Source: Daphnia carinata | Taxonomy: Eukaryota | Length of the DNA stretch: 64,000 nucleotides | NCBI RefSeq assembly: GCF_022539665.2 | Contig: NC_081333.1 | Span: 4,960,001 to 5,024,000, forward strand | Direction: 5' to 3' | Part shown: positions 1 through 64,000 of the stretch, piece after piece | Position numbering within the stretch: position 1 is the stretch's first letter | How the letters are laid out: the number at the start of each line of letters is the position of its first letter | The notes under the pieces: model-generated | The model's database searches: none | What the model was told of the DNA's origin: nothing | Seen by the model: only the letters and a program-made list of their open reading frames with translations | Program-made: the position numbers and the translations under genes

Positions 1-606
1 CTGATGTTTTGAAGGGGAGACTCTCAGGTGGAAGCACGGCGGCGCTTGTCTTTTCGGGTGATGGAGTGGGATCGCTCCAGTTGAGCACAGATTGCCTATT
101 CGTCTGTTCCAAAAGTTTGATGCGGTCAAACATACTTTCCATTGCCACTGTGTGTTCTTCAGGCAATGCTTTTTGCTCACGCTCGTAGCGGCGTCATCGT
201 TCAAGCTTCATGGTCTCTTGACGTCGCTGGTTTGTCTGCCACTCGTTGCTCAACTGCTGGATCTTTGCTTGGGCTTCGGCTAGCTCGCGGGTTTGAGCTA
301 AGACGCTCTGCTGTGATTGTTTTAGAGTTTCTTCAAGCTGCCAGCGTTCCTCTCGTTCTTCTAGCAGACGCAAAAGTAGTTCAATTTGGGATTGAGTAGA
401 AACCTGTGAGACGGAGGAGACGGCGTCATCGTCTGCGCGGTGCTGCTCGTATGGCGTTACAACTGCTTTGGCGGCTAAATCGGCCTCTGCTGGAGTGATA
501 ACGTTCACTTGTGTTATTCCAGTATGGTGTCGTAGGCTTTGAGATTTGGAGCTAAAGGATTGAACAAATGAAGCTCGATGTTCGAGATATTCTTCGATTC
601 TTGTCA
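1..606 (-). pseudogene. Fragment of a coiled-coil coding sequence, possibly a retrotransposon gag N-terminus; interrupted at ~607
   Basis: GC-richer coding-like stretch on the minus strand (…LLRLLEEREERWQLEETLKQSQQ…), frameshifted near 195. Composition changes abruptly at ~607. No diagnostic motif seen. Confidence 0.3.
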
Positions 607-607
607 C

Positions 608-800
608 CCCACACAGCACACTGCTGCCCTTTAGACAACCATTTTCGGTCCTCACTGGACCACTAGGACGTACATAAGACGCGTTGAAATTCTTAGATGA
701 CGTGTTTTGGCTGCCTTCTGTACATTTAGATGTCCGGCAGTAACGTTGCCCGTGTGCGTCTTTAACCAGTCGTCCACAACGAGTTTAGGCGGTGAGCTGG
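608..800. mobile_element. Probable terminus of a DNA transposon (CCC-N4-AGC start, GACG-rich subterminal tract; EnSpm/CMC-like)
   Basis: Starts CCCACACAGCACAC exactly where the upstream ORF loses coding character. Same style as the element start at 23380 (CCCTACTAGC). The other end was not found. Confidence 0.35.
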
Positions 801-840
801 ACCACTTTTGGACCGCTTAATGATATCATTTTAAAAGTTT

Positions 841-903
841 TGTCTGTGGCTGGTATCGAACTCGGGTCTCCCGCATCACTGTCGGACGCTCTTTCCACTA
901 GAC
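841..903 (-). other. tRNA-derived (Pol III A/B-box-like) segment
   Basis: Reverse complement reads GTCTAGTGGAAAGAGC…GGGAGACCCGAGTTCGATACC (D-loop-like and T-loop-like motifs). Similar to 5171-5228. No complete acceptor stem. Confidence 0.5.
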
Positions 904-2720
904 ATACTTATAAATGTCACAATTTTCAAGCAATACAATAGAAACATAGAAAAATGCTTAAGTTTTTTTCGACAACAGGCCACAAAAAAAATTTTAAACA
1001 TAAAGTTAAAATCGAAATTAAGTTAGACCCTCGATCCTTCAAAAGTAATTTTTTTAGATTTTGAAACTTAATTATGATTTGTAAATATTTTATGAAAATG
1101 AATTATTTGAGATAATAGTTCTACCATAACTAATGCTTGTTTTGAGCATATTTTATGCTAAATAAAATATATTTTTCTAACTCCCGTATTTCATGGAATT
1201 TACATATCAATTTACTTACTATTTTAGTTGTAAAGAATAAAATTTGAACATTCTACGTTTGAATTTCATGTATGTCAAAACTGGCAACACAGGATTTGGC
1301 CAAATGTGGGACTAAAGAAGTCAGAAAAAGATGTGACTTTCCTGGACAACATCAGCAACAGCATAATGAAATTTTGAAAACTAAAGTTCTCATTACCGAC
1401 AAGGATTGCCGCGAATTGGCATCTGTTCAATAGCTCTTCCCATCCGCAACCAGTCTTTTGTGCCATTTCCACGTATTATGTGCAGTGGATAAACGTGTGG
1501 AAAAAGCACATCTATTGCTGGACCAAAGGGAGGAGATATACGAATCATTCAGAGCCGCAGTGCATTTGCATTCTGAAATGGACCTAATACACAAATCGTA
1601 TAAGCTCTGCAATATCGGTAAGAAAAATTATAAATGTTACTTAAATATTTTATGCTAATTCTTGAAAATACTTCAATAGAACACGACGGGCTCGGTGATT
1701 ATTTTGCCACTTACTGGTTTAAAACACCAGAGCTGTGGGCGATGTGCTACCGCCTTTCGGTCTTCGGTATGGGAAATAATACTACGAATCGCCTTGAAAG
1801 GTATTACCCTTTTCTAAATAATTACAATATTCTTCCTGTAAAAAGAAACATTAAAAATTTTTTTTTGGGAACAGATTCCATTCCACAATAAAAAGACCTA
1901 CCTAACTTACAACATCAACAAGTTATGTTCCCGGAACTCATACAAATTCTTCTAGACATACTTCTGCTCCGCCTTGATGACCGGAATAAAAGAACGTTGA
2001 CGTGTAGCATCAAGTTCGCTACGAAAAAGCCGCATCCCATCCTATGCAGAGTGTTTGACATATTCACGCCTTATGCAGCTAAACTTGTTGAAGAGGAACT
2101 CTATTTTCCAAAGACATCCTACACTGCATACAAGGTATTGTGAAAAAAAGATAAATTTTTATTAAACGTTACCTCAAAGTTAATTACAGGAACATTCGGC
2201 GTACAAATTACATCATGCTCCAATACGTATGAAGTTTCCGAGACACTCAACGAGTGCAACTGCACCTTCTCAACGTGGTGTGGTTAACCCTGTCGTCACA
2301 TTCTTTTCGTTACTCTGCAAGACAAAAAAGAACTACCTGTGCAAGCATACAATCAACGCTGGCTCTAAGAAGCAACCGAAGCGCTAAAATTATTTCGAAT
2401 GGAGTCATCGTCAACTTTATCAATATAACAATTACTTATCTTATAGGAAGATTATCCTGAAAACACTTCATCTGAAAACTTTAGTTCTCCGATGATTTCC
2501 AGGAGACATTTCAATAAAACGTCATACACCAGAGAAGCAATGTTTTCCGAAGCGAACTTACTGGCACGTTCGCTCGCAAATACAATGCAAGATTTGCCTT
2601 TGCCTGTGTTTAAGGGATATCTTCGCTTAATGCAACAGCTTCACGAAGCAATAAGAAGCCATAAATTCGTCACTATAGTTGAAGGCAAACGTTAACTAGT
2701 GTAATTTTATAACTTAAACT

Positions 2721-3543
2721 GATTTGCGGTGAAATAGGACTGAAACGAAATAGGATTGGAGAAATAGGACTGAAAATTTCCAGTCCTATTTCTACCGGAG
2801 AAATAGGACTGGGAGAAATAGGACTGACTTTTAAAAACTTTTAGGGCAGTCCTATTTTTCCTCGGCATTAGCCCTATTTCTCCTTAGAAATAGTCCTATT
2901 TCATTTACTTTTTTCCAGTAGGAACGATGAGCCTCCAAACCGGTACAGTAGCGTCGGTTTATATCCATTTCCCTTTTTGAAAAACCGATGGCGTTAATTC
3001 ACACTTAAATGGTTCACAAAACATTTATCTTTTATCCTATTTTAATTTAAATTGCTGGGGAACATGAATTATGTTGAATCTAATAGAGTTCGTTTAATAA
3101 AATACTATTAGAGCAAAATCAGAATATGTAAGAATAGCTGTATATAATGTAAAGATAGTTGTATAAAATAGTAAAACATTAGTGCAATTGGAAAAGTTGG
3201 TTATGACCACATAAAGTGCAATATAAGTAATAAATATTTCTGTAGGATGTCTAATAGTATTTTGTTAAATGAACTCTATTAAATACAATATAGTTGTTGA
3301 GAAATACAAAGTGGCGCTCCATGTCACCATGCGCACCATGTCATCAATGTACCCCTACTTATCATCTGAATTTTCCTGTAAAGCTCAATCAGACAATAAA
3401 ATGAGTGATCTCAAAGCTTCCTTTCCATCAATAGTTCATGTTCTCCTGCAATTAATATTAAAATAGGATAAGAAAAAAAAGTTTGTGAATCATTTAACTA
3501 ATGGGTGAAACTGGAAATTTTCAGTCCTATTTCACCGGCTACC
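2721..3543. mobile_element. Non-autonomous Mutator-like element (GAAATAGGAC subterminal repeats) inserted in an intron of the MULE transposase
   Basis: Ends GATTTGCGGTGAAATAGGACTG… and …CAGTCCTATTTCACCGGCTACC. 8-bp direct repeat CTTAAACT at 2713-2720 and 3544-3551. Termini match the element at 22142-26603. Confidence 0.85.
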
Positions 3544-3741
3544 CTTAAACTTAAACCATTAAATTAAGTGTACTATTTCATTTCAGATGATCAGCCTATT
3601 CCAGAATTTTTGCCTATGATAAACTAAGATCCTAAAATGCTCCAACAAATTGCGTTAATAGTTTATTCGACGGATTCACTATTACAGGAAGTCATTACCG
3701 AAATGGAAGATGGTGATTTCTTCCGCAAATTCATGGACAAT

Positions 3742-3862
3742 CCTGCGTCTGCTGAAACTCCTGCGTCTGCTGAAATTCCCGCTTATGCTGAAATTCCCGC
3801 GTCTTCTTAAACTCCTGCATCTGCTGAAACTCCTGTGACTGCTGAAATTCCTGCTACTGCTC
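3742..3862 (+). repeat. 18-bp coding minisatellite (PASAET-like repeats) inside the MULE transposase
   Basis: About 6-7 copies of CCTGCGTCTGCTGAAA(C/T)T. Confidence 0.85.
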
Positions 3863-4911
3863 ATGTGGCACTAGATCCAGCTCCAGTTGACCTTGTAGCA
3901 ACCGATCAAGCGAAAAAGCGAAAAATCAGAGATGTTGAGTTGGCTGAACTCAAGCTGCAAAACTTCAAGCCAAAAACAGGGCGACCAAGGAAAACAAAGA
4001 GACTCGATAACTATAAAATTACACCTGCCAGATTCACCATCAAATCAGCAACTGAGAAATCTAGAGGTAAGACATGTTATAAGTATTTTTCTATAAAAAA
4101 TAGTTTAACATACCTTTGAACCGAAACAGTGTTTTTGACATGGGTTATTGGAAGCGAGAAGGCTGCTGAAATTCTTCGACTAGTGGAAGAACATGACATC
4201 AACCCTATGCCTGACATGGTTATCAACGCACTCACAGAAGAGGACGTAGTAGTAGAACTTCCAAAATTTCAGAAATTATTTACGGAGGAAACCTGGATAG
4301 CCACAATAAGCTTGAGTAAGTTAGCAGTGAAACATGTTAATTTTTACAACAAAAATAATCTTTAATATAATACTTCCTTACAGTAGATTTTAAGAAAAAA
4401 CATCCCATATGGGGTGACTGTAAGAAGAATATTAATAAAACCACACCCAATGTCGTGCTCTGTGACAGTTGCCTGGAATGGTGTCACTGGGCTTGTAAAT
4501 ATTAAAAAACAATCTGACTTGGCCAAATATTTCAAGTGTTCCACATGTGGTGCCTTGTTTACACTGTGACTCTGTTTTGCATATTTGCCATATTTGAAAG
4601 AAAACTGTTATGACTGAATATGTTAAGCATAAATATTTACCGTGCGACTAAAGCGTCTGCTGTATTATTGATACATCATAAACATCGTTGTGACTTCGTT
4701 AAAATAGGTGGAATTGTATTGCAGTCCCAATCTAGTTAATTTTTCTTTAGTATTTAGAAATAGGCAAATTATACATTACATAAAAAAAGTTAAGCGAAAC
4801 TATGGCAGAAAAAACATATATATACAGATGCACACAAAATAACCATTTAATTTTATAACTCTTCAAGGAGTTACAAAATTATATTACAATTATTATTATG
4901 TCAATATATAT

Positions 4912-5825
4912 TGTTGAAATTAACGAATTAGACGTTAGAACAACTAGTATAGCGTGGTGAAGCTTTTATTATAACCAGAGTCATAGAAACCTGGTTGCTC
5001 TACGCGTTAATGCTACAAGGGTTTGTGGTGACTTGTGGTCCCAATTTGACCGATTTTATGGGTGGAGCTGGCAGCGACAAAGAGCCATCTGTTGACTAGA
5101 ATTAGAGATATCCTGACATCCAAAAAGAAAACCATAAGAAAACGACGTATAACTTAAGCTGAAAGGCCTTGTGGAAAGCACCTCCGGTTGCAGTGCGGGA
5201 GACCGGTGTTCGAATCTAGCCGTTGCATTTTCTTTTTTCCATTTCCTAACGTATGCTGGCCACGCGCTGCGCTAGGTTCCACTTTCTACTGTTTTTCACT
5301 CATTGCAATTCTGTATTAAAATTTTATATTACGTAATTTTATATTAGTATTAAATCTATTAAGCCTCTCTGACAATTAACTTATTTGCGCAAGAAGTATT
5401 GCGCGCTGACAGGCCGTTATTGTAGTAGGCCATGCTTGAAAGACACGCTTGACTTGGCCATCCGACTACTCTAAGTACAAACCGCTGGAGTAAAGTACTA
5501 AGTACTTCCCCCTCGTTTGGCGGGTCTGCTATGATTGGCTGTCGACATTTTGGCAGGACATAGCCCATTGATTGGGGACATGTAGTACTCCACCGAAACC
5601 GCTAGGTTCGCTATTTAACTGCCAGAATTGGACCACAAGTCACCACAAACCCTTGTAGCATTTACACACAGCGTAGGTCAACCAGGTTTCTATGACTCTG
5701 TTATAACTGATCATAGAGACGGAAGACAGTCACACTATATACCCGACTACCATGCAGACGACAGTCTAAAAGGGTAGAGTAAGGGCGTCATTTAAAGGAA
5801 GACTCTGCCTGCCTGTTTTTCAACA
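4912..5825 (-). repeat. Copia 3' LTR (~180 bp), split by a MITE
   Basis: TGTTGA at 4912 and TCAACA ending at 5825. Adjacent purine tract on the minus strand (TTGAGTGGG, 5826-5834). Minus-strand TATA-like (~5736) and AATAAA (~4966) motifs lie on either side of the MITE. Confidence 0.75.
4976..5700. mobile_element. MITE with ~70-bp TIRs, P-element-like (CANRG terminus, 7-bp TSD)
   Basis: CAGAGTCATAGAAACCTGGTTG…GGGTTTGTGGTGACTTGTGGTCC at the left end and its reverse complement at ~5628-5700. TTATAAC duplicated at 4969-4975 and 5701-5707. Confidence 0.9.
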
Positions 5826-8135
5826 CCCACTCAAGCATGACAACAACATTAATGTCTTCTCATAGCTTTACAAATCTTGGTCCACTAAGCGCCTTCGTAA
5901 GAATGTCAGCGAGCTGCACATCTGTGTTGATATAGGTGACGTCAACCACTTGATCTTCTTGCAAAACACGGATGAAATAAAACATCACGTCAATGTGTTT
6001 GGTTCGTTGATGGAACTCCACGTTCTTTACTAGTTTGATGGAAGACTTGTTGTCACAAACTAGAGTAGTTGGTGCAGATTGGTGTAGGCCAAAGTCCTGG
6101 AGAAGACGTCTCATCCAAACAACTTCCTTGGCGGCTCTGGCGGCTGCAACATATTCGGACTCGGTTGTAGACAAAGAGACACATTTTTGACGTTGACTTT
6201 TCCAGCTTACTGGACCTCCATTCAGTAGAAGGACAACTCCGGTCGTTGACCGCCTTTCGGCTAGGTTTGAGGCAAAATCAGCGTCAGTATAAACTAGAAG
6301 AACATTTTGGGAATCGAAATTTCCAAAAACGATTCCATGACTCATGGTCCCTTTCAGGTAGGAAAAAATGCGTTTAACTGCCTACCAATGGGCCTGGGTT
6401 GGCGAGCTAGAGAATAGTGACACCTGGCTAACAGCGAAGGCTACATCAGGTCTCGTGCACGTGATAGTAGAGATCCAACAGCTTCACGATATGGCTCCAA
6501 CAGCGTCTGATTAGTCGGCGAGTCACTCCCACGTTTTCGTGACAGGCGTGTGAAGGGATCAGCAGAAACGATGCGCATGCTGCAGTCGGAAAGGCTAAAT
6601 TTTTCCAGAAGTCGCTTAATGTAGTTTTCTTGAGAAATGTGAATTGTTTTCTTAAATCTGTTCCGAACAATCTGAATGCCAACAAAACAATCAGCAGGAC
6701 CAGATGTCATTTCAAAATGCTTGGCTAGAAAATCCACCACACTGGCAAGTATTGAAGAATGACTAATGCAAATTAAACCATCGTCGACCCAGATCGCGAT
6801 CATCGTTAAACAGTTTTCTTCTTTGAGAACATACACACACTGATCTGCACAACTTTGAACAAAACCGAAACTCGTGAGAAAACCGTGAAACATCAGGTTC
6901 CAGGCCCTTGAAGCCTGTTTAAGTCCGTATAGGCTCCAATTCAGCTTGCAGACTTTCTCTTCATGACCGTGAGAAACAAATTCCTCAGGCTGAGCCATAT
7001 ACAATTCTTCGTCTAAATCTCCATTCCAAAACGCAGTCTTGACATCGAACTGCAACATCTCAAGGTCCAAAACAGCAGCTATGGAAAGAAGAGCACGTAG
7101 TGATTCATATTTTACAACTGGTGAGAAAGTTTCGTGAAAGTCAATTCCAGGACGCTGAGTAAAACCTTTGGCGACGAGTCTGGCTTTAAACCGACGGACT
7201 TCTCCATCTCCATCCAGTTTTAACTTGTATACCATCTATTTTGAATAGCTTGTCTACCAGAAGGTAGGGTCGTCAGTGTCCAGGTTTGGTTTTAATTAAC
7301 GAATTCATCCCTTCCTTCATTGCCATTGCCCATTGGTCTGCTTGAGGAGACTTTAGAGCGTTCTTGAAATCTTTCGGCTCTTCTACGACACCCACTGCGA
7401 ATTTTGCGTAGAACTTGTTTGTTGACTCATCAATCCATCTCACAGGTGGCCTTCGTATTCTTTTCCCGAGAGAGGGCTCTTTGTTTGGTTGGTCTTAAAA
7501 TCGCCGGCCAACTCTTCAGTGTTGACCTCTTCATGGCTCAGTGTTACAATTTCTTGAGACTCCCTGGGTAGCTAGGGGGACTCTTAGCTTAGCTAGGGCT
7601 CTTCCTCCTGGGTGCTATCTGGTTTAACGGATACGTAAGGTTGAGCGGTTTGCGACAGCCTTATTTCCTTTTCGAAACAACAATTCGCCACAAGATCAAA
7701 AATGCTGCTTGACTGCTCAACTTCAACGGCTCGATCATCCAGTTCTTGAAAAACGACGTCTCTAGAAATAAAAACTTTTCGGCTTACAGGGTCCCAGGCC
7801 CTGAAAGCTTTTTGTGTTTCACAATAGCCAACATGATGACATTTTACTGCTTTTGGATCAAACTTGCCTCTTTTTTCCTTAGGAATATGTACAAATACCG
7901 TATATCCAAAAACTCTGATGTAAGAAACATTGGGCCTCACACCTTTCCATACTTCATAGGGTGTTCTTCCTTCGACCGTTTGGGTTGCCACACGGTTAAG
8001 CAAATAGACAGCACAGTAGGATGCTTCAGCCCAGAGCTCTAGCGGCAGGGAAGAAGAATGAAGCATACTTCTTGCTGATTCCAACACCGCTCTATTGAGT
8101 CTTTCTGATACTCCATTTTGTTCTGGATTATAGGG

Positions 8136-11040
8136 TGTCGGAAAATCCGACGTCCGACCCACAGTCAGGGGTCCAGGCCGGGGCAATAACAGGAGATTTG
8201 GGTGAGAACCCGGTGGACGGAGAGACGGAAGCCCCAGGCGGACAAATCCAGCCGAGTTCTGCGACTTAAAACCGACCCACCGTACGACGGACTAAGGGTT
8301 AAGCGTGGCCGGGGGTAAAGACCACCGCACCGCATGATTGAATAATGAAAGACCGGGAACCCATATTATCATATTGAAATATGTTAACGACTTTCCCATC
8401 TACATGGAACGGTCTCTAGCGACGAAAGACGGAATCGAATATTAAAAACCAGCGGCAGGAAGAAGGATGGTACCCGCAGGAAAATCCCTTCGAGCATCGG
8501 AAAGGGGAAGGTTGAAGTGTCGCAGGAAGGGGTTATCCCGCGGTCAGAAGAAAGAAGAATCAGAGGCGGCCTCTGGACCAGCGCTTAAACTTATGTTCCA
8601 TTAATTATGTTTAACTGTCAACCGTGGATTTTTGTATGGGTATATGAGGGCCACTCATTCCCGGATAATACACACATTTTTGCACCGAAGCGGCTCACTT
8701 CTCTTAATTTAAGGTAGCCCTTTTTTAGTGTTTTTTGGTGTGCCTTGTTGTGTCTTTGAGTGTCCGCCGTTGTCGCTGTCCTACTGCGGCCCCACGTTGC
8801 CGTCCGCCTCCTGCCACCCACCTGCAGCCGCGTCGCATCGAGATCTCAAGCACCCCCGGAACCTCCTCTGCTAAATCTACAAGTAATTATATTTTTTTCC
8901 TGTTCCATTTACGAATCATTTTTTCCTAGGTACGGTTCTTTTTGGCGCTGTAATGTGCCACAGCCCATAAACCTGCCCCACCTCCCGGTCGTGTTCCCCA
9001 TAAGGGACCTTCCGTCTACAATTAACGGCAACTCCCAATCGAGACGCCGCCTAAAAATACGCTGGCTCCTTACAAGGGCTAGGCCTCACCAGACCACCCG
9101 CCAAATCACAACCCTGAGTCGACAGTCTCCGACGGTGGAAGATATTCCACATTTGGTCCTTCGAACCGGAGGGGCCGACCCAGAATTTAAAAAAAAAAAC
9201 AAGCACACAACACAAAAATATATATATCCTTAATAAAAATAAAACACAAAACATTTTTTTCTCATTACAGTGTCGGATAGTCTCCTGACACAGCACCAGC
9301 ACGCCGTGTTCGCACGGTTCCGAAGTCGGGCAAGATACCTCCTGGAGACTAGCCGTCTTCGGAGGGACAAAGAGGAAATCTTGAGGAGGTACAGGCGTTG
9401 GCAAGGTCAAGGACCTCGACCCCAATATTCCTTGCACCCAGGAACTGCTTCGCTATCGCCCCGGAATCATCAACCTCCACCAAACCCCCGGCTGAACATG
9501 TACCAGAGCCGGCGACGGGGCCCCAGGAAACCCCGAAAAAATCCAAATTTTCCGCCAACACTCCCAGAAAGTGGAAGCGGATTGTGGAAGAAGAAAAGGT
9601 CAACAAGCAGCTCGCTCGGAAATTAGCGAAAACCGGGCTCTTGTCTTCATCAGACGAAGACGAAATTTTCCGCTCGCCGTATTCGGCTTAAACCTTTATA
9701 TACTTGTTGTTGAACTTCGTTAATAAAGCACATCAAAGAAAAACATTAACCCGTTTTTTTCCTCGACATGTCAGCACCGAGCCGACCCAAAAGACCGACG
9801 GCAGCTCGACCAGCAGAAACGTCGGGCTCTTCGGCAACTCTCATAATGAGCAACGATTGAGCCATGTCGAAACCGAGATACGACGGCTGAGGGAGATGAT
9901 GGTAGCCGAGGCCGCGGCATCTCATCAGATTCAGGCAAAATTAGACAAGTTAGAAGGGGAGATAGGGGAAAGAGCCCGCGGAGAGCTAGAAGCCCCGATA
10001 CAGAATCGGGTAGAATAGTTAGAAAACAAGATTCAGGGCTACCAAGAAGTAGAACAAAGGATTGAATCTCTGACAGAGTTAATTAACACTATCAATGAGC
10101 GTAGTAACGGAGCGTTAAACTCCGTGGCCGAGTTAATGGAGCAGACCGGACAAAGCTCCTCTTGGGAGGAGCATATCCCGATGATCGTGGAGACCGTCAA
10201 GGAAGAAGTTAAAAACATCATTAACCAAGCAAAGGACGAGATCAGAGATCTACGAGAAGACAGCATGTCGGTGCAGGAGAATAGCCCGATCAGGCGGTCA
10301 GAACCGCTTCGCACGTTCTCACGGGCCGAGACTATCGGGGGTTCCAGGGTCGAGCTCTCGGAAGACAGGGAGTTTATCCGCAAGAGCTATTAGGAAGCAT
10401 CGCTTTAGTGGATACCGACAAACAAAACAGGGAGCAATACTTGGACAGAGCTGAAGCCAGGTGGACAGCAATAGTCGCCCTCAACGAAAGGCTCGGGCAA
10501 GTATCCACGGTCGCAGAGAAAGCGAAGGATCGGGATTTAGAAGATAAATACCGCAAGAAAATGAGGAGACTTAGAGAAAAAATAAAAAGATCGAGGCGCA
10601 GTCGTCGGTAGTGAGAACTGCATTACCGTTGCCCACCTTTAATGGAGACATAAACGCATGGAAAGGATGAGAGTCATTTGGGCGACCTACGACCTCGATG
10701 TTAGACTAACGGAGGTCTTTTTTCAATACTTACGCCTCAGCTTGAAGGGGGAAAGCGGCGGAACTCATAACTCTCCTCCACTTCGACGATAACCAGTTTC
10801 AAGCAGCGATGGAGTCCCGTTTTGGAGACCCCGAAAAATTAAAGACCACATTACATGAATGAGCTGAGAAGCCTCATAGCAAGCCGATTAGGCGAGTCCG
10901 CCACTATCGAGCAGCTTCAAGCCATGTTCGACGGACTTACCAACACCAAACTTGCCTTAGCGAGCCTCAAGGTCGATATGGGGAGCTACGGCTCGTATAT
11001 TGCGGGCGATCTCCTGAAGGCCCTACCCCAGGAATTCAAA
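8136..11040 (+). mobile_element. 5' part of a BEL/Pao LTR retrotransposon (LTR, PBS, decayed gag), truncated
   Basis: Putative LTR TGT…ACA at 8136-9151, followed by PBS TGGTCCTTCGAACCGGA. Gag remnants have a DUF1759-like LPTFNGDINAWK motif (~10625-10665). Multiple stops and frameshifts. No pol or 3' LTR. Confidence 0.8.
9154..9170 (+). promoter_or_regulatory. Primer-binding site, tRNA-Tyr type
   Basis: TGGTCCTTCGAACCGGA is nearly complementary to the tRNA-Tyr 3' end (…CCGGCUCGAAGGACCA), typical of BEL/Pao. Confidence 0.8.
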
Positions 11041-12720
11041 CATAAAATGGGCTGACGCTTCAGACGGTTGGTTCGGAACCGACGGATAAAGACGCTTGTT
11101 TTTAAAGCGATTGATTTTCCCGCCACAAGGTCCCATTACCCCACTTCTCGAAAAAGAGGCTCCTCCATTTACTATGTCACCCATTTCAGGGATTAATGCT
11201 TGTTGTTGAGGCTGACAACCGACTAAATTATTTAAAGAAATCGATGAACCAATTGCTCCACCCATCGCGCCTTCAGACAAAGACGATGACACTCCTGTGC
11301 AATTCGGGAGGGAGGTTGATTCAGCGGACCTCTAGATCCAAAACCATCCGATCCCGATGATTTCTCTGAACCTGAACTGCCAGAATCCGAGCCAGGACCC
11401 GGTTGTCACTGAGAGCGATAAGTTAGACTTCGGGTGCGACCTGCGTACATCATTTGACGATTGCTTATCGCAGCATCGTTGCCACTGGCCGTTTCTCCAG
11501 TGTTCGATTCCAGTCGAACACCGTGCCCTGCTTGCCACTGAGCATAATCTTCTTCCCAAGAAGGACTCTGTCCACGTACTTTATTCGAAGCAGTAGCTAC
11601 CATATTAGGCTGGAAAGGGCAGGCCGCGTGTGGAGGTGAATTCGCGTCAAGCGAAACGGCAATCATTCCAGGTTCAATGCCTTCATGACGTTGACGCACC
11701 TGTTGACTGTTTAATGATGTTTGACTCACAGGTGGGGTCTGGGTCGTCCTTGTAATGAACCAGTAACATGACAGCGAGATCACCCCGTTGACGTCGTGTT
11801 CCTTCACAAAGAAGAGGATGGTCCGCTTCCGATACATTTACCTGATTTTTATGCATTACATTGCTGATTATCTTACCTATTTTTATTTACGATATTGTTG
11901 CCTTCAATCCTAGGGCAGACACGGCTGCTTCGAAGCCAAAAGTCTTATCGGTTGGAAGCCGATGGTTAGAATAAAATGGAGCACGAACTTGCTGTGCTCC
12001 TGACGCAGTGACCAATGCTTCGAAGATAGAAGTAGCAAGTGAAAGTGGCAACAAAGCATCGCCTCTTGATATAATATGCCATCTCGTAACTGTTCAGCTT
12101 TCTCACGCAATATCGACAATTCTGGATGACTTGTGAGTTGAAACAATAGAATGAATTTCTTGAACAATTTTAAAGAAAAAATATTTAATTACCTAAAGGT
12201 ATTCGTTTCAATAGTGTAACCAACTCAGATTCTTGGTGAGCCCAGCTTCACTAATGGTTTCACGGTAGCAGGTGGCCGTGTTAATGCCAATACAAACATT
12301 CCTCCCCTGAAGGCGAGATGGTAATAGCCGCAATTTTCCATCAAAACTGTGCATAAAAATGCGCATTTGGCTAGGGTTGCTGAAGCCAAACAGCTGATTT
12401 GATGACAAGCAGGATTCGTCTTCTTTTTCTTGCAATTCGTTGTGATGACAGGAGGCAACTAAACCACCAAATCGCGTGGATTGGTAATAGTTCTGTTGCA
12501 AATTGTATGATCAATTCATAAGCTTCGGCGCTATGCCCATCAGCGTGAAGTCCCTCCGCTCTTGCGAAGGGGATCAACAGTGGATTATCAAATGGCTTTA
12601 ACTCGCCAAAGACTCTATCGTTCCGGTTAGGAACGGTAACAACGCAAGGCTCAGGTGGCACGGCACCTTGAGCTGCTGGTAAGGCCATTGTTCTAGATTC
12701 CCGAGGACTGGCAGACAAAC
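11035..12720 (-). pseudogene. ZSWIM8: Internal fragment of ZSWIM8 (Dora/EBAX-1 cullin-RING substrate adaptor), intron-containing and disabled
   Basis: Recognisable conserved blocks in the correct order: FARAEGLHADGHSAEA; AKCAFLCTVL…HLAFRGGMFVLALTRPPA; LREKAEQLRDG; FGFEAAVSALG; VSEADHPLLCEGTRRQRGDLAVMLLVHYKDD; PSVPNQPSEASAHFMFE. Frameshifts and stops. Both ends missing. Confidence 0.88.
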
Positions 12721-12810
12721 GCTGTGAACCCGAATGGTCGAGTCGGCTCGCGGAGACCATGAACATAAGTGTTATTTTTGTTACATAAATTGGAGCCTGT
12801 GCTTTTGTAG

Positions 12811-12912
12811 GCTTTCCTTTGCGGCCACCGTGCGTGTGACAGCTGTTCGCAAACGCTACGCACTTGTGATATATGCCAAAACTTGGTCGCACGTAAAATT
12901 AATCTGTACTGT
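12811..12912 (+). pseudogene. mib2: Orphan last exon of a mind bomb 2 paralogue (terminal RING)
   Basis: …TTTTGTAG|GCTTTCCTTTGCGGCCAC… encodes AFLCGHRACDSCSQTLRTCDICQNLVARKINLY. Closely matches 63879-63979, including the flanking intron and 3' sequence. Confidence 0.85.
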
Positions 12913-13148
12913 TCAAAAGGAGAATGCGAGTGGCGTTAACGGGCGGGTTGGATCAGCCGTTTGTCCCAAGCGAAAGGAAGTGTGCAACGCTTTGCTGCTA
13001 CCGTTTCCAGTTCAAATAGACAATAGGCTACTTGGGAAGGCCTATTTCAAAAACTGCTAGAGCGGGACCTCAGACTATGCAATGTTTCGCCCATCCTAGC
13101 CGCACCTCATTTTTGTGTACATTTTATTTATTTTGGTTAAATTCTATA

Positions 13149-13420
13149 TGAAGTCTTTGTCTTTGATTTATCATGGTGATTATGTCTAGTTATACTGGAT
13201 ATATTGTATGTGCCTTTAATACGTTTGTTAAAAAGCATTTTCTTAGATGTGACACCGTTTGGTACGGTATCGATTAAGCATCCTTGAAATGACTATGAAA
13301 CTAAGTGAAATCTATAACCTAATCACAGTCGGATACGAGCGTAAGAGTTACCGTCATATCACATGTTCCTTTGGTTTATGTTATTGGATCTAAAAAATTG
13401 CGCGAATTCTTTTAATTTCT
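13149..13420 (+). repeat. Direct repeat of 17564-17850 (mib2 downstream region)
   Basis: Shared blocks ATGAAGTCTTTG…GATTATGTCTAGTTATACTGGATATATTG…GGATACGAGCG…. Confidence 0.85.
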
Positions 13421-14159
13421 ACCCTTTAAGCTGAGAAAATAGCTATGGCAGCTGCTTTTATGTAGTAGGCACTCACTCAGCGCAAATGCTTTTTGCACTC
13501 CGGCATAGAAGGGCGGCGAAAGGATGACGAGTTCGCCTCTTACCTTAAAAGATGAGGTATTTGAATAAACACCCGACCATAGCTTAGTGGCTCAGGTTAA
13601 TATTAAAAATAAAAGGGGAGAGAAGACACATATGTATGCAACTTGATGAGGAAGGACCTCACGAAGAACACCGAATACCCGAAAGCAAGTCTTGGAAAAA
13701 CAACCCCGCCGTCCTGTGTTCAGATGTTTAAGCGCAAGTGACGTAGCTGCCATTTTTTTTAGTGCAACATGGTAATTTGAAGATCAAAATTAATTATCAC
13801 CAGGTATCGGATGTGTTAGCTGGGGGAATTCTGTTGAAATTGGGAAGAAATTATTATTATTAAATTTAATTATTGCCAATAAAAATATAAAAAATGGAAA
13901 ATATCAACAGCACAAACCGAAATTTGAATGTGTTGCGTGCAGGAAGGTCGACGATTTGGACACAAGGAGGAGAACAGCCAGTTAAACTATTAAATTAAAC
14001 GTTTCTAAGATTTGTGTTTCATATAATTTACTGGGCAATATCAATGGGCTAGCGAATAGAATCTATAAATAAAACCAAAATTTGGCCTGTCTTCCCTCAC
14101 CAAAGCAAGCGTATACCACATTTTTCAATTAACTGCAATATTTAAAATGACGATAAGAA

Positions 14160-15450
14160 TATTACCTCTGAGCTACGAGCAGTGTATTGGCAGCCTGATG
14201 GTAACCGGGTGAAATTCCAGTACTTAGACGGGTGTCACGAATTTCGTTACAAGCATTTGTGGATTTCTGGGATCCTATGTTGTCAATATGATAGTAACGG
14301 AATCGGTACCGCCACTTTTTCAAGCTAAAATTTAATTTTTTGTTTAACATTATTTTCATTACTTTCAGGTGTTTGCACCTCTTCGACAACCAAGCGCTCC
14401 ATTGATATTGTGGCTCTATTGATGTATGTCACGTTCAAAACTACACTGTACGTGTTCAAGTTTTTAGAAGGAGTTTCAGTTTCGTATTCAATTTCGTATT
14501 CAATTTCAAGTCTTGTTTTTCTCCTGGCATTATCTTTGTCGGCATTTGTATCTTTAGGTTCAGTGTCTTCTATATCCGATTCACTTTCTAACTCTCTTTC
14601 TAGATGACTGTCAGCTTCAACATATTCAATCTCTTCGTTTTCGCTCTGTTCTTCTAGTTCTTTCTCTAGCTCTTCATCAATCTCCTGGTTAAAAAAAAAA
14701 AAAATTATAAACTACTCTATATGGAAACTCTATAATTCAACAAAATTTCCAAAGGAATCTACAAACCTCTTCTCCTTCGTTTTCTTCATCTTCTCCATAG
14801 TCCTCGCCTTCTATATTCACTCCCGCGTCTTCCGCCTCTTCCAAAGGTCTACTAAAAGCAACTTGAGGGAAGTTGAAAATGTCACCGTACCAAAGGTTAT
14901 TCCAATCGGTGAGTGTTATTATTATTTAGATACAAAAATAATAAAAAAACATACAGATTAAATTTTAAGACGTTCGAGAAGTTCTTTTTCGAAAATGAAT
15001 GAATCTAGACGGGCAGCGACTAGGACTTTTTCTTCTTGGCGACGGTCACGCCTATTTTGTTTTGTTTGGATAGGCACCAGTTTCTTCCCATCGGGAGCAA
15101 TATTGGAATAATTAAAATATTTAGGAAAATAGGGTTATTCATGCCGAATAATTGCTAAATGACATTTTAAACACTTACTGTCCTTGCAGTCTCAGTTTTT
15201 TCATTAGTGTCAGGTATTGGGAGATTTTAAGCAGTCAGTATGCACTTTTGCTTGTTAAAGCCTGGCCAGAACATAAGGTACTCATTAATCTGTCGAAGGG
15301 CGTTTTCCAAGCTTTTAGACAGCTTTACTTTTTCCCACATGTTACGGGAAATCTGGTCCTAAAATAAAATAATTGATCTTATATCTATACAAAGTAACAT
15401 GAACTATGCTTGAAGACCTTCTGAGACATTGCCCATCTTCCCGGGATATC
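14160..15450 (-). pseudogene. Unassigned spliced coding remnant with acidic (E/D-rich) tracts, possibly transposon-derived
   Basis: Exon-like blocks separated by short AT-rich introns on the minus strand. E-rich segments at 14580-14690 and 14770-14850. No family recognised. Confidence 0.3.
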
Positions 15451-15723
15451 ATAAACAATTTGTATGGCTGTTTTAAGCTATGGTTTCAAATTTGAATACG
15501 GCAGATTATGCTCACACACAATAGAGTTCATATTCAAACTAAGTGATTTTAAAATAGGAATTATGTTCCCATTAGATCTCAATGATTCTACTGTGCAATC
15601 AACTTACATAGAACTGCTTTTAATAAATATGATTAACGCAAAATGGTAGATGAATTTCATAACAAATAGTAGAACTGAAAAATTTATATGAATTGCAACC
15701 TATTACGTTTTGTTTGAAAACAA

Positions 15724-17515
15724 ATGCAGGGTAACCAGGGCAGTGGCAACGGGAATGTTGGAACTGTTGTTGAAATGGGTAAACCCGGAAGCCCATCAAG
15801 GCCTGACAAAACAATTGTCGTGCAGTGGGATATTGGTGCTAGAAAGAATTACTGTGTTGGTTATCAAGGAGATTATGATTTAAGGGTAATGCAAAATCAG
15901 TTTTGATGTCTTCTGTTGTGTTTTAATGCTACAATTATGGGGATAATGCCCCAGTTGGTGTTAAGTTTCAGGACATTGTACGTGATGGCTGCAAGTGCCA
16001 AGGAATCTCAGGAATGAGACGGAAGTGCCGATTGTGTAAAGATTTTGATTTATGTACTTCCTGTTTCACGGAAGAAAAACATGATCTGTTTCACTCATTT
16101 TCACGCTATGAAAATGCATCATCATTTGGGTATATTTGCTTCTTTAGTTTTACATAATTCTAGTACCTGTTTTCTATCTTTGAATTCAATTGTTATTGTG
16201 AATAAACGGTAAAGCATGCCAAAAATTCAAGTCACAGGTGTATTTTTGGTAGAGCCAAAGTAGTTCTAGGACCTGACTGGGACTGGGAAATCAGGTATGC
16301 AAAAATGAATTTTTTTGCGACAGTTGATTTTACTTCTAGTTTTTTTTTCTATAAAGGATGTTGGATGGCTAATGTAGCTTGGGCTTCTGGCTCGACAAAT
16401 GTTTACCGTCTGGGGTACAAGGGTAGATGGATTTGAGTTGTGTTCATGCTGCCGGAGGGGGAATATTACTATCGTGAAGCACTTCCGGTTTTAGAACTAT
16501 CAAACGATTTTACCAGCAGACCTTCGGGCGATCCCAGCTCCTCAAGCGCCGTTGCAGCGTTTAGCGTGGGCGACGAAGTCAAAGTTACCGTTGAGGCCGA
16601 TCGGCTAAGAGAAATGCAAGAAGGACACGGAGGCTGGACTCCTCGTGTGGTGGAGGTACATCGCTGTTCGAATTCATATTTTAGCGTTGTGAGATGGCAT
16701 TCCGTCTCCTCTTCCCCCGCTTTCCTGGTCGTCAAAAGTGCATAGGTCACGTCGGAACAGTTCACGGCGTGACCGAAAGGGGAGATATTCGAGTTCAATT
16801 TGATGGCCGTAACCAACGTTGGACGTTCCATCCGCGAACAATTTATCGTTTATCGGATTTTTCTGTCGGAGTCGCAGTAAGGCTAAACGATGATATCGCA
16901 CACGTGAAACTTCTTCAACGAGGTCATGGAGTGTCGGTTGATTTAATGCGATTGGTATGTATGATTTTAGCAATGCAATGTTGTTGAAGCATGACGTTTC
17001 TGTCAGATGAAATTACGCACAACTCCGTAATATCTGAAAAGGAAAAATAAAAGAAAAAAATAATTAAATCTGTTTTCTAGGCTCCTGGTAAAATCGGTAA
17101 GGTGACAAAGGTCTATGACGATGGTGATCTACGAGTCACTGCGGATGAAGAGACTTGGACCCAATCCATTATGTCTTACGCCATTGCCCGGTTCAGCGAC
17201 AGACCTTCATAACACCATGGCTGCAAGCATTCGTCAAGAACACATAAGTCGGTTTCCTTTTTTTTAAAAATATATTATTAGTCTTACTATGAACGGTGTC
17301 TTGAATGTCCGAATTTGAGTTTTTCAAATCTGTTGGCTTCATTACTATCTCATCTGCTTATGACTGGTCCGAAACAACAGCAACAACAACCACTTTCTCT
17401 GTCTCATCCTAGCCATCAGCCGGGAACGTTGAATGAGGGCACTATAGCCGATCTGCTTGTAAGGGCGGCTGCACAGGGTAAATTTAATATCTTCGAACAG
17501 TTATTGCTACAGCAA
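15724..17515 (+). pseudogene. mib2: mind bomb 2 E3 ligase N-terminal half (MIB/HERC2-ZZ-MIB/HERC2-REP), disabled
   Basis: GTVVEMGKPGSPSRPDKTIVVQWDIGARKNY…YDLR; ZZ finger with the first Cys replaced by Arg (IVRDGC…KCRLCKDFDLCTSC); GPDWDW; FSVGDEVKV…MQEGHGGW; GDIRVQF…RWTFHP. Frameshifts present. Stops at the start of the ankyrin region. Confidence 0.9.
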
Positions 17516-18886
17516 TTAGCCTAACATGATTAATACGAATATATTTAATACATTTAAATTCAACATGAAGTCTTTGCCTTGGATTTTGCGTGATGATTAT
17601 GTCTAGTTATACTGGATATATTGTTAGTGACTTTAATACGTTTGCTACAAAGAATTTTCTTAGATTTGCCACCGTGCTTACTGTATTGATTAGGGATCCT
17701 TGTAATCGCAACAAGAAACTGAGTGAAATTTAAAACATAATCGCAGCCTGGATACGAGCGGAATATTACCGTCACATCACTTGTTCTTTTGGGTTTTTTT
17801 TTATTGGGTCTTGAAAAATTTCGCAAAACTTTCACTTTTCTGTCGTTTTAACCGTGTTTGAATATGCACCATTTGATAGAGGACAAGATTCCCTTTAGTG
17901 GGAGTGTGCGTCTTCTGAGGGTTGCACGTGGAGGATGGAAAAGTACAATTTCGGAAAAAATAAGAACCAGTATAGTGGTTCTTAAATCAATTCTTAAATA
18001 ATGTCGTTCTGTTTATGCAATCGTTGAATACGGCTATTTATATTGGGATGAGCTTATACCTGTTTTCAGGAGTTTGGAACTGAAATCACGCTCAAAAGAG
18101 CAATCATAACTAAAAATTTCATTATGCTACATGTTATACTTGTTGAAGGCTTTTGTTTAGGAGTTACAAAGCTGCAGTGCGATAGTGGAAAAAGGGTCTG
18201 AGCGCTACGAAATATTTCGATACAATAGGGGAAAAAGGCCCTTAGCGCAACGAAAGCTTTTGTTGCAATAGATTTCACTAGGACTGCAGTCCGTTTCGTT
18301 TTTGTTGACAACCCGGCGCTGCTGAAGACTAGCAGACGTACCTAATCGCATCACAGCTCTTAAACAAATATATAATTTTTTGTTCAAACTATGACGAAAT
18401 CACTTTCTGTTTAGGCAATAGACGTCTGGATAGATATACGTGACGGAGAATTTCAAACCAGTTCTTAGCCTAATTTCATATTGCTCTATGATCGTGGGTA
18501 AATTTGGTTAATGTTTAAATTAGGGTTATCGTTAGCATTGGCATATTTCCTTTTTTTTTAGAAAGAAAGGTGTCTAAACGAGTATGCCGTCTTGTCCTTT
18601 GACATCTCAGCCAAATGCCTTTTTAAAAGAGTCGTTTGGCAATCACTTCAGCACTAAGAAACACATAAACAGTAACTTCAAAGTGGCCATGACCTTGCTT
18701 GGCATAAATTTTGATTTCCAGTTACCACTTGAACGGCAATCTTTAAATGAAAACTGGAATGCACATACATTTGCATGCGCAACAAAAAATGCAAGAAGAA
18801 ATTTGCAAGAAAAATCGAGATGGCTGAATTTATCGGAAAGAAACACACAAAAGAACGATAGGGCTACTAGAAATGGGTTAGAACTA

Positions 18887-19087
18887 TGTAACGAGCCCAC
18901 AGGCTATCCGAAGACGGCCACACCCTCAACATCCCTCAAGCGTTTCACAAGTGAAAGTGAACATGTCCCCTCCCATTTTACCTTCATTTTGTATGTGTGT
19001 TAGTAGTATAAATACTGCATTTTTGTAACATGTAATTGGGACTTGTTACGACAATCCACTGCAATACACAAGGTTTGAAACTTTACA
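18887..19087 (+). repeat. 5' LTR (201 bp)
   Basis: TGTAACGAGCCC…AAACTTTACA. Contains TATAAAT. Confidence 0.97.
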
Positions 19088-21960
19088 ATTGGAGGTCCCA
19101 ACGAGACTCACACTTGTTGTCCAGTACAAAGTTTCTACCCGTACCTTATTTCAGTGATTGTGCTCTACACTTCCCCGACGAGTCTCCAACAACTCTACCA
19201 GACCAAGGAACACCATCAAAGGTAAGCGAATGCCGCTTGATCATATTGTATCAGACTACTCGTAAGGAGAATACTTTGTATCCGAACATTGCTGACGAAC
19301 TATCTCCACCGTTGTACCCCGTATTTCCCGAGCCAGACACAACCAACCAAAATCCCAACTACTCTCGAGAAAATTTTTTAGACCACTGGAAAACTCTTGT
19401 GGACTTAGAATTTGAACAAGAAGTAGAACAAAACAAAACCTATCAGACTACCACGACAAAAGCAAAAATCCAACAAATAGAATCCAAAAAACAAGAAGTT
19501 ATTAAAGAGACACACAACGCATTACAATTGTATTCATATACGTTGTTAGAACCATCGTTGCAAGTACCAAGTGGTATAACAGCAGAAACTATTACAAACA
19601 CCACAAAGACAGTCAAAAATTACGTAGAATCCCTTGGTGGCAACACCGAAAACCTTGACAGTTTATTACAGCAAATTAGCATTGTACATGGTAAAGAGAA
19701 AGAATTCTTATTAGGTACCAGCCGTATTTTACAAAAAGAAGTAGTACTTGCGCATATTACAGAGAAAAAATGTTCGTCTGAACTCAATTTTGAGTTACAG
19801 AGCTTAAGAAAGCAGCTAGAGAACAACAAGAAAAAGGCAAAGAGTTCCAAATACACCTTAAGTAGCTCCCTTGAACAACTCCAAGAAAGTAACGAAACAC
19901 TAAAAAACTCCCTTGAAAAAACTGCCAATCGAATAAGCGAATTAGAAACAAGCCTTGAAAGTGCCACAGCAACAGAAAACCAACTACACAACCTGTTACG
20001 AAAAAAAGAAGCCAATATCATAGCAGTTGAGAGAGAAGGGCAAGAAATAATTAGCAAACTTGAAAGTGAAAGAAAACAACTGGTTACGAAGTTAGAAACC
20101 GCCGAGCAACAGATAAAAGCAGCTTTAGAAACAAACAAACAACTTCAGACAGAAACAAAAGAAACAAAAGAGATCCTTGAAAAAACCTTAACAGAAAAAA
20201 TCGCCTTACGAAGAAGTCTGATAGATATTACTACAAAGAATAAAAATCTTGAAACAGAATTACAAAAAATCAACGCACAGACAATAGACCAAGAAGAAAA
20301 GATTAAGTATCTGGAGAACAGGATAAGAGAATATAGAAAGCAACAGGTAACATTCGCTGAAACCGAAGACTTAGACAACTCCAACGAACCAGGAGAGATA
20401 ACGAAATTAGTAAGTGAGATAAACGACCTAACCTCAATAACAGAAGGAGACAAATCCCTTCACTTCGAGTTAGAATCCGAACAAGTTGAAAAACTACAGC
20501 AACTCAACAACGACCTACAGAACCAAATCGAGATCCAAAACAACAACCTTCTTCAACTAGAGCGAAAGTACCAAACTCTCAAAAACAAAATCGAAATGGG
20601 ACTTTCACACAAAGAAGCTTCAAGAATTGACCGCGACACAACAGATACCGATAGCCTTGATACATCCACAACCCAACCAATTGTAAAAGCATTAGGAGAA
20701 TTATTTTCCAGAGAAGACAAAAAGTCAATTCCAATCTTCAAAGGGAAAAGTACTGATAAACTAATAACAGAATGGCTGAAGGACGCCGAACATGTCGCAC
20801 GCAACAACGACTGGGACGACAACCAAAAAATACGATTCTTCTCTGACAGACTAAAAGGCGATGCCTTAGAATGGCATGGAAACTACGTGGAAGAGCAAGG
20901 TGACGAATTAAGTTATGACGAATGGAAAACTGCCATTATTGCAAGATTCCAGGATGCATACGACTTAGCAGCACAAAGAAAAAAGTTATCCACGCTAAAA
21001 CAAAAACCTGAAGAGAAATGCAAAGCCTTTATTTCAAGAATCAACAGTCTCTACGAGTCCATTGAAGGCAAAGAAGAAAAATCTGACCAAAACCAGACCA
21101 TAGTTGAAGGTCGACTCATAAACACAGTCAAAAGAATGAGAGATTATACCAAAATCAAAATTCTGATGCAAGGCATTTTACCAAAATTCAGAGCAGAGCT
21201 CTATTTTCGAATGCCCGAAGACCCTGAAGATTTTGATCAGCTTTGTAAACAATTAATCATATCCGAAGGTATCCTATATAGCAAGGAAACTGCAGAAGAT
21301 AAGGAAATAAATGCGGTGATAGCAGGGATAACGCACCACGAAAAACAACAAGACAACGAACTTTCACAACAAAAGACAGAAATTGAGTTCTTAAAACAAA
21401 AAATTCAGGAACTGGAAAAAACTAATAAAAACCGTAACTTGGCACAGGATACTGATATAACCGTAGCAGCAGCAGATCGATACGAACCAAGATCCTCACG
21501 ATCAAGTGATCGGTACTCCAGATCACAAAATCCGCGAGTTAGATTCGACGACAGTTCAAATAGCAGAGGCCCCAGTAGTGACCGAAATTTCGGCCGAAGC
21601 AGGGAGAACAGCCCATACCGCAACAATTATACTTCACCACGAAGACAAGGTACTTCCCCAGGGTATCGACAACCCAATTACCCTTCATATCAACAAACAC
21701 CGAGACCTTCATACAACAACGGACCGACCCATTACAATCAACCACACTTTCAACCGAGCAACAATCAACAAGCGTATCACCAAAACCCAGGTTATCCACG
21801 ACAATACCCGCAGCAACGACAAAACCAGCCGAACACCCACGACACTCTTGGAAATAAGATTATTATCTGTTACAAGTGCAATAAAAAAGGACACATTGCA
21901 CGAGAATGTTGGACAGATATGGCACGTATCAACAACCCGAACCACCGTCCAATGCAGTAA
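19036..21960 (+). CDS. gag: Gag: long coiled-coil N-terminal extension, capsid, RS/Q-rich region, CCHC zinc knuckle
   Basis: 974-codon open frame. Capsid motif IPIFKGK…EWL…NDW…LKGDALEW; knuckle CYKCNKKGHIAREC. First in-frame ATG only at 20596, so the true start is uncertain. Confidence 0.92.
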   Translation: MGLVTTIHCNTQGLKLYNWRSQRDSHLLSSTKFLPVPYFSDCALHFPDESPTTLPDQGTPSKVSECRLIILYQTTRKENTLYPNIADELSPPLYPVFPEPDTTNQNPNYSRENFLDHWKTLVDLEFEQEVEQNKTYQTTTTKAKIQQIESKKQEVIKETHNALQLYSYTLLEPSLQVPSGITAETITNTTKTVKNYVESLGGNTENLDSLLQQISIVHGKEKEFLLGTSRILQKEVVLAHITEKKCSSELNFELQSLRKQLENNKKKAKSSKYTLSSSLEQLQESNETLKNSLEKTANRISELETSLESATATENQLHNLLRKKEANIIAVEREGQEIISKLESERKQLVTKLETAEQQIKAALETNKQLQTETKETKEILEKTLTEKIALRRSLIDITTKNKNLETELQKINAQTIDQEEKIKYLENRIREYRKQQVTFAETEDLDNSNEPGEITKLVSEINDLTSITEGDKSLHFELESEQVEKLQQLNNDLQNQIEIQNNNLLQLERKYQTLKNKIEMGLSHKEASRIDRDTTDTDSLDTSTTQPIVKALGELFSREDKKSIPIFKGKSTDKLITEWLKDAEHVARNNDWDDNQKIRFFSDRLKGDALEWHGNYVEEQGDELSYDEWKTAIIARFQDAYDLAAQRKKLSTLKQKPEEKCKAFISRINSLYESIEGKEEKSDQNQTIVEGRLINTVKRMRDYTKIKILMQGILPKFRAELYFRMPEDPEDFDQLCKQLIISEGILYSKETAEDKEINAVIAGITHHEKQQDNELSQQKTEIEFLKQKIQELEKTNKNRNLAQDTDITVAAADRYEPRSSRSSDRYSRSQNPRVRFDDSSNSRGPSSDRNFGRSRENSPYRNNYTSPRRQGTSPGYRQPNYPSYQQTPRPSYNNGPTHYNQPHFQPSNNQQAYHQNPGYPRQYPQQRQNQPNTHDTLGNKIIICYKCNKKGHIARECWTDMARINNPNHRPMQ
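19090..19106 (+). promoter_or_regulatory. Primer-binding site, tRNA-Gln type
   Basis: TGGAGGTCCCAACGAGA, 2 nt after the LTR. Near-complement of the tRNA-Gln 3' end (…UCUCGGUGGGACCUCCA). Confidence 0.85.
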
Positions 21961-24900
21961 ACACAATATCCCTACCAACCAACCCTTTAACACAAAATTT
22001 AGAAATAGCGATACCCAAACTAATCCGTATACCAGTAAGAATTTTTGGAAAAGAAATTAAGGCTTTAGTAGACACAGGAGCAGCAGCCAGTTTAGTTTCT
22101 GACAGCATATTTTTTAATCTAAAGGAGTATGAAGAACTTAAGATTGCCGGAGAAATAGGACCTGGAGAAATAGGACCCGGAGATTTAGGACCCCAAAATA
22201 GGACCTGGAGAAATAGGACCCGGAGAATTAGGACCCAATCATCAATCATATTTTGAAGGGTCCTATTTCTCCCTCATAAGGGTCCTATTTCTCCATAGTA
22301 ATGGTCCTATTTCTCCTTGGGAAATAGCCCTAAAGCCCGCTGTTATAAAGGAAGAACCGGACGGCTTATGTAGTTTTCCGCACTCCAAACCACGTTATCA
22401 ATTGCTCGTGTAATCAGTCCATCATAACTTTTTTGTTTGAATTCATATTTGTATTTTTTTTGCACGATTACACGCATTATCTATTGCTTTACACAGCTCA
22501 TGTATAAAAGTTATGTTTATTTTTACACAGTGTTTGATTTTTTGCCCTTGACCTTTCGTTAGTGGCGTTTCCAGTCCTAGTATCGCCCTCCCCCCTGGCT
22601 GATATCCTTATTCCATGCGAATTCCCGGAGACGAGGGGTATGCTTTCCCCTAAGTACTCCTTAATACACTGATAAATAATAAAAAAATTATATATATATT
22701 ATTTAAGACAAGCACATTTTTTAATAAAAAAAATATATGCCGCAAAACCATAAATAGAGACCTACGTGGCAAGAACGAAAATAATGAGTTCCGCTCGGAT
22801 CATGGAAGGCATGCCAGTGTATTGTTATACAAAACTATCATTGCACGGCTTGTAAATAATGGAACACGAGGCAGCTCATCCATGTCAATATCGGCAATTC
22901 ATACGATAAGTTTTTTTTTTTTTCGCTAGTTTATTCAGTTTATGCTTTCCTTTCATTTTTCGTTTTCTTAATGTTGATTTATCCCTTTTCTGTTGTTGTT
23001 CCTTTCTCTTTTCTTGTTCTTCGATGCGTTCAACCAACTTCTTTCTCGTTTGTGATGTTGATTTTATTCTCTTTCCTAATTGGTTTATCAAGCTCGCAAT
23101 CAATTCCACATTTTTTTTAACCTATTGCGCTTAGTATTCTTTTATCTGTTAAAATACAGAAAAGTAAAATTAGTTGAAGGTCTATTTTTTTTTGTCGAAA
23201 TCAAAGTTTACCTTGGCATCTGTTATTTTTCCTTTGTTTGTTTAGTTTCTTCTTCTCCCACTTATCTAACTTCCGTTTAAGTTGAGTTTTCATTTTATCA
23301 GAGTCCTGCTTTTCCCCTGAAATTGGATGGCATATGCTGGCTTGCCTTCCTTAAACAAAAAGATTATAGCACATACATACCCTACTAGCCTTTGTCCGTC
23401 CCAGGGACATCCCATCTACGTCCTGGCTGGCCGATCGGGACGTCCTATTCTGACGGCAGATGTACGTCATCAGGATGTCCTAATGTCCGGTTTTAGGGAC
23501 GTCCACTGGAGGACGTCCTACGGACGTAATTAATTGGAAGTCCTGGTAACGTCCTTATTTGGGAGTACTACGGACGTCCTTAGTTGGACGTCTGCAGGAT
23601 GGCAAATCCGTACGTTCAGTGAACGTACGTATTGGAACATCCGCGGAATGTCCGGATCGCGGCATCCAAAGGACGCAAGAAAATTTGTTTAAATTAAAAT
23701 AAAACCATAAATTTTTGGTAATTGATTTACATTTATTTTTACAAAATACAAACAATTAAACAAAAATTTAGCAGGTAACATCAAAAGCCTAAAAGGTCCC
23801 GCTTCTTCTTCACTGTCGGTGTAAATGAACTTGCCAGCTCTATCACTAGTTTTCGAACTGGCTTTTTTGGAACCAAGCTGTGTAATGGCTACATCGAAAT
23901 CGCTGTCGACCGAGGTAATTGATGTTTGCGAAGGTGTTCTCACCTGGACGGAAAGAATAAAAAATGGGAAATTGTGATCGGCGTAGAAACTCGAACAGGA
24001 AGATGATTTGAAATACCGGTCTCTTCCATCTACTGTTTGTTTCAGTATCAGAGGTAGCCGATTCGGCACTGATGGAAGATAGCGAGCGGAATCAACGACT
24101 TTCGCCCCCATTCATGTACGTGCGTTTGTATGGGTTGTCTTCCTTTAAATGATTGGGACGACCAACGATTCCATTTTTATCCTGCAACCAAATAAATTCA
24201 ACGCACACAGATTGAGAACTGTTTCCTTGTCATCGATAATTACGGAAAAGCCAAACCTTTTTCATTGCGGGGATGTTCGACTGTACGCCTGCTATGAGTT
24301 GAATGACTTGTTCAAAGCCTTCTTTTTGGATCGTTTCCCCACGTAAATATACAAGGTCATAGACATTGGAGCCATGATTGGCGTCAGTTCTGCTGGGGTG
24401 ATAGTTTTTTGTAGATCAGACAGAGACAAAATCGCTGTTGCTTGTGGAAGGTTTGTTCTCGCAATCGAAAATACGATCGTGATAATTTCTCTCTTCGGCT
24501 GACCATGTAACACAAATTTCGAACCTACAGCGAAGAACAGTTTTTACTGACAACTCTGCATTTAACGAGATAAAATAATAAAGTTAATGAGAAGTATGTT
24601 CATACCCTCTCTAGGTCTTGTAGCTGTACAAACAATTTCATACGTTCCATATCTTGCTGTTGTTGCTGACTTAATCTTTCCGTTTCAGTGGTTTTGGGTG
24701 GTAGCAATGGTCTGTCTCGGTTGGACTGGAAATTTTAAAAAAGAAAATTGATTGCTTGTAGTAGAGTCACATGAATTTGGGAGCACACACCTTTCGTTTA
24801 AGTACCCAAAAGTTGAAAATTTGATCAACGACAACGACATCGAGATCAAGATCTAGCGTCCGCGCCGTTTCATTAATGCTGGCATGCTTATAAAAGTCCG

Positions 24901-27900
24901 ATTCGATGAGTTGTAGCCTTTTCACACACAAGTAACTCTAAATAATTAAACGCAAAACGTAAAAATGTTTATGTATCCTATACTTTTGGGCACGGATTAA
25001 GTGCCTTTCTTCGACGGTCATTTCTTTTTTCAGCTTTCTAACGGATTGGGTGTTCTCCTCCCCCTCGCCTTCAACATGAGATCCCGTGATCCATATCCAA
25101 TATTGATATCATGGAAATCAATAATAAGGAATAGTGTTACGTGCTCCTGGACATTTTCTTGGGCACTGCTCAGCGATGGTACCGATTTCGGTTTGCTACA
25201 TAAGACGATAATAAATTAATGTAGTTACTAGTTGAAAATGCATCTAAGTGAAATGATAATTAAAGAATGGCTCTCAGATACTATCTAGCAGGAAGATTAG
25301 AACGAAAAGCCTTTAAACCATAAAAATAAAATTAATTTAGATTCAATTACACATATGTGTCCATTCATAGCTGGGTGTGTAGTTGGTTTTCTCCTCAACA
25401 ACAGAATTGGATGTCTTGCTTCTGTAAATTGAAATCCGTTAAAGCTCAGTACTTGCATCTTGAGATTAATGTCTTGACGTAACTAACAGCTGTAATGCTG
25501 TTATTTCATCTGAACGATAAGAAAAATGATTACATAAATTTCACGAACAAAAAATCTGTGAAAATCTAGATTACCAGAAGGATGATAGCTATAAGGCAGC
25601 TAACAAGTTGGTTCCCAAATGGTTCATGGTAAATCATGCTCTAGTTTCATGATTCTCCTTGAAAGTAACCACCTAAGAAACATTTCGGATTAGTAATGTG
25701 TGTCAAATTTCCAACTGCAACTAATAAAATTATGTCTACACTTTAAATACCTTTCCTTCCAAGTAAATTTTTTTCTTCTGTGGTGCTAATGCCAACATGA
25801 ATTTGAAATGTACCAAAACTGCCAAACCTAGGTAATAGAAAATTTTTAATTTTACTGAAACTAGCCACTTACCTGTCAAACAAACACCGCTTACAATAAG
25901 CAACTTCAACGATTCATAGAATTGTAGGATGTTGACACTTCGAGCTTGAAACAGTCGTCTGCTTGTAGTAACCGTTGCCATATATATCGTAAAAAACAAT
26001 ATTTTGCGCAAGGGCAAACAGTGTTTTATTATGAAATTAACGTTTCTTACATTATTTTTATATAATAATTTTCTTAGTTATCTGTGTATTAAGAGGTACT
26101 TATGTGCCCTCCCAAGAATCCTCATTGAGGCACGAAGAAAAAAAAAGTGAATAGCGACACTAGTAAAGGGCGGGTGATGGTAGGCCTGAAAACACCAGTG
26201 AAATGCGAAAATCCAAATACTGTATAAACAAAATTACTTTTCTATTAAATGAGCTCTAAAAAGCAATAGAAAAAGCATATAATCCTGCAAAAATATTATG
26301 AATGTAAATTTTTTTAAAAAAGTTATAATGCAGTGAAAAGGCGTCATATTGATAACGGTGTTTGAAGTGCAGAAACCAATATAAGCCGTTCGGTTTCTTT
26401 TTCAACATATCGGAAAATTAAGCCCATTACACATTTAATTTTTTTAAGATGGAGAAATAGGACCTCAAGGCTGGAGAAATAGGACCCTTCAAAAAATGTT
26501 TGAAGATTGGGTCCTATTTCTCCAGGTCCTATTTCTCCAGGTCCTATTTGTAGGTCCTAAATCTCCGGGTCCTATTTCTCCAGGTCCTATTTCTCCGGCT
26601 ACCAGAACTTAAACATGTTAAAGACTCCCCTTTGCCAATATTTAGAACGGTGTCAGGAGAAATACTAAAATCAAAAGGGAAATATGGATTTTCAATCACC
26701 ATTAACACCCATCACGTCATTAAGCATGATTTCTTTATTATGGAAAACTTGAACGAAACTTGCATATTAGGATTAGACTTCTTATCGAGCAACAATGTAA
26801 AAATTAATACTAAAAACAGGCAGATCAATTACGATCATTCCGGAAAAGAACATAGCTTTGGTAAATACACACTCCCAGTATATAGCATAACTTTTGGCAA
26901 GACAGGTATTAATATTCCACTCCTCCCAGACCGTTCGTCAGATAGTAACTACAACAACGATCTGACAGTAGCAGATTATCGCAGCCTAGAATCTTTCTCC
27001 CAATCAGAAATTAACAAGAAATCTAAGCGAATTGGACAAACCCAAGAGAGTGAAACGACTAACATCTCCGACGAGATACGCATTAAAATTGAAAATCTAT
27101 TGAAGAAACACGAAACTCTATTTGCAGAAAGAGAATCAGATTTGGGTCTAGCAACTGATGTAAAACATTCCATTAACATAGGATACAACGCCCCAATTAC
27201 TCAACGATTGCGTAGAACACCAGAAGCATTAAAACTAATTGTCAAAACAAAGATTGAAGTAATGGTAAATAACAATATTATTAGAGAAAGTCACAGCCCA
27301 TTTGCAGCAGCAATTGTAATGGTTCCCAAAAAAGATGGAGAAATGCGTATGTGTATTGATTATAGGGCACTTAACAAAATAACCGTAAAAGACAAATACC
27401 CATTACCAAGAATCGACGACACAATTGATGCATTGAGCGGATCAGTTTACTTCTCAACATTGGACTTACTAAGTGGCTACTGGCAGATCGAGATAGAAGA
27501 AAACGACAAACACAAAACCGCCTTCATTTGTGAACTTGGACAATACGAATTTAATAGAATGCCATTTGGACTAACAAATGCACCAAGCACTTTTCAACGA
27601 GCAATGAACAACATATTGAAATCAGTATTGTTCAGGTTCGCATTGGTTTACCTGGATGACATCATAGTGTTCAGTAATGATATTGCTGAACATGTGATAC
27701 ATCTAGAAGCAGTGTTTAAACTTCTTAAAGACGCAGGACTAAAATTAAAAAGAAAGAAATGCGAATTTTTCAAAGAAGAATTAGACTATTTAGGATATAT
27801 TGTTTCGAAAAAAGGAATAACACCGAGTACAAAAAAGTTAGAAGCAATCAGCAAATACCCAGCTCCCAAAAACGTGAAAGAATTAAGCTCATTTCTAGGT

Positions 27901-30237
27901 TTGGCTAGCTATTACAGAAAGTTCATCAGGGCTTTTGCTGATAAAGCCCACCCACTGACAGCGCTAACGAGAAAATCAGCCGAGTGGAAATGGGGAGAGG
28001 AACAAAGGGACGCCTTTGATTGTATCAAGAACTGTCTCATAACTAGACCTATCCTAGGGTATCCAGATTTCATGCGCGAATTTATCATCTACACAGATGC
28101 CTCAGGATACGGTATAGGAGCAGTCTTGGCTCAGATGCAAACTCTACCTCAATCAGCGGATTCAGCGGAGTCCGACGTACAGGAACCCCGTGAATCAGAC
28201 GGCGCGGAAGTCGTCATAGCGTATAGCTCTAAACATCTGAACGACCGCGAAGCCAAGTGGTCAACCACAGAGAAAGAGGCTTACGCCATCATCCACGCAA
28301 TTGACGTATTTAGAACGTATCTATACGGACGCAGATTCACCGTATTTACAGACCATAGACCTTTAGAATGGTTAATGAGCGAGACAGAACCCGCAGGAAG
28401 ATTAGCTAGATGGGCACTAAAAATACAAGAATTCGACATCGTCATTGGGTACCGGCCTGGGAAGTCGCACCAAAATGCAGACACCCTAAGCCGTATTCCC
28501 ATAGTGCCAATAGCACGAGTAGAAACAAGGGCAATGGAAAGAGGAACTGTCATAAGAGAGCTAGAAAATATTCGAAAAGAAGGTGAAAATCTAAAAGAAA
28601 AACTAAGGATTGAAAGATTAAAGAAACCAGAACAACTGGAGAAAGAAAACGAAAGTATTCAAAAAGAAAACGAAAGTTTTGAGAGGGAAAGTCAAAGGAA
28701 GAGCGTAGGTTTTGAAAGAGAAATTGGAAGTGAAAGTAAAAGGTCTGAGAAAGAAGACAGATGGATAGAATTACAGCAAGCAGATAAATATTGTCAAAAA
28801 CTAATGATGGATATACAAGAAGATAGCCAGAAAAATAGAAATAAAAAATTCTCAAGCAACTTTATAATCAATGAAAAGGGTCTATTAACAGATAGACAAG
28901 GAAAATTAGTAGTCCCTGTACCGTTAATCGACGGAATTTTACGAGCAAATCATGATCACATGATGGCAGGGCATTTAGGAATCGAAAAAACAATAGCCAG
29001 ACTTAGAGAACAATACTTCTTCCCATACATGAGACAAAACGTAACAGAGCACATCAAAAATTGCCTTAAATGCGCAAAACGCAAGGCTGTGGGAGGAAGT
29101 AAAGCACCATTGCAACCTATGCCCCCAGCCGAAAGGGTGTGGGAAAGACTTGCGATGGATATTGTGGGTCCCGTTCAAGAAAGCGCAAAGGGACATAAGT
29201 ATATTTTAGTCCTATCAGATTATGCCAGTCGTTTCGTCTTCACGGTTCCAATGAGAGATCAAACTGCCCAAACAATTGCTACAATACTGGTTAATGATAT
29301 TTATACAAAATATGGATCCCCCGAAGTAGTACTAACAGATCTAGGAACTAATTTCCTGTCGAGCTTAATCCAAGATATTTGCAAATTATTTAAAATCAAA
29401 CAAATCAGAACAACAGCATACCATCCCCAGACAGACGGATTAGTAGAACGATTTAACAGAACCCTATGTGACATGTTGGCTTGCTACGTAACGGATGAAC
29501 CAGAAAATTGGGACAAATATCTACCATTTGTCACATTTGCTTACAACACAGCGAAGCAATCAACACTGCAACAAAACCCATTCTTTCTATTCTTCGGGAG
29601 ACAACCAGTGCTCCCAAACGACATCAAAATAGACAGGCGATACGAAACATACGAGGATACCAGTGTAATGTACTCACACCAATGGAAGAAGGCTCAGCAA
29701 CTAGCGAAGGAACACCTATTTCGGGCACAGACAAAACAAAAAAGATACTACGACAAAGGAACACAAGCGATCAAATATAACATTGGTGACTTTGTGCTAC
29801 TGAAAGCTCCACCAACTGCCGGAAAATTCATCAACAGGTGGAATGGACCATTCAAAATCATCAGAAATTTCTCAAATCTCACTTATGAGATTCAACACGC
29901 GAGCAATGAAAAACTAAAATCAGTGGTACACGTCAACCGCCTAAAGCTCTACGTCCCGGCAAACCAAGAAACAGAAGAATTATCTAGTGTTCCACAACAA
30001 CCAGGAAGTGAAACAGTGCGACGAGGACCAGGCAGACCAAGAAACAACTTCATCAACAACAAAAGAATACCTGTCCGTAGAGCGTGTTGGCATCGGCATC
30101 ATCATGCAGCAGAAACGGAAAATTGTAAAATCATCGCACCAAATCTCCCCGGTCCTATACCAATTAATCCTGCACACACTAGAATGACGAATCCACGATA
30201 CAACTTACGGCAACGCAACGAAGTCTCGAGATTCTAA
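21885..30237 (+). CDS. pol: Pol (protease-RT-RNase H-integrase), split in the protease by a MULE (22142-26612); otherwise open
   Basis: LVDTGA (~22065); YLDD; TDAS…EKEAYA…TDH; HHCC and DDE integrase; W-x-GPF. Removing the insert and one TSD copy restores the frame …EELKHVKDSPLPIFR…. Pol is in the -1 frame relative to gag. Confidence 0.96.
22142..26603. mobile_element. Non-autonomous Mutator-like element with long diverged TIRs and GAAATAGGAC arrays
   Basis: 9-bp TSD AGAACTTAA (22133-22141 and 26604-26612). G…C termini. 15-bp GGAGAAATAGGACC(T/C) repeats at both ends, inverted. Degenerate inverted similarity extends to ~22700 and ~26060. Confidence 0.95.
23380..25380. mobile_element. Probable second DNA transposon nested in the MULE (CCC start, GGACGTCC palindrome array, decayed minus-strand gene)
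   Basis: CCCTACTAGC start, then many GGACGTCC-like palindromes at 23400-23670, then exon-like remnants. Right boundary is a guess (…AGCTGGG at ~25376). No TSD confirmed. Confidence 0.45.
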
Positions 30238-30261
30238 AACGTCCAAATTTTCTTTTCGCAG

Positions 30262-33200
30262 ATGGAACTGATACTATCACTCATCCAATTACTCACCATC
30301 ATTCCATCCACATATCCCATCTATTCAACCGTATGCGACTGCCAGAACGTAAAGACCAGAGGAATTTTAGATATAGAGGGACCCTATTACTGCAATAACA
30401 AAGAATCAGATACAGCTCACTTACCCAGAATACCCACGTTGTACACTTTAAAAACAACACAAAAACCAGCAGCCTCTTGGAAAGGCTGGACCTGCAAGCA
30501 ATGGATAAAAACGAAGAAAATAACTGGGTCATTCTGGATCGGATCTTTCGACACCATATATTCACAAGAAACTAAACTAATTTCCCCACTGGAATGCTGG
30601 AGAATGGTGAACGACAAGAAATGTGGCGATAATAACATGCAGACCGGACCAGCGGGTCTGAGTTTCACAGCCACCCCGACAGGCGAAGGGCAATGGTATG
30701 CCATAAAAACATATCACACCCTCAACTGTGTTGCAGAACAAATCACCTTACGGCAGGAAAAACAAGACGACCCAATCGAGAGCCCATTTGGACCATTAAA
30801 TACTACCCAGCAAGAAGGACACTTCATCCAAAATCAAAACACAATAGTATGGGGAGATAGGACAACAAATAATTCATATTCTCAAACCTTGATCAAAGGA
30901 AGCGGTTATCTGGAACTTCCGAGAATACCGGAACGCGAAAACACCAGCCGTCTTTACGACACCAATCGACAGATCGAGATTTCATTCTTCAACAAACCAG
31001 ATCGGGACATAACACCACAAGGTTACAAAGTTGTGGGCGTACCGCTCACATACCTAATCTTTCCAACCGAAACAACGAGAAAATTGTACGAGATGTTCAA
31101 AACAACTATACATACATGTATACAAAATACTCACATAGATACATCGGTATGCAAGGACTACAGGGAACTCCAGTTAACCAAGCGGAAACGATCCATTCAA
31201 CAGGAAGTTACATTCTTGCTCAACGCCCCCTCGGAAGACTCAGGAAAACGTCTGTACAGCATTTCGTACGCCTGGGGACCAATAAGAATGGGATATCAAC
31301 AGGCAATCAGGATCAACGAGAAGGACCGGAGTGTAAATTACAACGCCACTATATACATAATATACAAACCCGACGAAAACACTCAGTTAACCGCCCACTT
31401 TCGTCTCAAAGACGATGATCCACTTCCTCAAGGATCAGAATTCGAATACATCGTTGACCAAACAATAAGAATCCAGAACAGTAATATCTGTATCACGGAA
31501 GGAGAAGCAGGCCGACTAATTGTTGCTAAATGCTCAGAATTTTCAACACGGTGGATTCTAGATCAACAAAACCATCAATTAATTTCACAAGAATCGTATC
31601 TCTGTATTACACTAGGAACATACCAAGCTATCATATTGACAGAATGCAGAGATGATAAGAACAGCGTAACACAAAAATAGATCTTTGAAACTGTCAACAC
31701 CAATCCAGACATCATAGAAAATTTCCCAGACACAACTTTAGCAGAAATGCAGGAAATTCAACAAGAACAACGGAAGGCAATCACAACCACGATTAATTCG
31801 CCGCTATTTGGAGGAATTTTAAAAACTAATCACGGTAGCGGAAATATAATCTGGGATATGATTGCCTGGGGCCTATTGAAAAACGGAAAAACACCAAACG
31901 AAAAATGTCTAACACACCATGGAGTAAACAAGCAAATGACATTAGAAGAATGCGACAAAGAGTGGCCGCAATGTCAAGAAGAACTAAGAAAACTAATTAA
32001 CAGCAACGATCCATTAGTACAATCACAAACAATGGTAGCCAACTGTAGCAAAGCAACAGAACGAGGACAAGCTTTCGAATATACATCTGATTTCACCATC
32101 AGACCGTTCAACACAAACACCTGTATCAAAGCCAATACGACAATGCTAGTACTTCAAGAGTGCGCTAGCACCAGCTCAATCTGGGGCACATTTGAGCACA
32201 CAGGACAGCTCATGGCAACAGATAGAACTGGGCTACATTCACCCTCATCAGACAGGAAGTGTCTCACACAGAGAGTAGGACGGGTGACCCTGGGGCATTG
32301 TCACAGCTCCAGCCAAAAACAGCACTTTAACTTTGAATATCGCAACCCACACCAAATACGGACTCTCTCAGCGGCAGCCATCATAGCACTGCACACTAAA
32401 CAGCCATTGGACGGGAAAACACTCCCAACCATACCACCACTAATGAAAAGAGAGGATAACAACCAATCAGAGAACAGCAAAACTTTGGCCACACCCCCTG
32501 CCACGCCCACAACAGAAAAACACACAACAACGACAAGCGTTACAACGACTACAAAGCCCACAATAAAAACCACATTGGGAACAACAGCAAAAACAACGGT
32601 AAAAAGCACTACGACAATTAAACCAGTTACAAGCACATCAGCTAGCAAACCCACCACAACACAGAAAGTGACAACTAAACCCAGTATGACATCAACGTCA
32701 ACAAAACCCACCACAACTACAAAACCAATAATCACATCGACAAGCACTAAACCCACCACTACTACTAGACCTACGGCAACTGCTAAGATAACTTCAACTT
32801 CAACAACCACTACAACTACAAAACTTACGACAACAACAACAATGGCCACTACAACAAGTTCCACAACAACAGAGAAAACAACAACGCCTACTACGACAAG
32901 TTCCACAACAACAGCGACAACAACGACGCACCAGCCAAGCTCAATAACGCCGAGCACAAAAACAGTAATCGAAAGTTCGACTACCCAACAATCATCAACA
33001 CATACTGCCGGGAGGTCGGAGAAAAAGGCCCAGACGAAAAAGGCCCAGACGAAAAAGGCCCGCGAAAAAGGCCCAGACGAAAAAGGCCCATACGAAAAAG
33101 GCCCACTTTTTTCCAAATTCAAAAGTGGGCCTTTTTCTCCATTGGACTGGGCCTTTTTCTCCGCTCAATTTCCATTTTCTTACAAACTTTATTTTTGTTT

Positions 33201-36200
33201 CGAAAATTGTATTTCCCACCTCCTATTCCGTGGAATTTGGAATGTACAAAAGTTGCTGAAACCGTGATTTTCTTTAAGGTTTGCAGAGATCAAACAATGT
33301 TAGCGTTTGTACGCTAGTTAATCTTTGATTATTTATTCGGTTGCAATCTAATTTCGGATTATATTAGTATTTATATATTGCTAATATCCCGTTTAATAAA
33401 GTTCATTTTTCACAATTTTTGTTTATTGAACTACCATCGCTTTTTTAAATATAATACAAAAAATAAATGTTTTTCGCACTTAGCCTTGTTCTGTCCACCC
33501 TCTTTCATTATTCCCCCAACCCCCAGTCCATCTCCCATATAGCTTCTTTTTGTCGATACTTATGCCATAGGTAAAGACCACTGATTCGTTGGGAATACGG
33601 AAACTGAATGAGTTCCGCGGGGCTTTTGTGGTTGCTGGGAACAAAAATATATGTTACCACGAAGACTAGTTTATTATCATTAACATTTAATAAATAATGT
33701 TTATAGGAATAATATTACAAACTTAAATTATCGTCTGAGGCAAGGAACAAAACAAAGATTATGTAATTCAATATTGATTCTAATACCATTTATTCCTTAT
33801 ATATTTTCAATTCTTTTAACAATTACAAAGAGCCCAATAAATATATTAAAATCATAACCTACTGGTATAAATGATTCTGTTCATTCTTCGTGTCCTGTTT
33901 TCACCTTTTGCACATTTTCAAGCAGCTATTGATTACCTAATTACACATCACATAATACATTGAGATATAAGGAAGCTTTACACTTTACGTTAACAAAGCT
34001 ACTAATAATGACAAATCAATTTTCTACCATGACGGACTTTTTTTTAAAATGAGAGTCTGTTATTAGTGAAGACACTAAACCTTTTTAAATGAATCTAAGA
34101 TATTTTTTCTTCAAATTTTCCACGATCATGGAAGGCATGCCAGTGTATTTTTCTATAAAACTATCACGACATGGACGCACATGAAAGAACAAGAGTTTAG
34201 CTCATCCATGAGTCAGTATCAGTCTTTCATACGGTAAATTTGCCTTTTTTCTTTAGTTTATTCACTTTATGTTCTTTCTTTTCAGTTTTATTTTTCTCAA
34301 TGTTGGCTTTTCTCTTTTTCTGATGTTATTCCTTTCTCTTTTCCTTTTCTTCGATTCGTTCAGCGCAGTTTATGTTACTTTCTGATTTGATCTCGTTCAT
34401 TAATTGATTTGGCAAGCAATTCCACATAGTCTTTTTACCTATTGCAATACAGAAAGGTTAAAAGTTTTGAAGATCTTACAAATATTTTTGTCAAATTGAA
34501 AGTTTACCTGAAAACCTTCAGCTATTTGCAGAGCACCATTTCATGCCTGTTTCTCTTCAATGCTTCTTGCATTCTCAGCTTCAGCTTGGCCTACCAAGCT
34601 ATTCATTTTTGGTTTAAGTTTTATTTTCTTTCATTTTAATCGTTGCCACTTCTGGATATAAAGTGGTCTTTTTCAGAATGGGTGAGGAATTAGATAGTTC
34701 TCCAAAATCAAATTTGCTGGAAACTAGGCAGCCTTCACTGTTAAAAATTGGTGTTGCCAGTGTACTTGCTAGTCTTGGTTGAGGAATTTCTGTTTTAACA
34801 AACTCTGAAAGACCAGAGGTTGATGACACAGATACTGCCTTGGTGGCTCGAGCATGTTTGGCAATTCAGGACCTCTTCTTCTTACTTTTTCTTTTTAATT
34901 TCTTCTTCATTCCCTCTAACTTCCGTTTAAATTGGATTTTCGTTGTCTTATCAGACAATTCAAGCTTTTCCTCTAAAAATCAATGGAATAAACTGGCCGG
35001 TCTTCCTTAAATGTAAATGTTAAAACATACCTGTTAAGTGTGAGGCGTTCATTCAGTTTATGTTCTTTCTTCTCAGTTTTCTTTTTCTTAATGTTGGCTT
35101 TTCTCGTTTTCTGTTGTTATTCCTTTCTCTTTTCCTATTCTTCGATGCGTTCAGCCAACTTCTTTTTACTATCTGATTTGATTTCATCTTGTTTCATAAT
35201 AGATTTAGCAAGCCATTCCACATTGTTTTTTACCTATTGCAATACAGAAAGGTTAAAATTATTTAAGATCTTACAAATATGTATGTCAAATTGAAAGGTT
35301 ACCTGAAAACCTTCAGCTCTTTGCAAAGCACCTTTTCATGCCTGTTTCTCTTCAATACTTCTCACATTCCAACTTCAGCTTGGCCATCCAAGATTTTCAC
35401 TTTGGCTTTGAGTTTTTTTTTATCGTTGCTACTTTTCAATCTAAAGTGTTCTTGTTCAGAATGGGTGAGGGATTAGATAGTTCTCCTAAATCAAATTTGC
35501 TGAATACTAGGCAGCCTTCGCTGTTGAAAATTGGTGTTAGCGGTGTACTTGTTGGTCTTGGTTCAGGAATACCTGTTTTGACAAACTCTGTGGGATCAAA
35601 GGTTGATGACACTGATGCTGCCTCGGTGGCTTGTGCAAGTTGGGCAATTCAGGACCACTTCTTGTTATTTTTCTTTTTTAATTTCTTCTTCTTCAATTTT
35701 TCTAACTCCTTTTAAGTTTGGTTTTCATTGTTCTATCAGACAAATCCAGCCTTTTCCCTGAAAATAGATGGAATAAGCTGGCCCGTCTTCCTTAAACGTA
35801 AAGATTAACACATACCTGTTAAGTGTGAGGTGTTAGCTGCTAGACATTCTTTCTGTTCAACACCAACCTTATTGCTATTGAGATCGTCAACTGTAGATAC
35901 ACTTTCAATTGGAATGTTGGTCAATAAGCTAGAAATCATGATTTTTTGGGTCCACATTTCCTATAAATTTTGTTTAGACGACACTTTCAAGTTCTTGTTT
36001 TCTCTTTTTCCATTTACAAAAACTGCCTCTCATATTATAACCTTTAAACTTTATTATTATATACCTTGATTTCTCAACATTATCACTGATCACTCCATAG
36101 ATCAAACTATACGAAACAAGTCTATTGTTATTTTCTTCAGGGAACGGCATTTTCAAGTCAAATCTAGCGTCAGGACGCCACTAACAATGGCGGACGGTTT

Positions 36201-39200
36201 TTAACATAAAATTTTAAAATTTTTTAATTCTTTTATTACAAATTCAACAAAATTTAGTTCCTTTGTATAACAATAATAATGAATTATAATAATAGAACAA
36301 TAACAAAGGAACTAAATTTTGTTGAATTTAATAAAGCTTTAGCTAAAAGTTTTAATAACAGCTTTCCATCATCCGCTCTGCAAAGAGCTGAAGGTTTTCA
36401 GGTAAACTTTCAATTTGACAATGTAAGATTTTAAATAATTTTAACCTTTCTGTATTGCAATAGGTAAAAAACCATGTGGAATTGCTTGCTAAATCTATTA
36501 AGAAACAAGATGAAATCAAATCAAATTGTAAAAGAAGTTGGCTGAACGCATCGAAGAATAGGAAAAGAGAAAGGAATAACAAGAGAAAACGAGAAAAGCA
36601 AACATTAAGAAAAAGAAAACTGAAAAGAAAGAACATAAACCGAATGAACACCTCACACTTAACTGGTATGTGTTAACATTTACATTTAAGGAAGACCGGC
36701 CAGTTTATTCCATTGATTTTCAGGGAAAAAGCTGGAATTGTCTGATAAGACAACGAAAATCAAACTTAAACGGAAGTTAGAGGGAATGAACAAGAATTTA
36801 AAAAGGAAAAGTAAGAAGAAGAGGTCCTGAATTGCCAAACATGCTTGAGCCACCAAGGCAGCTTCTGTGTCATCAACCTCTGGTCTTTCAGAGTTTGTTA
36901 AAACAGAAATTCCTAAACCAAGACTAGCAAGTACACTGCCAACACCAATTTTTAACAGTGAAGGCTGCCTAGTTTCCAGCAAATGTGATTTTGGAGAACT
37001 ATCTAATTCCTCACCCATACTGAAAAAGACCACTTCAGATCCAGAAGTGGCAACGATTAAAATGAAAGAAAATAAAACTTAAACCAAAAATGAAAATCTT
37101 GGTAGGCCAAGCTGAAGTTCAAATGCAAGAAGTATTGAAGAGAAACAGGCATGAAATGGTGCTCTGCAAATAGCTGAAGGTTTTCAGGTAAACTTTCAAT
37201 TTCTTCAAAACTTTTACTCTCAAGATCTTCAAAACTTTTAACCTTTCTGTATTGCAATAGGTAAAAGACTATGTGGAATTGCTTGCCAAATCAATTAATG
37301 AACGAGATCAAATCAGAAAGTAACATAAATTGCGCTGAACGAAACGAAGAAAAGGAAAAGAGAAAACAATAACAACAGAAAAAAAGACAAACCAACATTA
37401 AGAAAAATTAAACTGAAAAGAAAGAACATTAAGTGAATAAACCAAAGAAAAACAGTCAAATTTATCGTATGAAATAATGATACTGTCTCATGGACGAGCT
37501 AAACTCGTGTTCTTTCATGTGCAAGCCATGTCGTGATAGTTTTTTATAACAATACACTAGCATGCTTTCAATGACCGTGGAAAATTTAAAGAAACAAAAT
37601 CTAAGATTCATTTTAAAAGGTTTAGTGTCTTCACCAATAACAGACTCCCATAAAAAAAGTTCTTCATGGTATAAAATAATTACAATGGATTTGTAATTGT
37701 TAGTAGCATTGTTAATGTCAAGTGCAAAGCTTCCTTATATTTCACTGTAGTATGTGTGTGTAATAAGGTAACCAATAGATGCTAGAAAATGTGCATAAGG
37801 GAAAACAAGACACGAAGAACGTAAAAAATCATTTATAATTGCTGGAAAAGCGCGCGTTCTTACCAGAGACGTAGATGGTTCTCTCGTACTAAAGGTGACG
37901 TTATTCTTTAACAAAAGGTTGCTCTGTAACAAAAGCAATGCATTAACTATTTAAGTTTTACTCATAGACGTTCCTAGGCAAATCAAATATTCCTGTTTTG
38001 CTCGAAATATTTATTGCTTGGGTGAAAAGCGCTCCAATCCCAGTCAGCAGTCACCGCCTAGCTGGCATAGTTATAGCAGTAGGTTATGATTTTAATACAT
38101 TAATTTGGCTCTTTGTAATTGTGTGAAGAATTGAAAATGTGATAAGGAAATAAATGGTATGAGAATGAATATTGAATTATAATATTCTTTTTTTTTACTT
38201 TCAAAACTACTTTGTAAATTTCACACGATAAGTGCGAAAAACATGTATTTCTTATATTATATTTAAAGCAGCTATAGTAGTTCAATAAACAAAACTTGTG
38301 AAAAATGAACTTTATTTAACGGGATATTAGCAATAGATATATACTAACATAATTCAAAATCAGATTGCTACCGAATAAAAAAATATAAATTACCTAGCGT
38401 ACAAACGCTAACATTGTTTCATCGGCAAACCTTATTGAAAGTCACGGTTTCAGCAACCTTTGTACATTCCAACTTCCACGGAATAGGAGGTGGGAAATAT
38501 TTTTTGGAAACATGTTAAAGATTGTAGGAATTTGGAAATTTAACGGAGAAAAAGGCCCAGTCAATGGAGAAAAAGGCCCACTTTTCAATTTGGAAAAAAG
38601 TGGGCCTTTTTCGTGTGGGCCTTTTTCGTATGGGCCTTTTTCGCGGGCCTTTTTCGTCTGGGCCTTTTTCGTCTGGGCCTTTTTCTCCGCCAATCTACTG
38701 CCGGAGTAACCCCTTTAGCACTAACGGGAACAACGTCTACAACAGAAGGAACTCAAATTCAGGCCATCGAAGAAAGCAGTATTCGAAACTTGCCGTTAGC
38801 TGATTCTTTGATAATTTCAATGGATCAAAAAGCTGAAGATACATCAAACAATGAAAATTTAGAAGCCGATTTACCCAAAAACATTGAAGAATTCAACGAC
38901 AAAATTAAATACGAAATAAGTAAAATGCACGACCAATATAAGATAAGCATCGAAACTGAACACGAAAACAAGTTGGCAAAAGAAATTCGGGACGTTTATT
39001 GTCAACTATCAGCAATCAAAAGAACACAAGCAGTTATATTAGCCCAAACCAACGGAATTTTAGCAGCAGCAGCAGTAGGTTTACCAATCTGCACAAGACT
39101 ACAAGGCTTCGGTCAAGCAATGACACTTCAACAATGCGAGGCAAAAAGAATTTTTATATCAGCAAACGAAACCAAATGTGGATTTCAGCCGTTTTTTACT

Positions 39201-40049
39201 TACGAAGGAAAAAACTGTACGATTGGAACAGATGGATGGTCAATTCATCCATATTCTGATTGTTTCTGGAAAACACCTTTGGTAAATTTAAATGGAAATC
39301 CACACACATGGGAACACAATTCTACGACAGGAGATTGGATACGCCAGACACCTAGCATTCACATGCCTAATTTAGACCTCATTTCAGAATTTGAAGAACT
39401 CCATCTTAACGATTTCGACTTCGCGCTGAAAAGCCATCCAGCACACGAGACGATGGAAATGGAACAATTAAATATTCTAAATGACCTAGTTGGCAGAATG
39501 CAAGAAGGCAACTCCAATTCTGTTGGAGACATTGTAATGTCAGAACAACAAGATAATCAAATAGGAAACATGTTCTCATGGTTCGACAAACTAAAAATAA
39601 TTGGTCTATCAGCGATAGGATTTGTACTATTCCTCGTATGTTTACGAATCTTCATTATTTGCAACCCCATCTCGAAGATAAAAGAACATATCCGCAGAAA
39701 ACGGAACTTTACAACCAGATACGATGATGGCGTAGAGGAAGAACACGAACTCGCATCAATGATACCGGCACGAGAAACAAATTACCATTCGGAAATAGCA
39801 ATCGAACAACCGTTCCTAAGAACAACCGCCCCTGCACAACTAACAACAGAAAGACAAGGTCAAATGCGCCCTCCCCGACCAAGTGCACCAAATTCATTAA
39901 TTTACCCCTCTATCGAAACAACTGACACAATCACACGATGTACAGGAAAACACACCATGTGCACTTACGTCGTCGGATATGGCATGGTTTGGGAAGACCT
40001 ATGCCGTTGCATGTCCGAAACAGACAATAGTAATTCAGCCAGAAAGTAA
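30262..40049 (+). CDS. env: Env-like type I membrane glycoprotein (reconstructed 30262-33011 + 38705-40049, ~1364 aa); interrupted by one TAG (31678) and a MULE
   Basis: N-terminal hydrophobic signal; Cys-rich ectodomain; KRKR furin site (31180-31191); QxW/C-rich ricin-B-like repeats; Thr-rich tract; TM IIGLSAIGFVLFLVCLRIFIIC; ~130-aa tail. The three ORF pieces join in one frame. Confidence 0.9.
33012..38695. mobile_element. Foldback-type Mutator-like element (5.7 kb, ~2.3-kb inverted arms) inserted in env
   Basis: 9-bp TSD TACTGCCGG (33003-33011 and 38696-38704). GAAAAAGGCCC arrays at both ends. Arms ~33012-35330 and ~36375-38695 are diverged reverse complements. Confidence 0.95.
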
Positions 40050-40704
40050 AAGTCCCAAGGTCATTGAAATTAAAAGTAGCCACTAAACATAACCCCTGAC
40101 AAATTTAATTAATTACAAAATAAATTAGCTCCCAGAAAATAACACACTTATCAGCATTTTTTTTCCGACCACTTAGGTGATTTTTAAAATATATCCCATA
40201 CTCGTAACTTTATAGTAAAACAAAGAGTAGAGACAAAACCCGAATAACAATTTTGTATTCCAAACTAACATGAACTAAAAAATTCAAAATAGAAAACCTT
40301 TGGGATAGACAAAACAAAAATTACAAACCAAACCAAGTCAATAACAAAATCATCGGAGAAAAAGCAGTGTAGTGTAACAAAGAACGACAGAAACTAACGC
40401 ACGAAGAAAAAGAAAGACGCAAGAACCCCTATAAGAAAAGACAATGACTTAAAAAGGAAAATAGAAAGTTCAAAATGTAACGGTATATTCATCAATTCGC
40501 CCCACGGCGAAATAGAAGACGGAACACATTAAAATAGAAGAAACTACCTGTTTTGAAATTAAGAAGAGGGGAACAAGAATTTATGAAAAACTCTGCAAAA
40601 GAAGACTTTTCAAAAAACTAACCTCTTCCCAGTGTTTCAACGACATAATTCAGACAAAGTTCTACAAAGAAAAGTGTCATCACAAGTCAACCTTTACTCT
40701 AAAA

Positions 40705-41946
40705 ATGGAAAACAACAACATCACTCAGGATAACGCAATGGACGTAACCATCATCCCACAAGAGGAAAAAGAATACGAATTAATATACATTAGTGATACT
40801 GAAAGTGAGAATAGCCAGCAGGAGTACAAAGAAAAGGAAAGTGCTAAAAATGCAGATGTGAACAAGCAGATAGTGAAAAATGTGGAATGGAACGGAATCA
40901 AAACCGAGAAAAACGATTTTTCCGAACTAGAGAGAAAAAGGAAAGACATCAGTGAATCAAGTGACGACGACACTGAGGAGGTAAATGCCTATAGTGAAAT
41001 GGAACCCGATCTGGATAGTACCTACAGTACCGAATTTATATTGGAAAATAACAGTGACACCGGTTTCCAATATGACCCACCCCACGGTACCGAATTGGAA
41101 AATGTTAGTGACACCGACCTCCAATGTGAACCGCCCAAAAAACGGAGCAGACCGAATAACCAACAAAGGGAAACAGAAACATGCAAGAACTGTCGGATGA
41201 AGACAATAGCACCCCTTTCAACAGAACAAGCAGAGAAGATTCAACTGCACCGACAGGCTACTATTGACTTGGAAGACGGAAAACTTTGTCTATCAATGAT
41301 GGAAGCTACACTACCAACTATAAGAAGATGCATCCAAAAAAGATTAGAATCGCTAGGATGTTGGCCACGACAAAAAATGGCCATATTCCTTAATAAAAGA
41401 TACGAGGATGGACGTACCCTGCTCCACACCAGTATACAAAAAGTAAGGTACGACATAACTGATGCTCTACTTGCCTATGGGGCAAACCCCGAGATAATGT
41501 ATCGAGGCAGCACAATTGGACACATGGCAGCGGAAAATAACGACTTATTCCTGGTAAGGATACTAAAACACCACAACTGCGAGTTCACAAATCGCAATAA
41601 AGACGGAGAAACCCCGCTAATGACAGCAATATCACACGAACATGAGGAATGCGAACGCCTAATTTCGACACCAACAAACATCAAAATAGCAACCAGCAAG
41701 GGCAGAACCATCTTGCATTACCTCGCCAGATATGGACTCGAAGACTTGGCTACGCAAATCTGTACAAAAAGAATAATTGACGTCAACCAGCAAGACGAAA
41801 CGGGCACAACTGCCTTACACGAAGCAGTGAAATATAAACGACTGGACATGATCGAATTACTGCTTCTACATGGAGCAGATAAAAAGATAAAAGACAACCG
41901 TGGACATACGGCTGTAGCAAATAATAACAGCACAAACATACAATAA
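40705..41946 (+). CDS. Ankyrin-repeat accessory protein (413 aa) encoded inside the retroelement
   Basis: Uninterrupted ATG-initiated ORF between env and the PPT, with the element's A-rich composition. About 5-6 ANK repeats (GRTLLH, GSTIGH, GETPLM, GRTILH, GTTALH, GHTA). Acidic N-terminus and PPKKRSR. Confidence 0.92.
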   Translation: MENNNITQDNAMDVTIIPQEEKEYELIYISDTESENSQQEYKEKESAKNADVNKQIVKNVEWNGIKTEKNDFSELERKRKDISESSDDDTEEVNAYSEMEPDLDSTYSTEFILENNSDTGFQYDPPHGTELENVSDTDLQCEPPKKRSRPNNQQRETETCKNCRMKTIAPLSTEQAEKIQLHRQATIDLEDGKLCLSMMEATLPTIRRCIQKRLESLGCWPRQKMAIFLNKRYEDGRTLLHTSIQKVRYDITDALLAYGANPEIMYRGSTIGHMAAENNDLFLVRILKHHNCEFTNRNKDGETPLMTAISHEHEECERLISTPTNIKIATSKGRTILHYLARYGLEDLATQICTKRIIDVNQQDETGTTALHEAVKYKRLDMIELLLLHGADKKIKDNRGHTAVANNNSTNIQ

Positions 41947-42144
41947 TCAAGACAAAGGTGGAACGAGTTATTCAACCATAGTCATCATTAGTATTCATAG
42001 AAGCAGCTGTAGTTGGTGACGGAAAAAGAAGAAGGAGAAAAATTTCTGCTAAAAATTCAGGTGAAGGAACAAGTTTTTTATATTATCCGTAAAACAATAG
42101 TCGGTGATGGAAACACACACATTGGAGGACCAATTCTTCTCATC

Positions 42145-42159
42145 GAAGAGGGGAAGGAA
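42145..42159 (+). promoter_or_regulatory. Polypurine tract
   Basis: GAAGAGGGGAAGGAA immediately before the 3' LTR. Confidence 0.9.
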
Positions 42160-42360
42160 TGTAACGAGCCCACAGGCTATCCGAAGACGGCCACACCCTC
42201 AACATCCCTCAAGCGTTTCACAAGTGAAAGTGAACATGTCCCCTCCCATTTTACCTTCATTTTGTATGTGTGTTAGTAGTATAAATACTGCATTTTTGTA
42301 ACATGTAATTGGGACTTGTTACGACAATCCACTGCAATACACAAGGTTTGAAACTTTACA
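42160..42360 (+). repeat. 3' LTR (201 bp)
   Basis: Identical by eye to 18887-19087. Confidence 0.97.
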
Positions 42361-44745
42361 ACTAGCCAAGTTAGCTACCAACTAGCGAGATGGACAGCAA
42401 GAAAAATATAAATCAATAAGAAAAGAAACAAAAACAAAAACAAAAAAACGCAAGATAAATAGCATGGTGTTGTCAACGAACGTTTAATATTCAACGTATA
42501 ACTCGTCTTTCCAACCGACCAAGGTTATCACCCTAACGCCACGGCAGCAATCTGGCATATATCTGCATTACATGTTTTGTTCATCCATATCGTCTCCAAT
42601 GGCGGCTTGGTGCAGAACTCGTTACGTGACGAAGTAGAAGGTTGGGCTAGGAACGGGCAAAAAAGAAGGTGACAATTTAAGAGGAGGGAGACAGAAAGCA
42701 AACGAACAAAAAGGGAAAATGGAAAACAGAAAGAAACTAGTTTTAGTCCGTGTCAAAGAAGAGAAATAATAGGAAGAAAAGAATAGCTGTTAAACAAGCT
42801 CACGTACGACAGGGCACAAGGTCCAATTCATCACGTCAACCGAAACATGTCGCATTGGTCCACCTTATCGGTCAGTTGGAGGTCCTCTCATTTCAAGCGA
42901 TCAAACCAAACGCGATCAAATGTATCTGTCGAATGCCTTGTATTTATAGCTATTCTATATATGCAAATGCAGACAGCCAGTAAAGGATAACCATCTGGAG
43001 GTATGGCCAGCCAACAAATCGACTTCGCTTTGAACTGTGTATGTGACTGCTGCCTGCGGACATATTCAATACAATGGCCTCTGACGAATCAGATTTTTAA
43101 TCAATCATTAATCACCAAAGCTAGGTTTAGTCACCGTATACATGACTATAACTTTACAGCAACAGGGCTTTCGTTTGTTTTCAATGCTGCCAGATTAGCG
43201 CGATTAATTATATAGCGTAGAAATGATACGGGCCTTTAATAGCTACAGGTATTTGTACGAAATATCGACTGCTCTTCGTATGGAAAATTCAACGGCTTAC
43301 TTGATGTGAATGAGCGTATGTTTATGTTGCTCGCAAGGAAAAATTATTTTTGGAAACGTGCTTTATAGGGAGGATTTCGTTAGCAATCAAGGTTTGAAAT
43401 TCTGGAATGATTGATTGATTTCTTGAGATTTTTCTGGTATGTACCCTGAGATTTCGACCCAATTTTGACAATACTTAAAGGACGATATGAGACTTCCGAA
43501 GCTGTAATGGATTCGTTCAGCTAGTGGGGTAGTATTTGACCTGACCGGAACACAACATATCGGTACTATTGATTAATGTGCCATTGTCGGGTTTGTTGCC
43601 CTCGTTTAAGAAAAATCTTTATAGCAAGTTTATCTCCCACAACGCCATACTCCCTTCATTATTGATTCTCATATTCTTTTATTTTGTTTAGGTATAGGTA
43701 GGTATATTCGTTATTTACCTCGAAATAGGGGCATCTTAAAAATTTGTTTTTTAAACAATTGAATTGGAACATTAAGTAAAATGAATCATGTGTTTAAAGA
43801 AGAATGAATGTTTCATTTAAATTATATTTTTTGAAATTTTAAAATAATTTCGCAAACCTCCAGTTGCAGAATTGTAAATAAGTAGGCAAAACTATTTTAA
43901 ACCGAAAAACTTCTTTTATTTTTTAATTACGCATCATCTGGGCTGGCTTTTCTTTTAAAAGTTGTGGATTTATGCTGTTAATATCAAATTATTTTTCCAG
44001 GAATTCAATTTTATTGCTGGTCGCGAAAAAAGGGATTAACCAACATACACCCGTGCCTACTAGCCCCACTTTCCACTTGTTCCTTTATCACAGTATTCCT
44101 CCTTTCAAATTTCGAACAAAACCACCTAAACGCCATCTCTGGAGCTAAACATGCGTAGCGCAGTTGCTTTGAAACATGGACTGCTTCTGATGTACTATAC
44201 TATTTATGGTACTAGTAACTTTGAGCCTGTCCAGAGTCGGGGAATACGTGGCACTAACATATTTTTAATGCCCTTATTTGCCATTTTTTTGTTTGTCGAC
44301 CCTTTAGTCTTCGAAACAACTTTAACCCTTTAGAAATCGAAACACTCCCTATCTGTAACCGTAGACCCGCCCATTGCCTCTATCCGCCAAAATGCCGCTG
44401 TACTTGCCCGCTAGTATACCGCAGTAAGCCATCAGTAAATTCCGAGAGATCCACGGATGGGGACTTGACCAACGGAGTTTCGCAACAGCGTTTTATACCG
44501 TTGCGCGAATTAACCCTGGTCGTGACTGAGTATCTCCGTATCTTTTTAAAAGTGGGTGCCGGGTGAATCATCTCTGTGAAGAGATGATCAGTCTTCTTTT
44601 CCCCCGCGACAGTAATAATAACCTTAATGTTAATCACTATTCTATAATAAAATGAAATAACAACTTTTTTAATTTTTTATATTTTGTTCAGGCCAAATTA
44701 CACAAACAATATTTTTATTGAATTGTGGTCGAAAGTAGAAAAAGG

Positions 44746-47241
44746 TTAAGTTGTAAGAGGTGTAGACGAGATTGACTCTGATTTTTCCTCTGTCGGTTGT
44801 ATAGGAATCTTCATCCGGAAGGTTTCTGCAATTAACTTTAGAACTCTCAGTTTACCGTTTGTATCTTGCAGTGAATAGAAAGATGAGATTTTGTTCTTCA
44901 TTCCGTTGAACTGCATGTCAAGTGACGATAACACCTGTGATTCTTCTTCGTCGTATAAGTCTCCGAGCGCTTTTGCCATGTTTGGTATATTCTCTATAAC
45001 ATCCTCCTTAAAGGTTTCGTCATTGGCTTCATCAGTCATTTTCGAGAATACATCGCTTCCTTCTGATTACCTGGCAAGGCTCTCTATGGATGGATCTTCA
45101 CGGATAACACTGAGGAATATGTAAATCATCTCTGATTTTTGTTCAACATCCAATTTAAGCACTCTAATATCATGAAGGATATCCGAGAAAACATGCAAAA
45201 TACCTGTTTTCTCAGCAGGGCCTGCTTCAGGCGAATTTTCTTTATCAGCAATACTGGAGAAAACGTGAGTCATTTTTTATTTTAAATCATCGTCCAATTC
45301 CAGTCGGCTGAGATTATGAAGTATTTTCGCGAACACGTCCGTCATGGCTGTTTTCATACGTAGTCCCGTATCTGGTGTCTTTTCGTCACGGGCAACACTG
45401 GAGAGCACGCTAATCATTTCTGATTTGTGTTCGACGTCCAAATCAAGTGCTTTCATGCCATGAAGGATTTTTGAGAAAATATTCAGCATGCCTATTTTCT
45501 CGACAGAGCCCGTTTCAGGTGATTTTTCTTCATGAGTAACACTGGAAAGCACTTTAATCATTTTTGATTTCTGATCATGTTCCAATTCCAGTCCGCTTAG
45601 GGCACGAAGTATTTTCGAGAACACTTTCGTCATGTCTGTTTTCCTAAGTAGTCCCGTATCTGGTGTGTTTTCTTCACGGGCAACACTGGAGAGCACGTTA
45701 ATCATTACTGATTTGTGTTCAACATCTAATTCAAGTGCTTTAATGCCATGAAGGGGTTTTGAGAAAACATTCAGCATGACTAGTTTCTCGGCAGGGCCCG
45801 CCTCAGGTGATTTTTCTTCGTGAGTAACACTGGAGAGAACTTTAATCATGTTTGATCTCTGGTCATGGTCCAATTTCAGTCCATTGAGGGCTTGAAGTAT
45901 TTTCGAGAACACCTTCGTTATGTCTGTTTTCAGAGGTAATCCCGCATCGGATGCGTCATCTTCACGGGTTACCCTGGAGAGTACGTTAATCATTTCTGAT
46001 TTGTGTCCAACGTCCAATTCAAGTTCTTTAATGCCATGAAGGATACTTGAGAAAACATTCAGCATGTCTTTTTTCTCGACAGGGTCCGTCTCAGGTGATT
46101 TTTCTTCATGAGTAATGCTGAAGAGAACTTTAATCATTTTTAATTTCCGATCATGGTCCAATTCCAGTCCGTTGAAGTCATGAAGTATTTTGGAGAACAC
46201 TTTCATCATGTCTGTTTTCATACGGAGACCCACATCTGGTGTGTGTTCTTGACGGGTAACACTGGAGAGCACGTTAATCATTTCTGATTTGTGCTCAACG
46301 TCCAATTCGAGTGCTTTAATGTCATGAAGGACATTCGAGAAAGCATTCAGCATGTCTCTTTTCTCGGCAGGTCCCGCTTCAGGTAATTTTTCTTCGTCAA
46401 TAACACTAGAGAGAAATTTAACCATTTTTGATCTCTGTTCATGCTCCATTTCCAGTCCGTTGAGGTCATGAAGTATTTTCGACAATACCTTCGTCATGCC
46501 TGTTTTCATGCGTAGTCCCGCATCTAGTTTCTTACCTTCACGGATAACACTGGAGAGTACATTAATCATTTCTGATTTGTGTTCAATGTCCAATTCAAGT
46601 GCTTTAGTGTCATGAAGGATATTCGAGAAAACATTAAGCATGTCTTTTTTCTCGGCAGAGTCCGCTTCCGGTGATTTTTCTTCATCAGTAACACTAAAGA
46701 GAAATTTAATCATTTTTGATCTATGATCATGGTGCAATTCCAGTCCGTTGAGGTCATGAAGTATCTTCAACAATACCTTCGTCATGCCTGTTCTCATACG
46801 CAGCCCCGCATCTGGTGTGTTATCTTCACGGGTAACACTGGAGAGTACGTTAATCATTTCTGATTTGTGTTCAACGTCCAATTCAAGTGCTTGAATGCCA
46901 TGAAAGATATTCGAGAAGACATTCATCATGTCTGTTTTTTTGGCAGGGCCCGCTTCAGGTGATTTTTCTTCATCGGTAAAACTAGAGAGAACTTTTGTCA
47001 TTTTTGTTTTCTGACGGTCAAATTTCACCCTGTGGAGTTCAGGAAGAATTTTCGAGAGTGCGTTCATCATGTCTGGTTTCATACGTAGTACCGCATCTGG
47101 TGTGTTTTCTTCGCGTGCAACACTGGAGAGTACAGGGGGAATTGCTTCTCCCATGGTCCCCAATATTACGAAGAACCCCACTAAACAGCTGACTGCAAGA
47201 ACTCTCGACACTGCCAAGTAGCATGTTGAACACTTAACCAT
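44746..47241 (-). pseudogene. Intronless, probably secreted tandem-repeat protein (alternating 48-aa units, 96-aa/288-bp higher-order repeat) with two in-frame stops
   Basis: Signal-like MVKCSTCYLAVSRVLAVSCLVGFFVILGTMGEA, then about 7 A+B dimers (VLSSV.REENTPD…/VLSSV..EEKSPEA…). ORFs 45277-47391, 45067-45273 and 44746-45039 are all in one frame. Confidence 0.8.
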
Positions 47242-50200
47242 TTTCGATTTTTGAGTTTGAGCAGAATGAGATATCTTTCGATCATACACGTTTATCATGA
47301 AATGCACCGCCGATTTGAACCCCGTAAGTGTAAAATCTTGAGGTATTCTTGCATTTTTCCAAAACACCAAGACATCCCAAAAATTTAACATCGAATTTCA
47401 GTTTAATGCCTATAGTCGCATTAAGTTCAATTAGGTTTTATTGAAAATTTGATGTAGAACAATATGAAAGGACATCAAACAAAGAAAAGAGCTATGCCTA
47501 GTTGTTCCAAAAGGATGAATGTTCAAACACGGCTAGGGAATCAGATAATCAGTAAAATAATCAGCAATAAGAAAAAATAAACAGTTTTCCAATGTTGTGC
47601 AACAAATAATAATAAGAAAATAAATGGTTCATGTATTGGTAAAACACCAGAAATAAAATTTGAATTTCGATGGTTTACCGTTTTTAGACATTTTCCCATA
47701 AAAATTCTATCGCAAGCATTGGTCGATGACTTGCCAATAGATGGCGTCTGCAGACAGTTTGTGAATGTTTTTCACGAATTTATGAATGAAAAAATAATAA
47801 AACAATATTAATGAGCAGTTTTTTAACGTTTAATTAGGTAAGGTAATCATGTAATTAATTGGAAATGTTTAGAATATACTCACAGGAGACATGAATTATT
47901 ATTATTTTTACACCGAAGTGGTAAGCTACACCGTATAATAAATATCTGTCATTGTCAGCTACCGTAAAACATGGGAGACTCAGTTTTAGCGCCCCGCCTG
48001 CTCTGTGGAAAGGAAATTAAACAGTAGAACTCCACTTTTTCACAACAGCATTCTGCTCTTCCTCAAAAATTTCCATGATATATCGTTACACATTTGCCGT
48101 CCTCTGCCCACGTACACATTTTACCCGGTTCCCTGAAGTGATACCACAGCCAATCGATGCTGGCAAATGGATTAGTGTAGTGTAGAGTGTGCAGTGTAGA
48201 GATCGAAGATGTGGAGCAAAAACAGCTATTGTATTCTTATGTATGATCTTGGTCTGCAACACAATATTTAGTTCCCATGAAAATGATGTAAAACTATTTT
48301 AATAACTATTTTGCATTTAGGGATGTTTTGGGAAAGGAAACCTTTCAAGGAGCTCACAAAAATTTTAAATCCTCTGAAGTAAAAACATAATCGATAATAG
48401 TTGTAGCAATTGTAATTTACATTTCGCAATGACTAATTATGCCTAGTTTTTCAGTTATGTTAGTGAAACTTGAAATTTGATGGTTGAAGAAGCATTTTTC
48501 CCAAGCTGTCATTGGATGTTTACAAATAAAATTGGAAGAAAAATTCTTGAATCTGGATGAAATCGTGGATTTGTTTATGAAAACTACCAACAACTTTTTG
48601 TCTCAGGTATGACAACATTTTTTTCAGTTGCAAATTCAATTAACTCCCATCAAACACTGCTTTAAAAATTTGTTTTGGTTTTTTTTGCACTATATTTTCT
48701 ATACAGCTAATCAGCAAGCAAATTTTTTAAACTGCAAGCTAGCCTAATCCTAACAAGTTTTTTAAAATTAAAATGTTTAGCCACATGCTTTATTGCAAAG
48801 GTTTTACTGACAAGTGTCATATCATAGATATCTATCTTATCAACATTTTTGATTGTCTGCTGGTTGGGTAGTCCGATCAGGTCTTAAGTTTAGCGGAGAT
48901 TTCAGTATGTTATGTTTATTTAAACAATTTTTGACTCATAATGATGGAATTGATTTTCATATAGTCCCATACAAACAATGACCTGAGTTTCATCCTGCAT
49001 TATATTCAGTTGTAGTGCGTGACCGGAATATGTCTAATGAAAATATTGGCAGTTGGATACAACTTTCCACTGTAAACTGTATTACACAATCTGTATCAAA
49101 GGTGCACTGAAAAGTAAAATTTGTTTCCTCATATAGTTTTATTTAATATACTTAGGTTTTGCTATTTTTGGCAAGAGCTTGTACTGTGTGATGTATAGTG
49201 CCTATGCATCCTGTGTCTAAGTTAACCACTCCGGAATGTCTTAGACATTTGAAATTAAATGTTGTGGTCCTGAAGCGATGGGTTTCTGCACAAGAATGAA
49301 TAATTGATTAGCTTGTAATGAGCCCTATCAGATGTGTTGAACAACTAAGTATTGCAACTCTGGGACTGAATGAATGTAGCAGCAATGAAGGAGTTTACGG
49401 AGCAAATATTCACATCAATCAGTCAATAATAAAATGTATCAGTGTGCTGAGTAATAATCTTAGAACCCTGTATGCTCTGTGATCTACCTTTAATTTGGTC
49501 AAGGATGATGTTGATCTACTAGTACTTCTCAATACATTTTTGTAGGTATGTGTAATGTGTAAGTACAAGAAATACAGAAAATTTATTACGGTATTGATCG
49601 CATGTTGTGTTGGGGTATATTCGTGTACAAATGCTGGAAGCAGCGAACAAGCGCATTTTCTAGTTCAGCCCAATGCAATTCTTGTATTTCAAAAATGTCC
49701 GCCCATCGATGTAGTGGAGATCGCTGGGGAGAAACACAGGTAAAAAAAGAAAACCCATGAATCATGGACCAATGTGCTGCCATCTATACTGTACCAGTAG
49801 TCTTATCAGCTACGAATTTGTTTTAGTAAATAATACCACTGAGTTGTTGACTAAGTATCTCATCCCTAAATAAATTATGACGCGTATTATTTTTTTTAAA
49901 TCCCAAACGAAACATACACTTATGACAATAACTATACATTTACTCTTACTACCAGGTAGCATATCTGCGGCTATTCGACCGTAGTTATATACCCACAATG
50001 TTCCAGTTCCTGTTGAGATTGTGTGTTTGATAGACGTGAGAATAAAAAATCGTGAGCTTATTAATTGGGGATGCAAGAGACAGAGTAACACTAAAGCTAA
50101 GAATGGATGTGTTTTAGGGATAACGTGATCCGCGCCGACCTACTTTATTTTTCTTTCATCGTCAAGCGAAAAATGAGATTACCTCACAAACTCCCTGTAA

Positions 50201-50797
50201 TAGAGGCAACTACTAGTATTGGTTATGTTTCAACAAAGAACACCCAATCCTAATACTTCGTTCTTGGTGAACGATAGTCTCAGAAAGTGTGGCGTTCATA
50301 TCGCATCTAAGTGTGGTTTGTCTTGTTTTGAAATTGGCCTGTCGCATGAGTCAGACGGGCCTTTAGAGTGTTACTGCTATACTTGTGTAACCCACCCATT
50401 TCTGGTCTGGTTGGTTGCAGTATCACGTTGTAACTCGGAGAGGACCTGCAATGTGATTGCTGGCAGTGACTTTTGACTAAGGAAATCAGGTTGTCAAGGT
50501 TGGAGGAAAAAATCAAGTATATATTATTATTGGCACTAATGAAAAGCGATAATTCAGGAAAAGTTAACAACAAGGATGTGAGGAAGACGAATCTGTTGCT
50601 GTCTTACAAACACATGTCTCGGTATTTACTGTTCACCCTTACGTAAAAATGTTTTGTTCAACGGAACCCTACAAATGAGCCTGATGCCTCGTGTGCTGCA
50701 AATAATGAAACCTACACCATACTAAACGAACGGCGACGTTGAAGGCAGTCTTAAAAAGTTAACCGAAAATATTGCCACCGCCAAGTTGTCAAGAAAA

Positions 50798-50942
50798 ATG
50801 GCAGCTGGCGGAGATGATCAATGGCCAAGAACAGGGAGTCACGGATATTACTTCCTGAAGAAAAACTTTCACAAGCCATCTTATTGCTACCATTGTTCTG
50901 ATTTGGTATGGGGACTTCTTGGACAAGGATACGTTTGTGAAA
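50798..50942 (+). pseudogene. DGKQ: First coding exon of diacylglycerol kinase theta-like gene (start of C1 domain)
   Basis: MAAGGDDQWPRTGSHGYYFLKKNFHKPSYCYHCSDLVWGLLGQGYVCE then GT. Matches the DGK-theta C1a pattern. No downstream exons recognised in the window. Confidence 0.7.
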
Positions 50943-53900
50943 GTATAAAAAATTTTCATTTTCGATCGTTCTAAATATCTTCTGTGCAATCACACACAAT
51001 ATTTTCCATGAGGACATACCGTATATTTTAACGTTTTTATTAATACAGCGATTCCTTACAAATGAGTTGCACACTGGATTAAAGTACACATATTTGATGA
51101 GGCATTTTAAAAATCAAATAGTAATGATAAGTTTGAACAAACGATTCCACTAGCACAAAAAAAGTTGAGGGAATCTGTAGTATATGAGTCTGCACTGCTC
51201 TATGTTCTGGTTGAGACTGGTTGTATTGTTCAAGCCCTCTACCGGACAACTAGTCAGTGTCAGCTGACTATACAACATCTCCCTTTCTTTATTAACGAAA
51301 CAAGGAACAAAACAAAACAATACAATCTGAGTCAATAGACATACAGTGAATGTTGACAATATTACTTGGTGGAGCGCTAGTCTGGGATAGAGATAAACTT
51401 GATTCTTGACCGTATTGAATTACTATTGGGGCTATTTGCTGATTCCATATCTAAGACCGGAACGGGTCACTCTCTCATCCCCCGAACACACCGAGCGAGA
51501 TCTATTTGGGCGTTGTTGATCCTGGAATGAGACTCTTGCTTCCATTTAATTTGAGCGTCTTGAGGACCCTCTAGTAGGGGAAGGACTCTGAGCTGCTGGT
51601 TCAAACCCATGGAACGCTTCCCTGGAGTCCTCCGGGCTGTTCAGATTCTCAACCGCTTGGTGTTGCTCCAGAGTGACATTGCGGTTTGTGGGTGTAGATG
51701 CATTGGGATCTACAACTGTTGGGTTCCAATCCCTCAGAAAGGGTGCCGATGTTCTGATCACTCTAGGTGTGTTAACTGGACGAGGCCGTTGAGCATCTTC
51801 GGTCCCCACAGATGTCGGTTTTTTAAACTGACTCAGGGCCGCTTTGTTTACATTTATCGCCTGCCTATTTCGCCTGAATAGACGGCCACAATTGGTGCTC
51901 ACGATGTACGAGTTCGGTTGCGGGCACACTGACTTCACCACGCCTTCAATCCACTTTTTTGAGATTCGTACCCGAACGGGGGTGCCTACTGCCAGAACGG
52001 GAAGGGCCTTTGTCTGCATTGACGCAGTAAACGCTTGATTTGCTTGGCGGCGTTGGAGTAGGGCTTTCACGGCTTGCTCATCAACTTCTTTGAAATCAGA
52101 GCTCGTTTAGTGAACAACAATCCGCCACGAAGGTTGCGCTTTTGGAGTAACACTGCTGGAGTTGGCAACCCGTTGCCCACTGGTGTGGACCGAAGGACTT
52201 GTAGTACATCGAGGAGGGTTTTGCCTTCGCCTCTTGATTTTTCGAAAGATTCTTTGACAGTCTGCACTGTCCTTTCCGCCAATCCGTTCGATTTTGGATA
52301 CTCAGGGCTTGATGTTGTTAAGCGGATGTCATAACGGCTGCAAAATCGCCGGAACTCTGACGAATCAAACTGTTTTCCATTGTCTGAGACAAGTTGGTCA
52401 GGAAAGCCAAAGTCAACGAAGATACGTTTGAGTTCTTCCACCACCGATGCACTAGTAATTCCACGTAACTGAGCCGCGCACGGCCATTTGCTATAATAAT
52501 CTACCACTAGGAGATAATGAACTCCCGCTATTTCATAGAGGTCTGCCGCCACTTTCTGAAAGGCGTAATCGGGAATTGCGACAGGGAAGCACGGCTGATT
52601 AGAGTTCTGATGTCTATGTTCTTGACACATGCTACAGGCCTCGACCATGTTTGTTATTTGGTCAACGTAGTTTGGCCAATACACCGTTAGCTTCGCTCGT
52701 TCAATGCACTTAGATATTCCGAGGTGCCCTTCGTGTATCTGTCGTAAAACTTCTGGTTGGAAGGCCACTGGTACAACGACTTGTTCTCCTTTAAGGAGGA
52801 GACCTCCACACTCACTTAGATCACTGCGATGTAACCAGAATGGTTTAGCCGCGGGATGACAATTCTTCTTGTGTTCTGGCCAACCTTTGCGAACTAAATC
52901 TGCTACCATATTTAGAGTTGGATCGGCTGCTGTTGCTGCTACAAACTTTTCCTGAGAAGTTGGTGTCACTGCTAAAGACAAGACTACCATGTTTACGCAC
53001 TCGTCACTGCGTTGAGCGGGATCCTCCACATATTGTCGTGTTTCCGGGGCTCTGCTGAGAGCGTCTGCCACGTGTAAATCTTTTCCAGGTTTAAACACTA
53101 ATTCAAAATCATATATTTGCATTAATAGTCTCATTCGTTGAATGCGAGGACTGCACGATGCTATCGGCTTGTGATGAATGCCGATTAACGGTTTGTGATC
53201 CGTTTCGACTGAAACTGTCTGACCGTAGACATATTGATGAAAATGTTGTAGTCCAAACTGCACAGCCAATAGCTCCTTCTCTATCTGGCGTATCTCTGCT
53301 GAGTGTCAGTAAGAGTTCTTGATGCAAACTCTATCGACTGGCCCATTTGCATAAGCACCGCACCCACACCTATTGGAGAGGCATCAACGGACAAAACCAC
53401 CGGGAGAGATGAGCCGAACAAGCGTAGAACTGGTAATTTAGACACTGAACTTTTAATGCTCTCGAACACTCTGTCAGTATTGGCATCCCACTGCCACTCC
53501 GTGTCCGCTTTCAGTAACACTCGTAGGGGAGACATTCTTTCAGAGAGTGTATCACAGAATTTGGCCAAGTAATTGACCATCCCCAGAAATCGCTGAATAT
53601 CTTGTTTATTTTCAGGCTGTTTGAAGGACGTTATAGCGGCCACTTTCTCAGGATCCGGTTTCAGAACTTTGTTGCCGATTATGTGACCAATGTATTTGAT
53701 TTCTGGTTGAAGGAACTTGCACTTATCCATATTTAGTTTCAAACTGACTTTCGTACAGCGTTCGAACAGTGACTCCAGTCGGGAATTATGTTCTTCGAGG
53801 GTTTCCCCCCCACACAAAAAAATGGCATGTGGACGATTGCCCCCTTTAACAAATGCCCCCCTGGTTCTGTAACAGTTGCCCCCCCGACTTTTGCCCCCCA

Positions 53901-54325
53901 ATATTGATGCCCCCCTAACTAATGCCCCCTTAACTAATGCCCCCTGTCAAATATAACAATTGACCCCCATTTATTGTTTTTAACTGTCTTGTACAAAAAG
54001 CGAACGCTACAATAAAATATTATTGGCAACTACCTTGCGTTTGTTTTCATTGTTATTGGCGTCTGCTACTGGCCTGTTCGATACTGTCATCAAATAATAT
54101 ATTGCTGTCTGCTATTGCAAAGTGTAGTGGTGAATGTCGTGTGTGTGTGTGTGTGTTTCCTATGTTTTGATCTATCGGACTTTGGAGGTAGGTACCAATC
54201 ATCAATTAATTCAATTGACCCATTTTTGCCCGGCTGGCTATATCTTCGTGGTGCATTTTTTCTCATGTTTATCTCGGTGGGCAATTTTGCACGGTTGGCT
54301 ATTCCTTAGCAAGTATGCCATCGAA

Positions 54326-54403
54326 GAATAGCTCAGATGGTAGAGCAATGGGTTTCCTGATCTTCTGTCCCCCAAAAAATTCCGGGTTCAATTCCCGGTT
54401 GGG
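54326..54403 (+). other. tRNA-like Pol III A-box/B-box module within the MULE
   Basis: TAGCTCAGATGGTAGAGC … CCGGGTTCAATTCCCGG. Anticodon arm is not canonical. Confidence 0.55.
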
Positions 54404-55303
54404 TACCTCGGTACTCAGGGTATGACGTGGTGACGAGAATCTGGTGCAATCATGGCAACATGGTCGGGCGACCTCCAGGTAATTGTCATTGCTGAAACCA
54501 ATCGATGAAGATAATCGCCATATCCACCTAGTCGCCGGGTGCTATGGAAAGATGTCCGATTCGGTTGGGGGCCCACTAGAGCTAGCCATCCACCATGGAT
54601 AGCGGAGTGCTTAGTGCAATACAGCCGGTGTAAAAGCTGGTTGTGCCGCGATGTTTCCATCCTGAGGTTAGTAGTTTTGTGCTTGTTGCTTCTTTATTTC
54701 TCTGCTTTCTTAAAGACTGGACCCAAGTGCATGGTGTATCAGTGTGAAGAAATTTGTTAAACCAAATATTTAGATAGCGAAATGCATTCAACAGCTATAA
54801 AATAATTAAATGAATTTTTTTTATTTACATTGCTTTGAAATGAGAGGAAGAACATGGTCATCTAGTTCCATGCCCTCAATTATTAAGCAGTTGTATGACA
54901 AAATGTTGCTCTTACAGTGCTGGTACTTTAAACTTAGTAATAAATGGAAAGTAAAAGGTAAGTAAAATAAAAGTAAAATAAACAATCCGCGCGACGGGTC
55001 ATGCGTTTGATCGCGCGTCGGGTAATGCGTTTGATCGCGCTTCGGATATCTCACAGCTCCCTTGGGGATGTCACAGCAAACAGGCTTGTTTGTAGTTACC
55101 TACCTTGTGTGTTCCAGCCGACTTTTTGTTTTTTCCATCCTTTCTCCTTCTTTGACTCTTATTGGTTTCCGACTGATGTAATTTTTGTAACCTTTTCGAA
55201 TAAACCTATATATAGGAAGTAGGAAGTCACAAATGTCAATTCATTCTTCTCTAGCACATCTTGCGCATCTCTGATTAATATTTCTACTCTTTTAATTTTA
55301 AAA

Positions 55304-57519
55304 ATGTCTTACGAAGAAGACGAGTTCCCTATGGTTGAACCCGTTAAAGGAGTTAAATACAGTGGTACCCGTTACAACTCCGAGAAAGGATTTATTTACC
55401 ATCTACAGAAGAAAACGTAAGACTTTGATTTTGTATTAAAGCATAGTTGAGCAGTAATTCTTAAATAAATTAATTTTTCAGATCCAAGCACAACATATAT
55501 CACTGCAAGTACCATAAGAAACTTCAGGGTGGGTGCAAGGCGAGAGTTAAGTCGGGACTTGAAGATGCTATTTTCAGCAAACACGGTGATTCTAAGCATA
55601 ATCATCCACCCGAGCTGGAAGAACAGCAGTTGCTTCGTGTAGTCAACGCATGTGCTGATGCTGCTGCTGTGGATCGCCGTAAACCACGGATTGTGTTTGA
55701 CGCCGTTCGGAGAGAGTAAGTCCATCTTCATTGCGGAAATCATTAAATGTTAATCATTAAATTTTTTATTAAAGAAATGCTGGAGTTAACATTGGGTATG
55801 GTGATGCAATGCAGCGTCGGATGCAGCGATCAAAAAGGAGAAGGCAACCACAAATACCCAAGACTGTAGAAGAAATAGATGGATTGATTGAAGAGTATCA
55901 GGACTATAGGTAATGCCAAAAATTAGTACTATTAAGAAAATTTCAATATCTATTTTCTTGTAAAGGGATGCCTTTGGTGGTGGAAGATTTTTTAGAGGCC
56001 TGGTGAAGACGGTTGAGGGAGAGGCATTGGTCTTTTTATCACCGACGCTACTGCCGGAACTTAGTGAAGCGACCGAACTTCAAGCTGACGCAACTTTCCG
56101 AACAGTCCCCGGATTATTCAAACAGCTCTTCACTATCCACATCACAAGGGGTCATTTGGTAAATAACTATTAAAAAATTAAGCTGTAAACTGATATTTTA
56201 CCAAAGTTTTTCATTAGGCATTCCCATTTGCGTACATTCTAATGACTAGAAAATCACGCATCCTTTATGATGCTGTGCTAGAGAAAGTAATCGATATTTT
56301 TGATGAGCTTCATCCTGAGCGCTACATTTCGGTTGATCTCATAATGTCTGATTATGAGGCAGCAATTCAAGGTTCGATGGCGGCCGCATTTCATGGAAGT
56401 CAACATGTTGGTTGCTTCTTTCACTACTCTCAGGTATATTTATCTTTTAAATATTTTGCAAGCACTTTAATTAATCAAATTTTATTCAGGCTATCTGGAG
56501 AAGGATACAAAAGTATGGCCTTCAGTGTGCCTATAAGAACCGCGCTATTATTGGGAAATACGTAAAGGAGCTTATCGCGCTAGCGCTTTTGCCGTCGGAT
56601 GAAATTTTGGCCGGTTATCAAGTAAGTGCCTGACATTTTAAATTGAAATTTCGAAATTTTTACACTTTTTTTTTACAACAGAATATAAAAGCCTACTATC
56701 ATTATGTTCTCCGCCGTGAAAGTGCAGCTATTCAGGCAGGAATAAAGCAACTCAACAACTATTTCCTTAGCTACTGGATTGGTGAAATTTCTCCGCAAGT
56801 TTTCAGTGTTTTTGGCCTGGTGAACCGGACCAATAATTTGGTGGAATCGTGGCACCGGTGGCTGAATGACCGCATGGGAAAATCCCATCTTAATGTTTGG
56901 GATTTCATCTGTAAGTGTGGGCGTTAGCATATTTTTAAATGCATTTAATATGTACAATTCTGAAAGACAATTTAAACAATTCAGATTTTTCAGATTTTAT
57001 CAAGGAAGCAGAGGATTCTAAAGCTCATGATTACCTAGCCGAGTCAGAAAATCTACGAACAACCAGAAGACAACCCCTTTCGCAGCGAAAACGGAATGAG
57101 GTCATAACAAAAAACGAAAAGGATTTTATTGAGGGTTCCATCTCTATGCGGGATTTTCTAAAAAAATCCAGGCATTTAACTGAGCCAGACGTAAGTTCGC
57201 ATTTAATTTGTAACTTATAATTTATCTTAATGGCGTTGAATTATATTTTCAGCTGATTACACAAAACCAAGCCGACTCGACTGAAAGGGCAACAATTCAA
57301 CCCAGAAGGCGATTCTTGGCTGGAACTGTTAGAGCGCCTGCAGTTAACCACGCTTCTCCTACAGTCGAGCCAGCCGACAATGATCATGATCCTTCAGCCG
57401 AAATAACGCCTGTAACCAGTCGCCCACGCCGTATCGTTCACGTACCCCGTCACCTGTCAGCAGACGGTGATTCCCCAATTACGCCTCCCAGTCGACGATG
57501 TACCCGCAGAAGACAATAA
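55304..57519 (+). CDS. MULE transposase (FLYWCH-like finger + DDE), 9 exons, ~571 aa, apparently intact
   Basis: Exons 55304-55416, 55482-55715, 55775-55909, 55966-56158, 56218-56433, 56490-56621, 56682-56910, 56994-57190 and 57253-57519 splice GT-AG into one frame. Motifs YHC…GCKARV…HNH, ADATF, MSDYE, GCFFH, RTNNLVESWH. Confidence 0.92.
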
Positions 57520-60500
57520 TAAAATCTGTTTTACTTATTGTCTATCATATTGCATATGGAAGGGGGGCTATTGTTATGTTGAATAGGGGGCATTAGTTAA
57601 GGGGGCATTAGTTAGGGGGGGGCATTAGTTTTGGGGGGCAAAAGTCGGGGGGCAACTGTTACAGAACCAGGGGGCATTTGTTAAAGGGGGCAGTCGTCGC
57701 TATCCCAAAAAAATCGTCAAAGTATATTTCCACACCCGGTAAGTCGCCAAATAATTCTATCATCATTTGCTGATACGCTTCAGGGCTAGATGATAACCCA
57801 AATGGCAACCGCAAGAAACGATACCTTCCGAATGGAGTGGCCATGGTGGTTAAAAATGTCGACTCCTCAGTTAACTGAACTTGAAGAAACCCGGACGTCG
57901 CGTCCAGTGTTGAAAAATAGCGGGCTTTTCCTATTCTTGTAAATATTTGCTGAGCCGACGGAACTTGGAAATGCTGACGTTTTATCGCTTTATTTAGGTC
58001 ATATGGGTCAAGACATATTCTAATGTCCCCATTTGACTTCCTAGCGACCACCATTGGACTTACCCACTCCGTAGGTTCACTGACTTTTTGAATTAGCCTC
58101 AGGTTTTCCATTTCACTTAGTTTCTTTAACACTGCACTTCTAATTTTGAATGGTATTCTCCGAGCCGGACGAACTACTGGAGCGACTCCTTGCTTGAGTT
58201 GAATGTGATGTTTGGTAGGTAATTTGCCGATTCCTTTGAACACTGCTGCGTACTTGTTGAGAAGAGTGTTAATTGAGACTTGCCTTGACTTTTCCGAACC
58301 GCTGTTCAGTGCCTGGGGAATTTCCACTGAGTCAACTAATCTAACAACGTTCATTTGCTTGCATGACGGCAACCCCAGCACTGGTATGTCCACCTCCTCA
58401 GCTATTACGCACAACACTTTAAACTGGAGGCCTTGATACGTGACGTTTAGTCGCTGTTGTCCCACCACTCTCACCGGTTGACGATTCTATGCCGTCACTC
58501 GTGGGCCTGGCTGTAACACTTTGGTCTTTACAACAGAATCATACAGGTGTTTGGGCATCACATTGCACTGTGCCCCCGTGTCCACTTTGAACTTTACTGA
58601 TACTCCATCTACATGTAAATTTCCAAACCACGAGTCTTCCATGTCTTTGGAAACAATTGATGATATAATGAATTCTTCCGGTGTTACCTCCGTATCAATT
58701 TGCAGAGACGAACAGTTTTTGTTAGCTTGGTTCTGCTGCTGTTGATTGTTATATTTTCCTTCTGTTCTATCAAGGCGTTTCGATTGTCCGCGCTGAGTTT
58801 GGTGATGGACTGACTGTTCACACACTTTTCCAAAATGGTTCTCCAAGCCACATTTGGCACACGTCTTTCCATACGCAGGGCACTTCCCCCTTGGGTGCTG
58901 GTTTACGCAGTATCGGCAAGGAAATCCGTTGGCACTTTCCTTGGCACTGTGTTTTTTCCTAGTACTCGAAAACCCTTTACTGGAATTCAATAAGTTCACA
59001 TGCGCTTGTGCTTGACTGGCTTCTGTTCCTTGCTGCATTTGACAGGCCAATTTTCTTGCTGACTCGCGTGCTCGGCAAATTTCTACAGTTTTCTTTAGAT
59101 CGAGTGTTGATTGGCACAACAACTGCTCTCTTGTATGGTTGTCAACGATGCTAAACACTATCTGGTCTCTCAATAATGAGTCTTGTTGCGTATCGTAGTT
59201 ACACGATGCTATTAAACTTTCGAGGTCTAGCAAAAATTTGTCGAACGGCTCGTCCCCTGCTTGTCTGCGAGACATAAACTTTAATCTCTCGAACGTTTCA
59301 CTTTTCTGTGGCCGAAAGTGATTGTCAAATTGAAGAAGTACCGGATTGATTTTCAGTTTGTCTCCTTGATCAGCAAAAACGAACGAGTCATAAATTTTTG
59401 CCCCTTCGAGGCCCAGACACGTGATTAGTACGCTGACTTGAACATCTTTGTCCTCCTTGTTTTTCTTTGTTGCCTTTAAAAATCAATTGAACTGTTTTTT
59501 CCACGAATCCCACTGTGAAGCTTGATCACTATCATCGAAGTTAAATGCTCCCGGAGGTCGAAGACTAAACTCTGCCATGATTGCACGGATATTTTCAGAT
59601 TTACTTCTGACACCATGTAGTATATGAGTCTGCACTGCTCTATGTTCTGGTTGAGACTGGTTGTATTGTTCAAGCCCTCTACCGGACAACTAGTCAGTGT
59701 CAGCTGACTATACAACAAAATCTATTTTGATTCGAGTTGTCAACTCAAAATATTGTCGCGGGCAAAACGGGAAAACGCATAAACACGCTTTAATAATGAT
59801 GATTCTTCACCAATAATGGTGACGCAGATAGTTGCTCTGCCGTTGACACAGACAATTCACTGTCTTACCACTACTGGCAAAATGCACTACCAGTAGTATA
59901 AAAGCACACCAAACACCAAAATAACCTACACCGCATGCAATCTCTAAAAACACTGACTCCAAACGATTCCACACAGATTCCATCCAGAGTAACAACTACG
60001 TTCTTGATAGACGTAGTCAGGGAAATTCTGAGTAACCGATAGAGAGGGTTTTTCTTAGTACTTAAAGCATAGCATCATAACAACGGTTTTCACAGAATGA
60101 ACCCAAAGATCCATCTCATCAACGACCTTGCCAATGGCACAACATTAATAATTAGGTATTACAAAAGTTGCAATCGTGACAATATTCTGCGAACATTTTG
60201 GAAAATTTGCCCAAGAATTATAGGAAACCTAACACCATACGTATGGCAATATTCAAAATAAATTCGCACACAGGAATTGACAAATAATTTTTGTTTTCAG
60301 ATGCTTATTTTTCTGTATGTAACGTACCGAAATAGTTTGTTGTGTATGTTATTGCCATTTGTAGGTTTCTCTTCTCCCTTTTTTATCGGTTTTATAGAAT
60401 GATAAACAGGTTTATGGTCCAAACCTTAATGGGCTGAATATGGTTTATCCGTTTTTTTTTAAGCGTCCCATCGACGTACAAAAAAAAAAGTGTAGGCGGG

Positions 60501-61790
60501 AAATAATTGTTGTATGTATGAAGATTTTAGCTAGTCATTGACTGTATTTTTGGTGAGAGGCATTTAGCAAAGCTAAAAGACACACTGTAGTCAGAAAAGA
60601 GGTCTTTTTCTCTTTTTCGAAATCTGTTTTTCTTAGTTAATGTCGGTTGTTAACCGCGATTTCATCATTCTTTTCGTTAACGCAGCATCGCCGAAAAACA
60701 TGTTCCTGTAGCTGGCATAGGGTCATAATATGGGAGAAAAGACTGTGGAGCTGCATTAGATAGAAGTGTTCCAAATATAATTTGCGGCCAACTATTGATG
60801 GAACGGAGAAGCCTGTAGCTGGAGTTGGAAGCTTGCATGAAAAAGTCATCATCTCGAAATAGAAATAGACAGTAGCGGTCTGTACCTTGATAAAGGCCGA
60901 AAAATACGGCACGGACATTTCAGGTTTATTTCATACCTACTATTATGCCATTTATTTACTCACGCAAATAACTCGAATAAATTGCGCGGAACATAACCCA
61001 AGCCAAAATTGCTATGTGTTCTGACATTTTTGGTGGAACATTTACCATATTCTCGTGGCAATTCAGTCAATCTTCTGCAACCATCTTAATTCAAAAACTA
61101 GTTTTTACAAAATGCAGCTTTGTATTTGATTTTGAAAAAGGATACGACTCCCATAGAAACACCTTTGAAAGAAGAAGAAGAATTTAATTTTAGAATTTAA
61201 GTTGAAATTTTTTTGTCTCAATAATAGGTCTCAGTAAACTTATATTTAGTAGAGAAGAGTGACTTGTTAGCTAGGTGTTTTACTTTAACTGTATTTTCAA
61301 CTTATGATATTGAAATATTATAGTTCGATTCGATTTACATCTCACGATTCTTCGGGTAAGTGCCGTGGTCCAGCAGCTTACAAAACTACAAATTAATTAC
61401 GGTGAAGTAGCATCATTATTAGCCAATCGTTCGTTAAGCATGTGTTTTAAATATTTGCAAGATATATAAATATAGGCTAAGCAACGCAGAAAAAAATTTC
61501 AAATCTAATGATATCTTAACGAATACAGTTTGTAATTTCGTCGTGCACGATCGCTGCCTTAAGGGAGTTGTATCACCGTGATTCCACATTGCCACCGCAC
61601 TAATTGAGGCAGGCTTTAAGACCAAGTCTTCTGCTTGGAATTAATTTGATCTAGTTGTTGATGTTTAAAATTATTATTATCACTGTGTGCTTTGAAAAAA
61701 TACTGTTATTCCTTATTTCATTATTTCTATGTTTTTAATATTACTAATTACTATTAACGGTGTCTTAAATGTCCGAATTTGCGTTTTCAG

Positions 61791-63979
61791 ATCCATTGGC
61801 TTCATTGCTGTCTCATCTGTTTGTGGGTGGCCCGAAACAACAGCAACAACACCCACTTTCCCTGTCTCACCCCAGCCATCAGCCGGGAACGTTAAATGAG
61901 GGCACTATAGCCGACCGGCTTGTAAGGGCGGTTGCACATGGTCAATTTAATATCTTCGAACAGTCATTACTACAGCATCCCGATAAAGTAAACGCCAAAA
62001 GCAGCGGAAAAACTTGCCTGCAAGTTGCCTCTCATCAGGGTCACACTGAATTGGTTGGATTCTTGTTGTCCAAAGGGGCCTCCATGGAAATCGCTAACGA
62101 TAACGGCGATACAGCATTACATTATGCCGCTTTTGGTAACATTATCATGATTTCCCTGCGTTAAAAAATTTTTGTTGTTGATATTATTCGTGACAGAAAT
62201 CAGCCCGAAGTTATGGAATTGCTCATTAAAAAAGGAGCTGTCATTGACAGTACGAATCCTGGGCGCTGCACACCTTTGCATGCCGCTGTAAATAAGCAGT
62301 TCCCTGCTTGTGTTTAAATGCTCCTCAAATACGGATGTGACGTCAATGTTCAAGTACGAATTTCATAGTCGTACATTAATCATCCCTGATAAGGGCACGT
62401 AAAAGTAATCTCCATTCTCCTTTGAAATTGAACTAGGATTCATACGGAGACACGGCCCTGCACGATGCAACCGACAAAGAGAATGCGGGTATTATAGAAG
62501 CTTTAGCTTCGTCATCAGCTCTTGATTGTACACTGACGAACACATGAGATTTCAATATGCTTCATCACGCCGCTCTGAAAGGGAATTATGTGTAAGTATG
62601 GAACAATGGAACAAAATTTGTTTCATACCAACAGTTAAACATCTTACGGTGTTTTTTAAGCACTGCGGAGCGCATTTTGATGCGCAATCGACAGCTGGTG
62701 GATGTGAAAAAGGATGAAGGATTCACCATCCTTCATTTAGCTAGTTTGAATGGCCATGTTCAGGTTGGCGGTTGTTCGTTATCTGGCATTTCCTCGGAGC
62801 TCTTTTAAAGCGTTTCTGCGTAATGTTTTTTTTAGATGGCCAAACTGTTATTGGATGGCCAGCGCTGCGTTGATCCACTGAACAACCGGAGGCAGACGCC
62901 CTTACTGCTAGCGGTTTCCCAAGGACATGCTCCTCTTGTCGACCTCTTAGTGGAAGCCGGCGCCGATGTGACGGCTGCGGATGAAGATGGTGATACGGGT
63001 ATCCACGTTGCCTGTCTCAAGTTGCATTCACTCCAAGGAGAACCCAGCATTACGATGTCACCCAACAAATTCAGTGTAGGTTTCTTTTGAATTTTATCTT
63101 TCATTGAAAAGGATTTTAACAAATATTTCAAATCAAGATCCAATAATGTTTACATGCGAATGGCCGAAATCCAACTAATAGGTTAGTGATGGCAGTCGCT
63201 TGCTACTTGATGCAGCTTGGTTGTAATCCCGAAGTCCGCAAACGCAGAAACAAAACATGCGTAGACTTTCTTGCTGACTCCTCTGTATGGGAAACGTTGG
63301 TGAGTTACGTTAACCATTGAACTTGGTTTTCACCAGCTTCGGTTGGTGGCGAAATTGCTACTGAGCCTGATTCAGTCGTCATTCCGTGCAAGACAAAAAT
63401 TACCGCTAAAGGGGGGTCGCCCGATGAATCGTGGCCACCTTCTGACGGCACTGAATGCATCGTCTGCTGTGAAAATCCGCCTGATGTGTGTTTTGAACCG
63501 TGTGGCCATGTGTCACCTGCTCCGAATGTACTCAACGGATGAGAAACTGTTTAAAATGCCATGATTTCATTGTTCTCAAATTGAATTTAGGTTATAAAAA
63601 TCGTTTCTAAAGTTTTATTGAGAGTCAAGTTCACTTATAGCTCATGTTCAATTGTGTTTCATTTCAACGTTGTACCCTCTTGCAGATGGCACCCCAACAT
63701 CAAGCCAATCGTCTCAACTGCCCAGCAAAGATCGCTTAAAAAATTTGGAATCTCGTATCGCTGAAATGGATGTGGGTTATACATGTTCCATTTGTATGGA
63801 ACGCCGTAGGAATGTGGTAAATATAAAACATAATGAATTATTTTTTGTTACATAAGCTGAAGTTTATACTTTTGTAGGCTTCCGTTTGCGGCCATGGTGC
63901 GTGTGACAGCTGCTCACAAACGTTACGCATTTGTCATATGTGCCGAAAATTGATCGCATGTAAAATTAATCTGTACTGA
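61791..63979 (+). pseudogene. mib2: mind bomb 2 C-terminal half (ankyrin repeats + RING fingers), multi-exon, disabled
   Basis: GKTCLQVASHQGH, GDTALHYAAFG, GDTALHDA, RQTPLLLAVSQGH, CIVC…FEPCGH, CSICMERRRNV…CGHGAC…CHMCRK…KINLY*. In-frame TAA at 62315-62317 and a frameshift in the RING at ~63510. The first exon duplicates ~17295-17515. Confidence 0.92.
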
Positions 63980-64000
63980 TCAAAACGAGAATGCGAATGG

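What the first reader, a model, noticed from the sequence alone, without database searches (positions are those of the whole stretch)
18887..42360. Four-gene, complex-retrovirus-like Ty3/gypsy element: extended Gag, Pol, class III fusogen Env and an ankyrin accessory gene
Seen: intact LTR/PBS/PPT/TSD boundaries enclose four same-strand ORFs. Removing two TSD-flanked MULEs gives ~13.3 kb, with gag, pol and the ankyrin ORF open and env broken by only one TAG. Established: the enveloped gypsy elements of insects (errantiviruses) use a baculovirus-F-like class I env. Class III-type env captures are known mainly from BEL/Pao elements (Tas gB-like, Anakin chuvirus-G-like). Inference: this is an independent, recently active enveloped retrovirus-like lineage with an accessory gene. 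I do not recognise it as a described family.
Basis: partly seen in the sequence, partly recalled or inferred. Interest (0 to 1): 0.93.

Follow-up and report, generated by a model that had tools for sequence, protein, structure and literature searches.

The report
Water-flea retrovirus-like element with ankyrin gene
This is a broken copy of an already catalogued retrovirus-like jumping gene of water fleas (Daphnia) that carries a herpes-gB-type envelope gene; what seems undescribed is that its envelope has lectin-type domains built in, likely for attaching to cells, and that it and several relatives carry a fourth, ankyrin-repeat gene that would act as an accessory protein.

Summary
The boundaries are real: identical 201-bp LTRs, 4-bp TSD, PBS, PPT, four same-strand ORFs and two nested inserts with 9-bp TSDs. 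The env N-terminus folds like herpes gB (class III).

The headline novelty fails. Chary & Hayashi (eLife 2026) describe gB-type Ty3/gypsy elements across animals. Their Dcar_errantivirus_6 (Daphnia carinata, 7 copies) matches this env at 229 of 230 residues (by eye). This copy is also more damaged than stated: gag's upstream ATG is out of frame, both pol and env are interrupted, and env has a stop.

Two features were not found in print. (1) An ankyrin ORF follows env in 4 of 6 informative metagenomic relatives and in two D. magna gene models; in one relative it lies upstream of PPT-LTR. (2) Two ricin-B-type trefoils plus a Thr-rich stalk sit between fusogen domains II and III; trefoils occur in 19 of 29 more distant homologues. 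A conserved splice donor and env acceptor suggest spliced env and ankyrin messages.

Verdict: new variant of a known kind; the functions of the trefoils and the ankyrin protein are inferred.

The parts
18883..18886 (+). 5' target-site duplication (ACTA; partner 42361-42364)
18887..19087 (+). 5' LTR, 201 bp, TG..CA, TATAAA at 19007
   Evidence: 0 of 201 differences to the 3' LTR
19090..19106 (+). Primer binding site, likely tRNA-Gln
   Evidence: 11 of 12 nt match the Gln 3' end tabulated in PMC13524379 Supp 1; same PBS in L010, L014, L018
19220..19226 (+). Putative splice donor AG|GTAAG just upstream of the gag ATG
   Evidence: only strict AGGTAAG in the three insert-free segments; GGTAAG at the same place in 3 of 4 relatives
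19230..21960 (+). gag: about 450-aa E/L/K/T-rich (likely coiled-coil) N-terminal extension, Ty3 capsid, CCHC knuckle; start ATG out of frame with the long ORF in this copy
   Evidence: 52-53% identity to D. magna Gags P0206/P0207 over about 900 aa
21885..22141 (+). pol 5' piece in the -1 frame over the gag end; protease DTG at 22071
22142..26603 (.). Nested non-autonomous TIR element 1 (MULE-like), 9-bp TSD, interrupts the protease
26613..30237 (+). pol 3' piece: rest of PR, RT (YLDD 27649), RNase H, integrase (HHCC, DDE), in gypsy order
30245..30261 (+). Putative splice acceptor (pyrimidine tract + CAG) directly before the env ATG
   Evidence: YAG directly before the env ATG in 6 of 7 relatives
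30262..31200 (+). env signal peptide and class III fusogen domains I-II, ending in a basic KRKR motif (31180); matches Dcar_errantivirus_6
31201..32460 (+). env insert: two ricin-B-type beta-trefoil domains; in-frame TAG at 31678-31680 at the end of the first
   Evidence: Pfam PF00652 E 9e-6 (26.3 bits, under the cut-off) and 5e-10 (40.1 bits, over it)
32464..33011 (+). env mucin-like stalk, 60% Thr+Ser over 182 aa
33012..38695 (.). Nested non-autonomous long-TIR (foldback/MULE-like) element 2, 9-bp TSD, interrupts env
38705..40049 (+). env C-terminal part (inferred gB domains III-V), TM helix about 39606-39662, Cys-containing tail
   Evidence: domain assignment inferred, the single-sequence fold failed
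40615..40632 (+). Putative branch point and acceptor (CTAAC..TCTTCCCAG) upstream of the ankyrin ATG
   Evidence: all 4 other ATGs between the env stop and the ANK ATG lie upstream of it; weaker than the env acceptor and not shown conserved
40705..41946 (+). Open 413-aa ankyrin ORF: acidic N-terminus, basic patches, CxxC, C-terminal ankyrin repeats
42145..42159 (+). Polypurine tract
42160..42360 (+). 3' LTR

Best explanation
A recently inserted but now broken copy of the Daphnia env-carrying Ty3/gypsy family Dcar_errantivirus_6, whose gB-type envelope carries two lectin-type domains and a mucin-like stalk that likely serve as its own attachment head, and whose fourth gene, an ankyrin-repeat protein, is likely an accessory factor made from a spliced message.

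Shown: boundaries, domains, class III fold, family match, and ANK lying after env in relatives.

Inferred cycle for intact copies. Full-length RNA from the 5' LTR gives Gag and, through the -1 overlap, Gag-Pol; reverse transcription is primed by tRNA-Gln. The donor at 19221 splices to 30261 for Env (about 0.75) and to 40632 for ANK (about 0.55). Env would be a class III trimer cut at the basic site after domain II, with trefoils and stalk displayed between domains II and III to bind cell-surface ligands, doing what separate gD/gH/gL proteins do for herpes gB (about 0.5). ANK, with acidic N-terminus, basic NLS-like patches and ankyrin repeats, most likely binds a host regulatory protein; my single best guess is damping of NF-kB-type or silencing defences (about 0.3).

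This copy has four lesions (gag frameshift, insert in PR, stop in env, insert in env) and cannot replicate alone. Only its ANK ORF is whole.
For: Family: 229 of 230 residues match the Dcar_errantivirus_6 env row (by eye), listed as ENV_HSV with 7 copies and no LTR/PBS.

Fold: model pLDDT 90. Best Foldseek PDB hit is HSV-1 gB, E 1.5e-9, and all listed rows are herpes gB. VIA gives Z 10.1, rmsd 5.3, 210 aligned to 2gum, then rhabdovirus G and thogotovirus GP.

ANK belongs to the element: 9 D. carinata accessions at 397-412 of 413 identical; after env in 4 of the 6 loci with over 1.1 kb downstream; L014 reads env-ANK-PPT-LTR-PBS-gag-pol; D. magna gene models P0003 and P0023 fuse env and ANK and have locus tags 5 and 2 away from Gag homologues on same-length contigs. 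ANK pN 0.23 against pS 0.79 for L002/L014 over 377 codons.

Trefoils: 23 of 24 close homologues and 19 of 29 distant ones carry PF00652. Insert-free homologues join the two fusogen halves directly (P0078, P0157). L001 has collagen repeats where this env has mucin, which fits a spacer role.

Splice signals are conserved. ORF3s of LTR elements are typically spliced (PMC5408684 passage).
Against: No RNA, protein or particle evidence. None of the five trefoil C-L/I-x motifs found has the Asp that galactose-binding ricin-B subdomains use (consensus recalled), so sugar binding is not assured. No IkB/Cactus chain is among the 60 best of 418 PDB hits for ANK. The ANK acceptor is weak and not visibly conserved. 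2 of 6 informative loci lack ANK (L017, L019). L011's ANK is only 20% identical, lacks the CxxC and sits outside the main clade, so it may be a separate capture. D. carinata ANK lacks a C-terminal extension present in L002/L006. The genomic context of the 9 D. carinata ANK accessions and of the distant env-like proteins was not seen. KRKR is not the canonical RxK/RR. The env C-terminal piece gave a sub-threshold Baculo_F hit (17.9 bits against a cut-off of 24.1, over the TM region).
Confidence: 0.7

Rival explanations
1. ANK is an element-directed regulator or adaptor (binding its own Gag, integrase or Env tail, or controlling its own transcription or splicing in the manner of Tax/Rev), not an antagonist of host defence.
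For: Conserved position and open frame at about 30% identity; acidic N-terminus and basic patches; no IkB-like chain among the top PDB hits.
Against: No test of partners was run. Viral ankyrin proteins of poxviruses and polydnaviruses mostly target host NF-kB or ubiquitin pathways (recalled).
Confidence: 0.3
2. The trefoil and mucin block is a shield or stabiliser of the fusogen, or binds a protein, rather than being a glycan-binding attachment head.
For: The canonical Asp is absent from all five motifs found; 10 of 29 distant homologues have no trefoil hit, and some join the fusogen halves directly.
Against: The domain is kept, and expanded from one to two or more copies, across homologues of 25-75% identity, at the exposed II-III linker. 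One homologue also hits the mannose-receptor Cys-rich domain, which binds sugars without that Asp (recalled).
Confidence: 0.35
3. ANK is a passenger: a host gene fragment captured once and carried without function.
For: Extra ORFs downstream of env are a known occasional capture (PMC6431247 passage). ANK evolves faster than env (31% against 60% identity, window vs L002) and is missing in 2 of 6 loci.
Against: It stays open and in place in relatives whose synonymous sites are saturated; pN is far below pS; many near-identical full-length copies exist in D. carinata.
Confidence: 0.08
4. The family moves only within cells; env is kept for cell-to-cell fusion or transfer without free enveloped particles.
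For: PMC13524379 states that transmission is unknown outside Drosophila; most Metaviridae VLPs are not infectious extracellularly (PMC7879559).
Against: Signal peptide, TM helix, conserved cysteines and a surface-type insert are all retained.
Confidence: 0.25

Closest known systems
Branchiopoda_Diplostraca_Dcar_errantivirus_6 (Chary & Hayashi, eLife 2026, PMC13524379; RT clade G, IN clade I, C2-type HSV/gB env), with Dsin_4, Dcar_5 and Dmag_7 as relatives
   Same: Env domains I-II 229 of 230 identical (by eye); gag-pol-env order; gB-type env; multicopy in D. carinata.
   Different: The paper lists no LTR or PBS for it. Its main text and 7 supplements have no 'ankyrin' or 'lectin' ('ricin' only in species names), and the main text has no 'mucin', 'accessory' or 'splic'; figures were not seen. 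This copy is broken in four places.
Drosophila errantiviruses (gypsy, ZAM, Idefix)
   Same: Ty3/gypsy pol; env as a third ORF; spliced env message (recalled for these, inferred here).
   Different: They have an F-type (class I) env, three ORFs and Ser/Lys primers. This has a class III env, a Gln-like PBS and a fourth ORF.
Burro giant gypsy-like elements of planarians (PMC6431247 passage)
   Same: Gypsy-like element with an env homologous to mononegaviral glycoproteins, and with ankyrin repeats.
   Different: In Burro the ankyrin repeats and env lie inside one polyprotein of about 4,900 aa, upstream of pol. Here ANK is a separate ORF between env and the PPT.
Herpesvirus gB, chuvirus/rhabdovirus G (class III fusogens); BEL/Pao Anakin and Tas env
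   Same: Domain I-II fold; basic site in the II-III linker.
   Different: 7-15% identity. I know of no trefoil insert in those (recalled; searches found none). The host element is gypsy, not BEL.
Complex retroviruses and viral ankyrin proteins (polydnavirus vankyrins, poxvirus ANK; recalled)
   Same: Accessory ORF 3' of env, likely spliced; ankyrin repeats.
   Different: Not Retroviridae; no regulatory function shown; no sequence test linked ANK to those proteins.

Membership tests
Metaviridae (Ty3/gypsy) | LTRs with PBS and PPT | tested here: met
Metaviridae (Ty3/gypsy) | gag with capsid and nucleocapsid; pol order PR-RT-RH-IN | tested here: met
   Pfam Ty3_capsid, zf-CCHC, RVT_1, RT_RNaseH, rve; definition from PMC7879559
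Metaviridae (Ty3/gypsy) | RT phylogeny within Ty3/gypsy | not tested
   No reference set on hand; the paper classes Dcar_6 pol as Ty3/gypsy, RT clade G
HSV/gB-type errantivirus (operational sense of PMC13524379) | env after pol with signal peptide, TM and class III domains I-II | tested here: met
HSV/gB-type errantivirus (operational sense of PMC13524379) | domains III-V and trimer | tested here: inconclusive
   single-sequence model pLDDT 36; contiguous with domains I-II in insert-free homologues
Dcar_errantivirus_6 | over 98% nucleotide identity across the three ORFs | tested here: inconclusive
   only the 230-aa env stretch could be compared, 229 of 230 by eye; no genome held
ICTV genus Errantivirus / insect errantiviruses | membership of the Drosophila gypsy clade with F-type env | tested here: not met
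   env is class III; the paper groups it with annelid, mollusc and barnacle elements in RT clade G
Complex retrovirus-like organisation | conserved extra ORF inside the LTRs | tested here: met
Complex retrovirus-like organisation | expression from spliced RNA and a regulatory function | not testable with these tools
   signals only
Mutator-like element (the two inserts) | 9-bp TSD and long TIRs | tested here: met
Mutator-like element (the two inserts) | MULE transposase or an identified autonomous partner | tested here: inconclusive
   no stop-free stretch over 152 aa in either insert; spliced or decayed genes not excluded

The most novel reading that the evidence does not exclude
A clade of water-flea gypsy proviruses has independently evolved a complex-retrovirus design. 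It has a self-sufficient class III envelope with a built-in beta-trefoil attachment head on a mucin or collagen stalk, an architecture not found described for any class III fusogen, plus a spliced ankyrin accessory protein that counters host innate or silencing defence. It is recently active in D. carinata.
Probability: 0.25. Interest if true: 0.82.

Novelty: new variant of a known kind. Interest (0 to 1): 0.52.

Why it matters
The paper that catalogued these elements names cell entry by gB-type errantiviruses as unknown, because herpes gB needs gD/gH/gL, which they lack. A trefoil-plus-stalk insert at the domain II-III linker is a concrete, testable candidate for the missing attachment function in a lab-tractable animal. 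A conserved ankyrin ORF would be a rare accessory gene in Metaviridae. It also explains a set of D. carinata RefSeq 'ankyrin repeat domain-containing protein 1-like' models as probable retroelement genes. The existence of class III env in gypsy is not news.

Tried and rejected
- No genome was held, so copy number and context in the host could not be counted.
- PDB sequence searches with the env halves: 1 chance hit and 0 hits.
- Single-sequence fold of the env C-terminal piece failed (pLDDT 36) and was not searched.
- Viral-contig scan: 94 pattern matches, none confirmed.
- Sequencing runs: no RNA holder listed. Laying X1/X2 gave only short contigs, none bridging env and ANK. No evidence either way.
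- ESM Atlas for ANK returned only generic ankyrin clusters.
- Tree: only the quick tree finished; P0023 was dropped. My lectin labels came from BLAST and undercounted against Pfam, so the group test is void and only the topology is used.
- dS is saturated in all but one of the 10 ANK pairs, so no dN/dS ratio is claimed; local alignment also biases pN down.
- My first reading of the PBS as tRNA-Thr (notebook, from recall) was replaced by Gln.
- The weak Baculo_F hit was rejected as a TM-region match below the cut-off.
- The conserved Met at the pol start is probably a by-product of overlapping CCHC codons; no claim is made. No canonical slippery heptamer was seen by eye.
- Our-findings look-ups: nothing.
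- Literature searches found no paper on an ankyrin ORF or lectin insert in Daphnia LTR elements. Repbase/Dfam, subscription papers and the figures of PMC13524379 (notably Fig. 5 supplement 1) were not visible and could bear on novelty.
Full report
Observation. The element is delimited by two identical 201-bp LTRs (18887-19087 and 42160-42360; 0 differences, TG..CA), a 4-bp TSD ACTA, a PBS at 19090 and a PPT at 42145. The PBS matches 11 of the last 12 nt of a tRNA-Gln tabulated in PMC13524379 Supp 1. Pfam finds Ty3 capsid and CCHC in gag, PR-RT-RH-IN in gypsy order, ricin-B trefoils in env and ankyrin repeats in the last ORF. Two inserts with 9-bp TSDs and imperfect TIRs lie in the protease (22142-26603) and in env (33012-38695). 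Neither has a stop-free stretch over 152 aa, so MULE-like is an inference. Subtracting their lengths gives 13,310 bp. Env has one TAG at 31678.

Its first in-frame Met is residue 521, and the ATG at the homologous start (19230) is in another frame and closes after 11 codons, while D. magna Gags run from that start through the whole N-terminal extension. The copy therefore has four lesions.

Host and family. The ANK protein is 397-412 of 413 identical to 8 sequences (9 accessions) of Daphnia carinata, so the host is that species or a very close relative. Of Chary & Hayashi 2026 (PMC13524379) I read the abstract, sections 6, 14, 15 and 22, part 1 of 2 of sections 5 and 9, term searches, and rows of Supp 1, 2 and 5; I did not see the figures. 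It describes HSV/gB-type env in Ty3/gypsy elements across metazoans and argues for an ancient association. Its Supp 2 row for Dcar_errantivirus_6 matches this env at 229 of 230 residues by eye. Supp 1 lists it as ENV_HSV with 7 copies and no LTR or PBS, in RT clade G with other branchiopod, annelid, mollusc and barnacle elements. So both the kind and the family are catalogued.

Env class, tested independently. The window's own residues 30262-31200, folded with a 95-row alignment, gave pLDDT 90.2. Foldseek's best PDB hit is HSV-1 gB (E 1.5e-9, TMq 0.45, 8% identity) and all rows listed are herpes gB. The wide VIA search ranks HSV gB first (Z 10.1, rmsd 5.3, 210 aligned), then HCMV gB, Chandipura G (8.8) and Bourbon GP (8.1), above unrelated PH folds (6.9 and less). 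The viral library returns chu-, rhabdo- and herpesvirus glycoproteins. The C-terminal piece could not be folded; its assignment to domains III-V is inferred, because shorter homologues join the two halves almost directly (P0078: 7-279 then 294-561; P0157: 21-255 then 268-530).

The env insert. Between the halves lie a KRKR motif, two beta-trefoils and a 60% Thr/Ser stretch. PF00652 is on 23 of 24 close homologues (11 named, all D. magna or D. sinensis) and on 19 of 29 more distant ones at E up to 0.001, 12 of them above the curated cut-off, including proteins of 670-800 aa with a single trefoil. Ten have none. The context of those distant proteins is unknown. One metagenomic relative has collagen repeats in place of the mucin. 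None of the five C-L/I-x motifs found carries the Asp of canonical galactose-binding subdomains (consensus recalled), so the ligand is open.

The ankyrin ORF. Of 19 metagenomic loci, 13 end within 810 nt of the env match. Of the 6 with more than 1.1 kb, 4 have an ankyrin ORF directly after env on the same strand (L002, L006, L011, L014), L017 has an acidic ORF without Pfam hit, and L019 is a broken fragment. L014 reads env, ANK, PPT, LTR, the same PBS, gag, pol, which places ANK inside the element in a relative with 62% env C-terminal and 35% ANK identity. Two D. magna gene models fuse env and ANK (P0003, P0023) and have locus tags close to Gag homologues (033629/033634 and 011487/011489). The window, P0003, L002, L006 and L014 fall in one 12-row clade with support 99 in a quick tree. 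L011 lies outside it, and its ANK is 20% identical and lacks the CxxC, so it may be a second capture. For L002/L014, pN is 0.23 and pS 0.79 over 377 codons; dS is saturated, so only 'constrained' is claimed. The nearest solved structures are generic ankyrins and DARPins, with no IkB among the 60 shown of 418.

Expression model (inferred). The only strict AGGTAAG in the insert-free segments lies 10 nt before the gag ATG, and GGTAAG holds that place in 3 of 4 relatives. A pyrimidine tract plus CAG abuts the env ATG, one of only two such sites in 26613-33011, and YAG-ATG is kept in 6 of 7 relatives. No ATG lies between 19035 and the donor. A weaker CTAAC..CCCAG site at 40632 would skip all four upstream ATGs before the ANK start; its conservation was not shown, and a stronger tract at 40176 would not skip them. 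ORF3s of LTR elements are typically spliced (PMC5408684, passages seen).

Mechanism and odds. Family identity about 0.95; ANK an integral, constrained gene about 0.9; spliced env about 0.75; spliced ANK about 0.55; trefoil/stalk as attachment head about 0.5; ANK as antagonist of host defence about 0.3, against about 0.3 for an element-directed role. This copy cannot replicate alone.

Prior art for the extras. The main text and 7 supplements of PMC13524379 have no 'ankyrin' or 'lectin', and its main text has no 'mucin', 'accessory' or 'splic'. The D. pulex LTR survey (PMC2996953, term passages) has no ankyrin or third ORF. PMC6431247 (passages) notes that LTR elements capture occasional ORFs downstream of env, and that planarian Burro elements carry ankyrin repeats and env inside a giant polyprotein: a precedent for the parts, not for this layout. 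PMC7879559 (whole text) allows one to three genes for Metaviridae. Searches (listings only, apart from the papers named) found nothing closer. Repbase/Dfam, subscription papers and the eLife figures were not visible.

Verdict. What remains is a new variant of a known kind: a catalogued Daphnia gB-type errantivirus family with two apparently unreported, clade-conserved features, a trefoil/mucin insert that offers a testable answer to how these envelopes might attach, and a fourth ankyrin gene. Interest 0.52; 0.82 if the complex-retrovirus reading (probability about 0.25) holds.

Noticed in passing
L001:152-4186: A relative's env carries collagen triple-helix repeats (Pfam E 6e-43) in place of the Thr-rich stalk, between the trefoils and the C-terminal fusogen part.
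   Followed up: partly
window 45095-47397 (-): 706-codon open frame built from about 13 copies of a 144-bp (48-aa) repeat; only diffuse Pfam hits (DUF2153, no single stretch passing).
   Followed up: partly
window 51176-59717 (-): A second, env-less-looking gypsy element with identical 102-bp LTRs; its RT is split by a TIR element at about 53841-57690.
   Followed up: partly
window 6441-8291 (-): Ty1/copia fragments (RVT_2, SH3_retrovirus).
   Followed up: no
window 2786-2912: TIR-like 15-bp repeats resembling the ends of insert 1; the two inserts also share 150-240-nt internal segments at about 78-82% identity.
   Followed up: no
L017:1086-1760, L013:2755-3264, L016:6965-7493: Other ORFs downstream of env in relatives: two acidic ones without Pfam hits and one unscanned; possibly other accessory genes or ANK N-termini cut by contig ends.
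   Followed up: partly
L002:2226-3857, L006:5369-7021: These ANK proteins have a shared C-terminal extension of about 150 aa that is absent from the D. carinata protein; L014 appears by eye to hold it in another frame.
   Followed up: partly
window 18887-42360: Four lesions in a copy with identical LTRs; 201 bp gives only a loose age bound, so the insertion need not be extremely young.
   Followed up: no

What the first reader, a model, noticed from the sequence alone, without database searches (positions are those of the whole stretch)
19088..20598. Gag frame is open for 520 codons with no AUG; AUG strongly depleted in all frames
Seen: the first in-frame ATG is at 20596 (GAAATGG, strong context), just before the capsid domain. 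In 19088-20595 I count only three ATGs (19230, 19688, 19770). All are out of frame and open uORFs of 11 codons or fewer; roughly 20 would be expected from base composition (rough estimate). The frame still encodes an ordered coiled coil. Inference: non-AUG initiation of a long Gag plus leaky scanning to a short capsid Gag, analogous to CUG-initiated MLV glyco-Gag.
Basis: partly seen in the sequence, partly recalled or inferred. Interest (0 to 1): 0.75.

Follow-up and report, generated by a model that had tools for sequence, protein, structure and literature searches.

The report
Two-start Gag, foamy-like spliced Pol
This is a broken copy of an envelope-carrying water-flea retrotransposon whose relatives start Gag at an ordinary AUG but keep 1-1.5 kb of coding sequence almost free of AUG, likely so that ribosomes scan past it to make a second, short capsid protein, and one sequencing run holds a spliced form predicted to make Pol from its own AUG, as foamy viruses do.

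Summary
Observation confirmed: three ATGs in 19088-20595, none in frame, 20.5 expected. The non-AUG reading is not supported. Relatives start Gag at an in-frame AUG homologous to 19230 (29 of 31 proteins bearing the first-helix motif; DNA of L001); here that AUG is out of frame, so this copy is most likely broken. The AUG desert itself is real and clade-wide: 11 Met in 10,658 extension residues versus 108 in 10,025 downstream in 30 divergent Gags, 29 of 30 with a Met just before the capsid; L001 has no ATG in any frame for 1.54 kb. Likely mechanism: weak first AUG, leaky scanning, long and short Gag. New: run X1 holds a GT-AG joint (intron 19222-21447) that removes both Gag AUGs; the next AUG (21906) opens Pol and is conserved in 3 relatives. 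That works like foamy-virus spliced pol, but the element is a Ty3/gypsy errantivirus, nearly identical in env to catalogued Dcar_errantivirus_6. No translation was measured.

The parts
18887..19087 (+). 5' LTR, 201 bp, TG...CA; 4-bp target duplication ACTA at 18883-18886 and 42361-42364; TATA-like TATAAATA at 19007
   Evidence: identical to 42160-42360
19090..19107 (+). primer-binding site, likely tRNA-Gln
   Evidence: 2 mismatches (by eye) to the 12-nt tRNA-Gln end listed in PMC13524379 supplement; identical start in L001
19222..21447 (+). GT-AG intron, 2,226 nt, donor AAG|GTAAGC, acceptor CACAG|G inside gag; removes AUG 19230 and AUG 20596
   Evidence: joint 19219->21446 'GT..AG (cut +2)' in run X1; sites; both motifs at matching places in L001
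19230..19265 (+). family Gag start AUG1, weak context (-3 C, +4 C); in this copy out of frame, an 11-codon ORF; likeness to relatives passes from this frame to the long frame within about 19230-19275
19233..20595 (+). AUG desert coding the Met-free helical N-terminal extension of Gag; two out-of-frame ATGs (19688, 19770)
20596..21960 (+). AUG2 (strong context, -3 G, +4 G) and predicted short Gag of 454 aa: capsid about 20734-21105, zinc knuckle about 21865-21909
   Evidence: (PF19259, PF03732, PF00098)
21448..21905 (+). ATG-free stretch from the splice acceptor to the Pol AUG
   Evidence: 0 observed, 4.0 (P 0.008) codon shuffle, 2.3 (P 0.047) within-amino-acid; second-longest + strand ATG gap of the window, 21311-21906
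21906..30237 (+). pol from its own AUG (MLDR..., inside the zinc-knuckle codons, -1 frame to gag): protease, RT, RNase H, integrase; broken by an insertion in the protease
22133..26612 (.). inserted element with long terminal inverted repeats and 9-bp duplication (22133 and 26604), MULE-like (label recalled)
30262..40049 (+). env, HSV/gB-type per the catalogue, with ricin-B lectin repeats and a Thr-rich stretch; acceptor-like TTTTCTTTTCGCAG directly before its ATG; broken by a stop at 31678-31680 and an insertion
33003..38704 (.). second inverted-repeat insertion, 9-bp duplication (33003 and 38696), inside env
40516..41946 (+). accessory ankyrin-repeat ORF inside the element
   Evidence: PF12796 E 2e-25
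42145..42360 (+). polypurine tract (42145-42159) and 3' LTR (42160-42360)

Best explanation
The window holds a broken copy of a Daphnia envelope-carrying Ty3/gypsy element whose family keeps a weak first AUG, a long AUG-free coding stretch and a strong second AUG, likely giving a long coiled-coil Gag and a short capsid Gag by leaky scanning, while a spliced form seen in one run would make Pol from its own AUG. Shown: AUG1 is the family start; it is out of frame in this copy; the desert and AUG2 are conserved; the GT-AG joint exists in X1; the next AUG is in the Pol frame. Inferred: that ribosomes use AUG1 and AUG2 in this way, that the spliced form is an mRNA translated to Pol, that the same donor serves env, and that this copy makes only the short Gag. 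The job of the long form is unknown; the most likely role, by analogy with foamy Gag's N-terminal coiled coils (PMC7828637 passages), is a matrix-like link between capsid and Env or membranes.
For: AUG1: 29 of 31 proteins bearing the first-helix motif have a Met 40-58 residues upstream; ATG 19230 lies 47 codons upstream in another frame (78 hits scanned, 47 lacked the motif). L001 has the AUG in DNA, in frame for 781 codons. Desert: 2 Met in 9,952 residues in 24 relatives; 2/5,364 versus 46/4,472 in 13 representatives, Fisher 5.5e-14 (set picked). Fixed-rule set: 11/10,658 versus 108/10,025, Fisher 9e-23; 24 of 30 have none; 29 of 30 have a Met within 85 residues of the capsid anchor, 60% expected. 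Nucleotide level: L001 has no ATG in 2399-3938; before a G, N/D/H/Y codons are NAC 18:0 NAT against 32:40 elsewhere; extension versus control regions P=0.0013. Context: residue after M1 begins with G in 0 of 24, after M2 in 18 of 22; 5 of 28 versus 15 of 29, P=0.012. Splice: 57-nt contig with 0 mismatches, GT..AG ends; donor is the only [AG]GGT[AG]AG in 19036-22100; acceptor motif at the matching place in L001; Q-E/Q-D at that site in 14 of 14 close relatives chosen. Pol AUG: MLDR start in L001, P0054, P0055; the Pol frame opens only 7 codons before it in window and L001, and my slippery-site scan of the window's overlap found none.
Against: No translation data. The joint rests on one contig in one run labelled 'DNA?', shorter side 27 letters, laid at 80% likeness, where the tool warns about short sides; X1 may be the window's own sample. 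Out-of-frame depletion in this copy alone is not significant under the strictest control (P=0.35; NAT-before-G P=0.22). Only one relative's DNA was obtained (L001), itself damaged: a frame break near 4740, no Met at the AUG2 place, one ATG (5041) between acceptor and Pol AUG. NAT before G is mildly avoided in control regions too (P=0.014). W and C are also rarer in the extension. Four distant rows of A1 (P0046, P0049, P0050, P0053) lack Q-E/Q-D at the acceptor site. E-C, whose codons hold the Pol AUG, is common in zinc knuckles anyway (75 of 92). Relatives share ancestry, so P values overstate independence; first Met of metagenome gene calls may be GTG or TTG. No close intact copy was found, so the frame offset could be fixed in this subfamily.
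Confidence: 0.6

Rival explanations
1. One reading: the long Gag starts at a near-cognate codon, either as the family rule or as a derived state of this subfamily after AUG1 slipped out of frame.
For: The frame is open from 19036; in-frame near-cognate codons with -3 A exist (ATA 19243, TTG 19246, TTG 19276, ATT 19288 with +4 G). The X1 contig spanning 19193-21475 has the same offset with 0 differences and no alternative contig was listed. No close copy with an in-frame AUG was found.
Against: All informative relatives start at an AUG homologous to 19230. The first 8 codons of the AUG frame, not of the long frame, resemble D. magna and D. sinensis N-termini (scores 18 and 22 versus -17 and -9). 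This copy is broken in pol and env as well. X1 may be the source sample, and contigs drop rare variants.
Confidence: 0.08
2. Programmed +1 frameshift: ribosomes start at AUG 19230 and shift into the long frame within the first dozen codons, so the offset is regulatory.
For: The AUG frame is one base behind the long frame and ends at a stop after 11 codons; same X1 evidence as above.
Against: No relative shows the offset; proteins from D. magna, D. sinensis and metagenomes read straight through.
Confidence: 0.05
3. The short Gag is real but comes from its own RNA (internal promoter as for Ty1 p22, or a second splice) or by shunting, reinitiation or an IRES, not by linear leaky scanning.
For: Ty1 makes a truncated Gag from an internally initiated RNA (PMC5408680 passages). 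Scanning 1.3-1.5 kb of coding sequence is long.
Against: An RNA starting near AUG2 would not need AUG avoided from codon 2 onward in all three frames. Only one joint was listed in 18700-22130. Weak AUG1 and strong AUG2 contexts fit scanning.
Confidence: 0.15
4. The desert is a by-product of A-rich coiled-coil composition or protein-level selection against Met, and Pol is made by ordinary -1 frameshifting; the joint is incidental.
For: Weak out-of-frame signal in this copy; W and C also low; gag and pol overlap by 76 nt in the -1 frame.
Against: Met is 25-fold lower while Leu, Ile and Val are not. Synonymous codon choice in L001 avoids out-of-frame ATG. Met reappears just before the capsid in 29 of 30. 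The joint has canonical ends conserved in L001.
Confidence: 0.12

Closest known systems
Branchiopoda_Diplostraca_Dcar_errantivirus_6 (Chary and Hayashi 2026, PMC13524379)
   Same: Env domain I-II stretch matches 229 of 230 residues by eye; gag-pol-env Ty3/gypsy layout; listed as ENV_HSV type, 7 copies, no PBS found.
   Different: The main text has 0 hits for 'splic', 'frameshift', 'translation', 'initiat', 'coiled', 'ankyrin', so the expression scheme is not described there. The listed copy ends at its contig end. This copy carries a gag frame offset, an env stop and two insertions.
Foamy viruses (Spumaretrovirinae), spliced pol mRNA
   Same: Pol made apart from Gag from a spliced RNA with the acceptor inside gag; N-terminal Gag coiled coils (PMC7828637 passages).
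   Different: RT is Ty3-like (297.7 bits to Ty3-G Gag-Pol versus 125 to Pr125Pol; that Pr125Pol is foamy is recalled); Gag has a CCHC knuckle, which spumaviruses lack (PMC2717909 passage). Works like, not a member; convergence or shared ancient state is untested.
MLV glyco-Gag (CUG start; recalled, one search found no paper)
   Same: A long and a short Gag from one frame by leaky scanning.
   Different: The long form here starts at a weak AUG in relatives; the extension is 300-550 residues, helical and Met-free.
Ty1 p22 (PMC5408680)
   Same: An N-terminally truncated Gag from internal AUGs, with leaky scanning between two close AUGs.
   Different: p22 needs an internally initiated RNA and lacks part of the capsid; here the short form keeps the whole capsid and the AUGs are 1.0-1.6 kb apart.
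Ty1/copia spliced gag RNA (EVD, copia; PMC5580714)
   Same: Splicing sets the Gag:Pol balance in an LTR retrotransposon.
   Different: There the spliced RNA makes Gag; here it drops Gag and would make Pol. That paper found no conserved splicing in Arabidopsis Ty3/Gypsy.

Membership tests
Ty3/gypsy errantivirus (env-carrying) | Paired LTRs, PBS, polypurine tract, target duplication | tested here: met
Ty3/gypsy errantivirus (env-carrying) | Pol order protease-RT-RNase H-integrase, RT of Ty3/gypsy type | tested here: met
   (Ty3 best named hit). No RT tree was built.
Ty3/gypsy errantivirus (env-carrying) | env of F or HSV/gB type after pol | tested here: met
   229 of 230 residues (by eye) to Dcar_errantivirus_6, typed ENV_HSV by its authors; fold not tested here
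Ty3/gypsy errantivirus (env-carrying) | Intact ORFs in this copy | tested here: not met
   gag offset, pol insertion, env stop and insertion; a defective member
Ty3/gypsy errantivirus (env-carrying) | Multiple near-identical copies in the genome | not testable with these tools
   no genome held; catalogue lists 7
glyco-Gag-type non-AUG extension | Conserved in-frame non-AUG start upstream, no AUG for the long form | tested here: not met
   relatives have an in-frame AUG; leader not conserved as protein
glyco-Gag-type non-AUG extension | Signal anchor and glycosylated long form | not tested
   no membrane prediction was run
Foamy-type pol expression (works like) | Spliced RNA with acceptor inside gag | tested here: inconclusive
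   joint in one run labelled DNA?; motifs conserved in L001
Foamy-type pol expression (works like) | Pol has its own AUG, first after the acceptor | tested here: met
   window 21906; MLDR in L001, P0054, P0055; L001 has one intervening ATG
Foamy-type pol expression (works like) | Pol protein made without a Gag fusion | not testable with these tools
   needs protein or ribosome data
Spumaretrovirinae (membership) | Spuma-type RT; Gag without Cys-His box | tested here: not met

The most novel reading that the evidence does not exclude
A widespread clade of Ty3/gypsy elements runs a complete frameshift-free expression programme from one 5' end: a splice donor welded 8 nt ahead of a deliberately weak Gag AUG, kilobase-scale leaky scanning that sets the ratio of a coiled-coil matrix-bearing Gag to a bare capsid Gag, and a foamy-like spliced pol mRNA. 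This would be a spliced, Gag-independent Pol outside foamy viruses, and a two-Gag particle design conserved across Gags under 30% identical.
Probability: 0.5. Interest if true: 0.75.

Novelty: new variant of a known kind. Interest (0 to 1): 0.6.

Why it matters
Spliced, Gag-independent Pol is described as unique to foamy viruses among retroviruses (PMC7828637). Finding it in an invertebrate Ty3/gypsy errantivirus would bear on whether it is convergent or ancient, and on how Pol is packaged without a Gag tether. The AUG desert shows selection on 1-1.6 kb of coding sequence for ribosome passage across very divergent elements, gives a sequence-only marker of two-isoform Gags, and predicts particles with mixed long and short Gag. 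It also warns that Met-free frames in single copies can be mistaken for non-AUG starts.

Tried and rejected
No whole genome is held, so sister copies could not be compared. The run search listed no RNA holder; X1 and X2 are 'DNA?': no evidence on expression. X2 gave 0 contigs. In X1 no contig at 99% or more covered the flank or the LTR before 19069, and one contig there carried adapter-like letters; this looks RNA-like, but a hole proves nothing. Contig depths (joint 52.4, unspliced 50.5, flanking 123-130) are not expression levels. Read-level evidence over pol and env was not obtained, so the env splice and the state of the two insertions in X1 stay open. Viral contigs: 25 pattern matches, none confirmed. 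Metagenome contigs: 1 locus from 102 stretches. Foldseek of the N-terminal model: no match at E<=0.001; wider fold searches were not run. The Pol N-terminus search found only 2 of 69 candidates. The idea that the intron's 742 whole codons show an upstream in-frame start was rejected: with AUG1 as start the phase follows from this copy's offset. P0002 and P0009 were dropped from counts as chimeric gene models; 26 of the 52 hits went into A1, 24 into; 30 of the 150 listed rows (387 at E<=0.001) met the fixed rule. Earlier findings of this scan: none. Paper searches for a prior report: (spliced pol) returned no gypsy case in the listings; (leaky scanning of Gag) returned only Ty1 p22 as relevant; led to the catalogue paper. 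Subscription journals are largely missing, so absence from print is not established.
Full report
Observation. The frame 19036-21960 is open for 974 codons and has no Met before residue 521, ATG 20596. In 19088-20595 there are three ATGs, at 19230, 19688 and 19770, all out of frame, opening 11, 8 and 3 codons; 20.5 are expected from base composition and 12.4 from dinucleotides. Among 500 tiles of the same length on both strands only 1 is this low, median 25. Two cautions apply. The first 65 codons are LTR, primer site and leader, and an open run of that length has a 3% chance. In this copy alone the out-of-frame deficit fades when the protein is held fixed: P=0.03, 0.07 and 0.35 under three shuffles.

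The element. Identical 201-bp LTRs (18887-19087, 42160-42360), a 4-bp target duplication, a primer site and a purine tract bound it. Inside lie gag (PF19259, PF03732, PF00098), pol (protease, RT, RNase H, integrase), env with ricin-B repeats, and an ankyrin ORF. RT is nearest Ty3 among solved structures. Named homologues are from Daphnia magna, carinata, sinensis and galeata. A 230-residue env stretch matches Dcar_errantivirus_6 at 229 positions by eye, an HSV/gB-type errantivirus with 7 copies in Chary and Hayashi, PMC13524379 (seen: abstract, section 14, part 1 of section 6, term passages, rows of supplements 1 and 2). The copy is defective: an insertion in the protease, a stop at 31678 and an insertion in env.

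Non-AUG start: not supported. Of 78 Gag hits, 31 bear the first-helix motif and 29 of these have a Met 40-58 residues before it; ATG 19230 is 47 codons before it, in another frame. Many of the 29 are one D. magna family, so they are not independent. That family begins MPFDSP; the window's AUG frame begins MPLDHI and its long frame does not resemble it. Five D. magna gene models that run upstream read GKR before that Met, as does the window in the AUG frame. L001, a 45%-identical relative and the only one with DNA, has the same donor GTAAGC, the same 8-nt spacing and an in-frame AUG open for 781 codons. So 19230 is the family start and this copy has a frame break within about 19230-19275. The X1 contig over 19193-21475 shows the same letters, so it is probably not an assembly slip; X1 may be the source sample. 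No close intact copy was found, so a fixed, regulatory offset is not excluded.

The desert is real and clade-wide. In 24 relatives with a full N-terminus (picked) the extension has 2 Met in 9,952 residues; 13 representatives under 60% identity give 2/5,364 against 46/4,472 downstream. As a check by fixed rule, the 30 new 50%-cluster representatives whose capsid match starts at residue 250 or later give 11/10,658 against 108/10,025; 24 have none, one outlier has six, and 29 have a Met within 85 residues of the capsid anchor where 60% would by chance. Some are kin of the first set. In DNA, L001 has no ATG in any frame for 1,543 nt; 1 in 520 codons against 10.0 expected with the protein fixed, and its two-fold codons before a G are all NAC (18:0, against 32:40 elsewhere). 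That is selection on the triplet, not on methionine. Contexts fit scanning (Kozak rule, recalled): AUG1 has -3 C and +4 C in window and L001, AUG2 has -3 G and +4 G; the residue after M1 implies +4 G in 0 of 24, after M2 in 18 of 22, and 5 of 28 against 15 of 29 in the second set. Inference: unspliced RNA yields a long Gag from the leaky AUG1 and a short capsid Gag from AUG2. This copy would make the short form only, and its two internal ATGs may be decay. The extension folds as helices with no structural match; a matrix-like role is a guess by analogy.

Laying run X1 on 18700-22130 gave one joint, 19219 to 21446, GT..AG: intron 19222-21447, donor AAG|GTAAGC, acceptor CACAG|G. It removes both Gag AUGs. 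The next ATG, 458 nt on, is 21906, in the Pol frame, reading MLDR into the protease; the gap is the second-longest ATG-free stretch of the + strand. L001 has both splice motifs at matching places and MLDR opening a 281-codon frame; P0054 and P0055 begin MLDR. The Pol frame opens only 7 codons earlier and my limited scan found no slippery site in the window. Limits: one 57-nt contig, 27 letters on the short side, one run labelled 'DNA?', so it may be an RNA or a DNA copy of a spliced RNA; L001 has one ATG between acceptor and Pol AUG. An acceptor-like tract directly precedes the env ATG at 30262, so the donor likely serves env too; this was not observed.

Comparison. Spliced, Gag-independent Pol with the acceptor in gag is the foamy-virus scheme (PMC7828637; passages seen), but RT type and the zinc knuckle exclude membership (PMC2717909 passages). 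Ty1 p22 is a short Gag from an internal RNA (PMC5408680; passages). Copia-type elements splice to make Gag, not Pol (PMC5580714; passages). MLV glyco-Gag is recalled only. The catalogue's main text has no hit for splicing, frameshift, translation or initiation; its GitHub data and unread supplement parts were not seen and may hold Gag 5' ends. Searches listed no report of either feature in gypsy elements, within an open-licence library only.

Verdict. Observation confirmed; non-AUG start not supported (about 0.13 left for non-AUG or frameshift in this subfamily); leaky scanning to a short Gag likely (about 0.75); spliced pol likely (about 0.75); whole model 0.6. The element is catalogued, its expression scheme appears not to be: new variant of a known kind, interest 0.6.

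Noticed in passing
window 40516-41946: An ankyrin-repeat ORF lies inside the LTRs after env; a D. magna gene model (P0028) also joins capsid and ankyrin domains, so it may be a family accessory gene. The catalogue's main text does not mention ankyrin.
   Followed up: partly
window 30262-33267: The gB-type env carries ricin-B lectin repeats and a long Thr-rich, mucin-like stretch, a possible glycan-binding attachment module.
   Followed up: partly
window 22133-26612 and 33003-38704: Two different inverted-repeat elements with 9-bp duplications and subterminal tandem repeats sit in one LTR element whose LTRs are still identical; the second holds internal ~790-bp duplications and a 588-nt inverted pair.
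   Followed up: partly
P0009 (D. carinata gene model): Its front half is the Gag of a different family, also Met-free for 333 residues of coiled coil up to a Met just before its capsid; its back half is 99% identical to this Gag.
   Followed up: partly
window 45094-47122; ORF 45277-47397 (-): An array with 144-nt period (13 copies) inside a 706-codon minus-strand frame.
   Followed up: no
window 51546-53946 (-) and 57659-59482 (-): Further long minus-strand frames and a 102-nt perfect repeat at 51176 and 59616, possibly another mobile element.
   Followed up: no
run X1 on window 18886-19054 and 20815-21142: Diverged contigs (about 91-93% alike) show related subfamilies in the same run; the capsid one differs mostly by transitions.
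   Followed up: no

Follow-up and report, generated by a model that had tools for sequence, protein, structure and literature searches.

A broken Ty3/gypsy env gene of Daphnia carinata with a predicted class III fusogen fold and inserted ricin-B-type beta-trefoils

Known systems and the element in the window

The env family studied here has already been classed by Chary and Hayashi (2026; PMC13524379) as an HSV/gB-type env, in the Branchiopoda C2 group. In that survey, Dcar_errantivirus_6 is listed with seven copies in one Daphnia carinata assembly, an ancient association of gB-type env with Ty3/gypsy pol is argued for, and HSV entry is described as also requiring gD, gH and gL (PMC13524379). 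Its text and supplements contain no mention of lectin, trefoil, ankyrin or ricin (as a domain), and supplement 4 refers just to "extra domain(s)", on two other Branchiopoda models. Dcar_errantivirus_6 has the gag-pol-env order and the class III call in common with the window (the whole 64,000-nucleotide stretch of D. carinata DNA analysed here), and its domain I-II, compared by eye, is identical at 229 of 230 residues; no LTRs are given for it, whereas the window shows both, but in a copy broken in pol and env (PMC13524379). The class III call by itself therefore adds nothing new, as the family was already published as gB-type (PMC13524379), and the novelty implied by the original prediction, made from the sequence of this DNA, is not supported.

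Rhabdovirus G (Mokola, rabies, VSV and Chandipura) resembles the window Env in a nearly colinear N-terminal half, a compact fusion domain and two aromatic loops; it has about 500 aa, whereas the window Env has about 1,360 aa, a 51-residue helix (as modelled for P0020, an intact relative) and a large insert. Rhabdovirus G is not known to be cleaved and has short central helices. Herpesvirus gB shares with Env the fold of the N-terminal half (Z up to 9.9), a long central helix and a basic motif after domain II, which is where the basic cleavage motif of herpes gB is located. The window Env differs from gB in its smaller fusion domain, an identity of 6–13%, and the inserted trefoils and stalk, and none of the gD, gH and gL genes was found in the window element. 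R-type lectins (ricin B, GalNAc-transferase and the cysteine-rich domain of the mannose receptor) match the env trefoils in beta-trefoil profile and fold, and the ricin B chain carries a tandem trefoil pair, as the window Env does; the env trefoils differ in having no canonical aspartate, in lying within a membrane fusogen and in the absence of a toxin domain. Ankyrin repeats are likewise carried by the giant Ty3/gypsy elements of planarians named Burro, but inside a giant ORF1 polyprotein, whereas those in the window are encoded by a gene of their own that lies downstream of env and ahead of the 3' LTR (PMC6431247). Our literature search, which covered few subscription papers, found no class III fusogen and no env of a retroelement described as carrying a lectin domain, and nothing relevant to an ankyrin gene after env.

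The window contains a Ty3/gypsy element at 18887-42360, with every gene on the + strand and gag, a Ty3/gypsy pol and a gB-type env between the LTRs. The 5' LTR (TGT...ACA; 18887..19087, +) and the 3' LTR (42160..42360, +), which has a polypurine tract just before it, are 201 bp each and identical at 201/201 bases, and a 4-bp target-site duplication (18883-18886 and 42361-42364) flanks the element. The gag open frame, measured from stop to stop (19036..21960, +), encodes a Ty3 capsid domain and a zinc knuckle (Pfam PF19259, E 1.8e-10; PF00098, E 3.5e-5). The pol gene (protease, RT, RNase H and integrase; 21885..30237, +) is split within the protease by a nested foldback DNA element (22142..26603, no strand assigned) that is flanked by a 9-bp target-site duplication, has long inverted arms and contains no frame of more than 140 aa; Pfam places a protease fragment 5' of this insertion, and RVT_1, RT_RNaseH and rve 3' of it.

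The env gene starts at a position common to its aligned relatives, with a predicted signal peptide (30262..30324, +) that is the most hydrophobic 19-residue window of the first piece. Two breaks, an in-frame stop at the end of trefoil 1 (31678..31680, +) and a nested foldback DNA element of 5,684 bp (33012..38695, no strand assigned), divide the gene into three pieces. This second foldback likewise has long inverted arms and is bordered by a 9-bp target-site duplication. The env foldback is 74-80% identical to parts of the pol insert, so the two are likely related, and both are likely non-autonomous Mutator-like elements, a superfamily label that we infer. The env pieces match the intact relative P0006 in order, covering its residues 21-482, 485-923 and 915-1359 at 44-49% identity; because of this collinearity, the three pieces represent one env gene, and their total of about 1,360 codons compares with 1,328-1,392 aa in full-length relatives. 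At the other end, hydropathy predicts a membrane anchor in addition to the signal peptide, namely a transmembrane helix (39600..39662, +; Kyte-Doolittle mean 2.7), followed by a cytoplasmic tail (39663..40049, +) whose terminal His/Cys-rich motif is conserved according to the alignment and a motif tally. The window copy, which has an in-frame stop as well as the two nested insertions, fails the intact-ORF rule of Chary and Hayashi; the family has intact members, but this copy is broken, and full-length Env or Pol cannot come from it.

Fold of the N-terminal half and the C-terminal core

The original prediction had read Env as a class III fusion protein rather than an F protein and quoted five peptides, all of which we located on the + strand of the window: the GWTC...EC stretch lies at 30484-30597, GQWYA at 30688-30702, KRKR at 31180-31191 and the pair assigned to the central helix at 38973-39008 and 39042-39137. 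A structure search of the kind that it proposed, in which a predicted model was passed to Foldseek, found class III matches for the N-terminal half of the window Env (30325..31170, +), a PH-like domain enclosing the fusion domain. Its 282 residues were modelled at pLDDT 89, and the matches listed were solely gB or rhabdovirus G, in agreement with the class III reading. VIA-align, which re-scored Foldseek's top 1000 chains and is thus not an independent search, gave herpes gB in 43 and rhabdovirus G in 7 of its best 50 rows (Z 8.3-10.0). The top scores are a tie: residues 31-256 of the model align nearly colinearly with Mokola G 34-249 (Z 10.0), and residues 33-249 with HCMV gB 119-434 (Z 9.9), and both alignments support the nesting of the fusion domain within a PH-like domain. 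The alignment with HSV gB runs up to gB residues 456-490, and the model also matches entries in BFVD. Chandipura G 49-176 superimposes on model residues 48-181 over 117 residues (rmsd 3.0); as modelled, the env fusion domain is rhabdovirus-sized. These data indicate that the N-terminal half has a predicted class III fusogen fold, with a likeness in the model beyond chance.

The model further places both predicted aromatic fusion loops at the turns of long hairpins, at residues 70-73 and 124-126. By DSSP, predicted loop 1 (30532..30543, +) is the turn between strands 50-69 and 74-84, and predicted loop 2 (30688..30702, +) the coil ahead of strand 127-144; F70 in the former and W124 in the latter are each conserved in at least 90% of 62 aligned rows. 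The assignments of the first peptide to fusion loop 1 and of GQWYA to a second aromatic loop are thus supported by a conserved turn and a conserved coil of the model. The class III likeness is not visible from sequence alone: when the PDB was searched by phmmer and with profiles (A3, A4), neither the env pieces nor the profiles found a fusogen; Pfam gave a single weak match (PF00974, E 0.02) on 11 N-half rows.

The C-terminal core (38892..39566, +), comprising the central helix, crown strands and arm, is recognized from conservation (37 invariant columns across 18 aligned rows), gB matches and the model of P0020, which is 42% identical to the last env piece of the window. In this model, the long central helix (706-756, 51 residues) leads into strands 771-855, which make up a beta-rich crown; this bears out the gB-like central helix suggested for the window. 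The 40 PDB rows listed for the full-length P0020 model comprise 28 gB and 12 R-type lectins. Because its pTM (0.34) and its TM-scores to the matches (0.09-0.15) are low, the full-length model leaves the placement of the trefoils relative to the core unfixed.

A furin-type motif, KRKR, ends the N-terminal half (31180..31191, +). The motif makes the anticipated cleavage plausible and is found in many relatives, but it is not universal, since P0006, P0007 and P0011 have no R/K-x-R/K-R there. Such a motif would also suit an F-type (class I) errantivirus protein, for which Pfam gave a Baculo_F match (E 0.001) in the last env piece. That match reaches 18.2 bits against a cut-off of 24.1 and covers the membrane-proximal and transmembrane end only, so we rejected it as a membrane-anchor match; no hydrophobic window follows 31191 in the first piece, where the highest hydropathy is that of the signal peptide, and the window's own N-terminal half was modelled as class III. 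F proteins are absent among the listed structural matches, where a lower-ranked one is possible; the choice of class III over F, which makes the F-type reading hardly credible, rests on the positive class III match and not on missing F rows.

The original prediction also proposed that Env had been captured from a virus, either an RNA virus or a large DNA virus. A recent capture from a rhabdo-, chu- or herpes-like virus would fit the rhabdovirus-like size of the fusion domain and the weak matches to PF00974 in two relatives and PF24664 in two, all below cut-off. Against this, identity to viral proteins is 6-15% with G and gB tied, a profile search finds 533 diverse env relatives, none of the 43 candidate stretches in IMG/VR is an env relative, and the survey argues for an ancient link with pol (PMC13524379). 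We therefore consider recent capture very improbable. Relatives with organism names are from Daphnia only.

Inserted trefoils, stalk and their history

Downstream of the furin motif, the stretch that separates domain II from the central helix holds two trefoils and a Thr-rich stalk. The trefoils fall between the point where the HSV gB alignment ends (gB residues 456-490) and the central helix, in the loop at which several herpes gB are cut by furin. Trefoil 1 (31267..31677, +) is of ricin-B type with a degenerate first lobe; PF00652 matches at E 9.2e-6, below the curated cut-off, and a PDB search with its profile (A6) gives R-type lectins. Trefoil 2 (31864..32343, +), also of ricin-B type, matches PF00652 at E 2.2e-10, and its profile (A5) has a best PDB match of E 1.8e-10. 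The mucin-like stalk (32488..33009, +) has 174 aa, 48% Thr and 13% Ser. A trefoil fold with lobe disulfides is supported by PF00652, the PDB profile matches and a Foldseek match to ebulin B (E 2e-11), and the trefoil cysteines are retained among distant rows at 15-35% identity. The profiles A5 and A6 match each other with a probability of 99.8; because two rows are common to both, this is weak support for tandem duplication. The trefoils, the stalk and the ankyrin gene described below had been missed in the original prediction.

The canonical aspartate of R-type lectin lobes, two residues past a lobe's first cysteine, has a role in sugar binding. It is present in ricin B and in PGANT9 (a GalNAc-transferase lectin domain) in the A5 PDB alignments and occurs at none of 61 distinct positions from 13 loci (65 were counted, four of them twice), with Glu at four.

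Relatives carry zero, one or two trefoils, all at a single insert site. Among the 57 proteins having both halves, the linker is 17-55 aa without Cys in 17, 120-250 aa with 4-6 Cys in 16 and 381-783 aa with 6-15 Cys in 24, and none has a linker of 56-119 aa; in some relatives, the label of one or two trefoils was assigned solely from how long the linker is and how many Cys it has. Stalks range from almost none to several hundred residues, several relatives having a trefoil with little or no stalk. The N-half and C-core trees (midpoint-rooted, the latter a quick version) each group 30 insert-bearing rows together with the insert-free P0050 against nine insert-free rows, with a branch support of 99/96 and an SH-aLRT of 93. 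The tail motif is present in 25 of 40 insert-bearing proteins and in 1 of 17 insert-free ones; as the latter is P0050, this protein fits insert loss. The trees fit a single trefoil gain with later loss, and the insert is dispensable for the fold, because one relative lost it and 17 of the 57 proteins are without it.

Two other functions of the insert should be weighed against this background. The trefoils may have a protein receptor as their ligand or act as a clamp on the prefusion trimer, regulating fusion in place of herpesvirus gH/gL rather than binding glycans. This reading draws on the missing canonical aspartate and on the position of the insert next to the central helix that refolds in fusion, but a stalk of such variable length is more in keeping with a binder on a tether than with a clamp fixed in place, the copy number varies between one and two, and we regard it as rather unlikely. 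Less probable still, the trefoils and stalk may have no binding role and act passively, as a spacer or as a shield concealing the fusion core from host defences. A stalk of 61% Thr+Ser and the loss in P0050 would agree with a shield, whereas the retention of a folded, disulfide-conserved domain across rows 25-35% identical, and the several relatives that have a trefoil with little or no stalk, speak against it.

Proposed function of the insert and significance

Our preferred reading, of moderate confidence, is that the window carries the broken env of a recently inserted Ty3/gypsy element whose predicted class III fusogen bears a trefoil attachment module and a mucin-like stalk; the two trefoils are likely a built-in cell-attachment module. 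Counting against this are the missing canonical aspartate, the relatives that have no insert and those that have no furin motif. In intact copies, Env would be secreted and anchored as a trimer, and a host furin-like protease would likely cut it after domain II. After the cut, the membrane-anchored piece would have the trefoils at its free end, with the O-glycosylated stalk holding them outward, where they may bind a surface ligand, probably a glycan, via a non-canonical site. A trigger, perhaps low pH, would then drive class III hairpin refolding, and the likely purpose would be soma-to-germline transfer, by analogy with Drosophila gypsy.

A fourth gene, an intact ankyrin-repeat open frame (40516..41946, +; first ATG 40705; Pfam Ank_2, E 2.2e-25), lies between env and the 3' LTR and is found at the same position in eight related loci. 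Since the eight ORFs recovered by the ankyrin profile are those from which it was made, the independent test in the related loci is Pfam. The gene likely provides an accessory factor that targets host signalling. More tentatively, and short of an even chance in our estimate, a trefoil may have been gained once in the cleavable domain II-III loop, duplicated, placed on mucin stalks of differing length and sometimes lost, giving a one-protein attachment and fusion machine that needs no gD or gH/gL and is accompanied by an ankyrin gene as its dedicated accessory.

The importance of the insert lies in the entry mechanism of gB-type errantiviruses, which the survey authors call unknown (PMC13524379). 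It offers a folded candidate binding domain at a defined position, with natural zero-, one- and two-copy versions, by which the receptor question becomes testable with small isolated domains, and it shows that a class III fusogen can accommodate as many as about 780 additional residues in its domain II-III loop. The conserved fourth gene suggests that these elements are closer to complex viruses than to simple gag-pol-env elements.

The retrotransposon and its interruptions

The env gene (30262–40049) lies within an LTR retrotransposon (18887–42360), whose two LTRs of 201 bp each begin with TGT, end with ACA and are identical at 201/201 bases, which points to a recent insertion. A 4-bp target-site duplication flanks the LTR pair, and a polypurine tract precedes the 3' LTR. 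Inside the LTRs, gag (Ty3 capsid and zinc knuckle), pol (protease, RT, RNase H and integrase, in this order), env and, as the fourth open frame, an ankyrin-repeat gene were identified. The stretch directly after the 5' LTR (19088–19106) is primer-binding-site-like and presumably resembles the 3' end of tRNA-Gln.

Two foldback elements, related to each other, interrupt the protease (22142–26603) and env (33012–38695). As both carry 9-bp target-site duplications and long inverted arms and lack any long frame, they fit non-autonomous Mutator-like elements. An in-frame stop codon is also located in env (31678–31680), and the window copy is unable to encode full Env or Pol. The three env pieces align in order to the intact relative P0006 at 44–49% identity.

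That two such elements entered a single retrotransposon whose LTRs remain identical suggests that DNA transposons are currently active or that they prefer this target. Short terminal repeats similar to those of the foldback elements were also observed near 2786–2912, and a further inverted-arm pair with arms approximately 3.6 kb apart (53841–57690) is likely another DNA transposon. Outside the element, the minus strand contains a 706-aa open frame (45277–47397) of at least 13 144-bp repeats, with alternating 62% and 77% identity, for which a Pfam search returned no convincing family.

The predicted class III fold of Env and its published status

The original prediction proposed that Env resembles a class III fusion protein, with a fusion loop 1 and a candidate second loop, and all of the peptides it quoted were found in the window sequence. 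PDB sequence searches with env returned no fusogen match; therefore, the fold was tested by structure. The N-half (the N-terminal class III half) was modelled from the window's own N-terminal 282 residues and 61 further alignment rows (mean pLDDT 89.3, pTM 0.66), and the structural aligner VIA-align was run on Foldseek's top 1000 PDB chains. The 50 rows listed comprised herpes gB (43) and rhabdovirus G (7), supporting the predicted class III fold. Mokola G (Z 10.0, rmsd 8.4, 195 residues aligned) tied with gB (Z 9.9; HCMV gB rmsd 4.7, 209 aligned), and 117 residues aligned to Chandipura G at rmsd 3.0. The 50 rows listed from the BFVD structure set (best E 6.5e-11) comprised 34 named RNA-virus glycoproteins, 4 gB, 3 uncharacterized and 9 unnamed proteins. 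Two uncharacterized entomopoxvirus proteins (Q9YVZ3 and W6JPK9) were among the best class III-like BFVD matches.

In the N-half model, the proposed loop 1 is predicted to be the turn between strands 50–69 and 74–84, containing F70, and loop 2 the coil before strand 127–144, containing W124; each residue is conserved in at least 90% of the 62 alignment rows. For the whole protein, the model of the naturally intact relative P0020 (1,123 aa; pLDDT 63.8, pTM 0.34) shows a beta-rich crown, a transmembrane helix and a 51-residue central helix, in agreement with the predicted gB-like helix. Its 40 listed PDB rows comprised 28 gB and 12 R-type lectins, and its listed BFVD matches included xinmo-, rhabdo- and chuvirus G and gB. 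As the TM-scores were low (0.09–0.15), these matches are at the domain level, and the model gives no relative domain placement. An F-type env, to which a Pfam Baculo_F match (E 0.001) might point, is hardly conceivable, since this match is below the cut-off and restricted to the membrane end of Env, whereas the N-half matches gB and rhabdovirus G.

Chary and Hayashi (eLife 2026, PMC13524379) reported HSV/gB-type env in Ty3/gypsy elements across animals. The 230-residue domain I–II sequence of their row Branchiopoda_Diplostraca_Dcar_errantivirus_6 (Daphnia carinata, ENV_HSV, 7 copies, LTR not given) equals the window at 229/230 positions, compared by eye. Therefore, based on the accessible parts of that paper, the class III reading of the window env is correct and already published. 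These parts list no primer-binding site for this family, state that the entry mechanism of gB-type errantiviruses is unknown and argue for an ancient env–pol link rather than a recent capture. We regard a recent capture of the window env from a virus as very improbable.

The beta-trefoil insert and its history

Between KRKR (31180–31191) and the central helix, a modular insert was found, consisting of two beta-trefoils of the ricin-B type (Pfam PF00652, E 9.2e-6 and 2.2e-10) and a stalk of 174 aa with 48% Thr, which the original prediction had overlooked. PF00652 was present in 24/24 longer env relatives. Searched against the PDB, the two trefoil family profiles hit 54 and 27 sequences with E no higher than 0.1, among them ricin B, GalNAc-transferase lectin domains and the mannose-receptor cysteine-rich domain. 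As the N-half aligns to HSV gB as far as residues 456–490 (VIA-align), the modelled position of the insert is the domain II–III loop. Several herpes gBs are furin-cleaved in this loop. Cleavage at KRKR, as proposed, is plausible; a furin motif is not present in all relatives. In P0013, P0014 and P0016, a helical, coiled-coil-like segment replaces most of the Thr-rich stalk region.

The aspartate after Cys-hydrophobic, which acts in sugar binding of R-type lectins, is present in ricin B and PGANT9 (profile alignments). Across 13 loci, this canonical residue occurred at none of the 61 distinct lobe positions, four of which have Glu instead, and binding would thus have to involve a non-canonical site or a non-glycan ligand, judging from the alignments. 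The mannose-receptor cysteine-rich domain binds through a different site. The missing aspartate also favours trefoils acting as protein binders or a prefusion clamp, which we regard as unlikely overall; that trefoils and stalk form a passive shield is quite improbable.

The named env relatives are all from Daphnia magna or D. sinensis. A profile search with the C-core (the other class III half) matched 533 representatives with E at or below 0.001, 150 of them listed. Among 178 proteins compared, 57 had both halves, joined by linkers of 17–55 aa without Cys (17), 120–250 aa with 4–6 Cys (16) or 381–783 aa with 6–15 Cys (24). Pfam on 50 of the 150 listed proteins confirmed trefoils in many one- and two-domain forms; several proteins, including P0059, P0079, P0088 and P0117, had the Cys pattern and no PF00652 match at E 0.01. 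Separate N-half and C-core trees were each built from 39 near-complete proteins selected from this set and the matching window piece. In both, under a midpoint root only, one branch split 30 insert-bearing rows and the insert-free P0050 from 9 insert-free rows (support 99/96 in the careful tree, SH-aLRT 93 in the quick tree). One- and two-copy forms were interleaved, requiring 5–6 changes each. The simplest history would be a single gain with later duplications and losses.

The Env cytoplasmic tail terminates in a His/Cys-rich motif (39940–40020), which is conserved and may be a zinc site; it occurs almost only in the insert-bearing clade (25/40 insert-bearing versus 1/17 insert-free proteins, the latter being P0050).

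In the main text of PMC13524379, as accessible, lectin, ricin, trefoil, mucin and ankyrin are absent; in its seven supplements, lectin, trefoil and ankyrin are absent, and ricin occurs only as part of species names. In supplement 4, the remark "extra domain" or "extra domains" stands beside two Branchiopoda models but in no other row. Therefore, as far as the text and supplements could be read, the authors noticed extra domains and apparently did not identify them. A literature search covering few subscription papers turned up neither a class III fusogen described with a trefoil insert nor an ankyrin gene reported behind env.

The ankyrin gene and the proposed entry mechanism

The fourth gene is an intact ankyrin frame (40516–41946). 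Among 29 metagenome loci compared, 10 had at least 1.9 kb beyond the env core; an ankyrin frame followed the core in eight of these, as confirmed by Pfam, and the two without it (L027 and L029) are degraded copies. The locus ankyrin proteins share 17–32% identity with the window's. Viral ankyrin proteins act against host signalling, and by analogy this gene may have a similar, putative role. Planarian Burro elements also carry ankyrin repeats, but within ORF1 (PMC6431247, accessible text), whereas the window's form a separate frame after env. Ankyrin and lectin are absent from the accessible part of a bdelloid extra-ORF survey (PMC5408684).

The class III call itself is known; the trefoil insert and the fourth gene appear to be undescribed in the literature searched. 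The account we moderately favour is that an intact Env trimer would be cut after domain II and display the trefoils on a glycosylated stalk, where they would bind a surface ligand; fusion would then proceed by class III refolding, likely serving passage of the element from soma to germline.
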